Shown here: piece by piece, positions 1-25,902 of the stretch
How positions within the stretch are numbered: the first letter of the stretch is position 1
Layout: the number at the start of each line of letters is the position of its first letter
Source: Candidatus Bipolaricaulota bacterium
GTDB taxonomy: Bacteria > Bipolaricaulota > Bipolaricaulia > UBA7950 > UBA9294
DNA length: 25,902 nucleotides
Reading direction: 5' to 3'
NCBI GenBank assembly: GCA_023132545.1
Contig: JAGLYB010000032.1
Coordinates: forward strand, 1 to 25,902
The notes under the pieces: generated by a model
Seen by the model: only the letters and a program-made list of their open reading frames with translations
Told to the model about the DNA's origin: nothing
The model's database searches: none
Position numbers and translations under genes: made by a program

Positions 1-443
1 ACTGCCAAAGGCTCGATCAGTGCACCGGTTTCAAAGTCCATGCCATCAGGAAGTGGGAACAAATAGCGGGCGGGGACAATGATGAATTCCGCAAGGCATC
101 CATCCATTGTGACCCCCAGCCCTCTGCTGTTCGGACAGATGTTGTCGCGTTCCTCGTTGCAGCGGGAACAAACGCCGCATCCGAAATTCGGGCGCACGGT
201 TACGCGGGTTCCGACTGACCAGTCCTTAACATCGGAACCGATCGCATCGATCACTCCCGCACACTCATGTCCGAGAACAAACGGATACCCGTTGTTTCTC
301 CGCCCAGAGTAGAACTCCATGTCCGTCCCACAGATACCGACAACGTACACGGCAATCCGAACCTCACCCGGCCCAGGTTCGGGCAGCAGGCGGTTGGTCA
401 GGGTCAATCTCTCCGGAGCAACAAGTTGCGCGACTCTCATCAT
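1..443 (-). CDS. Zn-dependent medium-chain dehydrogenase (threonine/sorbitol dehydrogenase-like MDR), 5' part only; runs off the left edge
   Basis: Not in the ORF track; translated by hand from ATG at 443 (or 440): MMRVAQLVAPERL...VGICGTDMEFY...VLGHECAG...NFGCGVCSRCNEERDNICP...GALIEPLAV. Shows the catalytic-Zn motifs GICGTD and GHE, the structural-Zn motif CxxCxxC-x7-C, and the EP motif. Starts 3 nt after the upstream stop. Confidence 0.93.
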   Translation of the reverse strand, partial: MMRVAQLVAPERLTLTNRLLPEPGPGEVRIAVYVVGICGTDMEFYSGRRNNGYPFVLGHECAGVIDAIGSDVKDWSVGTRVTVRPNFGCGVCSRCNEERDNICPNSRGLGVTMDGCLAEFIIVPARYLFPLPDGMDFETGALIEPLA

Positions 444-446
444 GAT

Positions 447-1358
447 CTAGACAGGTATTGCCGCGTCGTCCGGCCCGGGGCCACTCTGCTTAGCTTCCGG
501 CAGATATTTGTGGACCATCTCAACGACAATGCTGGCCTGTTCTGCCATGGCGCGTCCTTCAGCAGCAGTGGTCCGAATGCCATGCCCGGAAACTGCCGAG
601 TTCCCGGTCTTGAGATAGACAGGGGATGCGACTCGAACCATCTCCGGTGCTTCGTAGCTACGGATAAATCCACCGGATGCCGGCGGATTGTCGGTGTGGA
701 GGTCAAGTGGTACATCCACTGCGCAGCGAAGGGCAGCCAGCATCGGAAGCTGGAGATCTCGAACCGGGTTGATCGTGTGCGCGCCCATGCTTTCAAGCAC
801 CTTGAACGCCGCCGGGTTGGCGTGGCCGCAATGTGCCGAGACCTTGTACTGGAGATCGGCTGGGAGTTCGCCGGCCTTTCGCATCTCGACCAGAACCCAC
901 AGCAGACCCTCATCGTAAACCAGGATTCCTCGGCAGCCAACGGACACGGCACGTTTGACGTCTTCGACGGCCCGGACGACCTGCTCCATCCCACGAAGCC
1001 GGTAGGCAATCCGTACTCCCTGGGGCGTCTGTACCGTTGCCCCTGTGTCATAGGGGGCTCGTGGCCCAACCGACAGGTTGACCGCCACACCCCGCTCCTT
1101 GGCTAGGGTACAGTAGTCGCGTAATTCACTGAGCGTATGACGGAAGATACCGTAGGTTTCGTCGATGCGGTTGATTGTGATGCCCAACTCCGTGGCCCGG
1201 TCAATCAATGCCTCGAATGCCTCGAACGAGTTGATCGTCGGCACTTCAATTCGGAAGTGCGCTCCATCAGGGAATGTTTTCTCTGACGTCGTCAACTCGT
1301 ATAGATCACCCTTGGGGAGACCCAGTTTCTCTAGACTCTTCCTCGTCTCATCGAACAT
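447..1358 (-). CDS. U32-family-like (TIM-barrel) conserved protein, function unknown
   Basis: Start moved to ATG 1358 (MFDETRK) because GGAGG lies 8 nt upstream. The C-terminal half (ANPAAFKVLESMGAHTINPVRDLQLPMLAALRCAVDVPLDLH) resembles proteins annotated as U32 family; recognised by eye only. Confidence 0.65.
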   Translation of the reverse strand: MFDETRKSLEKLGLPKGDLYELTTSEKTFPDGAHFRIEVPTINSFEAFEALIDRATELGITINRIDETYGIFRHTLSELRDYCTLAKERGVAVNLSVGPRAPYDTGATVQTPQGVRIAYRLRGMEQVVRAVEDVKRAVSVGCRGILVYDEGLLWVLVEMRKAGELPADLQYKVSAHCGHANPAAFKVLESMGAHTINPVRDLQLPMLAALRCAVDVPLDLHTDNPPASGGFIRSYEAPEMVRVASPVYLKTGNSAVSGHGIRTTAAEGRAMAEQASIVVEMVHKYLPEAKQSGPGPDDAAIPV

Positions 1359-1377
1359 AGTTCGATCCTCCTTCAAG

Positions 1378-1743
1378 TTATGCGTTATTTGGTTTTCGAT
1401 GTTGCTGAAGCGGCGGAGAATAGACCCACACCAGCTTCAGATCCTCATTTCCTGTATTCACAATCGAGTGCTTGACCCCTGGAGGCATGTAGATCGCCGT
1501 TCCAGCGACCAGATCCTGCTCACCCTCTTCGGTGATTAGGCGACCTTGGCCACTGACGATATACATCCCCTCTTCGGATTCATCGTGCGCGTGTTCAGGG
1601 ATCCGGCTTCCGACCTCGGTGACGTTCTGTCCCATGGAAAAGCCTTTGATCCCGACACTCATCTCCGAAAGCAAAAGCTTGGAGACCCGATTAGGTACCT
1701 TCTTGACGCCCTTGACATCGGCTGCGTCAACGACATATTTCAT
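1378..1743 (-). CDS. Cupin-domain protein (cupin_2 type, 3His-1Glu metal site)
   Basis: Motif 1 PEHAHDESEEGMYIVSGQG, motif 2 GTAIYMPPGVKHSIVN; SD AAGGAG upstream. Confidence 0.92.
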   Translation of the reverse strand: MKYVVDAADVKGVKKVPNRVSKLLLSEMSVGIKGFSMGQNVTEVGSRIPEHAHDESEEGMYIVSGQGRLITEEGEQDLVAGTAIYMPPGVKHSIVNTGNEDLKLVWVYSPPLQQHRKPNNA

Positions 1744-1759
1744 ACGTGCTCCTTCCTAC

Positions 1760-1788
1760 TTTGCTGCCCCAAAAATCCGGGGCGCAAA
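1760..1788 (-). other. Intergenic stem-loop between aor and the cupin gene
   Basis: TTTGC(T)GCCCC-AAAAATCC-GGGGCGCAAA inverted repeat; no U-tract, so more likely an mRNA stability/processing hairpin than a terminator. Confidence 0.5.
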
Positions 1789-1791
1789 CAG

Positions 1792-3522
1792 CTAGAACTT
1801 CTTTCGATTGGGTTCGATTTCCCATATGGACTGCATAGCATCTGCACTGATGTCGTACACCACGTTGTGCGGTGGTAGAGGCTCGACGCGCATGAACTCC
1901 GGCACATCGGCCAGCCGGTCTGAGACTCCGGCGGCTACGTTGAACGCGCGCTCTGTCTCCAACGTTGCGGCTGCTTCGTTCGCGATATCGGCAAATGAGA
2001 CGTTCGTGCCGAAACAGCTGTTCACCAACTCTGCAAGTAACTCTGCGTCTTCGACAAGCGGTCCACGCGCAAACAGGCAGAGTCCCGACATATCCAGGAT
2101 CATGGAGCGAATTTGTAGGGCTCTCGAGTTCTCGAGTTGCCCTTCAGCGGAAAGTGGATCGAGTGATCGGGCCGTACCGAATGCATTCCCGGCGGTATGA
2201 TCCGCACCCATCGGAGACGTCGCATACGTAACACCGTTTCCTTTGAGTGCCCGAGGATCGTACCCAGGAATTCCTTGCCCCTTGACTGTCGGCACACGGC
2301 GAACGCCGAGAGCCTGACCGGTAAACGCCGCTCCCTGACCAAGAATTCGTCCCAGGGGTGTCGCTTGTTCGATCTGTCGAAGAAGATCCGCGGCTGCCTC
2401 AACGTCGCCAAACTGGGCTAATCCGGCTTCCATAGCCACGCCAAGTGCACAGCCCATTTCGATTGCATCCAACCCTATGTCGTTGCACAGAGCATTGAGT
2501 TCGGCAATCCCATCCAGCGTGCCAATCCCGCAGTTCGACCCCAGAAGTGCGATGTTCTCGTACTGCAGCGAGGCTACCTTGCGGTGCCCGCCTTCGTCGG
2601 GGAAGACGTTGGAACAGCGGATCACACACCCAGCCATGCACGGCGTTCCAGATCGTCCGTCTCCGCCGCGGGCTGCAATGGTGTCCGCCAAGCACTTGCC
2701 AGTGATTCCATCGATCCCGTCAAACGATCCACTGCTGAAGTTGAGGGTAGGCAGTAGACCCAACTCATTGGATGTCGCAACGATTCCCGCAGTTCCGAAC
2801 TTCCGCCGCCCTTCGATTTTCGGGCTGGCCAGGATTAGTTCGGTGAAGCGGCGGGATGCCTTCTTAAGACAATCGGCATCCGCGCCGGCCTGCGGCGGCG
2901 CTCCCTCATCGTCGATCACGATTGCTTTGATCCCCTTTGATCCCATCACGGCACCGAGACCTCCACGTCCCGCATACCGGATCTGCACGCCAGTGACATC
3001 CGTTGTCGCAATGCCGGAGGCCGTCATGCGTAACTCCCCCGCCGGACCAATCACCAGAAAGCCACATCGCTCGCCGAACTGTTCGCGAAGTATCCCCAAC
3101 GTCTCGCGAACCGAAAGTCGATCCAACGTCAGATCGTCAACCCACGTTGCACCGTTTCGATCAATTCGAAGAACCCGCGAAGCCGGATCATCCGGTGCAT
3201 CTTCGATAATCAATGCTCGGACCCCGGCACGAGCCAGCGTCTGCCCGGCCTCTCCCCCAACGTTCGATTCCTTGATGCCACCGGTGAGCGGACTCTTCCC
3301 CCCAATAGACAGTCGACCACTCGTCGGAATCATTGTTCCACCAAGCCATCCTGGTGCAAAGATTAACTTGTTTCCACGTCCAAGCGGCTCGCACGTAGGA
3401 TCCACTTCGCGGGCCAAGATATTGGCGATTAACTGACGACCTCCCCACAGCGACATCTCGTCTGAAACGGGCGTCTGTTCAATTGCGCACGTTCGCGCGT
3501 TGACTCTCACAACTCGTTGCAT
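1792..3522 (-). CDS. aor: Aldehyde:ferredoxin oxidoreductase family (W/Mo-bispterin, 4Fe-4S)
   Basis: N-domain GKSPLTGGIKESNVGG and AGRGGLGAVMGSKGIKAI; Fe-S ligands CMAGCVIRC plus GLCLF; QYE and DIGLDAI pterin-proximal motifs; GADH; SD GAGGAG. Confidence 0.93.
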   Translation of the reverse strand: MQRVVRVNARTCAIEQTPVSDEMSLWGGRQLIANILAREVDPTCEPLGRGNKLIFAPGWLGGTMIPTSGRLSIGGKSPLTGGIKESNVGGEAGQTLARAGVRALIIEDAPDDPASRVLRIDRNGATWVDDLTLDRLSVRETLGILREQFGERCGFLVIGPAGELRMTASGIATTDVTGVQIRYAGRGGLGAVMGSKGIKAIVIDDEGAPPQAGADADCLKKASRRFTELILASPKIEGRRKFGTAGIVATSNELGLLPTLNFSSGSFDGIDGITGKCLADTIAARGGDGRSGTPCMAGCVIRCSNVFPDEGGHRKVASLQYENIALLGSNCGIGTLDGIAELNALCNDIGLDAIEMGCALGVAMEAGLAQFGDVEAAADLLRQIEQATPLGRILGQGAAFTGQALGVRRVPTVKGQGIPGYDPRALKGNGVTYATSPMGADHTAGNAFGTARSLDPLSAEGQLENSRALQIRSMILDMSGLCLFARGPLVEDAELLAELVNSCFGTNVSFADIANEAAATLETERAFNVAAGVSDRLADVPEFMRVEPLPPHNVVYDISADAMQSIWEIEPNRKKF

Positions 3523-3531
3523 CGATCCTCC

Positions 3532-5484
3532 TCAACCGTCCGTTCCGTCTTCTGTTCGCATCACTGCGCGCCATGCGGCACGCCAGCCTTCATACACCGC
3601 TTCCTGGATTCCCCGCGGGTCACGTGCATCACCCACAACAAACACGGGGAACGGGTCGTCCCTTAGCTCATTCGCTACTGTAAGATTCGATTCGGCTCCA
3701 ATGGCCACCACCACTCGGGTGGCCGGAAGTTCACTCTGTCGGCCGTCCTTCTCGATGAGTACAGTGTCGGATCGGATTTCGATTACACGAACATCGGTAC
3801 GAATTTCGACGTGTCCCTCTTCCAGATGCCGCAAGAGCGCCGCGAGAGAGATTGGCTCGCAGTCCCGTCCCACGTCATTTAGCAATTCGAGAACAGTGAC
3901 CTTGCCACCTCGTTCTGCACAGTAGGATGCGGTCTCGCAGCCGACCAATCCTCCACCAATCACCACGACCGTTTCTCCGGAGACTGAGTCGCAAGAGGCC
4001 AAAGCACGCTCAACCGTCCACACGTGTTTCTGTGAGATGCCGGCTACGGAGAGATGTTTTTGAATTCCTCCGATTGCCAGAATGACTGCATCCGGATGCA
4101 GTTCGCGGATGGTCTCCACCCTGACGTCGATTCCTGTTTTGATCTCTACACTTGCCGGAAGTGACTGGATCATGTCGTCAAGCAACCAGTCGATCTTTTC
4201 CTTGTGCGGCGGAACCTTGGCGTAGCGAAGCTGTCCCCCAAGTTCGGCTTCGCGTTCGAGCAAGACAACCTGCGCTCCAGCGATGGCCGCTGTTGCCGCG
4301 GCCTGCAATCCGCCTGGCCCAGCGCCAACCACAATGACTCGTCTCTCACTGCAGGGTTCGGGGTGTGCTTCCCCCTCGAATCCGACCTCGGGATTGACCG
4401 AACAGCAGATCGGCAGATCGTCAAAAACGCGTCGTTGAACACATCGATTACACGAAATGCAACGGTGGATTGTTGGAGCTTTGTCTGCGGCCGCCTTATT
4501 TGGCCATTGCGGATCAGCAATAAGGCCGCGCCCGATGGCCACGAAGTCCGCTGCCTCTTCAGCCAGCGTATGCTCCACGGTCTCAGGGTTCCGAAAAACA
4601 CCGACTGTAACAACCGGAATGTCCACTGCAGCCTTGATCGTCGCCGCAAGATACGCTCGCCAAGCCTCGGGATAGACCATCGGCTCAAGCTGTTTCTCAG
4701 GATTCGCCGCTGTAGCAGCCGAGATATGCAACGCGTCGATACCGGAGTCAACCAGGGCATGGCACAGCTCAACCGATTCGTCAAGAGCCCTGCCTTCAGG
4801 AAGAAACTCGTCCCCACTTAAACGGAATAACAGTGGATAGTCGCAGCCCACAGTTTGCCTCACTCTTCGTACTACATCGAGGGCAAACCGCCAGCGTTTC
4901 TCCTGAGTCCCTCCGAACGCATCGGTCCGCTGATTTGTAATCGGAGACAGGAACTGTGCAATCAGATATCCGTGTGCCCCATGGATTTCGACGGCATCGA
5001 ATCCAGCTCGCTTGGCCCGCACGGCGGCTCGCGCATAGCAGTCGATGAGACCCTCGATCTCGAATACCTCAAGCGGCACAGGGGGTAGAGCGTTCGCAGT
5101 CCATCCCACATCCGACGGTGCAACTGCGGGCACGCCGGTCCTCTGCGGTTTTGCTACAGCCCCAGCGTGGTTAATCTGAATTGCTACCGCGGCACCGCGC
5201 TCCCGCACAGCCCGCGTCAGCTCGAACAGTCCAGGCACATACCGGTCATGATTGATCCGTAATTGGACGGCTCCGTTGCCTCCTACCGGTTCATCAATTG
5301 ACGCGTTCTCGATGATGATCAATCCAGCCCCGCCTTGGGCACGCGCTGCGTAGTAAGCGATCATTTGAGGCGTAGGTTCACCATGAGCTGACGCGAAGTT
5401 GGTTGCCATCGCCGGCATGACAATGCGGTTTCGTACTTGCAGAGATCCGATGTTGCCCTGCCGGAACATCCGCTTGTCTGACAT
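3532..5484 (-). CDS. NADH:flavin oxidoreductase, OYE TIM barrel plus 4Fe-4S plus FAD/NAD domain (2,4-dienoyl-CoA reductase/BaiCD/enoate reductase architecture)
   Basis: NRIVMPAM, QINHAG, EIHGAHGYLIAQFLSP, GRGLIADP, CISCNRC...CSVNP, VVGAGPGG and VIGGGLVGCE Rossmann motifs. Start at ATG 5484 preferred (5508 in track overlaps livF). Confidence 0.92.
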   Translation of the reverse strand: MSDKRMFRQGNIGSLQVRNRIVMPAMATNFASAHGEPTPQMIAYYAARAQGGAGLIIIENASIDEPVGGNGAVQLRINHDRYVPGLFELTRAVRERGAAVAIQINHAGAVAKPQRTGVPAVAPSDVGWTANALPPVPLEVFEIEGLIDCYARAAVRAKRAGFDAVEIHGAHGYLIAQFLSPITNQRTDAFGGTQEKRWRFALDVVRRVRQTVGCDYPLLFRLSGDEFLPEGRALDESVELCHALVDSGIDALHISAATAANPEKQLEPMVYPEAWRAYLAATIKAAVDIPVVTVGVFRNPETVEHTLAEEAADFVAIGRGLIADPQWPNKAAADKAPTIHRCISCNRCVQRRVFDDLPICCSVNPEVGFEGEAHPEPCSERRVIVVGAGPGGLQAAATAAIAGAQVVLLEREAELGGQLRYAKVPPHKEKIDWLLDDMIQSLPASVEIKTGIDVRVETIRELHPDAVILAIGGIQKHLSVAGISQKHVWTVERALASCDSVSGETVVVIGGGLVGCETASYCAERGGKVTVLELLNDVGRDCEPISLAALLRHLEEGHVEIRTDVRVIEIRSDTVLIEKDGRQSELPATRVVVAIGAESNLTVANELRDDPFPVFVVGDARDPRGIQEAVYEGWRAAWRAVMRTEDGTDG

Positions 5485-5497
5485 CGAGGAAGGCTCT

Positions 5498-6211
5498 CTA
5501 CCCACCAAGGTAGAGGCGCTTCACCTCCTCGTTGTTGCGAATCTCTTCAGCAGGCCCCTCGTACTTGTTGCAGCCCGTCTCTAACACATAGGCATAATCC
5601 GACATCTTGAGACTTCGATCGGCGTTCTGCTCGACAATCAACATCGTGCTGCCTGCACTGCGGATTTCCTCAATCTTGTCAAAGACCTCATTCGCCATGA
5701 TTGGCGAGAGCCCCAATGACGGTTCATCAAGGAACATCAGGCGTGGATTGAGCAGCATCGCGCGGCCCATCTCAAGCGTCTGCATCTCACCACCGCTCAA
5801 GCTTCCGCCCTTTTGCTTGCTGCGTTCGCGAAGGAGAGGGAACAGATCGTACACGCGTTCGAGATCCTTCTGGATCCCCTTGCGATCCTTGCGGATGTAC
5901 GCGCCAAGTTCAAGATTCTCTCGCACCGTCATCAGCGGGAACACATGTCGTCCCTGCGGAACAAATGTAATCCCGAGACGAAGCAGCTCTGCCGGCGAAG
6001 GATTGGTCACGTCTTGACCATCGAATGTGACCGTGCCCTCACGCGCAGGCAGCAGTCCGAACAACACGCGGAATATCGTTGACTTCCCCGCACCGTTGGG
6101 ACCGATGATTGAAACCATCGTTCCCTCTTTCACATCAAGCGAGACCCCATTCAGGATGTCGAGTTCCTTGGAGTACCCGGCCACAATGTTTCTTGCCTTC
6201 AGCAATGCCAC
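5498..6211 (-). CDS. livF: HAAT (branched-chain amino acid-type) ABC transporter ATP-binding protein, LivF family
   Basis: GPNGAGKST Walker A, LSGGEMQ signature, LDEPSLGL, VEQN. Start moved to GTG 6211 (MALLKARNI), 1 nt after the livG stop, with GGAGGG upstream. Confidence 0.95.
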   Translation of the reverse strand: MALLKARNIVAGYSKELDILNGVSLDVKEGTMVSIIGPNGAGKSTIFRVLFGLLPAREGTVTFDGQDVTNPSPAELLRLGITFVPQGRHVFPLMTVRENLELGAYIRKDRKGIQKDLERVYDLFPLLRERSKQKGGSLSGGEMQTLEMGRAMLLNPRLMFLDEPSLGLSPIMANEVFDKIEEIRSAGSTMLIVEQNADRSLKMSDYAYVLETGCNKYEGPAEEIRNNEEVKRLYLGG

Positions 6212-6212
6212 G

Positions 6213-6953
6213 TTACCCTCCAAAGTAGGCCGCCATGACCTGTTCGTTTTTTTGGATCTCGTCTGGGGATCCTTCCGCAATCTTCTTCCCGTAATCGAGG
6301 ACGACGATACGATGGCACAATCCCATCACCATCCGCATGTTGTGTTCGATCACCAGGAAGCTGCACCCACGATCATTCAGCTCGACCAGACGCTCGCAAA
6401 TCTCCCGACCGAGTGTCGCATTCACACCAGCCATCGGTTCGTCGAGCATGATCAGCTTTGGATCGGACATAAGAACCATGCCCAGATCGAGCAGCTTCTG
6501 CTGCCCATACGAGAGATTCTTCGCCACTTCATTCTTGAGGTGAATGATGTTCAGAAACTCCAGAAGCTCGATCGCCCGGCGTACGTCTTTTGATTCGTCG
6601 ATCTGGAACAACCGGCTGAGGATCGTCCCTTCGCTCTCCTGGATCGCCATAACCATGTTGTCGAGCACTGTCATGCCGGGGAATAGCTGGACAAGCTGAA
6701 ACGTTCGCCCTACCCCAAGACGGTAGATATTGTGCGGCTTCATACGCGTAATCCTCTTGCCCATGAAGAACACATCCCCGCCGGAAGGACGTTGGATTCC
6801 AGTCACACAATCGAACAGTGTCGTCTTGCCGGAACCATTCGGGCCGATCAACCCAAGGATCTCGCCTTCTTTGACCTCGAAATCAACACCGCCGACAGCT
6901 TCCAGCTGGTAGAAACTCTTCTTCAACCCTTTGATCTCTAAAATGTTATTCAT
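6213..6953 (-). CDS. livG: HAAT ABC transporter ATP-binding protein, LivG family
   Basis: GPNGSGKTT, RTFQ, LSYGQQK, LDEPMAGVN, IEHNM, C-terminal AAYFG. Confidence 0.95.
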   Translation of the reverse strand: MNNILEIKGLKKSFYQLEAVGGVDFEVKEGEILGLIGPNGSGKTTLFDCVTGIQRPSGGDVFFMGKRITRMKPHNIYRLGVGRTFQLVQLFPGMTVLDNMVMAIQESEGTILSRLFQIDESKDVRRAIELLEFLNIIHLKNEVAKNLSYGQQKLLDLGMVLMSDPKLIMLDEPMAGVNATLGREICERLVELNDRGCSFLVIEHNMRMVMGLCHRIVVLDYGKKIAEGSPDEIQKNEQVMAAYFGG

Positions 6954-6963
6954 CCCATCATCC

Positions 6964-7950
6964 TCACTTTGTCAGTTGCGGGGGATTCCGTTTCAGAACC
7001 CGCCGGAAGAAGACATCTGACAGCCCCGCCAATCCCGTCGGCCAGAAGATCAGAATCACCAGCGTGATTGCGGAGAAGACGACGAAGTACAACTGCTGCG
7101 CTCCACGAAGGAATTGCGGCAGAAGCATTACAACGATCGCTCCGATAAATGCACCTTCGAACCGCCCAGAGCCGCCAATGATCAGCATGATCAAGAACCA
7201 AAATGACTCATGAACGGGGAATGCTGTCGGATCAATGAATTTCATCAGCGGTGCAAGAAGGCCTCCGGCAACGCCGGCATAGGCGGCTCCAATGGCAAAC
7301 GCCAGCAGTTTGTACGCCAGCAAGCTTACACCGACCATCTCCGCCCTCATGTCATTTTCCCGAATCGCCTTGAATGCTCGTCCCCAGCGCGAGTTCAGAA
7401 TCCACAACATCATGATTGTCAGAACGACGAGGAACCCGGCCACCAGGAAGTAGAAGGCAATATTGGATGACAAGTTGATGCCGAAGAAGCTCGGTCGCGG
7501 GATTCCGGGAAGCCCGGAGAAGCCGCCTGTAATCTCGTGTTCATTGGATAAGAACAGGTAGATGACGGTTCCAAATCCAAGAGTCACCAATGCCAAGTAG
7601 TGATGCTTGACACGTAGCGCTGGAAGCCCGAGGATCAACCCAGCCACAAAGGCAATGGATGCACCCAACGGAAGCGCCAGCCAAAACGAGTACCCGTTCA
7701 GGGTCATCAAGGCAACGGTATAGGCTCCAAGCCCCATGAACGCCGCATGCCCAAGCGAGATCTGTCCCGTGTAGCCGATTGTCAGGTTGAGCCCCATGAT
7801 GGTGATGATGTAGACCCCGATGAGGGTCGCAACGTACATATAGTATGAGTTCCCTCCGAAGATTATGGGGATCAGGCCGATGACGCCAAGGAAGATACCC
7901 CAATGCAGCAGCCGCCAGACGATCGGTTTGTTATTCGATCGATTTGCCAT
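6964..7950 (-). CDS. livM: HAAT ABC transporter permease, LivM family
   Basis: GLNLTIGYTGQISLGHAAFMGLGAY, YLALVTLGFG, SRWGRAFKAIRENDMRAEMVGV, GGSG...GAFIGA; multiple TM helices. Confidence 0.95.
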   Translation of the reverse strand: MANRSNNKPIVWRLLHWGIFLGVIGLIPIIFGGNSYYMYVATLIGVYIITIMGLNLTIGYTGQISLGHAAFMGLGAYTVALMTLNGYSFWLALPLGASIAFVAGLILGLPALRVKHHYLALVTLGFGTVIYLFLSNEHEITGGFSGLPGIPRPSFFGINLSSNIAFYFLVAGFLVVLTIMMLWILNSRWGRAFKAIRENDMRAEMVGVSLLAYKLLAFAIGAAYAGVAGGLLAPLMKFIDPTAFPVHESFWFLIMLIIGGSGRFEGAFIGAIVVMLLPQFLRGAQQLYFVVFSAITLVILIFWPTGLAGLSDVFFRRVLKRNPPQLTK

Positions 7951-7952
7951 GG

Positions 7953-8813
7953 TTATCGCTCCTCCGTTCCAAGTAGCCCCTCTTTGCGGATCAGGATCAC
8001 TGCAATGAGGACAACCAAGACCACCAGTTCGCGGTACTCTGTAGAGATGTAAGCAGAGGTAAAGGTCTCAATAACGCCAACAAGGAAACCACCAAGAAGC
8101 GCACCCCGGATCTGGTTGAATCCGCCAATTGTCGCGGAATAGAACGCCTTCAAGCCCAGTTGTGCCCCCATGTCGAACCGCACCATGTACACGGGAGCGA
8201 TGAGCATCGCCGCAAATACCACGATCACGGCATTCATCACAAATACCATCGTGGTTACCGAAGAGATATTGATGCCCAGGATCTTGGCTGCTTCACGATT
8301 CTGCGCCACAGCCTGCATCGCCTTTCCCGGCTTCGTCCGTTGGATAAACAGGTTGATTGCCAAGATGAGCGCGATGGCAATGACGATCGTCCAAACATGC
8401 TGACGCGAGAGAATAATCGAGCCAAATCGGTACGGCGTCATGCCAAAGATCTGTGGAAATGGCTTACACTGCGCGGACCAGAAGGTTGAGATGGAATTGG
8501 ACGCAAGAAAGCTGAGGGCGATTGTCGCAACGATGATTGTGGTGTGGGAACGGTCGATCAGCGGCTGAATGATCCCCCGCTTGACGACGTATCCCAGCAA
8601 CACAGCCGAGATACCGACTGTTACCAACAGCGCTAAGATGAATGGAACGCCAAGGCACACGAGAATAAACATCAGCACTGCGGATACCGTGAGGAAATCT
8701 CCCTGCGCAAAGTTCACGGTTCGCGAGGCCTGCCACAATAGCGTAAACCCGATCGCCACCAGTGCGTAGATCGCTCCAATGGAGATTCCGGAAACAACTA
8801 ATTGGATGAACAT
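7953..8813 (-). CDS. livH: HAAT ABC transporter permease, LivH family
   Basis: GISIGAIYALVAIGFTL, VNFAQG, GKAMQAVAQNREAAKILGI, IGGFNQIRGALLGG. Start ATG 8813 (GTG 8819 also possible); overlaps the aroD 3' end. Confidence 0.95.
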   Translation of the reverse strand: MFIQLVVSGISIGAIYALVAIGFTLLWQASRTVNFAQGDFLTVSAVLMFILVCLGVPFILALLVTVGISAVLLGYVVKRGIIQPLIDRSHTTIIVATIALSFLASNSISTFWSAQCKPFPQIFGMTPYRFGSIILSRQHVWTIVIAIALILAINLFIQRTKPGKAMQAVAQNREAAKILGINISSVTTMVFVMNAVIVVFAAMLIAPVYMVRFDMGAQLGLKAFYSATIGGFNQIRGALLGGFLVGVIETFTSAYISTEYRELVVLVVLIAVILIRKEGLLGTEER

Positions 8814-9544
8814 GTCCACCTCTGTTCCGATATCAAGTCAATCAAATTTCGCGTCTCCTGAATCGTCAATTGGCCAGGAACTGTGCCTGGCTCCACGGCG
8901 CAGTACGTGAACGATGCGCCGAGAATGCATGCCATAGGTCTCGACGGTGCTCCGTGTGCTCCAAGGGCAATCGCCGCAAACGGCACATTGAGAAAGGATC
9001 GCGCGTCAAGCGCAACATTGAGTACAGTCAGAAGGTCTCTATACGACAGCGCGCGGACCGCCAGCTTGATGAGATCAGGTTCAAGAGCGGCCACATCATG
9101 CAATCCTTGCGTGAGATCACCATGACTCGGCGTCTCCTTCATGTTCTCATACCCGATGAGCGCCGGCACGTTGTGCTCCCGTGCTGATCTAAGCAGTTGG
9201 GAACGAAGCTCAGGCTCGGTGAAGAACTCGATGTCCACTGCGGTCGCCCCGGCATGTACTGCTGCCTGTAACCGTTCGATCCGCTCCTCCTCGGTGCCAG
9301 GGAAGAACCCGCCGAATTGCGGTGTTCGGCATGCCACGATGTGCGGAACACCGGCGCGCTGAACCAGCTCCTCTACGGCCTTTGAATCCGCTAGACGGTC
9401 GATGCGAAGCTCAACGATGTCAGCGCCAGCCGACCGAGCACGTTGCACACCCTCAAGCATGCGGTCTACGTTGTCCGCCAACGATGTTGCAACCAAGAGC
9501 GGCGTTGCTCCAACCGTTACCTCCCCGATGGCCACCGTCCTCAT
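8798..9544 (-). CDS. aroD: Type I 3-dehydroquinate dehydratase homologue with His143->Glu substitution
   Basis: DIVELRID, CRTPQFGG, VDIE, DLIKLAV (Schiff-base Lys160), LGAHGAPSR, PGQL. The usual (S/G)YH(N/D) reads GYEN. The symbol denotes the family; canonical activity is doubtful. Confidence 0.88.
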   Translation of the reverse strand: MRTVAIGEVTVGATPLLVATSLADNVDRMLEGVQRARSAGADIVELRIDRLADSKAVEELVQRAGVPHIVACRTPQFGGFFPGTEEERIERLQAAVHAGATAVDIEFFTEPELRSQLLRSAREHNVPALIGYENMKETPSHGDLTQGLHDVAALEPDLIKLAVRALSYRDLLTVLNVALDARSFLNVPFAAIALGAHGAPSRPMACILGASFTYCAVEPGTVPGQLTIQETRNLIDLISEQRWTCSSN

Positions 9545-9966
9545 TATTCGGACGCCTCCTTGGCCAACGACTGTTCATACTTCTCATTGCTGACGATGGA
9601 AACTTCGATGCCCGACCCTTTGATAATCTTCACTGTATGTTTCAAGCGCGGCGGGATGAAGACAGTTGCCGGGCTTTCCACGGTGTACACCTCATCCCCA
9701 AGCGTAACCTCGAACGTAATTCCCGGTTGAGGGAAGACGTAGGCCTGAGACACCTCGTGTGCATGAATCTCTACGTAGTCCGGTCCCGGAGGGTTCTTCA
9801 CATCAATGTGATGAACGAAGATGTTCAGATCCGATCCGGCGACCATGTCGGTGTTGAGAAACGCCATCAGCGGGCCCAGCGTGTCCATGGTTTTGCGGTC
9901 GTGATGAATCAGCGGGCGCTCGGCCCAGTCGAACGGCTTAACGATGTATTTCGAGTACGTGCCCAT
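9544..9966 (-). CDS. Cupin-fold protein, paralogue B (HxH-x3-Q...H)
   Basis: Start moved to ATG 9966 (MGTYSKY; GAAAGGGG upstream). IHAHEVSQAYVF and TVFIPPRLKHTV; stop overlaps the aroD start. Confidence 0.85.
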   Translation of the reverse strand: MGTYSKYIVKPFDWAERPLIHHDRKTMDTLGPLMAFLNTDMVAGSDLNIFVHHIDVKNPPGPDYVEIHAHEVSQAYVFPQPGITFEVTLGDEVYTVESPATVFIPPRLKHTVKIIKGSGIEVSIVSNEKYEQSLAKEASE

Positions 9967-10005
9967 TTTGCCCCTTTCAGTCATGGATTCCGGGTAGCCC
10001 GCGGA

Positions 10006-10401
10006 TCACCCGTAGTACCCCTTGCGGAGAATACAGACCTCGATGCCCTTGCCTTCTATGATCTTCAGGTTGTGTTTGATCCCCGGCGGGATGAAGACGG
10101 TTGCCGGGCTTTCGGCTTGATATGTCTCCTCTCCAAGAATGACCTCGAAACGCAGCCCTGCTTCAGGGAAGACATACGCCTGCGACACGTCGTGGGTGTG
10201 AACCTCAACGTAGTCCGGTCCCTTGTCCCCCTTGACCTCGATGTGATGCACGAAGATGTTGATGTCGGCACCATCAACCATTTCTCGATTGAGAAACGAA
10301 ACCAAAGGTCCCAGTTTCGACAGCCCGTTGGCGTTGTGGAATACCAAATCCCGGTCTTCCCAGTCAAACGGCTTGACGATCAGGTGTTCGTACTTACCCA
10401 T
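10006..10401 (-). CDS. Cupin-fold protein, paralogue A (HxH-x3-Q...H)
   Basis: VHTHDVSQAYVF and TVFIPPGIKHNL; start abuts the aroC stop; 79/131 positions identical to paralogue B without gaps (hand count). Confidence 0.87.
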   Translation of the reverse strand: MGKYEHLIVKPFDWEDRDLVFHNANGLSKLGPLVSFLNREMVDGADINIFVHHIEVKGDKGPDYVEVHTHDVSQAYVFPEAGLRFEVILGEETYQAESPATVFIPPGIKHNLKIIEGKGIEVCILRKGYYG

Positions 10402-11508
10402 CTATGTTTCCTTTCTGTGGCTCTGTGATTTTGCGAGCATTGCGTGATCGATCAGGGTCAAGGCAACCATGGCTTCGGCAATCGGAATCATCCGCGGGAC
10501 GATGGTCGGATCGGTCGCCGTCTTACAGCGGAAGGTCGCCGCTTCCATCCGAACCATGTCCACGGTTTCTTGCTCCGCCCCAATCGTAGGCGTTGGCTTC
10601 ACAGCCATTCGCAGAACAATGTCTTCTCCAGTTGAAATGCCGCCAAGAATCCCCCCGGCATGATTCGTTCGGAACCGTATCGTTCCAGACGATAGGTACG
10701 GCAGGTCGTTGTTCTCGCTGCCAACCATCTTTGCACAGCGGAACCCGGCCCCGATTTCCACGCCCTTGACACTGCCAATGCTCATCAGTGCACGCGCCAA
10801 GTTCGCATCCAATTTGTCAAAGACCGGCTCCCCCCATCCCACTGGGACGTTGTGTGCGATTACCTCGACGATGCCTCCCAGACTCTCTCCTTCGCGTTTC
10901 GCCTGGAGTGCCCGATCCAGCATCCGCTGTGCAGTCTCGGCATCCGGGCAGCGAACCGGTGGTACATCGGCGCCGGCGCGAATTTCTTCATACGACATGT
11001 CCGGTGCCTCGATGCCGGCGAGTGCTTTGGTGTAGGCGATGATCTCTACGTTCATCGAAGCAAGCAGCTTCTTGGCGATGCCTCCCGCAGCAACACGCAT
11101 CGCAGTTTCTCGGCCGTTGGCGCGTCCGTCAGCGACCCAATCACGGTAAGGGCCATGCTTGGCGAAATATGTGTAGGTCGCGTGCCCCGGCTTGATGACA
11201 GTCTTTTCGTCCATATAAGAGGCAATTCGTTCCGGTGTTGCCCATTCGTTGTCAATGATCAACCCAATGGGCGCGCCTGTCGTAAACCCATCTAGGGTTC
11301 CGGATAGAATGCGAACCCGATCCGATTCCACTCGTGGTGTAGCAATCTCGCTCTGCCCCGGCTTACGCCGATCCAGATCATGCTGGATGTCTGCCTCGAC
11401 CAAGGGAAGTCCTGCAGGGACACCATCGACAATGCCGACAAGCGCTGTGCCAAACGCCTCGCCCGACGTTGTTATGCGAAACGCCCGCCCAAACGTGTTC
11501 CCCAACAT
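10402..11508 (-). CDS. aroC: Chorismate synthase homologue with remodelled substrate site
   Basis: MLGNTFG..FRITT.GE, RRKPGQS, PGHA, RET, KLDANLARALMSIGSVKGVEIGAGF, TNHAGGILGGISTG, KPTPTI (flavin-binding motifs intact), but GEAFG, RANGRET and ATDP replace GESHG, RSSARET and RHDP. The symbol denotes the family. Confidence 0.9.
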   Translation of the reverse strand: MLGNTFGRAFRITTSGEAFGTALVGIVDGVPAGLPLVEADIQHDLDRRKPGQSEIATPRVESDRVRILSGTLDGFTTGAPIGLIIDNEWATPERIASYMDEKTVIKPGHATYTYFAKHGPYRDWVADGRANGRETAMRVAAGGIAKKLLASMNVEIIAYTKALAGIEAPDMSYEEIRAGADVPPVRCPDAETAQRMLDRALQAKREGESLGGIVEVIAHNVPVGWGEPVFDKLDANLARALMSIGSVKGVEIGAGFRCAKMVGSENNDLPYLSSGTIRFRTNHAGGILGGISTGEDIVLRMAVKPTPTIGAEQETVDMVRMEAATFRCKTATDPTIVPRMIPIAEAMVALTLIDHAMLAKSQSHRKET

Positions 11509-11517
11509 GGCAACCTC

Positions 11518-12804
11518 CTATTCTTCATGCACCGTCATTCGTGCACCAATTGCCTGCATCGACGACACGAATGTTGGATAGGTAATGCGCACTGATTCCG
11601 CGCTGTTGATCCGCGTTTCTCCCTCGGCAATCAATCCGGCAACAGCAAGAGCCATGATCACACGATGATCATCATGACCATTGACACTAGCGCCGTGAAG
11701 CACGCTTTTACGGATCATGAGACCGTCCGGCTTCTCTTCGATCTTCGCCCCCATCTTCGATAACTCAGCACACATGACGGCAATGCGATCGGTCTCTTTG
11801 ATTCGCGCCATAGCAACGTTCTCCAGCACGGTCTCTCCCTCGCAGCAACAGCCGACAACAGCCAGCATTGGAAGTGCATCCGGTGTGTTCGACAGATCCA
11901 TTCGGATCCCACGAAGAGATTCGCTGCGCTGAATGCGAAGCTCGCTACCACGAATATCAAGCGTTGCCCCCATCTGCCGTAGATACTCAAACACTTGTTT
12001 GTCTCCCTGGCTGTCGTTGAAATCGAGACCTTGAAGAAGGACGTCGGGGTCAGCCGCAAGTATGGCCGCACAACCTGGGAACGTTGCTGATGAGAAATCG
12101 GCAGCAATCGGTCGTTCAAACGGCGTGTACGATTGCGGGCCTATGATCTCAAACTGTGTCAGTGCGTCGTTGGATGTGACCTCGATACCACAGGCACGAA
12201 GCCAGTCCAGCGTCATTCGTACGTAGCCCTTCTCGTTCATCACACCGTCAACATTCAAGCGAATCGTTCCAGTAACCAGCGGCGCAGCTAGCAATAGCGG
12301 AGTGAGGTAAATCGACGTCGTACCGTTCACAGTAGCTTGCCCAGCATGCAATGGGCCGCGAATCGTGATCGGTGCCGTGCCGTCCAGTGATGCCGATTCA
12401 ACAGTTGCTCCCAGTTGCTGAAGAGACTGAAGCAGTGGCCCAAACGGACGTGTACGAATGCTCTCATCACCATCAAGCGTAATGGGGACATCACCCGTCG
12501 CACAGACGGCAATCAGATTGCCGAGCGTGGTGCCTGAATTGCCAACATGGATAGACAGGGAGGACGACGGGAGCCGTCCTCCAGTACCGTCGATGATCCA
12601 CCGATCGTTGCGTTGATCGATCGGTGCACCCAGTTGCCGACAGCAATCGACTGCCGACAGCGTATCTGCAGCATCCAATGGATGAAGGATCTGCGATTGC
12701 CCATCAGCGAGAAACCCCATGATAACGCCGCGAATGGTATGCGACTTCGAAGCCGGGATGCGGATTGACCCGCGAAGCGATGAGCGTTTGACTGCAAGGA
12801 ACAC
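11518..12804 (-). CDS. aroA: EPSP synthase (3-phosphoshikimate 1-carboxyvinyltransferase) homologue with active-site substitutions
   Basis: PASKSHTIR, GNSGTT, RTRP, ADFSSA, PDALP, RIKETDRI, DDHRV; GTG start with GGGGAGG SD. SSQ reads TSI. The symbol denotes the family. Confidence 0.92.
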   Translation of the reverse strand: MFLAVKRSSLRGSIRIPASKSHTIRGVIMGFLADGQSQILHPLDAADTLSAVDCCRQLGAPIDQRNDRWIIDGTGGRLPSSSLSIHVGNSGTTLGNLIAVCATGDVPITLDGDESIRTRPFGPLLQSLQQLGATVESASLDGTAPITIRGPLHAGQATVNGTTSIYLTPLLLAAPLVTGTIRLNVDGVMNEKGYVRMTLDWLRACGIEVTSNDALTQFEIIGPQSYTPFERPIAADFSSATFPGCAAILAADPDVLLQGLDFNDSQGDKQVFEYLRQMGATLDIRGSELRIQRSESLRGIRMDLSNTPDALPMLAVVGCCCEGETVLENVAMARIKETDRIAVMCAELSKMGAKIEEKPDGLMIRKSVLHGASVNGHDDHRVIMALAVAGLIAEGETRINSAESVRITYPTFVSSMQAIGARMTVHEE

Positions 12805-12840
12805 GTCGTGCCTCCCCTAGTTTTCTTTGCTCAAAAACCT

Positions 12841-12864
12841 AAGGGGACGTTTGGCATTCCCCTT
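12841..12864 (-). terminator. Hairpin downstream of the binding-protein gene, possible leaky terminator
   Basis: Minus strand AAGGGGA-ATGCCAAACG-TCCCCTT followed by AGGTTTTT. Confidence 0.45.
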
Positions 12865-12890
12865 TGAAGCGTCGTTGTACAGCATCTCAG

Positions 12891-12946
12891 AAGGCCCGCG
12901 GAGACCGGTGTTGTGAACGGTTGTTCCCCGCTTCTCCGCAGGCCTT
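12891..12946 (-). repeat. 14-bp inverted repeat (13/14 match) right after the binding-protein gene
   Basis: AAGGCCCGCGGAGA (12891-12904) and TCTCCGCAGGCCTT (12933-12946); typical position for an mRNA-stabilising stem-loop. Confidence 0.7.
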
Positions 12947-12963
12947 ATAGTCAGGCTATGATT

Positions 12964-14100
12964 CTAGCCGTCTTGTGACGAGATGATCTTGATGATGACC
13001 TGTTCGCCGTTCTCGATCTTCACGAGGAAGAGATTGCGGTCAACAGTTCCATCTTCTCGATACGAGGTGTTGAGGAACACGTTTGGCTCCATCTCCGTCG
13101 TAATCGTGTTTTCGTGGAGCCACGTTCGCACAGCATCCGCATCAAACGCACCGACTGCTTCGATCGCTGTCTTGAGCGTGTATACGGCAACGTATCCCTT
13201 CATCGCATCGTGCGACGGGATTTCGTCGTACAACAGCTGGAACATTGCGGCAAAATCAGCGATCGGCTCGTACTTGTACGACCATGTCGCCGCGCCCATC
13301 ACGCCTTCCATTGCCTCGCCGCCCAATTCAACCGCAAGAGCACTGAGAAGCGGGCTGTATCCAACAACACTCAAATCGACGCCCAGCGTTTTCAGCTGGA
13401 TCATGAACCGCGCATTCTCCTCTTCGTGACCATAGAGGAAGATCGTGTCGGCTCCCATTCCCTGAATTCGAGCGATTTCACCGGCAAAGTCCGCCTGAGC
13501 TGTTTGGATTGCAATCCCTTCGAAGCCTAGACCGAATTCCTCGGCAGCCGCAGACAGAATGTCGCGACCGTCGCTGCCCATCTCATCATTGGTATAAACC
13601 ATGACAATCTGTTCAACACCGAGATCTTCACCCATCCAGCGGACCAGCCACGGGAATACATTCCGGTTAATCGGCGACGTCGCGAACACGTTATAGTTGC
13701 CTTGTTCGTAGATGCTCGTGGACGTCGAGCCGACCATCTGGATGATTCCCGCCTCTTCTACTGTCGCCATGTTGGCGATCGTCGAGGAGCTGTAGATCGT
13801 TCCGAGAATGGCAAATGGTTCCTTGGTGATCGCGTACTGCATCGCGGCTATGGAGATTGCCGGTCGGCTTTCCGTGTCAACGAGGAAGTACTCGATCTGG
13901 CGACCCAATATGCCGCCAGCGTTGTTGATCTCGCTGAATGCTAGCAGGATTCCGTCGCGCCAGTGCGCGCCGTGACTTGCACCATGACCACTCAATTCAC
14001 AGACGATACCAAATTCGACCGGACCTTCATCTTGTGCCATTAGTGTGCCGCTGAAAACCATGACAAGTAGAACGGCAATTAAACCAAATTTTCGGAGCAT
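12964..14100 (-). CDS. HAAT ABC transporter periplasmic substrate-binding protein (LivK/Peripla_BP_6 family)
   Basis: Signal peptide MLRKFGLIAVLLVMVFSGTLMA-QD (no lipobox); GIVCELSG, EINNAGGILGRQIE...DTES, GTIYSSS, ND..G, ADF..EIARI; SD AAGGAGGT. Confidence 0.93.
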   Translation of the reverse strand: MLRKFGLIAVLLVMVFSGTLMAQDEGPVEFGIVCELSGHGASHGAHWRDGILLAFSEINNAGGILGRQIEYFLVDTESRPAISIAAMQYAITKEPFAILGTIYSSSTIANMATVEEAGIIQMVGSTSTSIYEQGNYNVFATSPINRNVFPWLVRWMGEDLGVEQIVMVYTNDEMGSDGRDILSAAAEEFGLGFEGIAIQTAQADFAGEIARIQGMGADTIFLYGHEEENARFMIQLKTLGVDLSVVGYSPLLSALAVELGGEAMEGVMGAATWSYKYEPIADFAAMFQLLYDEIPSHDAMKGYVAVYTLKTAIEAVGAFDADAVRTWLHENTITTEMEPNVFLNTSYREDGTVDRNLFLVKIENGEQVIIKIISSQDG

Positions 14101-14223
14101 CCTTGACCTCCTTGCTCACTCTTTACTCGATGTTCTGCCAGAAAGATCAGCGCGTTTGCTCGTTTACCTCCTTCACGATTTCAAAGTACAGAATGGGAGA
14201 TCGCCACACATAATGGAGCGGGG

Positions 14224-14266
14224 AAAGAAAAAACGAACCGCCACGCTTATGCGTTGACCGTTCGTT
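14224..14266 (-). terminator. Intrinsic terminator inside the operon leader (attenuator candidate)
   Basis: RNA AACGAAC-GGUCA-ACGC-AUAA-GCGU-GGCG-GUUCGUU-UUUUCUUU, between the predicted promoter and the first start codon. Confidence 0.65.
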
Positions 14267-14317
14267 ATCACCATCCGCCCCCAGATCCCTGGAGAGGCCG
14301 TGGCGCCATTTCATCCT

Positions 14318-14334
14318 TTTTGACATAGTCAAAA
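14318..14334. promoter_or_regulatory. Perfect palindrome TTTTGAC-ATA-GTCAAAA, candidate operator
   Basis: 7-3-7 inverted repeat about 22-38 nt downstream of the predicted transcription start. Confidence 0.55.
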
Positions 14335-14362
14335 CGTCATCTATATATTCCACAACAGACAC

Positions 14363-14391
14363 ACCATAGAGGAAAAAAACCGTGCTGTCAA
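14363..14391 (-). promoter_or_regulatory. Sigma70-type promoter of the transporter/aro-like operon
   Basis: TTGACA (14391-14386) - 17 nt - TATGGT (14368-14363); predicted TSS about 14356. Confidence 0.75.
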
Positions 14392-14680
14392 GTCAGATAA
14401 ACTACGGAATCTGATGATGCTGTGGATGAATTCACGTTTTTTGAGGCAAGAAGACAACCTTCAGAAAGCATGTAGCGCACTCAGGAAATTCCGAGGATTC
14501 TCCCCGTGCTACCAGGACCCTCAAAGCACATCGATCAGCGAATTGGCCTTCTCTCTTGAGGACAGACTTAATGGGATAGGCCACAATTTGTACCTTTAAT
14601 GATGCGGGCCGAGCGGTCTTCACGGCCAAAGAACCTAGGGAATCCAAGCCGACTTGGACATTCCTTAACGCATACGACCT

Positions 14681-15343
14681 CTACCCTCGCGGATGGTTTA
14701 TCGCGTGATCATAGACCACCATGTAGCTAGTGGCGGCAACCGGACCAAGAAAAAGCGTGCCGCTGAGGATGGTCACAAGTTCGATGACCCAACCAGGAAT
14801 GCTGGAATCATAGGTTGACATCCAAAGTAAGAAGAACAACACCATGTATGGAATGGCCAGCAAGAAGCCAATACCGAACAGGGTTCCGCGATAACCTCTG
14901 GTGATGCTGGCGCTTTCGCGCATGGCTTCGATGGGTCGTACGGTTCGCGGGCCTTCCTTGGGATCGAGGAAGCGAATCAGTACGAATGAGTACATCAGAG
15001 CGACAATGATGCCGGGGATGACCAAGGCAACAAATCCCAACATGGTCAGAAGATTGAAGAGTAGATAAGCCCCAATGATGGGACCCGCTTGGGACATCCC
15101 TTCAAAGAGCTCCTTGAAGACAACCGGCTCCCTGCGGACAACCTTCAAGGCAAGCAGATACTGACCTGCATGCAATGGGGCAAGAATCATCATCACCATG
15201 ATTTGAAGCCATATCATGGAATCGGGAACCAGTAGACGGATCACTTGCTGGCATGCAAGGATCACCAACCAGGCCCCCAGTAGCAGAGGGAGCCGCCTTG
15301 TGAATGCGTCGAATCCGTCTCGTAATGCCGTCCAAGAAGTCAT
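14681..15343 (-). CDS. Integral membrane protein of unknown function (DUF975-like, by eye)
   Basis: About five hydrophobic helices; ALVIPGIIVALMYSF and AMRESASITRGYR pattern. Start moved to ATG 15343 (GGAGGAGG SD). Confidence 0.75.
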   Translation of the reverse strand: MTSWTALRDGFDAFTRRLPLLLGAWLVILACQQVIRLLVPDSMIWLQIMVMMILAPLHAGQYLLALKVVRREPVVFKELFEGMSQAGPIIGAYLLFNLLTMLGFVALVIPGIIVALMYSFVLIRFLDPKEGPRTVRPIEAMRESASITRGYRGTLFGIGFLLAIPYMVLFFLLWMSTYDSSIPGWVIELVTILSGTLFLGPVAATSYMVVYDHAINHPRG

Positions 15344-15374
15344 AGAACCTCCTCCCAAGAGGAACCTAGATCTA

Positions 15375-15403
15375 ACCATACTTTACCAGAGGACTCCATA
15401 CAA
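15375..15403 (-). promoter_or_regulatory. Putative sigma70 promoter of the membrane-protein gene
   Basis: TTGTAT - 17 nt - TATGGT, about 30 nt upstream of the start codon. Confidence 0.45.
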
Positions 15404-15671
15404 CAGGGTTAAGCGATTTGTTGTATCGAGAATTTGGTGTCCCGCGCGATTCACTTAATCAACTAACGTTTCGACAACCAGAAAGTGTCATGACTTTTGG
15501 TGCCCTCTGTTCGGCTGTGAGAGAACTCGTCTTTCCTCGTCTAGGCCTGCAAAGTACGTTCAGATAAGGATGCGTCACAGGAGTTGGCAGATGAGGAATA
15601 GGCAATGTAGGGTACAGAGCTAGGCGGTCAAGTTCCGTGACACAGAGCGCGGAAGATCCTGGAGGGGCCCC

Positions 15672-16196
15672 ATGGCAAAGGTAGCCGATACGCAGTTAAC
15701 CGTTTTCATTGAGAATATCGAGTTCTCCGTTGGAAAGTTGCGGCGGTATTGCGAGGGAGTAAGTGAGGACGAGATGGAATGGACTCCTACTGGGATTCGA
15801 AACTCGTTAGCTTGGATCGTCCGCCACTGCGCCGGCTTGCTCTGGCTTGGCTACGGTCGGATTTCAGGAAACCGTATTCCCGCTAACTTGCGAGGATCCG
15901 GCATTGCTTGGGGCTCAGCCAAGGGCTCCACATACGATGAGACCAAAGAAGAACCGGGAGTTGAAGCGGATGAGTGCGTGGAATACTTAGAGAGCGCATG
16001 GCAAACGCTGAAGGGGTACCTTGTCCAGCATGATCCTTCGTGGGAAGCCAAGATGCTGGTACTGGATCGCAGAGAGCGTAATGCATGGACGTTTCTCTGG
16101 CACAACCTCGGCGACTTCTGCTACCACACGGGGCAAGCAAGTTACCTTAGAAAGCTCCTTGCAGCGGAGCGAAGACGAACACGATCCCGCGGATGA
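15672..16196 (+). CDS. DinB/DUF664-family four-helix metalloprotein
   Basis: NSLAWIVRHCAG and WHNLGDFCYHTGQASYLR motifs; SD GGAGG. Confidence 0.8.
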   Translation: MAKVADTQLTVFIENIEFSVGKLRRYCEGVSEDEMEWTPTGIRNSLAWIVRHCAGLLWLGYGRISGNRIPANLRGSGIAWGSAKGSTYDETKEEPGVEADECVEYLESAWQTLKGYLVQHDPSWEAKMLVLDRRERNAWTFLWHNLGDFCYHTGQASYLRKLLAAERRRTRSRG

Positions 16197-16595
16197 CCTA
16201 TCGTCTGCCAGGATGTGAGATGCTCTCTCAAAGAGCATTCTCAAGGCTGGTTTTGGAGCCTGGCAGATCGTACTTGGGAACGCCTTCGTTAGCCCAATCT
16301 CCGTGCTGTATTGACAACGAAATCTGCTATTCGTCCAGCATTCGGCGTATGGCTTCAGCCAAGCGGGTCGAGCTTCGCTCAACACCTGACTGAAGAAGAT
16401 GACCACAAGATCATGCTCTTCCAAGTAAACTGATCTCTAACCAAACACTTCTCGAAGTGGCATACCTTATGGTTCTACCCTGCATGCTCAGCTTCAGTGA
16501 GAAAGCGTTGGATCTGTCAAACAGAGTGCTGCTCTCACGAAACGATCTCTATGAAGTAGTTCGGCCTCTTCGGAGATTCAAGAAACGACACAACA

Positions 16596-16624
16596 TAGAC
16601 CCAAACAGGTTAATCCCCTATACT
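16596..16624 (+). promoter_or_regulatory. Putative promoter of the two-component operon
   Basis: TAGACC - 17 nt - TATACT, ending 12 nt before ATG 16637. Confidence 0.4.
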
Positions 16625-16636
16625 GGATTCACTCTT

Positions 16637-17323
16637 ATGGCTACGCGAATTCTTGTTGTTGATGACGAACCGTGGGTCGTTCAATCAGTGCGATCTTATT
16701 TGGAGGCCGCGCATTTCGAGGTGTTCGCCGCCTATGACGGCAAGGAGGCGCTGGCACAATTCGATGCCCATGCTCCCGATCTCATCATCCTTGATTGGAT
16801 GTTGCCGGAAATGGACGGAATCACTGTTGCCCAGCACATTCGCCGGCGCTCTAATGTTCCCATCATCATGCTGACGGCTCGCGTGGAAGAAGAGGATCGT
16901 ATCACAGGTTTGGAAACCGGCGCCGATGATTATGTAATCAAGCCATTTAGCGCCCGCGAGCTAGAGGCCCGTGTTCGCGCTGTGCTGCGCCGCTCAACCG
17001 GTGGAACGTCCAGCGTTCTTGAAGTCGGTTCGATCCGCCTCGATCATGAACAGCGGCAAGTTCGAGTCTCCGGTGAACCGATTGAACTCACAGCAATGGA
17101 ATTCGATTTACTGGCCTTTCTGATGGCGCAGCCGGGGCGGGTGTTTACGCGGCTAGAGTTATTAGAGGCCGTGCGTGGCGATGCTTATGGGGGGTTCGAA
17201 CGCTCGGTCGATTCACACATCAAGCGCCTGCGCCAGAAGATCGAGCCCGATCCTCACGAGGCTTCGTTGATCCTGACCGTTTTCGGTGTGGGGTACAAGC
17301 TAGCCAAAGAGAGCGGATCGTGA
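16637..17323 (+). CDS. OmpR/PhoB-family response regulator
   Basis: Start moved to ATG 16637 (MATRILVVDDE); LDWMLP phospho-Asp, MLTA, GADDYVIKPF, winged-helix C-terminus (LTAMEFDLL, VDSHIKRLRQKIE, TVFGVGYK). Confidence 0.95.
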   Translation: MATRILVVDDEPWVVQSVRSYLEAAHFEVFAAYDGKEALAQFDAHAPDLIILDWMLPEMDGITVAQHIRRRSNVPIIMLTARVEEEDRITGLETGADDYVIKPFSARELEARVRAVLRRSTGGTSSVLEVGSIRLDHEQRQVRVSGEPIELTAMEFDLLAFLMAQPGRVFTRLELLEAVRGDAYGGFERSVDSHIKRLRQKIEPDPHEASLILTVFGVGYKLAKESGS

Positions 17324-18672
17324 TCAAACGACTTCGAAAGTTGTCCTTTGGGGCCAAGCTGTTGACCGCCTTTGTCTTGATCATTGCACTGACCACGCTA
17401 GCTGGATACTTCTTCATGAGCTTGTCCGTGAATCGCGCGTTTTCCGAATTCACCACCGGACGGTATTCACAGCAGGATCGCATGACCTTCAATCTCTTTC
17501 GAGCCTTTTACGAGCAAATCGGAAACATGGACGACCTGCTGGAATCCCTTGTCCAACAACAGGTCGATCTTCCCGCCATCATCGTCAACGACGATGGTCA
17601 GGTCGTGTTCACGCCCAATCTGAGACAGGTGCAAGTAGGCCGCCACATTGACGACGAACTCCTCGAACTCGGAACAAACTTTGAAACACCGGATGGACAG
17701 CAATGGACGTTCCTTCCCACTCGATTCCTGGCCGGGCTCGAGCTGGAAGAGGGCTATTTGCAGAGGTCACGTCGCTCGATGCTGCTGGCTGGATTGACAG
17801 CTGGCGTAGCCGCGATGTTTCTCTCGTTCTTCCTCATCCGGCAATTGACGAGACCCCTCCGCAAGCTGGACCGTGCTTCACACCGCATCGCCGAGGGGAA
17901 GTTCGATGAGCGCGTAGATATCCTCTCTTCCGATGAGATTGGTCGGCTGGCCAGTTCGTTCAATGAAATGGCCGCAAGCCTTGAATCTTCCGAGCAGGTT
18001 AAGAAACGCCTGATCGCCGACATCTCTCATGAACTACGAACACCGATCACTGCTGTGCGAACGACCCTGGAAAGCCTTCGCGATGGCCTGATGGAGCCAA
18101 CGCAGGCAACGCTATCCGCCCTGCATGACAAGATCTTGCTGACCACCCGGCTGATTCAAGATCTACATCAATTAGCACTGGCTGACTCGGGCCGATTATC
18201 GATGCATCCCAGGCCATGCTCGATCGAAGATATCTTCGAGACCATTCTCGAAACAATTGGCGTCCAGATGGAAGACGAGGAGATCACCCTCGTTCGCGAA
18301 ATCGAGGCCGATTTACCGAGGATCGAGGCCGACGCTCAACGCATCGAACAGGTCTTGCTCAACTTGCTGTCCAACGCCATTCGGCATACACCGGCTGAAG
18401 GCAACATCGTTGTTCAGGCAAAGCAAGTTGGACATAAAGTTCAAGTAGCGATCTGTGATTCGGGCCCCGGGCTCTCGAAGCTCGATCTTGGACATGTTTT
18501 CGACCGCTTCTATCGCGCCGACGAAGCTCGAACAAGCGATGACACGGGCGCAGGGCTGGGCCTCTCCATCGCCAAGGCGTTGATCGAAGCGCATGGTGGC
18601 CGCATTTGGGCGGAGAACGCCCCCGATGGAGGAGCCTGTTTCGCCTTCACCCTCCCTGTATCCATCTCATAG
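17320..18672 (+). CDS. Sensor histidine kinase (two TM helices, HAMP, HisKA, HATPase; BaeS-like)
   Basis: GTGA overlap with the regulator; DEIGRLASSFNEMA, DISHELRTP, NLLSNAIRH, DSGPG, FDRFYR, GAGLGLSI. Confidence 0.95.
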   Translation: MIKRLRKLSFGAKLLTAFVLIIALTTLAGYFFMSLSVNRAFSEFTTGRYSQQDRMTFNLFRAFYEQIGNMDDLLESLVQQQVDLPAIIVNDDGQVVFTPNLRQVQVGRHIDDELLELGTNFETPDGQQWTFLPTRFLAGLELEEGYLQRSRRSMLLAGLTAGVAAMFLSFFLIRQLTRPLRKLDRASHRIAEGKFDERVDILSSDEIGRLASSFNEMAASLESSEQVKKRLIADISHELRTPITAVRTTLESLRDGLMEPTQATLSALHDKILLTTRLIQDLHQLALADSGRLSMHPRPCSIEDIFETILETIGVQMEDEEITLVREIEADLPRIEADAQRIEQVLLNLLSNAIRHTPAEGNIVVQAKQVGHKVQVAICDSGPGLSKLDLGHVFDRFYRADEARTSDDTGAGLGLSIAKALIEAHGGRIWAENAPDGGACFAFTLPVSIS

Positions 18673-18676
18673 CCGC

Positions 18677-18708
18677 AAAGAAATACGCCGCCCGTTTCCG
18701 AGCGGCGC
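18677..18708 (-). terminator. Rho-independent terminator for the convergent minus-strand gene
   Basis: Minus strand CGCCGCTCG-GAAA-CGGGCGGCG-TATTTCTTT. Confidence 0.8.
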
Positions 18709-18739
18709 ACCTCTGAGGACTAGAAGCACCCAGAGTTGA

Positions 18740-19858
18740 TTATTCCATTGCCCCGAGTTTGAGTTGCAGAACTTCCACTACTTGCTCCAGCAATTCGAAC
18801 GAATCGCGCTGTTCAGTGTGGATCGATTGAAGTCGCTGCGTAAGGGCTGAATTCCCGCCGAACCGACCTCGTCCACCAACCTGTACCTGTCCATGACTGC
18901 CTCGTGCAAGAATGGCGTTTCCGGCTCGGTGATCCAAATAAGTGAGGGCGCTGCCGAAGATACGATCTCCATGCTCGCCGTGATTCTTCGGGGCTCCGCC
19001 GCAGTGTCCGTCCAATGGCTCGCAGCGTTCTTCAGAAACCTGATGATCATCAGATTGTCCATGCCCGAAACCATTTCCGTGTTGTTCCATCATCATATCG
19101 GTATCCACATTGTCGATATCATGACCGAACCTCTCTCCAGGCATCTGCCTCATGCTATCGGAGCCAAATCGTTCCTGCATCATGCTCGACATCGAGTCGT
19201 CTCCGAATCGATGTGACTCTTGATCGAAAGACTCGATCCTGGTGTCCATCCGCGTGTTTCCTTGCATCGGCGATTGCATTCCCGCTCGTCCACCGTGATG
19301 TGCTTGCTGCATCTGCTCTATCATGGCAGCTCGTCCCATCGGCTGCATCGACATGCGATTCGCCATTGTTCCAGCTGTGTAATGGAGTCGGTCAATGCCG
19401 CGGTCGGATCCCAGAAAAGCGCCTCCTCCCAACAATTCGGGAAGTGCTTCTCGCAACACGATCCCTTGGTTAATGGACAGCAGATCACGGGCTTCATCGA
19501 GCGATGCTTTGACTGATTCATGCAGCGCTTCAGCCAAAGCCCCCTGTTCTTCCCGGAACGTGGACAGCAGTTCGTCGAGCTCTTCACCCTTTCCGTTGAA
19601 TTTGATCATGACGTCCTCGAACTCGGCACGAAAAGCATCCACCGTTTCCCTCTCTTCGAGAAGGTCGCTGAGAAGGTCTTGCAGCGCCTCCATTTGCTCC
19701 TCAGACAGTTCAAGCCGATTGACCAGAACAAGTATCGGCAGGTTAACGCCATCGGACGATTCACCCCTTGATCCAGACAGGATCTGAGTGCTCGCCGGGA
19801 TGACGGCAATCATGCCCACCACAATCACCATCGATAGAATTCTCGAAAGCTTCTTCAT
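18740..19858 (-). CDS. Exported Spy/CpxP-like protein with a Met/His/Gly-rich low-complexity region; possible metal-binding protein
   Basis: The ORF track lists it as plus, but the translation matches the minus strand (CAT at 19856-19858, TTA at 18740-18742). SD AAGGAGGA; signal peptide MKKLSRILSMVIVVGMIAVIPA; LTxxQ-like motifs LSEEQ and LSINQ; 372 aa. Confidence 0.8.
   Translation of the reverse strand: MKKLSRILSMVIVVGMIAVIPASTQILSGSRGESSDGVNLPILVLVNRLELSEEQMEALQDLLSDLLEERETVDAFRAEFEDVMIKFNGKGEELDELLSTFREEQGALAEALHESVKASLDEARDLLSINQGIVLREALPELLGGGAFLGSDRGIDRLHYTAGTMANRMSMQPMGRAAMIEQMQQAHHGGRAGMQSPMQGNTRMDTRIESFDQESHRFGDDSMSSMMQERFGSDSMRQMPGERFGHDIDNVDTDMMMEQHGNGFGHGQSDDHQVSEERCEPLDGHCGGAPKNHGEHGDRIFGSALTYLDHRAGNAILARGSHGQVQVGGRGRFGGNSALTQRLQSIHTEQRDSFELLEQVVEVLQLKLGAME
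19118..19210 (-). repeat. 13-aa (39-nt) tandem repeat RFGxD, 2.4 units, in the Met/His-rich protein
   Basis: RFGDDSMSSMMQE / RFGSDSMRQMPGE / RFGHD starting at residues 217, 230 and 243. Confidence 0.7.
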
Positions 19859-19957
19859 GACGTGTTCCTCCTTACCAGATTCGTGTTTTGGAGCCCTTGT
19901 ATTGGTTTCATGCTGGGCACAAGGTACCGGGTTACGGTGAAGGTGGCGGGCCAGACT

Positions 19958-19975
19958 TGTGTCAGTCGTGTGAAG
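19958..19975. promoter_or_regulatory. Imperfect direct repeat with 11-bp period in the divergent promoter region
   Basis: TGTGTCAG-TCG-TGTGAAG; OmpR/PhoB-like geometry. Confidence 0.35.
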
Positions 19976-20046
19976 ATCCTTGCGAGTGGCCGAGGGTCGA
20001 TTTCCCGTGTATGGTCTCTTTGTGGCACGAGCCACGGGAGGTTCGC

Positions 20047-20946
20047 GTGAGGATAGCGTTCGTCGGACTGATTGCATGTTGCCTGTTCCATAGTGTAGGC
20101 GTCATCGCGCTGGGAACAGAGGTCTTGTGCACAACCAGCATCGTCGGAGATGTGGTCCGGCAGATCGCCGGTGAGGACATTGACGTTCTCGTGCTGCTGG
20201 GTCCGGATACCGATCCGCACTCTTTCGAACCGCGTCCTCAAGACCTGGTGGCGCTTCAACGCGCGGATCTTGTGTTCATCAACGGATTGGACCTCGAAGC
20301 AGGATTAAGCAACATTCTAGAATCGATCGAAGACCACGTTATTTCGCTGTCGGCCAATCTTCCGGAGCTGCTCGCCACAGATGATGAGGTTCATGATGGG
20401 GATCATGGTGCATATGATCCTCACGTTTGGTTCGATCCCATCTTGGTTTCAGCTTGGGTCGATATCATTCGCGATCAACTAAGCCAGCTGATCCCGTCGC
20501 TGAAGTCCGAATTCCAAACGCGCGCCGCCACGTATCAAAGCAACCTTGCCGCCCTGGATACATGGATTCAAGCCCTCCTAGAGGAGATCCCAGCCGATCG
20601 TCGATTGCTGGTCACCGATCACCATGTGTATGGATACTTCGCGCGACGATACGACTTTGAACAAGTGGGAACGATTTTCCCCGGTCTCAGCACACTGTCC
20701 GAGCCTTCGGCACGCGAACTCGCCGAGCTCATATCCACCATCGAATCCCTCAATATTCCGGCAATCTTCGTGGGAATGACTGTCAATCCTTCGCTTGCAC
20801 AGCAGATCGCCGCAGACACTGGAACCCGAATTGTTTTCATGTATACGGGAGCACTTAGTGATCCGAACGGACCCGCCGGCACGTATCTCGATTTCATGAG
20901 GCATACGGCCAACACCATCCTCGAAGGACTAGGGCCGTACGAATGA
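20047..20946 (+). CDS. znuA: Zn/Mn ABC transporter substrate-binding protein (ZnuA/TroA, cluster A-I)
   Basis: Start moved to GTG 20047 (GGGAGG SD); TTSIVGDVV, DPHSFEP, NGLDLE, short His-rich loop (HDGDHG), DPHVWFDP, TDHHVYGYF, EPSAREL. Metal specificity cannot be fixed from sequence. Confidence 0.9.
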   Translation: MRIAFVGLIACCLFHSVGVIALGTEVLCTTSIVGDVVRQIAGEDIDVLVLLGPDTDPHSFEPRPQDLVALQRADLVFINGLDLEAGLSNILESIEDHVISLSANLPELLATDDEVHDGDHGAYDPHVWFDPILVSAWVDIIRDQLSQLIPSLKSEFQTRAATYQSNLAALDTWIQALLEEIPADRRLLVTDHHVYGYFARRYDFEQVGTIFPGLSTLSEPSARELAELISTIESLNIPAIFVGMTVNPSLAQQIAADTGTRIVFMYTGALSDPNGPAGTYLDFMRHTANTILEGLGPYE

Positions 20947-21818
20947 TCCATCAGAAGAGCACCGTCATCCCGAAGAGACGGAACTTCTCGCTGACGAAGA
21001 AGGGAAGATCGGATCAGGCTATCCATGATGTCGATGCAGCCGCGGTGGCTGTTCGTGGGCTTTCGGCAGGATATGCCGGCCAGCCAGCCATTGTCAATAT
21101 ATCGTTCGAATTAGGAAGGGGAGAACGCTTGGCTGTGGTCGGTCCCAATGGAGCCGGCAAATCGACCCTTCTCAAGGCCTTGGCTGGGCTACTCGATCCG
21201 ATGAAGGGCAAGGTTCTCATTCACGGCCACGGGCCTTGTCGTCACATCTGTATCGCGTATGTACCTCAGAAAAACACATTGGATTGGCGATTTCCCATCA
21301 CATTGGCCGATTTCGTGATGTTGGGACGTACGCAACGTATCGGGCCTTTACGTAAGCCACGATCGCAGGATCACGATGTTGTTCGTTCTTCTCTTGAGGC
21401 CGTAGAACTCACAGCCTATGCCCAACGTCAGATTGAGGCCCTGTCCGGTGGACAGCAACAGCGGTTGTTCATTGCGCGTGCTTTGGCGCAGAAGGCAGAG
21501 CTGATTCTGTTCGACGAGCCCTTGGTAGGCTTGGATGTACATACGCATCGTGAGGTACTCGCATTGATCGCAAATCTCTATCGTCGAGCGGTGACGGTGA
21601 TCATGTCCCTTCACGATCTATCCATCGCAGCATCCCACTTCGACAAGATCCTTCTGCTACGAGGGGAGACGATGGGATTCGGAACGCCCAAGGCTGTGCT
21701 GACCGAGGATGTTCTGAGAAGGGCGTATGGCAGTTGCCTTCAGGTGATACCGGACAAAGATGGAGCATTCATCATTCACGATACCGCCTGTTCGGGAGGC
21801 GAGCACGAAGATGTTTGA
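20943..21818 (+). CDS. znuC: Zn/Mn ABC transporter ATP-binding protein
   Basis: GPNGAGKST, YVPQ, LSGGQQQRLFIARAL, FDEP, LHDL; ATGA overlap. Confidence 0.93.
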   Translation: MIHQKSTVIPKRRNFSLTKKGRSDQAIHDVDAAAVAVRGLSAGYAGQPAIVNISFELGRGERLAVVGPNGAGKSTLLKALAGLLDPMKGKVLIHGHGPCRHICIAYVPQKNTLDWRFPITLADFVMLGRTQRIGPLRKPRSQDHDVVRSSLEAVELTAYAQRQIEALSGGQQQRLFIARALAQKAELILFDEPLVGLDVHTHREVLALIANLYRRAVTVIMSLHDLSIAASHFDKILLLRGETMGFGTPKAVLTEDVLRRAYGSCLQVIPDKDGAFIIHDTACSGGEHEDV

Positions 21819-22665
21819 ATGGCTGGTGGCCCCGCTTCGGTTTGCCTTCATGGTGCGTGGGTTGATCGCGGCAATCTCAGTCGGTGTGCTATGTTCGGCC
21901 GTTGGCGCATTCGTTGTATTGCGCGGCATGACGTTTATCGGTGATGCCCTGGCCCATTCCGTCCTGCCCGGCTTGGCCGTCGGCTTCATCTCTATCGGCA
22001 AGGGCGATCGCCGCGGATTGTTCTGGTGGGCGATGGGAACCGCCATTCTCGTTGCCCTCGGCATGGGATGGATCTCGGAACGAACCCGGTTCCGTGAGGA
22101 CGCTGCCATCGGCATTGTGTTTGCCGGCATGTTCGCCCTTGGGATTGCCTTGATCTCAACAGTCAGGGGCTTCTCAGTCGACCTTGTGCATTTCCTGTTC
22201 GGCAACGTTCTCGGGGTCTCCAACCATGATTTGATTCTACTGGGAGCATTTGGAGGCGTTGTGTTGCTGCTGCTCTTCCTGTTCTACAAGGAGCTCGTCC
22301 TCGTTTCGTTCGACATCACACTGGCACGCACGTTACGCATTCGTGCTTCATTCTACCGCTATTTGTTGTTTGTACTAATTGCCGTCACCGTCGTGCTTTC
22401 TCTTCAGACCGTAGGCATCGGATTAATGCTGGCCATGCTGGTCACACCGGCATCTACCGCACATCTTCTCACCAAACGCCTGCCCTCCATGCTGCTGGTC
22501 GGCGCCTTGCTGGGCGCTATCGCCGGGGTAATCGGGCTCTACCTCTCGTTCTATTGGGGTGTGGCCTCGGGAGCAGCCATTGTCCTGGTATCCATCGCCA
22601 TGTTCCTGGTTGCGCTGGTGGTTTCCAGCCGCCGCGAATTGGTTCGACGCTTTCGCCGCAGTTAG
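21811..22665 (+). CDS. znuB: Zn/Mn ABC transporter permease (ABC-3)
   Basis: Start moved to ATG 21811; GDALAHSVLPG, EDAAIG, LVHFLFGNVL, VGIGLMLAMLVTPASTA. Confidence 0.93.
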   Translation: MFEWLVAPLRFAFMVRGLIAAISVGVLCSAVGAFVVLRGMTFIGDALAHSVLPGLAVGFISIGKGDRRGLFWWAMGTAILVALGMGWISERTRFREDAAIGIVFAGMFALGIALISTVRGFSVDLVHFLFGNVLGVSNHDLILLGAFGGVVLLLLFLFYKELVLVSFDITLARTLRIRASFYRYLLFVLIAVTVVLSLQTVGIGLMLAMLVTPASTAHLLTKRLPSMLLVGALLGAIAGVIGLYLSFYWGVASGAAIVLVSIAMFLVALVVSSRRELVRRFRRS

Positions 22666-22827
22666 CCCTCGATTCCTGTGTATCATTTAACCGGGACGAC
22701 ACAGCCAACTGGCAAGACATTCATCTGTCTTTGGGAATCCGAGTGGCCCGGAGTCGGTTTCTTCTAGAGTGCTGGAAACCCTACCAAATCATCCGGTAGC
22801 ATGAAGCCCTCTCACCAAGGGGGAGAC

Positions 22828-23715
22828 ATGTCCAATCAACCGATTCGCGTTCGCAGAGCCACTCTGGATGATCGCGAACGTATTCTCGAGATCTCGGCAC
22901 AAATTTGGGACGGCGAAGATTATGTACCCGAATTGCTCGATGGCTGGCTCACGGACCTCAAAGGAGAGTTGGTGGTCGCAATGCTGGATGACCACATCCT
23001 CGCATTTGCTCATCGAACGTGGTTGTGTCCGGGAATCGCCTGGTTTGAAGGCATTCGCACCGATCCCGCCTGTCAGGGACGCGGAGCAGGAAAGGCCATT
23101 ACTGAATATTTCATCCGTGCCGCTCGAGATGCTGGCGCCACGCATATTGAACTATCCACCTACATCGACAACGAAGCGTCGATCCACATCATCGAATCGT
23201 ATGGGTTCCAATTGGTGGGAACGTTCTCCTTCCTGGAGCGTCCGGCTGGGTTGGAACCGCCAAAGGGTGTTGTGAACTCCTTAAACATTCGGCCGGTTTC
23301 AGAGCAGGAAACGATCGACTTCGTGAGCCATTCCGAGTTCCTTTCCCTCGCGCAGCGACGATTTCCACGCGGATGGCGATTCTTCCCCTTCGATCACGAT
23401 CCCCGTGAAGCGATCGCACGGCTCGAATGTCGTCTCGGTTATTGGGATGAAGATCAGTTAGAGGCCGTGTTGTGTATTCGCCAAGACCCCGCCCATGGCG
23501 GACCGAGTACCATCAACTTCCTGGACGGCGAACCTTCCGCAATGCGTGCCCTACTGAACCATGGCTTGCGACTGTATGGGAGCAAGACAATGGGAATCAT
23601 GGTGCCCATCCATCTGGGACGACACGCTGCCGTGCTGGAATGGCTTCGAGAAGCCGGATTTACATCGTGGTCTGAGTTCAAACCCGATGTGTTCGCCTAT
23701 GAGATGGTGCTGTAA
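22828..23715 (+). CDS. GNAT-family N-acetyltransferase
   Basis: RRATLDDRERI, EGIRTDP..QGRGAG acetyl-CoA loop, N..S..I.ESYGF. Start ATG 22828 (GGGGGAG SD) preferred over 22801. Confidence 0.85.
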   Translation: MSNQPIRVRRATLDDRERILEISAQIWDGEDYVPELLDGWLTDLKGELVVAMLDDHILAFAHRTWLCPGIAWFEGIRTDPACQGRGAGKAITEYFIRAARDAGATHIELSTYIDNEASIHIIESYGFQLVGTFSFLERPAGLEPPKGVVNSLNIRPVSEQETIDFVSHSEFLSLAQRRFPRGWRFFPFDHDPREAIARLECRLGYWDEDQLEAVLCIRQDPAHGGPSTINFLDGEPSAMRALLNHGLRLYGSKTMGIMVPIHLGRHAAVLEWLREAGFTSWSEFKPDVFAYEMVL

Positions 23716-23783
23716 CTCAAAGCTCATCCTCCGCACGTACTTGATCTTGTGGTCAACACCTGGGATGCTGCAGTAAGGATCGA

Positions 23784-24569
23784 ATGATGAAAGAACAAAT
23801 GAGCCTCTCGGACTTGAGTCCGCAAGAAAGACAACGCTATGCGCGACATCTTGTGCTCCCTCATATCGGAGAAGAAGGACAGAAACGCCTGAAGGCAGCA
23901 CGCGTGCTTCTCGTTGGCGTCGGCGGCCTAGGCAGCGCGAGCGTGCTCTATCTCGCCGGGGCTGGCGTAGGCACAATCGGCATTGTGGATGACGACATCG
24001 TTAGTCTGTCAAATCTGCAGAGACAAGTTCTCCATGGCACAGCCTGGCTCAAGCGTTCCAAGGTCGAATCTGCCAAACATCGGATCGCCGATCTGAATCC
24101 AGATATCGAAGTGGTAGCATACAGTTCTCGCTTCACAAGAGAAGCCAGCCTGGATATTACATCGAGATATGACCTTGTCATCGATGGGACTGACAACTTT
24201 CAAACACGCTACGACATCAATGCCACGTGCCTAGAACTCGGTATTCCGTATGTCTACGGCGCCATCTTCCGTTTGGAGGGACAAGTAAGCCTCTTCTGCA
24301 CCGAGGACGGCCCATGTTATCGGTGCTTGTTCCCCGAACCGCCGCCGCAGGGAACGGTGCTGACCGGTGAAGAGGCAGGCATTCTGGGCACTGTTCCCGG
24401 TGTGATCGGGACGATTCAAGCCACGGAAGCCATCAAATACATCGTCGGGTTCGGTTCTCCTCTCATCGGCCGGCTTCTTGTCTATGACGGGGCGGGAATG
24501 CGCTTCGAAGATATACATATTGAGAAGAACCCAGCCTGTCCCGCCTGCAGTGGAGTTTCACCGGCTTAG
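23784..24569 (+). CDS. moeB: MoeB/ThiF/HesA-family adenylyltransferase (E1-like), no rhodanese domain
   Basis: RYARHL, VGVGGLGS, DDDIVSLSNLQRQ, DGTDNFQTRY, CYRC and CPAC Zn motifs. Confidence 0.92.
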   Translation: MMKEQMSLSDLSPQERQRYARHLVLPHIGEEGQKRLKAARVLLVGVGGLGSASVLYLAGAGVGTIGIVDDDIVSLSNLQRQVLHGTAWLKRSKVESAKHRIADLNPDIEVVAYSSRFTREASLDITSRYDLVIDGTDNFQTRYDINATCLELGIPYVYGAIFRLEGQVSLFCTEDGPCYRCLFPEPPPQGTVLTGEEAGILGTVPGVIGTIQATEAIKYIVGFGSPLIGRLLVYDGAGMRFEDIHIEKNPACPACSGVSPA

Positions 24570-24617
24570 AATCTCCTCTGCCGACCGTGTCTGTATCCTA
24601 ATGAAAAACGAGGGACC

Positions 24618-25616
24618 ATGAAGCTACTGATCATCGGAGGAACCGTTTTCCTTGGGAGGTCTCTGGTTGAGTTTGCCTTGGAGAGGGGGCACGAAATCAC
24701 CCTGTTCAACCGTGGGCAGTCGAATGTCGACCTATTCCCGGACGTCGAGCAGCTGCACGGAGATCGAGACGGTGGCCTGGATCCATTGATCGGCCGAACC
24801 TTCGATGCCTGCCTCGACACATGCGGATACTTCCCAAGGATCGTCAAGGCATCGGCGCAACTCTTAAAGAACTCTGTTCAGCAATACGCCTTTGTATCCT
24901 CTGTCTCTGTGTACGGAGATCCTTTACCCGAAGGCGTCGACGAAAGCGGTGTCTTAGCGACGATCGACGACCCAAGCCTAGAGGAAATCACCGGTAAGAC
25001 GTACGGTCCGCTCAAAGCCCTATGCGAGGCTGAGGTTTCGGCTGCATTCGGAGATTGCGCTCTGCTCATCCGTCCCGGCTTGATTGTCGGACCTTATGAT
25101 CCAAGCGATCGATTCACCTATTGGCCATGGAGGGTGGATCAAGGAGGACAGATCCTTGCCCCAGGTCGGCCCAACCGCCCCATTCAGTTCATCGACGTAC
25201 GCGATTTGGCTGCTTGGATCCTAAGTATGCTGGAGTCCGAGGAACCCGGCATTTACAACATTGCTTCCACTCCCGGAGTCTTCACGATGAACTCTCTGCT
25301 ACAGACATGCTGCGATGCGACCGCCGAAGTCTCGGAATTTGTCTGGATGGATGACGCGTTCCTCAAGGAACATGGGGTCGGGGCTTGGGCAGAGCTTCCA
25401 TTGTGGATTCCAGAAGACGATCCCATGGCCCGAGGATTCTTCGATTTTCGTGCGGAGAGAGCCGTCGCCAACGGCCTGACGGTTCGTCCCCTTGAGGAAA
25501 CGGTTCGGGCAACGATGGCCTGGTCGCGCACTCGGTCGAATGACCACGAATGGCATAGTGGACTCACCAAGGAACGCGAAGCCGAGCTTCTCGCGAAATG
25601 GTTGCACAGATCCTAG
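24618..25616 (+). CDS. NAD(P)-dependent epimerase/dehydratase-family atypical SDR
   Basis: IIGGTVFLG, FNRG, GDRD, FVSSVSVY, YGPLK, RPGLIVGPYD, IDVRDLA. Confidence 0.88.
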   Translation: MKLLIIGGTVFLGRSLVEFALERGHEITLFNRGQSNVDLFPDVEQLHGDRDGGLDPLIGRTFDACLDTCGYFPRIVKASAQLLKNSVQQYAFVSSVSVYGDPLPEGVDESGVLATIDDPSLEEITGKTYGPLKALCEAEVSAAFGDCALLIRPGLIVGPYDPSDRFTYWPWRVDQGGQILAPGRPNRPIQFIDVRDLAAWILSMLESEEPGIYNIASTPGVFTMNSLLQTCCDATAEVSEFVWMDDAFLKEHGVGAWAELPLWIPEDDPMARGFFDFRAERAVANGLTVRPLEETVRATMAWSRTRSNDHEWHSGLTKEREAELLAKWLHRS

Positions 25617-25672
25617 GATGGCAGGTACCCTTTCACGACAATTCGATATCAATAGAAAGGCGGGATGAGATC

Positions 25673-25902
25673 ATGCAGATTCGATTGGCTGGCAATGCAA
25701 GCCGTCATCTCGTCTTGGATAAGTCCGTGCTGGAAGATCCTCGCTTGTCATTTCGAGCCAAGGGGTTGCTTGCCTATTTGCTGGCCCACCCTGGATTCGA
25801 CGTTTCCAACAAGCGACTGCTGACATCTGTATCTCTCGAAGGCGTTGACGCAGTCAAAACCGCTCTCAAAGAACTCGAAGAAGCCGGGTATTTCCGAAAA
25901 GC
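25673..25902 (+). CDS. Helix-turn-helix protein resembling the N-terminus of phage/plasmid replication initiators; 5' part only
   Basis: Not in the ORF track; hand translation MQIRLAGNASRHLVLDKSVLEDPRLSFRAKGLLAYLLAHPGFDVSNKRLLTSVSLEGVDAVKTALKELEEAGYFRK; purine-rich SD (GAAAGG) upstream. Confidence 0.75.
   Translation, partial: MQIRLAGNASRHLVLDKSVLEDPRLSFRAKGLLAYLLAHPGFDVSNKRLLTSVSLEGVDAVKTALKELEEAGYFRK

What the first reader, a model, noticed from the sequence alone, without database searches (positions are those of the whole stretch)
1..14391. Candidate new pathway: rewired aroA/aroC/aroD cassette inside an uptake and anaerobic redox operon
Seen: one promoter and 15 co-oriented, mostly abutting genes combining a HAAT ABC importer, three shikimate-pathway homologues, three cupins, a dienoyl-reductase-type OYE, AOR, a U32-like protein and a Zn-dehydrogenase. 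No DAHP synthase, aroB, aroE or shikimate kinase is visible in the window. Each aro homologue has non-conservative, multi-nucleotide codon changes at conserved positions while reading frames and other catalytic residues are intact. Known: biosynthetic aro operons are not normally built around an importer. A precedent for repurposing is Streptomyces cyclohexanecarboxyl-CoA synthesis (ansatrienin/phoslactomycin clusters), which pairs an EPSP-synthase homologue with a 2,4-dienoyl-CoA-reductase homologue. Inference: most altered residues act at ring C3 (Schiff-base chemistry in AroD, 3-phosphate binding in AroA and AroC), so the cassette may process an imported quinate/shikimate-like acid lacking a 3-phosphate or carrying another C3 group, for catabolism, as an electron sink, or for an unknown metabolite.
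Basis: partly seen in the sequence, partly recalled or inferred. Interest (0 to 1): 0.92.

Follow-up and report, generated by a model that had tools for sequence, protein, structure and literature searches.

The report
Repurposed shikimate enzymes in uptake operon
An uncultured cold-seep bacterium that cannot make aromatic amino acids keeps altered copies of three shikimate-pathway enzymes inside a conserved, transcribed nutrient-uptake and ring-breakdown operon, which points to an undescribed oxygen-free route for consuming a quinate- or shikimate-like ring acid.

Summary
Fifteen co-oriented minus-strand genes (3-14100) sit behind one promoter-like site. They encode a HAAT ABC importer, AroA-, AroC- and AroD-like proteins, three cupins, an OYE/Fe-S flavoenzyme, AOR, a U32-like TIM barrel and a Zn-dehydrogenase.

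The operon runs past the window's left end. On contig C94 it continues with the rest of that dehydrogenase, an IolN-type cyclic beta-diketone hydrolase and a second Zn-dehydrogenase.

The same gene order recurs in six other species genomes of the phylum (probably Bipolaricaulota) and in 17 metagenome contigs. dN/dS is at most 0.22. A core (importer, AroA-like, two cupins, AroD-like, IolN-like, AOR, cupin, U32-like) also occurs on archaeal-looking contigs.

The six other cassette genomes lack AroE, TrpE-family, prephenate dehydratase and canonical AroA/AroC matches. The aro homologues are therefore not biosynthetic.

Family-wide signature changes are:
- AroC-like: Ser/Tyr/Arg losses at positions I assign from memory to the EPSP-phosphate site.
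- AroA-like: R100G and Q171I.
- AroD-like: both members of the Glu86-His143 relay changed, Lys170 kept.

The best reading is anaerobic catabolism or dehydroxylation of an imported hydroaromatic acid. The substrate and the AroA/AroC roles remain inferred. First readers noted the same U32-like gene next to cupin and creatininase genes on other DNA.

The parts
14363..14391 (-). Promoter-like site (TTGACA, 17 nt spacer, TATGGT)
   Evidence: The -35 and -10 elements are conserved in six orthologous loci. Metatranscriptome contig depth falls to about zero upstream of about 14477.
14320..14332 (-). Inverted repeat TTGAC-TAT-GTCAA just downstream of the -10. Likely an operator for an unidentified regulator.
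   Evidence: The repeat region is conserved, with some substitutions, in all six aligned leaders. It has a single match in the window, against 0.03 expected by chance. There is no Rfam hit in the leader.
12964..14100 (-). HAAT-family substrate-binding protein
   Evidence: Peripla_BP_6, E 1.4e-55. The nearest solved relatives are Leu/Ile/Val binders, but the LivK Tyr202 and Glu226 equivalents read His and Ser. It is the most abundant part in two cold-seep RNA libraries.
11518..12804 (-). AroA-like enolpyruvyl transferase, variant class (R100G, Q171I in E. coli numbering)
   Evidence: The same two changes occur in 62 homologues, including those on archaeal-looking contigs.
10402..11508 (-). AroC-like flavoenzyme. 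Changes by own numbering: S18A, (H/Y)19F, D89W, R106K, S131N, R331A, (H/R)332T.
   Evidence: The 42-member clade shows these changes at 98-100% frequency.
10006..10401 (-). Small cupin A (HxH...Q...H metal motif, unnamed family)
   Evidence: No Pfam hit. Cupin fold by the protein atlas. It is 59-62% identical to the archaeal-contig copies.
9544..9984 (-). Small cupin B, a paralogue of cupin A
8798..9544 (-). AroD-like type I dehydroquinase fold. Lys170, Arg213 and Gln236 equivalents are kept; Glu86 is Phe and His143 is Glu.
   Evidence: The Glu86-His143 relay is described in PMC11796326.
5498..8819 (-). Two HAAT permeases (7953-8819, 6964-7950) and two ATPases (6213-6953, 5498-6280)
3532..5508 (-). 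OYE plus FAD/NAD(P) flavoenzyme of the 2-enoate / 2,4-dienoyl reductase / BaiCD class
   Evidence: BaiCD model 464 bits against a cut-off of 825, so it is not an equivalog.
1792..3522 (-). Aldehyde:ferredoxin oxidoreductase (tungstopterin family)
   Evidence: AFOR_N and AFOR_C.
1378..1743 (-). Cupin C (Cupin_2)
447..1376 (-). U32-like TIM-barrel protein (likely start at 1358). Only two conserved Cys. The nearest folds are class II aldolases and lyases.
3..443 (-). N-terminal part of Zn-dependent dehydrogenase ADH1. The gene and the operon continue on contig C94 (ADH1, IolN-type hydrolase, ADH2).

Best explanation
The stretch is most of a roughly 17-gene accessory operon for oxygen-free use of an imported carbocyclic (hydroaromatic) carboxylic acid of the quinate / shikimate / dehydroshikimate type. 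The host shows no matches for four other aromatic amino acid pathway markers.

Shown:
- The operon is conserved in order, under purifying selection and patchily distributed.
- Close relatives of it appear in cold-seep RNA libraries.
- Its AroA-, AroC- and AroD-like genes are neofunctionalised paralogues with family-wide signature substitutions.
- It ends with an IolN-type cyclic beta-diketone hydrolase flanked by two Zn-dehydrogenases.

Inferred mechanism:
1. The HAAT system imports the acid.
2. The Zn-dehydrogenases oxidise ring hydroxyls to a ketone and then a 1,3-diketone.
3. The AroD-like enzyme still forms a Lys Schiff base with a 3-keto ring acid. It uses Glu143 instead of the Glu86-His143 relay to add or remove water, or to open the ring by retro-aldol cleavage.
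4. The IolN-type enzyme opens the diketone ring hydrolytically.
5. The cupins (isomerase-type) and the aldolase-like U32-like barrel process the linear oxo-acid.
6. AOR oxidises the resulting aldehyde with ferredoxin.
7. The AroA-like enzyme is proposed to spend PEP to turn a ring hydroxyl into an enolpyruvyl ether, which is a good leaving group.
8. The AroC-like flavoenzyme has lost several Ser/Tyr/Arg residues that I place at the EPSP-phosphate site. It is proposed to catalyse a conjugate elimination on the non-phosphorylated ring.
9. The OYE-type reductase reduces the resulting enoate. Together, steps 7-9 amount to CoA- and ATP-independent dehydroxylation that also serves as an electron sink.
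For: Conservation and selection:
- The same 15-gene order occurs in G011, G148, G146, G079, G137 and GCA_963986125, and in 17 metagenome loci.
- dS is saturated and dN/dS is 0.03-0.22 for all genes tested.

Not biosynthetic:
- Of 184 genomes of the phylum, 7 carry the variant AroC and 66 a canonical one. None carries both.
- The six other cassette genomes (85-94% complete) have no AroE, TrpE-family, PDT or canonical AroA match. Four controls with a canonical AroC have AroE, PDT and canonical AroA.

Paralogy:
- Archaeal-looking contig L029 has the cassette AroD-like gene (GYENM) and also a canonical AroD (SYHNF), AroE and GHMP kinase.

Ring chemistry:
- The creatininase-fold gene scores 517 bits on NF041098, 3-dehydro-scyllo-inosose hydrolase (cut-off 245).
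- That roughly 515-bit class occurs in 6 of the 7 cassette genomes at full length (a 281-bit fragment at a contig end in G135) and in only one other of 184 genomes.
- In the window's own genome it lies at the matching end of contig C94.
- The flanking dehydrogenases resemble IolM, at 175-210 bits.
- The AroD-like protein keeps Lys170 and the DHQ-binding Arg and Gln residues.

Signature changes.

A recurring importer plus AroC-like plus AroA-like plus OYE/ADH/AOR module in other lineages: L026, L028, L203.

Other proteins:
- The U32-like model (pLDDT 95) is closest to class II aldolases and lyases.
- The SBP lacks the residue that binds an alpha-ammonium group.

Expression:
- RNA-library contigs 90-99% alike cover the SBP strongly and the downstream genes weakly. 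They stop near the promoter.
Against: - No substrate is identified. Nothing ties the SBP to quinate or shikimate.
- The IolN model is defined on an inositol-derived diketone. A non-carboxylated cyclitol therefore cannot be excluded.
- The roles proposed for the AroA-like and AroC-like enzymes are chemical inference only.
- The archaeal-looking cassettes lack the AroC-like and OYE genes yet keep the AroA-like gene. AroA-like therefore does not strictly need AroC-like.
- One importer-linked AroC (P0051) keeps the Ser and Arg residues. Importer linkage does not always go with their loss.
- The AroA-like protein keeps most PEP- and S3P-site residues and passes the aroA equivalog cut-off.
- The window's own genome is only 57% complete.
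- RNA libraries can contain DNA, and the matching contigs come from relatives, not this strain.
Confidence: 0.5

Rival explanations
1. Same architecture, different substrate. The operon degrades a cyclitol or other carbocycle without the C1 carboxylate (an inositol, an O-methyl-inositol, a carbasugar or an aminocyclitol). It would be an elaborated version of the Thermotoga-type IolM/IolN route. The aro-like enzymes would supply dehydration and hydroxyl activation.
For: - The IolN equivalog-level score is 517 bits.
- The dehydrogenases are IolM-like.
- The structural neighbours of cupin A include KduI/IolB isomerases.
- A related cluster (L028) adjoins a corrinoid methyltransferase pair, as expected for methyl ethers.
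Against: - The AroD-like protein keeps the Arg213 equivalent that I take to bind the DHQ carboxylate.
- HAAT binding proteins usually take carboxylates or amides, from my own knowledge.
- 45 genomes of the phylum already have a separate, ordinary IolM-IolN pair of a different subclass (about 300 bits).
- No IolG- or IolO-type gene is in the operon.
Confidence: 0.15
2. A purely reductive electron-sink pathway. Imported shikimate or quinate is dehydroxylated and reduced to cyclohexene or cyclohexane carboxylate and on to the aldehyde and alcohol. This would be a CoA-free counterpart of Streptomyces cyclohexanecarboxyl-CoA synthesis. Ring cleavage would be a side branch or absent.
For: - The module of AroC-like, AroA-like, OYE, ADH, AOR and importer recurs without IolN, cupins or AroD-like genes in L026 and L203.
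- OYE-type enoate reductases and AOR are the classic acid- and enoate-reducing enzymes of anaerobes, from my own knowledge.
- The Streptomyces pathway pairs an EPSP-synthase homologue with a dienoyl-CoA-reductase homologue. I recall this and could not verify it in the library.
Against: - The archaeal-looking core lacks the OYE and AroC-like genes.
- The IolN-type hydrolase is almost perfectly co-distributed with the cassette in the phylum.
- No CoA ligase or acyl-CoA dehydrogenase is present.
Confidence: 0.15
3. A salvage route that turns an imported shikimate-pathway intermediate into chorismate or a prephenate-like compound. The product would not serve amino acid synthesis. It would be the organic oxygen donor or co-substrate for the U32-like enzyme, as prephenate is for U32 hydroxylases.
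For: - U32 proteins UbiU/V, TrhP and RlhA depend on prephenate (PMC10990095).
- The U32-like protein is the best conserved protein of the cassette: 83-91% identity within the phylum and 61-67% to the archaeal-looking copies.
- The aro homologues are the only ones found in these genomes.
Against: - The U32 match is below Pfam's cut-off (19.5 against 22.4 bits).
- Only two Cys are conserved, so there is no 4-Cys Fe-S motif.
- The fold search ranks class II aldolases above the one solved U32 protein.
- The same family sits next to hydantoinase A/B and aminotransferases elsewhere.
- No kinase, AroE or chorismate mutase is present.
- The AroC-like protein has lost the residues expected to hold the EPSP phosphate.
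Confidence: 0.08
4. Ordinary, merely divergent biosynthetic aroA, aroC and aroD genes that happen to sit in a transporter operon.
For: - aroA and aroC pass the NCBIfam equivalog cut-offs.
- The nearest AroC class (GESYG) also lacks the 'invariant' His yet sits beside DAHP synthase and DHQ synthase, or beside AroA, in ordinary contexts.
Against: - No AroE, TrpE-family or PDT match in six cassette genomes. aroB and aroK were searched only in the window's own 57%-complete genome, where they are also missing.
- The substitutions are specific to the cassette clades and fixed.
- The cassette coexists with canonical aro genes on L029.
- aroD falls below its cut-off.
Confidence: 0.04

Closest known systems
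Thermotoga maritima-type myo-inositol pathway (IolG, IolM, IolN, IolO), as captured by NCBIfam NF041097 and NF041098
   Same: - A Zn-dependent dehydrogenase makes a cyclic 1,3-diketone.
- A creatininase-fold hydrolase opens the ring.
- The cassette hydrolase scores 517 bits on the IolN model.
- No oxygen, CoA or thiamine enzyme is needed.
   Different: - The two dehydrogenases do not reach the IolM cut-off (175-210 bits against 450).
- No IolG or IolO is present.
- The importer is of HAAT type.
- Three shikimate-pathway paralogues, three cupins, AOR and an OYE enzyme are added.
- The phylum's ordinary IolM-IolN pairs belong to another subclass.
Biosynthetic shikimate pathway enzymes AroD (type I), AroA and AroC
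   Same: - The folds and most ligand-binding residues are the same.
- AroA-like and AroC-like pass the equivalog HMM cut-offs.
- The AroA-AroC gene pair resembles the widespread adjacent pair of the nearest ordinary classes.
   Different: - The signature catalytic or ligand residues are replaced.
- No AroE or chorismate consumer is found in the six cassette genomes tested; no aroB or aroK in the window's own partial genome.
- The genes are embedded in an importer and redox operon.
Aerobic quinate/shikimate catabolism (qui/qsu/qa clusters: quinate dehydrogenase, catabolic dehydroquinase, dehydroshikimate dehydratase to protocatechuate). From my own knowledge.
   Same: A dehydrogenase and a dedicated catabolic dehydroquinase paralogue are clustered with a transporter for the same kind of ring acid.
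   Different: - That route aromatises the ring and then needs oxygenases.
- Here there is no recognisable dehydroshikimate dehydratase or dioxygenase.
- Instead there are a hydrolytic ring opener, AOR, an enoate-type reductase, and AroA- and AroC-like enzymes.
Streptomyces cyclohexanecarboxyl-CoA pathway (ansatrienin and phoslactomycin clusters). Recalled, not verified here.
   Same: It pairs an EPSP-synthase homologue with a 2,4-dienoyl-reductase-type flavoenzyme to dehydroxylate and reduce shikimate.
   Different: - That pathway is CoA-dependent and biosynthetic, with a CoA ligase and an acyl-CoA dehydrogenase.
- The cassette has neither.
- The cassette is linked to an importer, AOR and a ring hydrolase.
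U32 prephenate-dependent O2-independent hydroxylases (UbiU/UbiV, TrhP, RlhA; PMC10990095)
   Same: There is a distant U32-like TIM barrel encoded next to chorismate-pathway homologues.
   Different: - The match is below the family threshold.
- There is no 4-Cys Fe-S motif.
- The fold neighbours are aldolase-like.

Membership tests
EPSP synthase (AroA, TIGR01356) | Whole-protein HMM score above the curated cut-off | tested here: met
   379.4 bits against 287.25.
EPSP synthase (AroA, TIGR01356) | Catalytic and ligand residues K22, R27, R124, D313, K340, E341, R344, H385, R386 | tested here: met
   Alignment to 3nvs.
EPSP synthase (AroA, TIGR01356) | Gln171 (PEP/glyphosate site) and Arg100 of the GNxGTxxR loop | tested here: not met
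   Ile and Gly in all 62 variant homologues. Gln in 100% and Arg in 85% of the 59 nearest canonical homologues.
EPSP synthase (AroA, TIGR01356) | Works within a shikimate pathway (kinase, AroE and chorismate consumers present) | tested here: not met
   No AroE, TrpE-family or PDT match in six cassette genomes. No aroK or aroB in the window's own partial genome.
Chorismate synthase (AroC, NF003793 / TIGR00033) | Whole-protein HMM score above the cut-off | tested here: met
   404.5 bits against 321.
Chorismate synthase (AroC, NF003793 / TIGR00033) | GESHG signature, with Ser and a His placed near the EPSP phosphate | tested here: not met
   GEAFG in 40 of 42 clade members and GEAYG in 2. The nearest ordinary class has GESYG. 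The role of the His is taken from PMC7144000.
Chorismate synthase (AroC, NF003793 / TIGR00033) | Conserved Arg and Ser of RPGHAD, GRSS/GRAS and R(H/R)D motifs | tested here: not met
   R106K, S131N, R331A and 332T, fixed in the clade.
Type I 3-dehydroquinate dehydratase (AroD, TIGR01093) | Whole-protein HMM score above the cut-off | tested here: not met
   130.3 bits against 139.3.
Type I 3-dehydroquinate dehydratase (AroD, TIGR01093) | Schiff-base Lys170 and substrate-binding Glu46, Arg48, Arg82, Arg213, Gln236 | tested here: met
   Alignments.
Type I 3-dehydroquinate dehydratase (AroD, TIGR01093) | Glu86-His143 proton relay | tested here: not met
   Position 86 is Phe (Leu or Met in the archaeal-looking copies) and position 143 is Glu. 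A canonical copy on L029 keeps the His (SYHNF). The relay is described in PMC11796326.
3-dehydro-scyllo-inosose hydrolase IolN (NF041098) | Whole-protein HMM score above the cut-off | tested here: met
   516.8 bits (orthologue in G148) and 518.9 bits (own genome, contig C94) against 245.
3-dehydro-scyllo-inosose hydrolase IolN (NF041098) | Partnered with IolM, IolG and IolO of the inositol route | tested here: not met
   The flanking dehydrogenases score 175-210 bits against the IolM cut-off of 450. No Gfo/Idh/MocA or AP_endonuc_2 gene is in the operon.
U32 family (PF01136) prephenate-dependent hydroxylases | Pfam gathering score and the 4-Cys Fe-S motif | tested here: not met
   19.5 bits against 22.4. 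Only two Cys are conserved across bacterial and archaeal-looking copies.
BaiCD / 2,4-dienoyl-CoA reductase class Fe-S flavoenzymes | OYE domain plus FAD/NAD(P) domain architecture | tested here: met
   Oxidored_FMN at residues 19-341 and Pyr_redox_2 at 390-612.
BaiCD / 2,4-dienoyl-CoA reductase class Fe-S flavoenzymes | Equivalog-level score to a characterised member | tested here: not met
   BaiCD 464 bits against 825. Mycofactocin OYE 454 bits against 793.

The most novel reading that the evidence does not exclude
The cassette encodes a previously unrecognised, widely shared (Bacteria and Archaea) strategy for oxygen-, ATP- and CoA-independent breakdown of hydroaromatic ring acids. An EPSP-synthase paralogue uses PEP to convert a ring hydroxyl into an enolpyruvyl leaving group. 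A phosphate-blind chorismate-synthase paralogue or small cupins eliminate it. A dehydroquinase paralogue with a relocated catalytic carboxylate and an IolN-type hydrolase then open the ring. In effect this would be a catabolic mirror of the shikimate pathway, and it could supply the long-missing genes for anaerobic quinate and shikimate turnover in sediments and guts.
Probability: 0.2. Interest if true: 0.9.

Novelty: new variant of a known kind. Interest (0 to 1): 0.72.

Why it matters
Quinate and shikimate are abundant plant ring acids. As far as I know and could search, no genes have been assigned to their fate without oxygen.

A conserved operon points to a new catabolic logic. It recruits paralogues of three textbook biosynthetic enzymes, in organisms that have dropped the biosynthetic pathway, and combines them with a hydrolytic ring opener and tungsten and flavin redox enzymes.

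It also matters for annotation. The aroA and aroC copies pass curated equivalog thresholds. Automated pipelines will therefore call these organisms partly competent for the shikimate pathway, and sensitive to glyphosate, when they probably are not.

The signature motifs can be used to separate these paralogues in databases:
- AroA-like: TSIY plus GNSGTTLGN.
- AroC-like: GEA[FY]G.
- AroD-like: [GAT]YEN with loss of the EGG glutamate.

Tried and rejected
- **Rfam scan of the leader and upstream region:** only a chance miRNA hit, so no known riboswitch.
- **Genome-contig scan with the variant-AroA alignment:** saturated by the shared KSHTIR pattern. It returned only one cassette locus plus 79 ordinary AroA loci. 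The result was still useful for showing that AroA-AroC(GESYG) pairs are common.
- **Link between the window's DinB/MST gene (15672-16196) and the MST genes inside the L026 and L203 clusters:** no similarity and no conservation next to other cassettes. Rejected.
- **The 232-aa membrane ORF at 14681-15379:** not conserved next to other cassettes.
- **Tree of AroC homologues:** it did not resolve whether the cassette clade and the GEAYG clade share one origin. The cassette clade came out as sister to all other sampled sequences.
- **Literature searches** for this gene combination, for anaerobic quinate/shikimate genes, for IolN, and for the EPSP-synthase homologue of the cyclohexanecarboxylate pathway: nothing on the cassette.
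- **Context of distant U32-like relatives:** hydantoinase A/B, aminotransferase IV and asparagine synthase gave no consistent functional clue.
- **Fold search of the U32-like model:** only generic TIM-barrel lyase and aldolase neighbours, TM 0.45-0.52.
- **Decay hypothesis:** rejected by dN/dS.
- **Plain biosynthesis:** rejected by the absence of partner genes in cassette genomes.

Full report
**Source**

The window is contig C95 of a 0.97-Mb metagenome-assembled genome that is 57% complete. It comes from a cold-seep metagenome. Names attached to close homologues place it in Candidatus Bipolaricaulota.

**Observation**

ORF listing and family scans confirm fifteen co-oriented minus-strand genes from 14100 down to base 3. 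Gaps range from -68 to +159 nt. The order is: HAAT substrate-binding protein, AroA-like, AroC-like, two small paralogous cupins, AroD-like, two permeases, two ATPases, an OYE plus FAD/NAD(P) flavoenzyme, AOR, a Cupin_2 protein, a weakly U32-like protein and the start of a Zn-dehydrogenase. A promoter-like site lies at 14391-14363. The rest of the window holds unrelated genes: a two-component system, ZnuABC, GNAT, ThiF and others.

**The operon is longer than the window**

In orthologous loci the Zn-dehydrogenase (332 aa) is followed by a creatininase-fold gene and a second Zn-dehydrogenase. After that the strand changes. The creatininase-fold protein scores 517 bits on NCBIfam NF041098, 3-dehydro-scyllo-inosose hydrolase IolN, against a cut-off of 245. 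The two dehydrogenases score 175-210 bits on the IolM model, whose cut-off is 450. In the window's own genome these three genes lie at the end of contig C94, which abuts the window's left end.

**Conservation and selection**

The same order is found in G011, G148, G146, G079, G137 and GCA_963986125, at 55-92% protein identity. It is also found in 17 metagenome contigs. dS is saturated and dN/dS is 0.03-0.22 for every gene tested, so this is not decay.

The leaders share the -35 and -10 elements. They also share an inverted repeat (TTGAC-TAT-GTCAA in the window, 14320-14332), which is probably an operator. No Rfam family matches.

In two cold-seep metatranscriptome libraries, contigs 90-99% alike cover the binding-protein gene at high depth and the downstream genes at low depth. 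They stop near the promoter. This suggests that relatives of the operon are transcribed in situ. The usual caveat applies that RNA libraries can carry DNA.

**Not biosynthetic**

Among 184 species genomes of the phylum, 7 carry the variant AroC (at least 71% identity) and 66 carry a canonical one of about 40% identity. None has both. All seven other genomes of the window's own genus have neither.

The six other cassette genomes (85-94% complete) have no match to Shikimate_dh_N, Chorismate_bind or PDT. Their only EPSP_synthase-family genes are MurA and the variant. Four control genomes with a canonical AroC have AroE, PDT and canonical AroA, and two of them have TrpE. The window's own genome also lacks aroB, aroK and aroE matches.

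But there is no pathway around these genes.

**A core shared with archaeal-looking contigs**

L029 and L030 carry TrmB, archaeal DHQ synthase II and a GHMP shikimate kinase. On these contigs the importer is followed by AroA-like, two cupins and AroD-like genes. These run divergently from IolN-like, AOR plus ferredoxin, cupin C and the U32-like gene. There is no AroC-like or OYE gene.

Identities to the window's proteins are:

| Protein | Identity to window |
|---|---|
| U32-like | 61-67% |
| Cupins A/B | 54-67% |
| AroA-like | 52% |
| AroD-like | 40% |
| SBP | 36% |

L029 also has a canonical AroD, AroE and kinase 3 kb away. The cassette genes are therefore paralogues.

**Which substitutions are specific**

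AroC-like. Compared with both the nearest class and canonical AroC from the phylum, the 42-member clade has S18A, D89W, R106K, S131N and R331A fixed. It has Phe where the nearest class has Tyr and canonical enzymes have His, and Thr at position 332. The His is described as lying near the EPSP phosphate (PMC7144000).

The His-to-Tyr step is not special. GESYG enzymes sit beside DAHP synthase and DHQ synthase, or next to AroA, in ordinary contexts in many phyla.

AroA-like. S197E, N336A/M and K411I/V are shared by the roughly 50%-identical ordinary class. The variant-specific changes are R100G and Q171I, plus four minor ones. Q171 is listed among the residues contacting ligands in the glyphosate site (PMC10305266). 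I assign it to the PEP site from memory of the E. coli structure.

AroD-like. Lys170 and the substrate-binding Arg and Gln residues are kept. Both members of the Glu86-His143 relay are changed (PMC11796326): position 86 is Phe, Leu or Met, and position 143 is Glu. This holds in bacterial and archaeal-looking copies alike. A 'YEN' type also occurs alone in archaeal housekeeping contexts.

**Related modules**

A second AroC-like group (GEAYG, or GESYG with the Arg residues intact) is linked in other bacteria to HAAT importers. It is also linked to a different divergent AroA-like protein (KYYTHR, no Arg100, Gln171 kept), OYE, ADH, AOR and an MST/DinB protein. In one case it adjoins a corrinoid methyltransferase pair. 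Importer-linked AroA/AroC pairs are therefore recurrent. They do not always show loss of the Ser and Arg residues.

**Other proteins**

- The U32-like protein is the best conserved in the cassette. It has only two conserved Cys. Its family has 859 representatives at E up to 0.001.
- It models confidently as a TIM barrel (pLDDT 95). The nearest folds are class II aldolases, methylisocitrate lyase and one U32 protein, at TM about 0.5.
- Elsewhere the same family sits beside hydantoinase A/B genes.
- Cupins A and B have an HxH..Q..H site and belong to an unnamed family.
- The SBP resembles Leu/Ile/Val binders but lacks the Glu that I recall as binding the alpha-ammonium group.

**Interpretation**

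What is shown:
- A conserved, selected accessory operon whose close relatives appear in RNA libraries.
- Three neofunctionalised aro paralogues.
- An IolN-type ring hydrolase.

What is inferred:
- The importer brings in a hydroaromatic carboxylate.
- The dehydrogenases make a keto ring and then a 1,3-diketo ring.
- The AroD-like enzyme handles a 3-keto ring acid through its Lys Schiff base.
- The IolN-type enzyme opens the ring.
- The cupins, the aldolase-like barrel and AOR process the linear product.
- The AroA-like, AroC-like and OYE enzymes form a PEP-driven elimination and reduction branch.

The last item is the weakest step. Rival readings differ mainly in substrate (cyclitol), direction (pure electron sink) or purpose (chorismate- or prephenate-like co-substrate for the U32-like enzyme; PMC10990095).

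**Novelty**

None of my literature searches found this gene combination, or any assigned genes for anaerobic quinate or shikimate use. Earlier first-reader notes of this scan saw the same U32-like gene between cupin and creatininase genes, or heading a Liv-type transporter operon, in other genomes. I did not check those notes.

Noticed in passing
window 14320-14332 (and the aligned leaders of L017, L020, L022-L024): An inverted repeat TTGAC-TAT-GTCAA lies about 30 nt downstream of the -10 element, and the region is conserved in all six leaders. It looks like an operator for a dimeric regulator. No regulator gene is conserved next to the operon.
   Followed up: partly
window about 14170-14180 (alignment A2, columns about 317-326): A second conserved GAAGGAGGTG Shine-Dalgarno-like element lies about 80 nt upstream of the binding-protein start codon, in addition to the gene's own ribosome-binding site. 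It could serve a short leader ORF or an alternative start.
   Followed up: no
loci L035, L036, L045, L049, L055, L067, L070, L077, L088, L090, L093, L096, L099: Adjacent AroA-AroC pairs in which AroC has GESYG instead of the 'invariant' GESHG. They are widespread in Elusimicrobiota, Omnitrophota, Planctomycetota and Armatimonadota. They also occur in reduced-genome archaea labelled Woesearchaeota and Nanoarchaeota, where a full shikimate pathway would be unexpected.
   Followed up: partly
loci L059, L063, L066, L076, L080, L084: Bacteroidales- and Planctomycetota-type AroC genes next to AroA begin with VAGGSYQ in place of the GESHG signature. This is a third variant of the supposedly invariant motif.
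   Followed up: no
L139:7168-7905 and L143:4874-5536: Type I dehydroquinase-like genes with the His-to-Glu change (AYENF, TYENF) stand alone in archaeal housekeeping neighbourhoods (NurA, ELP3, TtuA). The 'YEN' subfamily is therefore wider than the cassette.
   Followed up: partly
L023:356-2349 (G146, downstream of the operon): In one genome the operon region is followed on the same strand by an Ldh_2-family dehydrogenase and a class I fumarate hydratase subunit. This would fit oxaloacetate or malate as a product, but it is not seen in the other loci.
   Followed up: no
G079:C1 = L032 (NCBI record CAZEYM010000001.1): A cassette-bearing contig that the genome collection places in the window's phylum is labelled 'uncultured Thermotogaceae bacterium' in its public record. 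The cause is either mislabelling or a binning problem.
   Followed up: no
window 18740-20077 and 16457-18672: An unnamed 445-aa ORF with no Pfam family lies between an OmpR/HisKA two-component pair and a ZnuABC-type metal importer. It is unrelated to the cassette.
   Followed up: no
G029:C172:2299-3222 (L119): This is the one non-cassette genome of the phylum with a high-scoring (528 bits) IolN. The gene is 57% identical to the cassette type and sits next to a 413-aa Zn-dehydrogenase. It may be an intermediate between the ordinary and the cassette IolN subclasses.
   Followed up: partly

Follow-up and report, generated by a model that had tools for sequence, protein, structure and literature searches.

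A chorismate synthase homologue with a remodelled leaving-group pocket in a conserved uptake and redox operon of Bipolaricaulota

Chorismate synthases and the closest relatives of the homologue

Chorismate synthase (AroC, EC 4.2.3.5) converts EPSP to chorismate and phosphate, and is treated as a family with one fold and one reaction. In the P. brasiliensis enzyme, the EPSP carboxylates are bound by the arginines R46, R103, and R362, while the 3-phosphate arginines are R129 and R354, the latter forming a salt bridge with the phosphate (PMC11633415). The roles given here to Arg354 as the phosphate partner, to His17 beside the phosphate, and to the relay serines follow PMC11633415, PMC7144000, and reference 35 of PMC3509576. 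That reference, Rauch et al. 2008, describes the proton relay in its title as essential for activity. According to the title of Ely et al. 2008 (cited in PMC7144000), NAD(P)H:FMN reduction is a secondary activity of some chorismate synthases.

The homologue described here (the AroC-like protein, 368 aa) is encoded at positions 10402-11508 on the minus strand of the window, which is the whole analysed stretch of 25,902 nucleotides from a Candidatus Bipolaricaulota bacterium. The gene was identified from its open reading frame and translation, and from matches to PF01264, TIGR00033, and chorismate synthases in the PDB. With the canonical enzymes, such as those of Acinetobacter (4lj2) and S. pneumoniae (1qxo), the protein shares the FMN motifs, the flavin-side His, the Asp base, and the carboxylate arginines. 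In contrast to them, it has Ser16, His17, Ser127, Arg354, His355, and Asp108 (Neurospora numbering) replaced, Arg103 changed to Lys, and a new Asp. Its gene also lies in an uptake and redox operon, and its carriers lack the chorismate consumers that were searched for.

The nearest relatives outside the operon-linked clades form a sister clade with Tyr at position 17, which comprises 71 sequences from Armatimonadota, Bacillota, and Latescibacteria metagenome genomes. They carry the motifs GESYG, RPGHAE, GRASGRE, and TRRD, and are 52-61% identical to the AroC-like protein, with which they form one well-supported clade (99). At the His17 position both carry an aromatic residue. The AroA partner of the Tyr17 clade is of the same lineage as the AroA-like protein of the window and is 46% identical to it. 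Unlike the AroC-like protein, the Tyr17 clade retains Ser16, Ser127, Arg103, and Arg354. Two of its contexts were examined; one lies beside DAHP synthase and DHQ synthase, and the other is an AroA-AroC pair among housekeeping genes. Given the kept residues and these contexts, the Tyr17 enzymes are, as far as sequence can tell, probably ordinary chorismate synthases. Since this clade looks functional, single motif changes do not prove a loss of activity.

A second relative, the GEAY clade, is known from metagenome contigs and is 58% identical to the AroC-like protein, with the motifs IPGHAD, GRANGRE, and ARHDP. It shares the changes Ser16 to Ala and Ser127 to Asn and the loss of Arg103, and always lies beside an AroA-like gene, a HAAT importer, and an AFOR gene, as in the window. 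In contrast, it keeps Arg354 and His355. The AroA-like protein, AFOR, and binding protein of the GEAY clade share only 32%, 28%, and 23% identity with those of the window. Orthology of the latter two was rejected at these values, and the context common to both operon-linked clades is thus a likeness at the family level. Neither a dehydroquinase nor cupins were seen on the GEAY contigs examined. One GEAY locus has a URO-D-type methyltransferase and a corrinoid protein, and one also has an OYE-type flavoenzyme and Zn-dehydrogenases. When the GEAY clade was sought in species genomes, only a canonical match of 43% was found.

Another comparison is the pathway from shikimate to cyclohexanecarboxyl-CoA in Streptomyces. 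Clusters for cyclohexanecarboxyl-CoA contain an EPSP-synthase homologue; this point is unconfirmed and is not used as evidence. The title of Skyrud et al., ACS Catal 2020 (cited in PMC13304725), names CoA thioesters, a shikimoyl-CoA synthetase, and an FAD-dependent dehydratase. As far as this title allows a comparison, the operon described here differs in having no CoA ligase and in having the AroA-like and AroC-like pair as its candidate dehydration module, to which the Streptomyces dehydration step is unrelated in sequence.

Residues of the AroC-like protein

The AroC-like protein matches PF01264 from end to end (388 bits, model positions 1-327 of 327) and aligns over its full length with the solved chorismate synthases, the best being 4lj2 (E=3e-88). 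It is also above the NCBIfam equivalog cut-offs, with 403.7 bits for TIGR00033 (cut-off 212.2) and 404.5 for NF003793 (cut-off 321). Judged by its sequence and the fold inferred from it, the protein is a member of the PF01264 / TIGR00033 chorismate synthase family. Because the equivalog cut-offs are passed, annotation pipelines will label the variant clade as chorismate synthase, and part of a shikimate pathway may be inferred where none is present. Metabolic reconstructions from genomes take AroC as a sign that an organism is prototrophic for aromatic amino acids.

Four motifs are altered. The canonical GESHG is GEAFG (11449-11463, minus strand, as for all features below), in which Ser16 is replaced by Ala18 and His17 by Phe19, as confirmed by alignment and coordinate check. 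RPGHAD is KPGHAT (11176-11193), with Arg103 replaced by Lys106 and Asp108 by Thr111, while the flavin-side His109 (11182-11184) is kept. In the loop A126-D127-GRANGRET (11104-11133), two glycines of the GGG loop are replaced by Ala126 and by Asp127, an acid gained by the pocket, and Ser127 is replaced by Asn131; the protein's own Arg129 and Arg133 are retained. RHDP is ATDP (10507-10518), where Arg354 is replaced by Ala331 and His355 by Thr332, and the catalytic Asp333 (10510-10512) is kept. Arg339 (10492-10494) is retained downstream of this motif. The leaving-group relay Ser16/His17/Ser127, which is S/H/S in at least 134 of 136 canonical enzymes, is therefore represented by Ala18, Phe19, and Asn131. 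The 3-phosphate arginine pair keeps the equivalent of R129 (Arg133) and loses that of R354. The carboxylate arginines R46, R103, and R362 correspond to Arg48, Lys106 (a conservative change), and Arg339.

The canonical reference set comprises 136 chorismate synthase representatives, in which 72 positions are at least 85% conserved. The AroC-like protein retains 60 of the 72, all three glycine-rich FMN motifs among them, from which FMN binding is predicted. The 12 changed positions are S18A, H19F, G24V, R106K, D111T, Y118F/H, G126A, G127D, S131N, G330T, R331A, and H332T, and all fall in four active-site motifs around the leaving-group site. The variant clade was sampled with 43 relatives that are 71-92% identical to the AroC-like protein, some sites being covered by 42 of them. 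Most replacement residues reach a fixation of at least 95% in these relatives; the exceptions are positions 24 (58%) and 118 (67%), which vary. Such fixation indicates that the changes are not chance drift. The Ser16 and His17 positions are S and H in all 136 canonical enzymes, and A in 42 of 42 and F in 40 of 42 variant sequences, the remaining two having Tyr. The Arg354 equivalent is Ala in all 42 covering sequences, next to a Thr in place of the neighbouring His. On the flavin side, His109 is present in 43 of 43 sequences and Asp333 in 42 of 42, and the substrate-side arginines are equally invariant. The dN/dS ratio within the variant clade is about 0.06-0.18, and the alignments support the conclusion that the replaced residues are maintained under purifying selection.

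The original prediction had been made from a single sequence. Its claim that an AroC homologue carries GEAFG, KPGHAT, Ser127 to Asn, and ATDP agrees with the translation, the alignment, and the coordinate check, and the family count it called for at the Ser-His position gives the clear separation described above. The flavin machinery it regarded as intact (His109, Asp333, and the FMN motifs) is conserved in the protein and throughout the variant clade. Its description of the lost Ser, His, and Arg residues as invariant is only partly correct. Ser16, Ser127, and Arg354 are indeed lost, but His17 is not invariant in the family, as it is Tyr in the 71-sequence sister clade. The replacement of GRSSARET by GRANGRET (11104-11127) is a real departure only at the second serine (Neurospora Ser127, own N131), whereas the adjoining positions vary among the canonical enzymes themselves (A/S and A/G), so the term is too strong for two of the three SSA-motif positions.

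A loss of the residues needed by the canonical mechanism could mean that the protein is a catalytically dead pseudoenzyme, which serves its neighbours as a scaffold, as a flavin carrier or reductase, or as a regulator. The secondary reductase activity named in the title of Ely et al. 2008 is compatible with this. However, the substrate-side arginines, His109, and Asp333 are invariant, the replacement residues are fixed and do not drift, the dN/dS is low, and two clades have both maintained an AroA-like gene as the partner. A dead enzyme is thus considered very unlikely.

The uptake and redox operon

The operon has the order binding protein, AroA-like, AroC-like, two cupins, dehydroquinase-like, ABC importer, Fe-S flavoenzyme, AFOR, cupin, U32-like, and Zn-dehydrogenase. 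The order of 15 genes recurs unchanged in loci with AroC-like proteins of 74-78% identity, and the operon is strictly conserved. Its first gene encodes a periplasmic binding protein of the HAAT/Peripla_BP_6 type (12964-14100). The solved relatives of this protein are only distant (about 1e-15, amino-acid binders), and it therefore gives no clue to the ligand. An Rfam search of the operon leader (14050-14750) gave no match, and hence no riboswitch clue either.

The AroA-like partner (428 aa, 11518-12804) lies 9 nt upstream of the AroC-like gene, and matches PF00275 with 344 bits and TIGR01356 with 379 bits against 287. The two genes adjoin in every related locus, with a DinB/MST-like gene between them in one (L021). 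A DinB/MST-like gene also lies beside the operon of the window, and a link between the two was rejected, as the likeness (24% over 62 residues) is at the family level only. The PEP-site residues K22, R124, D313, K340, E341, R344, and R386 (E. coli numbering) are kept in the AroA-like protein. At two S3P-site positions it has Glu and Met (S197 to E and N336 to M), and its change of Q171 to I is specific to the variant clade. The positions S197, N336, and K411 are also changed in the AroA partner of the apparently housekeeping Tyr17 clade.

Downstream, two small cupin-like genes (131 and 146 aa, 9544-10401) have weak Cupin_2 matches, and the first begins directly at the AroC-like stop codon, with a gap of 0 nt. 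They are conserved in two further loci (L018 and L034), which also share the operon end described below. The type I dehydroquinase-like gene (8798-9544) matches PF01487 with 137 bits and TIGR01093 with 130.3 bits, just below the cut-off of 139.3. Profile matches identify an ABC importer with two permeases and two ATPases (5498-8819). The Fe-S flavoenzyme (3532-5508) is of the FadH/BaiCD/NCR type, with an OYE domain and a pyridine-nucleotide oxidoreductase domain. Its nearest structures are 2-naphthoyl-CoA reductase 6qkg (3.9e-73) and 2,4-dienoyl-CoA reductase 1ps9, and it scores under both cut-offs of the BaiCD and bilirubin-reductase models. It is followed by the gene for an aldehyde:ferredoxin oxidoreductase (AFOR) family protein (1792-3522). 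The operon end comprises a third cupin (1378-1743), a distant U32-like protein (447-1376), and the N-terminal part of a Zn-dependent dehydrogenase (3-443) that runs off the window. Searches of solved structures and of the Atlas with the cupins and the U32-like protein gave no functional lead.

An operon so rich in redox enzymes (Fe-S flavoenzyme, AFOR, and Zn-dehydrogenase) could point to reduced FMN as a true reductant in the AroC-like protein, or to a reaction of another kind, for example an ene-reduction, a reductive C-O cleavage, or an isomerisation of the AroA-like product, instead of a redox-neutral 1,4-elimination. The loss of the proton relay for the leaving group beside an intact flavin machinery would fit this explanation. 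It is nevertheless unlikely, as the two residues on which the elimination depends, the Asp base and the His, are strictly kept, no reductase domain or dedicated partner is evident for the AroC-like protein, and the literature search found no precedent in the AroC fold.

Carrier genomes, proposed function, and transcription

Among 184 Bipolaricaulota species genomes, the variant is present in 7 and a canonical AroC in about 65, and no genome has both. As 111 of the 184 have no AroC at all and the relatives are not independent, this mutual exclusion (0 of 7) is statistically weak. A further Bipolaricaulota match, at 48% identity (G047), is a canonical-type enzyme with GSSHG and RHDP beside cell-wall genes, and was rejected as a variant carrier. 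None of the seven carriers has a match over the cut-off to SKI, PDT, Chorismate_bind, CM_2, or MqnA, with GHMP-type archaeal shikimate kinases outside the search, and two of them (G000 and G011) also have no match to DHQ synthase or shikimate dehydrogenase. In comparison, three canonical carriers all have SKI, PDT, DHQ synthase, and shikimate dehydrogenase, and Chorismate_bind and CM_2 each occur in two. The carriers are metagenome-assembled genomes, six of the seven being 85-94% complete. In relatives the pathway genes cluster on one contig, so a single assembly gap could hide many of them. Within these bounds of cut-off, assembly, and kinase type, the carrier genomes are without the rest of the shikimate pathway.

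These genomes bear on the view that the protein is a true chorismate synthase, which would act on EPSP in the salvage of imported quinate or shikimate and tolerate its odd residues. The passed equivalog cut-offs, the retained His109, Asp333, carboxylate arginines, and Arg133, the apparently housekeeping Tyr17 clade, and the dehydroquinase-like and AroA-like genes of the operon all agree with it. On the other hand, a shikimate kinase family match is found in none of the seven carriers, which therefore have no route to S3P or EPSP, and they have no PDT, chorismate mutase, chorismate-binding enzyme, or MqnA to consume chorismate. The phosphate-binding Arg354 is uniformly Ala, and both serines are replaced in a relay that the title of Rauch et al. 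2008 (PMC3509576) calls essential. This view is regarded as improbable. Doubt about chorismate formation from EPSP had been raised from the sequence, and it is supported by the lost phosphate and relay residues, by the fixed changes, and by carriers without SKI or chorismate consumers. A double mutant of the relay serines is reportedly without detectable activity.

The leaving-group pocket is remodelled, membership in the operon is conserved, and the carriers lack the shikimate pathway. Together with the absence of SKI and chorismate consumers, this argues that the AroC-like protein is not a biosynthetic chorismate synthase. It is somewhat probable that the protein is a neofunctionalised chorismate synthase paralogue outside aromatic amino-acid synthesis, acting by the mechanism given below, in which mechanism, activity, and substrate are all inferred. 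Its most likely function is that of a reduced-FMN lyase that would act, jointly with the AroA-like enzyme, on an imported ring acid without a phosphate group; the activity is inferred and the substrate is no more than a guess. The original prediction had likewise suggested that the protein uses reduced FMN but differs in its leaving group or reaction, and the kept flavin side and the uptake and redox operon lend support to this, again by inference. The prediction knew of no characterised AroC-fold enzyme with another activity, and the literature search found none; it also turned up no publication that describes an AroC paralogue, or an anaerobic pathway for quinate or shikimate in which these genes take part.

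In the proposed mechanism, the binding protein and ABC transporter would import a hydroaromatic ring carboxylic acid that is shikimate- or quinate-like. The AroA-like enzyme would transfer the enolpyruvyl group of PEP to a hydroxyl of the acid, without prior ATP-dependent 3-phosphorylation. The AroC-like enzyme would then bind reduced FMN, with His109 and Asp333 acting as in chorismate synthase and Arg48, Lys106, Arg133, and Arg339 holding the two carboxylates. It may carry out a 1,4-elimination of the chorismate synthase type in which the leaving group is not phosphate. One possibility is that a free C3 hydroxyl departs as water, with the new Asp127 as its possible proton donor; the other is that the enolpyruvyl group is expelled as pyruvate. 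Hydroxide is a poor leaving group, and enolpyruvate has no known precedent as a leaving group in the AroC fold; both points count against the proposed elimination. The net result would be a PEP-driven dehydration to a cyclohexadiene or aromatic acid. The cupins, dehydroquinase-like enzyme, Fe-S flavoenzyme, AFOR, and Zn-dehydrogenase may isomerise, dehydrate, and reduce this product, and the pathway could serve the anaerobe as a carbon source, an electron sink, or both.

A wider proposal is tentative and rather doubtful at present. It holds that the AroA-like and AroC-like pair is an unrecognised PEP-driven, reduced-flavin-dependent dehydration (dehydroxylation) module for non-phosphorylated hydroaromatic acids, and the first AroC-fold activity other than chorismate synthase. 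Such a module would allow strict anaerobes in sediments, those of cold seeps among them, to draw on ring acids like quinate or shikimate as a carbon source or electron sink, without ATP activation or CoA thioesters. If the function is new, the clade is a possible second activity in the fold, and it shows how the unusual flavin-assisted elimination can be turned to a different leaving group. The phylum has hardly any cultured members, and the pathway would add to it a new anaerobic route for ring acids. Ready tests of the proposed proton relay are provided by nature in the Ser16Ala/His17Phe/Ser127Asn/Arg354Ala variants and in the His17Tyr clade, which appears to be functional.

Two cold-seep metatranscriptome runs contain contigs that are 92-99% alike to the window across the operon. 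The RNA depth is strongly uneven. It is deepest on the binding-protein gene, at 56-155, and only 2-5 on the AroA-like, AroC-like, and cupin genes, whereas the depth of a DNA run is flat across the operon at 10-13.

Flavin and leaving-group sides of the AroC-like protein

The AroC-like gene (10402-11508, minus strand) encodes 368 residues, which cover the Pfam Chorismate_synt profile from its first to its last position (388 bits) and align end to end with solved chorismate synthases, the best being 4lj2 (E=3e-88). These alignments, with the coordinates checked, bear out the four motif departures of the original prediction, all on the minus strand: GEAFG for GESHG (11449-11463), KPGHAT for RPGHAD (11176-11193), GRANGRET for GRSSARET (11104-11127), and ATDP for RHDP (10507-10518). 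The flavin-side histidine (His109) and the aspartate base (Asp333), which were said to be intact, are indeed retained.

In the chorismate synthase of P. brasiliensis, which shares Neurospora numbering in these motifs, R46, R103, and R362 bind both EPSP carboxylates, and R129 and R354 the 3-phosphate (PMC11633415). PMC7144000 places His106 at the flavin and His17 next to the phosphate, the latter being thought to protonate the leaving group. PMC3509576 has flavin N5 primed by the Asp of RHD, and its reference 35 (Rauch et al. 2008) describes, by title, two invariant serines as a proton relay essential for activity. The query keeps the carboxylate binders Arg48 and Arg339, and Lys106 is a conservative change. 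Of the two phosphate arginines, the R129 equivalent is kept (Arg133) and Ala331 replaces the R354 equivalent. His17 is absent, as are both relay serines; the His355 and Asp108 equivalents are both Thr, and Asp127 is a new acid in the GGG loop. At the level of sequence, the flavin half of the active site remains intact, and the leaving-group half has been rebuilt into a less cationic and less polar one.

Three alignment sets were used: 136 canonical representatives (each from its own 50%-identity cluster), 43 close query relatives (71-92% identity), and members of two neighbouring clades. The canonical set has 72 positions with conservation of 85% or more. The AF clade (the query and its 43 relatives) keeps 60 of these and departs at 12, namely S18A, H19F, G24V, R106K, D111T, Y118F/H, G126A, G127D, S131N, G330T, R331A, and H332T. 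All 12 lie in the four departure motifs, most replacement residues are fixed at 95% or above (positions 24 and 118 vary), and pairwise dN/dS values among clade members are 0.06-0.18 (dS is partly saturated). Confined, mostly fixed, and under low dN/dS, the changes are the mark of selection that has reshaped one region of the active site, not of decay. A dead scaffold or flavin carrier is very improbable, given the invariant substrate-side arginines, His109, and Asp333 and the fixed replacements. Net-redox or other flavin chemistry is unlikely, though it cannot be excluded from sequence. Position 19 is Phe or Tyr in the AF clade, the aromatic ring being the conserved feature. The SSA triplet had also been counted as a departure; in canonical enzymes, however, true conservation is limited to its second serine (Neurospora Ser127), its remaining positions being A/S and A/G.

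Neighbouring clades and the status of His17

In a FastTree of 77 AroC-family sequences, the AF clade has a support of 100 and forms one group (support 99) with the AY clade (GEAY, IPGHAD, GRANGRE, ARHDP; support 99) and the SY clade (GESY, RPGHAE, GRASGRE, TRRD; support 88). The first motif has Ser-His in 135 of the 150 nearest 50%-identity representatives, and none of the 150 has Ala-Phe or Ala-Tyr. AF and AY alone share Ser16 to Ala, Ser127 to Asn, and loss of Arg103; only AF has lost Arg354 and His355.

The description of His17 as invariant was too strong, since the SY clade carries Tyr. One SY member, on a 3.78-Mb contig, has DAHP synthase as its neighbour and DHQ synthase close by, and another is in an AroA-AroC pair amid ribosome, cell-wall, and vitamin genes. 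Both look housekeeping; an enzyme with Tyr at position 17 can therefore probably still work normally, and His17 is not strictly invariant. Judged from context, these two SY proteins are probably natural His17Tyr chorismate synthases, which bear on the proposed leaving-group protonation. The SY clade comprises about 71 clusters, with Tyr for His17, Arg for His355, and Glu for Asp108. The two SY loci examined (L020:10001-11125 and L035:8001-9119) belong to Armatimonadota- and Bacillota-type genomes and have housekeeping or shikimate-pathway contexts.

Operon context and transcription

Fifteen co-oriented genes, with the AroC-like gene in third place, are spaced by -68 to +48 nt, except for 159 nt after the first gene. 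The operon comprises a periplasmic binding protein (12964-14100), the AroA-like gene (11518-12804), the AroC-like gene, two small cupins, a type I dehydroquinase-like gene (8798-9544), two permeases and two ATPases, an Fe-S flavoenzyme of FadH/BaiCD/2-naphthoyl-CoA-reductase type, an aldehyde:ferredoxin oxidoreductase (AFOR), a third cupin, a distant U32-like protein (447-1376, 309 aa), and a Zn-dependent dehydrogenase. Gene order is identical in AF loci L018 and L034 (AroC-like identity to the query 78% and 74%), and the AroA-like and AroC-like genes are likewise adjacent in the carrier genome G011.

The dehydroquinase-like protein scores 130.3 bits, just below the NCBIfam aroD cut-off of 139.3; its gene is kept in the operon at every AF locus seen and is not visible in two AY contigs. 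The U32-like protein is weak by Pfam (E=6e-4), and language-model features group it with U32 peptidase-named clusters (score 0.98). No solved relative of it was found by sequence.

The AY clade sits in clusters built of the same gene families. L021 has the flavoenzyme, Zn-dehydrogenase, AFOR, binding protein, ABC genes, AroC-like, DinB-like, AroA-like, and a second Zn-dehydrogenase. L033 has AFOR, a double binding protein, ABC genes, AroC-like, and AroA-like. Identity to the window's counterparts is just 28% for the L021 AFOR and 23% for the L021 binding protein, so the shared context appears to hold at family level, and substrates may differ. The L033 cluster runs on (9517-11216) with genes for a methyltransferase of the URO-D family and a corrinoid protein that binds B12. 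Such a pair is typical of anaerobic O-demethylase systems, which hints at a link between some AroA-like/AroC-like pairs and acids of methoxylated aromatic or ring type. The window's AroA-like protein shares 46% identity with the AroA partnering an SY-type enzyme and about 32% with the class II AroA found in canonical Bipolaricaulota, so its pairing with the AroC-like protein seems to go back to housekeeping AroA and AroC partners in a different lineage.

The source of the window is a cold-seep metagenome, and two cold-seep metatranscriptome runs (X9 and X11) contain contigs that are 92-99% alike along the operon. RNA depth is 56-155 (X9) and 20-35 (X11) on the binding-protein gene, about 2-5 and about 0.3-2.5 on the AroA-like, AroC-like, and cupin genes, and 1.9 and 0 upstream (14501-15000). 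The source DNA run has a flat depth of 10-13, and the uneven RNA depth speaks for transcripts and against carried-over DNA. The RNA contigs are from near relatives and assembled-contig depths are rough. The AroC-like gene is an AroC paralogue that is conserved, under selection, and probably transcribed.

From the binding-protein gene, depth drops to about 0-3 on the AroA-like gene. The drop falls across 12805-12963, the sole long intergenic gap, and fits an internal attenuator, a terminator, a processing site, or differential mRNA stability. The operon leader (14050-14750) has no Rfam family match at E<=1; RNA contigs cover 14001-14500.

Carrier genomes and the proposed reaction

The window's genome, a 0.97-Mb metagenome-assembled genome that is 57% complete, has one PF01264 match. 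Among 184 Bipolaricaulota species genomes, seven have the variant (71-100% identity), about 65 have canonical AroC (35-48% identity), none has both, and 111 have no AroC homologue. The variant is absent from the other seven species of the window's own genus. The seven carriers (six of them 85-94% complete) have no over-cut-off match to shikimate kinase, prephenate dehydratase, Chorismate_bind (TrpE/PabB/MenF), chorismate mutase CM_2, or MqnA. G000 and G011, two carriers, also lack matches to DHQ synthase and shikimate dehydrogenase, and their only other PF00275 match looks like MurA. Shikimate kinase, prephenate dehydratase, DHQ synthase, and shikimate dehydrogenase are present in three of three canonical carriers, often on one contig, with Chorismate_bind in two, CM_2 in two, and MqnA in none. 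Loss of a clustered pathway with one contig is possible, but not plausibly in six independent genomes. As far as profile matches in metagenome-assembled genomes can tell, with GHMP-type shikimate kinases outside the search, the missing kinase and consumers mean that carriers neither make EPSP nor use chorismate by known routes. The AroA-like/AroC-like pairing is fixed inside an uptake and redox operon, in genomes without the shikimate pathway.

That the protein is a true chorismate synthase within a salvage route is unlikely, with the kinase and chorismate consumers missing and both relay serines and Arg354 lost. The general reading, inferred without activity data and held with some confidence, is that the pair works on a ring acid that is imported and not phosphorylated. 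PEP would be the source of the enolpyruvyl group added by the AroA-like enzyme, and the AroC-like enzyme with reduced FMN would carry out a chorismate-synthase-type elimination of a non-phosphate leaving group. This might be a free hydroxyl lost as water, with Asp127 perhaps serving as the acid, or the enolpyruvyl group departing as pyruvate; either would amount to PEP-driven dehydration. The diene or aromatic product could then be processed by the cupins, dehydroquinase-like enzyme, flavoenzyme, AFOR, and dehydrogenase. The specific substrate and leaving group are guesses. The nearest parallel in chemistry is the conversion of shikimate to cyclohexanecarboxyl-CoA by serial dehydration and reduction; to judge from a title (Skyrud et al. 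2020, cited in PMC13304725), that pathway operates on CoA thioesters, with enzymes unrelated to these.

No AroC-fold enzyme with another activity was found in the literature searched. The AroC-like protein clears curated equivalog cut-offs for chorismate synthase and source records already give it that name, so it is a concrete case of likely over-annotation, which can distort prototrophy calls. With 111 of the 184 genomes lacking AroC, auxotrophy for aromatic amino acids seems to be common across the phylum. Genomes that do have the canonical pathway encode it as one supraoperon with a class II AroA, comprising PDT, AroA, AroE, TrpE, AroC, and AroK-AroB on one contig (G008:C3:12197-26061, in a Bipolaricaulota genome).

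Follow-up and report, generated by a model that had tools for sequence, protein, structure and literature searches.

EPSPS*, as we name a monophyletic clade of EPSP synthase paralogues, is probably a neofunctionalised, non-housekeeping enolpyruvyl transferase that acts on an imported shikimate-like acid and not on S3P. The member studied here, P0001, is encoded at 11518..12804 on the minus strand of a 25,902-nucleotide stretch of DNA from a cold-seep MAG (the whole stretch analysed is referred to as the window). The ORF has a GTG start and a 428 aa product, and the assignment draws on the ORF, profile searches, alignment, a phylogenetic tree and a structural model, with Gly100-Asn101, Ile171, Pro175, Gly199 and Met336 as distinguishing residues. 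In every case examined, EPSPS* was found only within an operon that combines an importer with anaerobic redox enzymes.

Profile searches place P0001 in the EPSP synthase superfamily (PF00275, E = 1.5e-102, positions 4-416 of 417 covered). On the aroA equivalog model TIGR01356 it scored 379.4 bits and passed the cut-off of 287.25; members of all three EPSPS* subgroups exceeded this cut-off too, so the model cannot separate the paralogue from true AroA. P0001 failed on the MurA models (89.7-92.2 bits, cut-offs 297-393), and the real MurA of the same genome sits on contig C113. An AlphaFold2 model of P0001 (pLDDT 96.4) superposed on the closed, liganded E. coli EPSPS structure 1G6S with a TM of 0.94 and an rmsd of 1.6 Å, indicating that positional equivalences between the two are reliable.

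Residues are numbered according to E. coli K-12 AroA (from NC_000913.3), to which P0001 was aligned. K22, S23, R27, G96, R124, S170, Y200, D242, D313, K340, E341, R344 and D384-H385-R386 are retained, and the substitutions comprise R100G, P101N, Q171I, A175P and P199G together with S169T, S197E, N336M and K411I. This bears out every residue call, retained or changed, made in an initial annotation of the window. The PEP-binding/catalytic set (K22, G96, R124, D313, E341, R344, H385 and R386) is complete in P0001 and across the clade, in agreement with the proposal in that annotation that the PEP/enolpyruvyl machinery is kept. The S3P ligands of E. coli AroA (UniProt P0A6D3; structure 1G6S), S23, R27, S169, S170, Q171, S197, N336 and K340, form an incomplete set in P0001: S23, R27, S170 and K340 are kept, and Gln171, a contact of both EPSPS substrates, is replaced by Ile. 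S23 and R27, which hold the carboxylate of the acceptor, are kept in EPSPS* according to the alignment. Ser170, Lys340 and Thr169 occupy the positions of the S3P 3-phosphate ligands; as Ser170 and Lys340 are kept, a loss of phosphate contacts such as the initial annotation noted for the adjacent AroC is not visible in EPSPS*. With regard to the glyphosate-sensitivity classes I-IV of EPSPS, defined by marker residues relative to four reference enzymes (Leino et al.; bioRxiv 10.1101/2020.05.27.118265), P0001 keeps G96 and T97, has Asn at 101, and has Gln171 and Lys411, two residues of the PEP/glyphosate site, replaced.

Alignment of the nearest canonical clade, which carries a T/S-S-Q motif, separated clade-normal from unique changes, as the initial annotation had envisaged. 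In this Gln171-bearing clade S169T, S197E and K411I/V are normal, and N336M also occurs in ordinary relatives. Across 149 diverse representatives, Gln171 is nearly universal (146; 98%), and neither Gly100 nor Asn101 occurs in any of them (0/149). Position 100 varies among these representatives (R 81, Y 31, N 13, F 12), as does position 336 (Q 50, H 36, I 22, V 15), and position 411 is likewise widely variable. The annotation had regarded 197, 336 and 411 as the weaker evidence; they do vary in ordinary AroA. Gln171 was found in all 91 aligned proteins from the nearest Gln171-bearing clade and the Bipolaricaulota canonical AroA. All 32 aligned canonical AroA of the phylum combine Arg100 and Gln171 with an S-A/S-Q motif, and the TSIY and TTLG variants are thus not routine in AroA of the same lineage.

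Within the EPSPS* clade (71 rows), Gly100 and Asn101 are each present in 100% and Ile171 in 99%; the combination of Gly100, Asn101 and Ile171 (Leu171 in one) recurs in ~60 homologue clusters with an identity of at least 51%, and the pattern is thus not due to chance. None of the 71 full-length sequences, 51-96% identical to P0001, departs from the catalytic set, and all share the substitutions. In EPSPS*, the exchange of Gln171 for Ile has become fixed along with Gly100-Asn101, Pro175 and Gly199, and a polar residue is lacking at 336. The informative changes are Ile171, Gly100-Asn101, Pro175 and Gly199, which are limited to one monophyletic clade. Clade-specific sites adjoin acceptor-site residues (28, by R27; 171; 175; 199, by Y200; and 309, near D313). 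A reshaped acceptor pocket, as suggested in the initial annotation, is consistent with these sites; S169T, S197E, K411I and N336M are ordinary variation.

Monophyly of EPSPS* received a FastTree support of 100 and an IQ-TREE SH-aLRT of 99.9. Its branch lies inside a group of Gln171-bearing AroA from other phyla, far from the AroA of Bipolaricaulota (32-36% identity), and the proteins closest to EPSPS* and to its neighbour AroC* are encoded side by side, as an aroA-aroC pair with aroB nearby, on contig L071. EPSPS* arose from a housekeeping aroA-aroC pair belonging to another lineage; the aroA of Bipolaricaulota is not its ancestor.

The remaining features of the operon share the minus strand with EPSPS*. 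Upstream of the first gene, a sigma-70-like promoter is predicted at 14363..14391 by consensus match only (TTGACA, 17-nt spacer, TATGGT; 10/12). The leader (14050-14750), examined for a riboswitch that might point to the ligand, matched no Rfam family at E values up to 10. The first gene (12964..14100) encodes a Liv/HAAT-type periplasmic substrate-binding protein (SBP; Peripla_BP_6, E = 1.4e-55), which among solved structures comes closest to generic LivJ/LivK-type proteins. Its sole ligand hint is a Ser/Thr aligned with LivJ Glu226, a residue that binds the alpha-ammonium group. Beyond EPSPS* lies the chorismate synthase paralogue AroC* (10402..11508; PF01264, E = 2.8e-116), with motifs GEAFG, KPGHAT, ADGRANGRET and KTATDP and clade-wide motif changes. 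No second AroC homologue turned up in any carrier genome tested. Missing specifically from AroC* are a Tyr/His, a Ser and two Arg that surround the leaving-group site in the most closely related AroC proteins, apparently housekeeping enzymes. The AroC deviation had been put forward as a parallel to that of EPSPS*; it is so only in part, as a large, apparently housekeeping 'GESYG' AroC clade already has His replaced by Tyr in GESHG and one Arg lost.

Two small paralogous cupins, ~60% identical, follow. Cupin 1 (10006..10401; 131 aa) has a putative HxH...Q...H metal site and a model with a pLDDT of 72, its nearest folds being the MarH/7EQK cupin epimerase-lyases at a TM of about 0.55. Cupin 2 (9544..9984; 146 aa) is a weak Cupin_2 match, and sequence searches gave only weak cupin matches to solved structures. 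DHQase* (8798..9544; PF01487, E = 1.3e-39), a type I dehydroquinase paralogue, retains the Schiff-base Lys, has His143 replaced by Glu and shares a clade-wide GYEN motif; it scored 130 bits on TIGR01093, under the 139-bit cut-off. The importer is completed by LivH-like and LivM-like ABC permeases (7953..8819 and 6964..7950; both BPD_transp_2) and by LivG-like and LivF-like ABC ATPases (6213..6953 and 5498..6280; both ABC_tran). The latter coordinates are those of the longest ORF; orthologues have 237 aa, so translation probably begins near 6211.

Redox enzymes occupy the distal part of the operon. A FadH/BaiCD/2-naphthoyl-CoA-reductase-type Fe-S flavoenzyme (ene-reductase; 3532..5508; Oxidored_FMN and Pyr_redox_2) has 6QKG and 1PS9 as its best solved structures and scored 464 bits on the BaiCD model, under the cut-off. 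It is followed by a tungsten-type aldehyde:ferredoxin oxidoreductase (AOR; 1792..3522; AFOR_N and AFOR_C), with 9MQX, 9G7J and 1AOR as nearest structures. Assignment of the latter as a BamB-type benzoyl-CoA reductase was rejected, 4Z3W matching at E = 5e-11 compared with 6e-60 for true AORs. A third cupin of 121 aa (1378..1743; Cupin_2, E = 8.6e-17) lies beside the AOR in both operon types, and both adjoin, again in both types, a gene for a U32-like protein of about 305-309 aa (447..1376). The U32 label derives from a weak Peptidase_U32 match and U32-like Atlas neighbour clusters, and a sequence search of solved structures with this protein gave nothing useful. Finally, the N-terminal part of a Zn-dependent polyol/alcohol dehydrogenase (3..443; ADH_N), resembling Tdh, YdjJ and IolM, leaves the window.

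Nine related loci representing the three EPSPS* subgroups were compared. A Liv-type importer/SBP adjoins EPSPS* in 9/9 and, given enough contig, the loci also hold the cupin pair, DHQase* (with His143 to Glu), the AOR, the third cupin and the U32-like gene. The Bipolaricaulota version adds AroC* and the FadH/BaiCD-type ene-reductase; type B operons contain no AroC at all. A similar operon surrounds a different EPSPS lineage in L070, where a Zn-dehydrogenase is also present. On the type B contig L022, a canonical AroD occurs alongside DHQase*, and an archaeal-type shikimate operon with aroD, aroE and aroK, but without aroA/aroC, lies ~3.6 kb from EPSPS*. A related-locus search with the type B EPSPS* protein P0055 returned only ordinary AroA of 32-34% identity, from Acidaminobacter and Fusibacter. 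Fragments of the operon are present in cold-seep metatranscriptome runs, on contigs assembled from related strains that are 95-99% identical; the SBP gene is covered most deeply, and short pieces fall on EPSPS* and AroC*. Literature searches turned up no account of a pathway with such a composition.

Among 150 Bipolaricaulota genomes at least 80% complete, EPSPS* occurs in 7, canonical aroA in 55 and both in none. Functional replacement of AroA by the variant predicts the same exclusion, an observation that counts against a non-housekeeping role. Five carriers (G011, G125, G123, G077 and G118; MAGs, 88-94% complete) were searched for the rest of the pathway. Neither Shikimate_dh_N (aroE) nor DHQ_synthase (aroB) was found in them, nor was a shikimate kinase above cut-off, nor PDT (pheA), Chorismate_bind (TrpE/PabB/MenF-type), CM_2 (AroQ) or MqnA; in MAGs, such an absence means 'not found' and is not proven. 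In the controls G010 and G122, aroE and pheA lie beside canonical aroA, and G122 also has aroB. The context by which membership of AroA can be judged, a supply of S3P and consumers of chorismate, was thus not found in the five carriers.

As no kinase is present to make S3P, we infer an acceptor other than S3P. The parallel alteration of companion enzymes across the clade (GEAFG/TATDP in AroC*, His143 to Glu in DHQase*) likewise argues for a changed role. In the scheme we favour, a carboxylate-bearing, shikimate- or quinate-like compound would be taken up by the Liv-type ABC importer, and EPSPS* would move the enolpyruvyl group of PEP onto a ring hydroxyl of the imported acid, which may activate or trap the substrate upon entry. 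The product would be passed to DHQase*, the cupin pair and the AOR/cupin/U32-like module and, in Bipolaricaulota, would also be processed by AroC*, the ene-reductase and the Zn-dehydrogenase, the steps together forming an anaerobic dehydration and reduction route. A broader proposal is tentative: EPSPS*, DHQase* and, in Bipolaricaulota, AroC* may possibly have been recruited jointly into an undescribed anaerobic pathway of Bipolaricaulota and probably archaea, in which a hydroaromatic or related acid is activated by PEP and not by ATP/CoA. The enolpyruvylated acid would then be dehydrated, isomerised, reduced and oxidised by the cupins, the ene-reductase and the tungsten AOR.

It is unlikely that EPSPS* is instead a true 3-phosphoshikimate 1-carboxyvinyltransferase whose active site is unusual, serving salvage of imported shikimate, quinate or dehydroquinate to chorismate through DHQase*, a dehydrogenase and a kinase that have escaped recognition, EPSPS* and AroC*. 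Several observations are nonetheless in line with salvage. All catalytic/PEP residues are kept, as are S23, R27, S170 and K340, and the model superposes on liganded EPSPS. Conservation of the 3-phosphate ligands Ser170, Lys340 and Thr169 also counts against our preferred reading, and means that a phosphorylated or otherwise anionic acceptor could still be used. The same two-sided weight attaches to the TIGR01356 score (379 bits, 287-bit cut-off), to the AroC and AroD homologues that adjoin EPSPS* as in a biosynthetic cluster, to the 0/150 co-occurrence with canonical aroA, and to the proximity of aroD, aroE and aroK on L022, in an operon without aroA and aroC. The adjoining importer and the Zn-dehydrogenase within the operon would suit salvage too. 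However, shikimate kinase, aroE, aroB and any chorismate user (TrpE/PabB/MenF-type, AroQ mutase, prephenate dehydratase, MqnA) were not found in the five carriers, AroC* has lost residues around its leaving-group site, and AroC is missing from type B operons. Furthermore, Gln171 is 98% conserved elsewhere, and chorismate synthesis has no place for the AOR, cupins and U32-like protein that constantly accompany EPSPS*.

EPSPS catalysis can run in both directions, and the enzyme might alternatively act as an enol-ether phosphorylase, converting a naturally occurring 1-carboxyvinyl (enolpyruvyl) ether and phosphate to PEP and an alcohol, with a fermenter gaining ATP from PEP. Its gene adjoins that of the SBP in an operon that looks catabolic and is linked to an importer, its hosts are anaerobes with small genomes and an AOR, and the full PEP site is conserved. 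We nevertheless consider this quite improbable: we know of no abundant environmental enolpyruvyl ether, the data do not indicate a reaction direction, and the retained shikimate-type carboxylate ligands point to no particular ether. Neutral lineage drift, or a decaying or non-catalytic copy, would account for the changes at 169, 197, 336 and 411, which are ordinary variation, but is very hard to reconcile with the catalytic residues and shared substitutions kept by the 71 full-length sequences at 51-96% identity, the confident model, the conserved synteny and the existence of transcript fragments.

A non-housekeeping EPSPS* would have consequences for annotation, as pipelines will name EPSPS*, AroC* and DHQase* aroA, aroC and aroD, the first because all three variant subgroups exceed the aroA equivalog cut-off. 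Reconstructions of Bipolaricaulota and related cold-seep organisms would thereby wrongly gain part of aromatic amino-acid synthesis. The clade also constitutes a natural experiment on the nearly invariant Gln171, from which a further class of physiological acceptor for enolpyruvyl transferases, the third besides S3P and UDP-GlcNAc, could emerge. The operon fragments and highly represented SBP transcript in cold-seep sediment point to a substrate used by uncultured anaerobes. Joint recruitment, if true, would give carboxyvinyl transfer a new, catabolic role, and might conserve energy should the step run toward PEP.

MurA and NikO, with UDP-GlcNAc and UMP as respective acceptors, illustrate that the fold can pass the enolpyruvyl group of PEP to different hydroxyl acceptors. 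P0001 itself derives from the AroA branch and reaches only about 90 bits on MurA models. In Streptomyces, shikimate is converted to cyclohexanecarboxyl-CoA (CHC-CoA) by alternating dehydrations and reductions on CoA thioesters, involving a shikimoyl-CoA synthetase and an FAD-dependent dehydratase (PMC13304725). This route offers a chemical precedent for the combination of dehydratase-like and ene-reductase-like chemistry in the operon; in contrast to the operon, which has no CoA ligase, it is CoA-based. A family link to the ansatrienin/CHC-CoA pathway through an EPSPS homologue was dropped, as paper searches did not bear out such a homologue. E. coli AroA (EC 2.5.1.19; 1G6S) shares with EPSPS* the two-domain fold (TM 0.94, rmsd 1.6 Å) and has identical K22, S23, R27, G96, R124, S170, D313, K340, E341, R344, H385 and R386, at an overall identity of about 30%; its pathway context is not found in EPSPS* carriers. 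The housekeeping AroA of Bipolaricaulota (S-A-Q type) differs from EPSPS* in forming a separate deep clade with Arg100 and Gln171, at 32-36% identity; it adjoins aroC, aroE and pheA (plus aroB in G122) and never shares a genome with EPSPS*. The closest comparison is with housekeeping AroA of the T/S-S-Q/Glu197/Gln336 clade (e.g. L071), which matches EPSPS* at 48-53% identity in fold, length and catalytic set, in T/S169, E197 and V/I411, and in its pairing with an AroC whose clade is the one closest to AroC*. Unlike EPSPS*, these proteins have Gln171, R/Y/N100, a hydrophobic residue at 101, S/A175, Pro199 and Gln336, and their genes lie in housekeeping surroundings, without the importer, AOR and cupins that accompany EPSPS*.

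The open reading frame at 11518-12804 (minus strand, GTG start) encodes a 428-residue protein, here termed the variant EPSPS, that is matched end to end by the Pfam EPSP_synthase profile (E = 1.5e-102) and passes the NCBI aroA equivalog model (379 bits against a 287-bit cut-off). Alignment with E. coli K-12 AroA (NC_000913.3), whose numbering is used throughout, and 120 database homologues bears out every residue call of the initial annotation: K22, S23, R27, G96, R124, S170, Y200, D242, D313, K340, E341, R344 and D384-H385-R386 are retained, while R100G, S169T, Q171I, S197E, N336M and K411I are substituted, with Asn at position 101. An AlphaFold2 model built from 38 homologues has very high confidence (pLDDT 96.4) and superposes on the closed, ligand-bound E. 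coli EPSPS 1G6S (TM 0.94, rmsd 1.6 Å). Gln171 contacts both S3P and PEP/glyphosate, and the acceptor site is lined by residues 27-28, 169-175, 197-200, 309-313 and 336.

All clusters at least 51% identical to the variant EPSPS contain Gly100 and Asn101 as well as Ile171 (Leu in one), with Met, Val, Ile or Ser but never Gln at position 336. The next clade (approximately 50% identity; MAGs labelled Nitrospinae, Bacteroidales, Deltaproteobacteria and Omnitrophica) has Arg, Tyr or Asn at 100 together with Gln171 and Gln336, and has T/S169, Glu197 and V/I411 in common with the variant EPSPS. Comparing 71 variant sequences with 59 from the nearest clade and 32 from the same phylum identified A28G, R100G, Asn101, Q171I, A/S175P, P199G and N309S as clade-specific, in addition to a one-residue insertion near 193. 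An exhaustive HMMER search for EPSPS homologues (50% clustering level) gave 149 representatives, of which 146 have Gln171 and none has Gly100 or Asn101. Position 100 is otherwise free to vary (R 81, Y 31, N 13, F 12), as are 336 (Q 50, H 36, I 22, V 15), 411 and 197. On the basis of the clade comparison and these frequencies, the informative signature is restricted to Ile171, Gly100-Asn101, Pro175 and Gly199, the remaining substitutions named by the initial annotation being ordinary variation. The three representatives that lack Gln171 (P0151, P0164 and P0234, with Ala, Glu and Ser, respectively) lie outside the variant clade, and may be other altered EPSPS paralogues.

The variant sequences form one clade, with a support of 100 in FastTree (163 rows) and an SH-aLRT of 99.9 in IQ-TREE under LG+C20 (62 rows), comprising three subgroups with Met, Val/Ile or Ser at position 336. 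This clade is nested within Gln171-bearing AroA from other phyla. The Bipolaricaulota's own AroA, of the S-A-Q type, is distant (32-36% identity), and all 32 aligned sequences have Arg100 and Gln171. The earlier interpretation is partly supported: it is right in taking the gene as not routine housekeeping and its acceptor side as remodelled. Its choice of key residues held for Q171I and R100G but not for positions 169, 197, 336 and 411, which vary in ordinary AroA or the nearest clade, and the proposed loss of phosphate contacts is wrong or unproven for this protein, Ser170 and Lys340 being retained.

The variant gene is the second in a run of 15 co-oriented genes downstream of a single promoter-like site. 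It follows a Liv-type binding protein and precedes an AroC homologue, two small cupins (sharing approximately 60% identity), a type I dehydroquinase homologue, LivH, LivM, LivG and LivF homologues, an Fe-S flavoenzyme of the FadH/BaiCD/naphthoyl-CoA-reductase type (ene-reductase), a tungsten-type AOR, a third cupin, a U32-like protein and a Zn-dehydrogenase. Among solved structures the ene-reductase is nearest to 2-naphthoyl-CoA reductase and FadH, and among profile models to those for BaiCD and bilirubin reductase; the Zn-dehydrogenase is similar to polyol and inosose dehydrogenases. Assignment of the AOR as BamB was rejected, as its sequence is that of a typical AOR. The small cupin model is moderate (pLDDT 72), with MarH-type cupin epimerase-lyases, which act on alpha-keto acids, as top structural matches (TM about 0.55); this is no more than a lead. 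In alignment, the LivJ Glu that binds an alpha-ammonium group has no counterpart in the binding protein, which argues weakly against an ordinary amino acid as ligand. The leader of approximately 260 nt that separates the promoter-like site from the binding-protein gene (14100-14360, minus strand) has no Rfam match at E up to 10. A DinB gene is located just upstream of the operon (15672-16196, plus strand).

Synteny was compared with the contigs of nine further clade members. Type A loci (at least 63% identity, Bipolaricaulota) follow the gene order of the window as far as each extends. Type B loci (approximately 52% identity) encode the binding protein, LivHMGF, variant EPSPS, two cupins and dehydroquinase, with a divergent unit of ferredoxin, AOR, cupin and U32-like protein. 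The four type B loci (L022, L030, L065, L066) contain no AroC and no ene-reductase; between the importer/EPSPS and AOR units all four have a TrmB regulator and a creatininase-family (PF02633) hydrolase, neither of which has a counterpart in the window operon. Type B hosts are probably archaeal, because of the TrmB regulator, an archaeal-type shikimate operon on L022 and an Atlas cluster of the 132-aa cupin that is 100% Archaea. The L022 shikimate operon (14922-19919: ASD, DeoC-type ADH synthase, DHQ synthase II, AroD, AroE and GHMP-type kinase) is without aroA or aroC, lies approximately 3.6 kb from the type B cluster and is absent beside the other type B loci. The Ser336 subgroup has the order binding protein, EPSPS, permease. 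The importer is the constant partner in every locus; the cupin pair, the dehydroquinase and the AOR/cupin/U32-like unit are also present in types A and B wherever the contig is long enough. A type C operon (L070:1-13807) encodes ene-reductase, Zn-ADH, a small Cys-rich protein, AOR, binding protein, LivHMGF, AroC, DinB, EPSPS and a second Zn-ADH; its EPSPS belongs to a different, divergent lineage (Gln171 retained; S23Y, R100T, S169I), and its AroC is of the GEAYG type, from the clade closest to the operon AroC.

The companion dehydroquinase retains the Lys that forms the Schiff base and the Glu, Arg and Gln that bind dehydroquinate, with His143 replaced by Glu in every member; it falls under the aroD equivalog cut-off, and on L022 occurs alongside a canonical His-bearing AroD. 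The companion AroC has the clade-wide motifs GEAFG, KPGHAT, ADGRANGRET and TATDP. It is most closely related to a large GESYG clade (P0326-P0399 minus P0328, P0337, P0371 (GEAYG type) and P0398 (GESHG)), already without the GESHG His and one Arg, and with TRRDP where others have GRHDP. One member (L071:8001-9122) lies in an aroA-aroC pair with aroB nearby, its partner EPSPS coming from the nearest Gln171-bearing clade, and for this reason the GESYG AroC looks like a housekeeping chorismate synthase; if so, entire lineages would naturally carry Tyr in place of the 'invariant' His. With this clade as nearest relative, the variant EPSPS-AroC pair descends from a housekeeping aroA-aroC pair, and the changes specific to the operon AroC are only Ser to Ala, Tyr to Phe, Arg-Arg to Ala-Thr, R107K and D/E112T. 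Polar and cationic groups are thereby lost at the phosphate leaving-group site. Beside two EPSPS of the nearest Gln171-bearing clade, AroC homologues with GGSYQ and an insertion of approximately 60 residues (L068:7289-8608, L069:7306-8628) still pass the aroC equivalog cut-offs.

DNA near-identical to the window is present in cold-seep metagenomes, and two cold-seep metatranscriptome runs contain contigs 95-99% identical to it. Short pieces cover the variant EPSPS (11762-11962, 12565-12695) and AroC (10796-10993), and the binding-protein gene (over 13069-14036) has a word depth of 41-118 in one run versus 0-3 elsewhere, a skew unlike what DNA contamination would give. The contigs are assemblies from related strains, and some DNA carry-over is possible.

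The source MAG (0.97 Mb, 57% complete), placed in its phylum by named homologues from 'Candidatus Bipolaricaulota', has MurA as its only other PF00275 gene, and the seven further genomes of its genus yielded no aroA. A survey of 150 Bipolaricaulota genomes of at least 80% completeness gave 7 with the variant, 55 with canonical AroA, 88 with neither and none with both; auxotrophy for aromatic amino acids thus seems widespread in the phylum. In five carriers (G011, G125, G123, G077 and G118; 88-94% complete) the operon copy is the single AroC. As these are MAGs, absences are given as not found: shikimate dehydrogenase, prephenate dehydratase, DHQ synthase, TrpE/PabB/MenF-type chorismate-binding enzymes, AroQ chorismate mutase and MqnA, with no archaeal-type shikimate kinase above cut-off and, in G011, the sole carrier searched for it, no SKI-family match. 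Five concordant absences are unlikely to be due to assembly gaps. In the controls G010 and G122, aroE and pheA lie next to canonical aroA, as does aroB in G122.

The variant EPSPS is shown to be a distinct, conserved and transcribed paralogue in which the apparatus for enolpyruvyl transfer is complete and the acceptor side altered, always linked to an importer in hosts without known enzymes to make S3P or use chorismate. We favour, with some reserve, a role in which a shikimate- or quinate-like carboxylate other than S3P would be imported and enolpyruvylated, a step by which it would enter, or be activated for, an anaerobic conversion pathway. The chief alternative is a genuine AroA serving chorismate salvage, which would account for the preserved Ser170 and Lys340, the score on the equivalog model and the lack of any surveyed genome with both variant and canonical aroA. 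However, shikimate kinase and chorismate consumers are missing in carriers, type B operons are AroC-free and the otherwise near-invariant Gln171 is replaced, making this rather unlikely. A reverse, PEP-forming role is improbable, and drift or decay more improbable still. A literature search found no description of such an EPSPS clade or operon; the kind of enzyme is itself known, and it is the pathway in which it sits that is possibly new.
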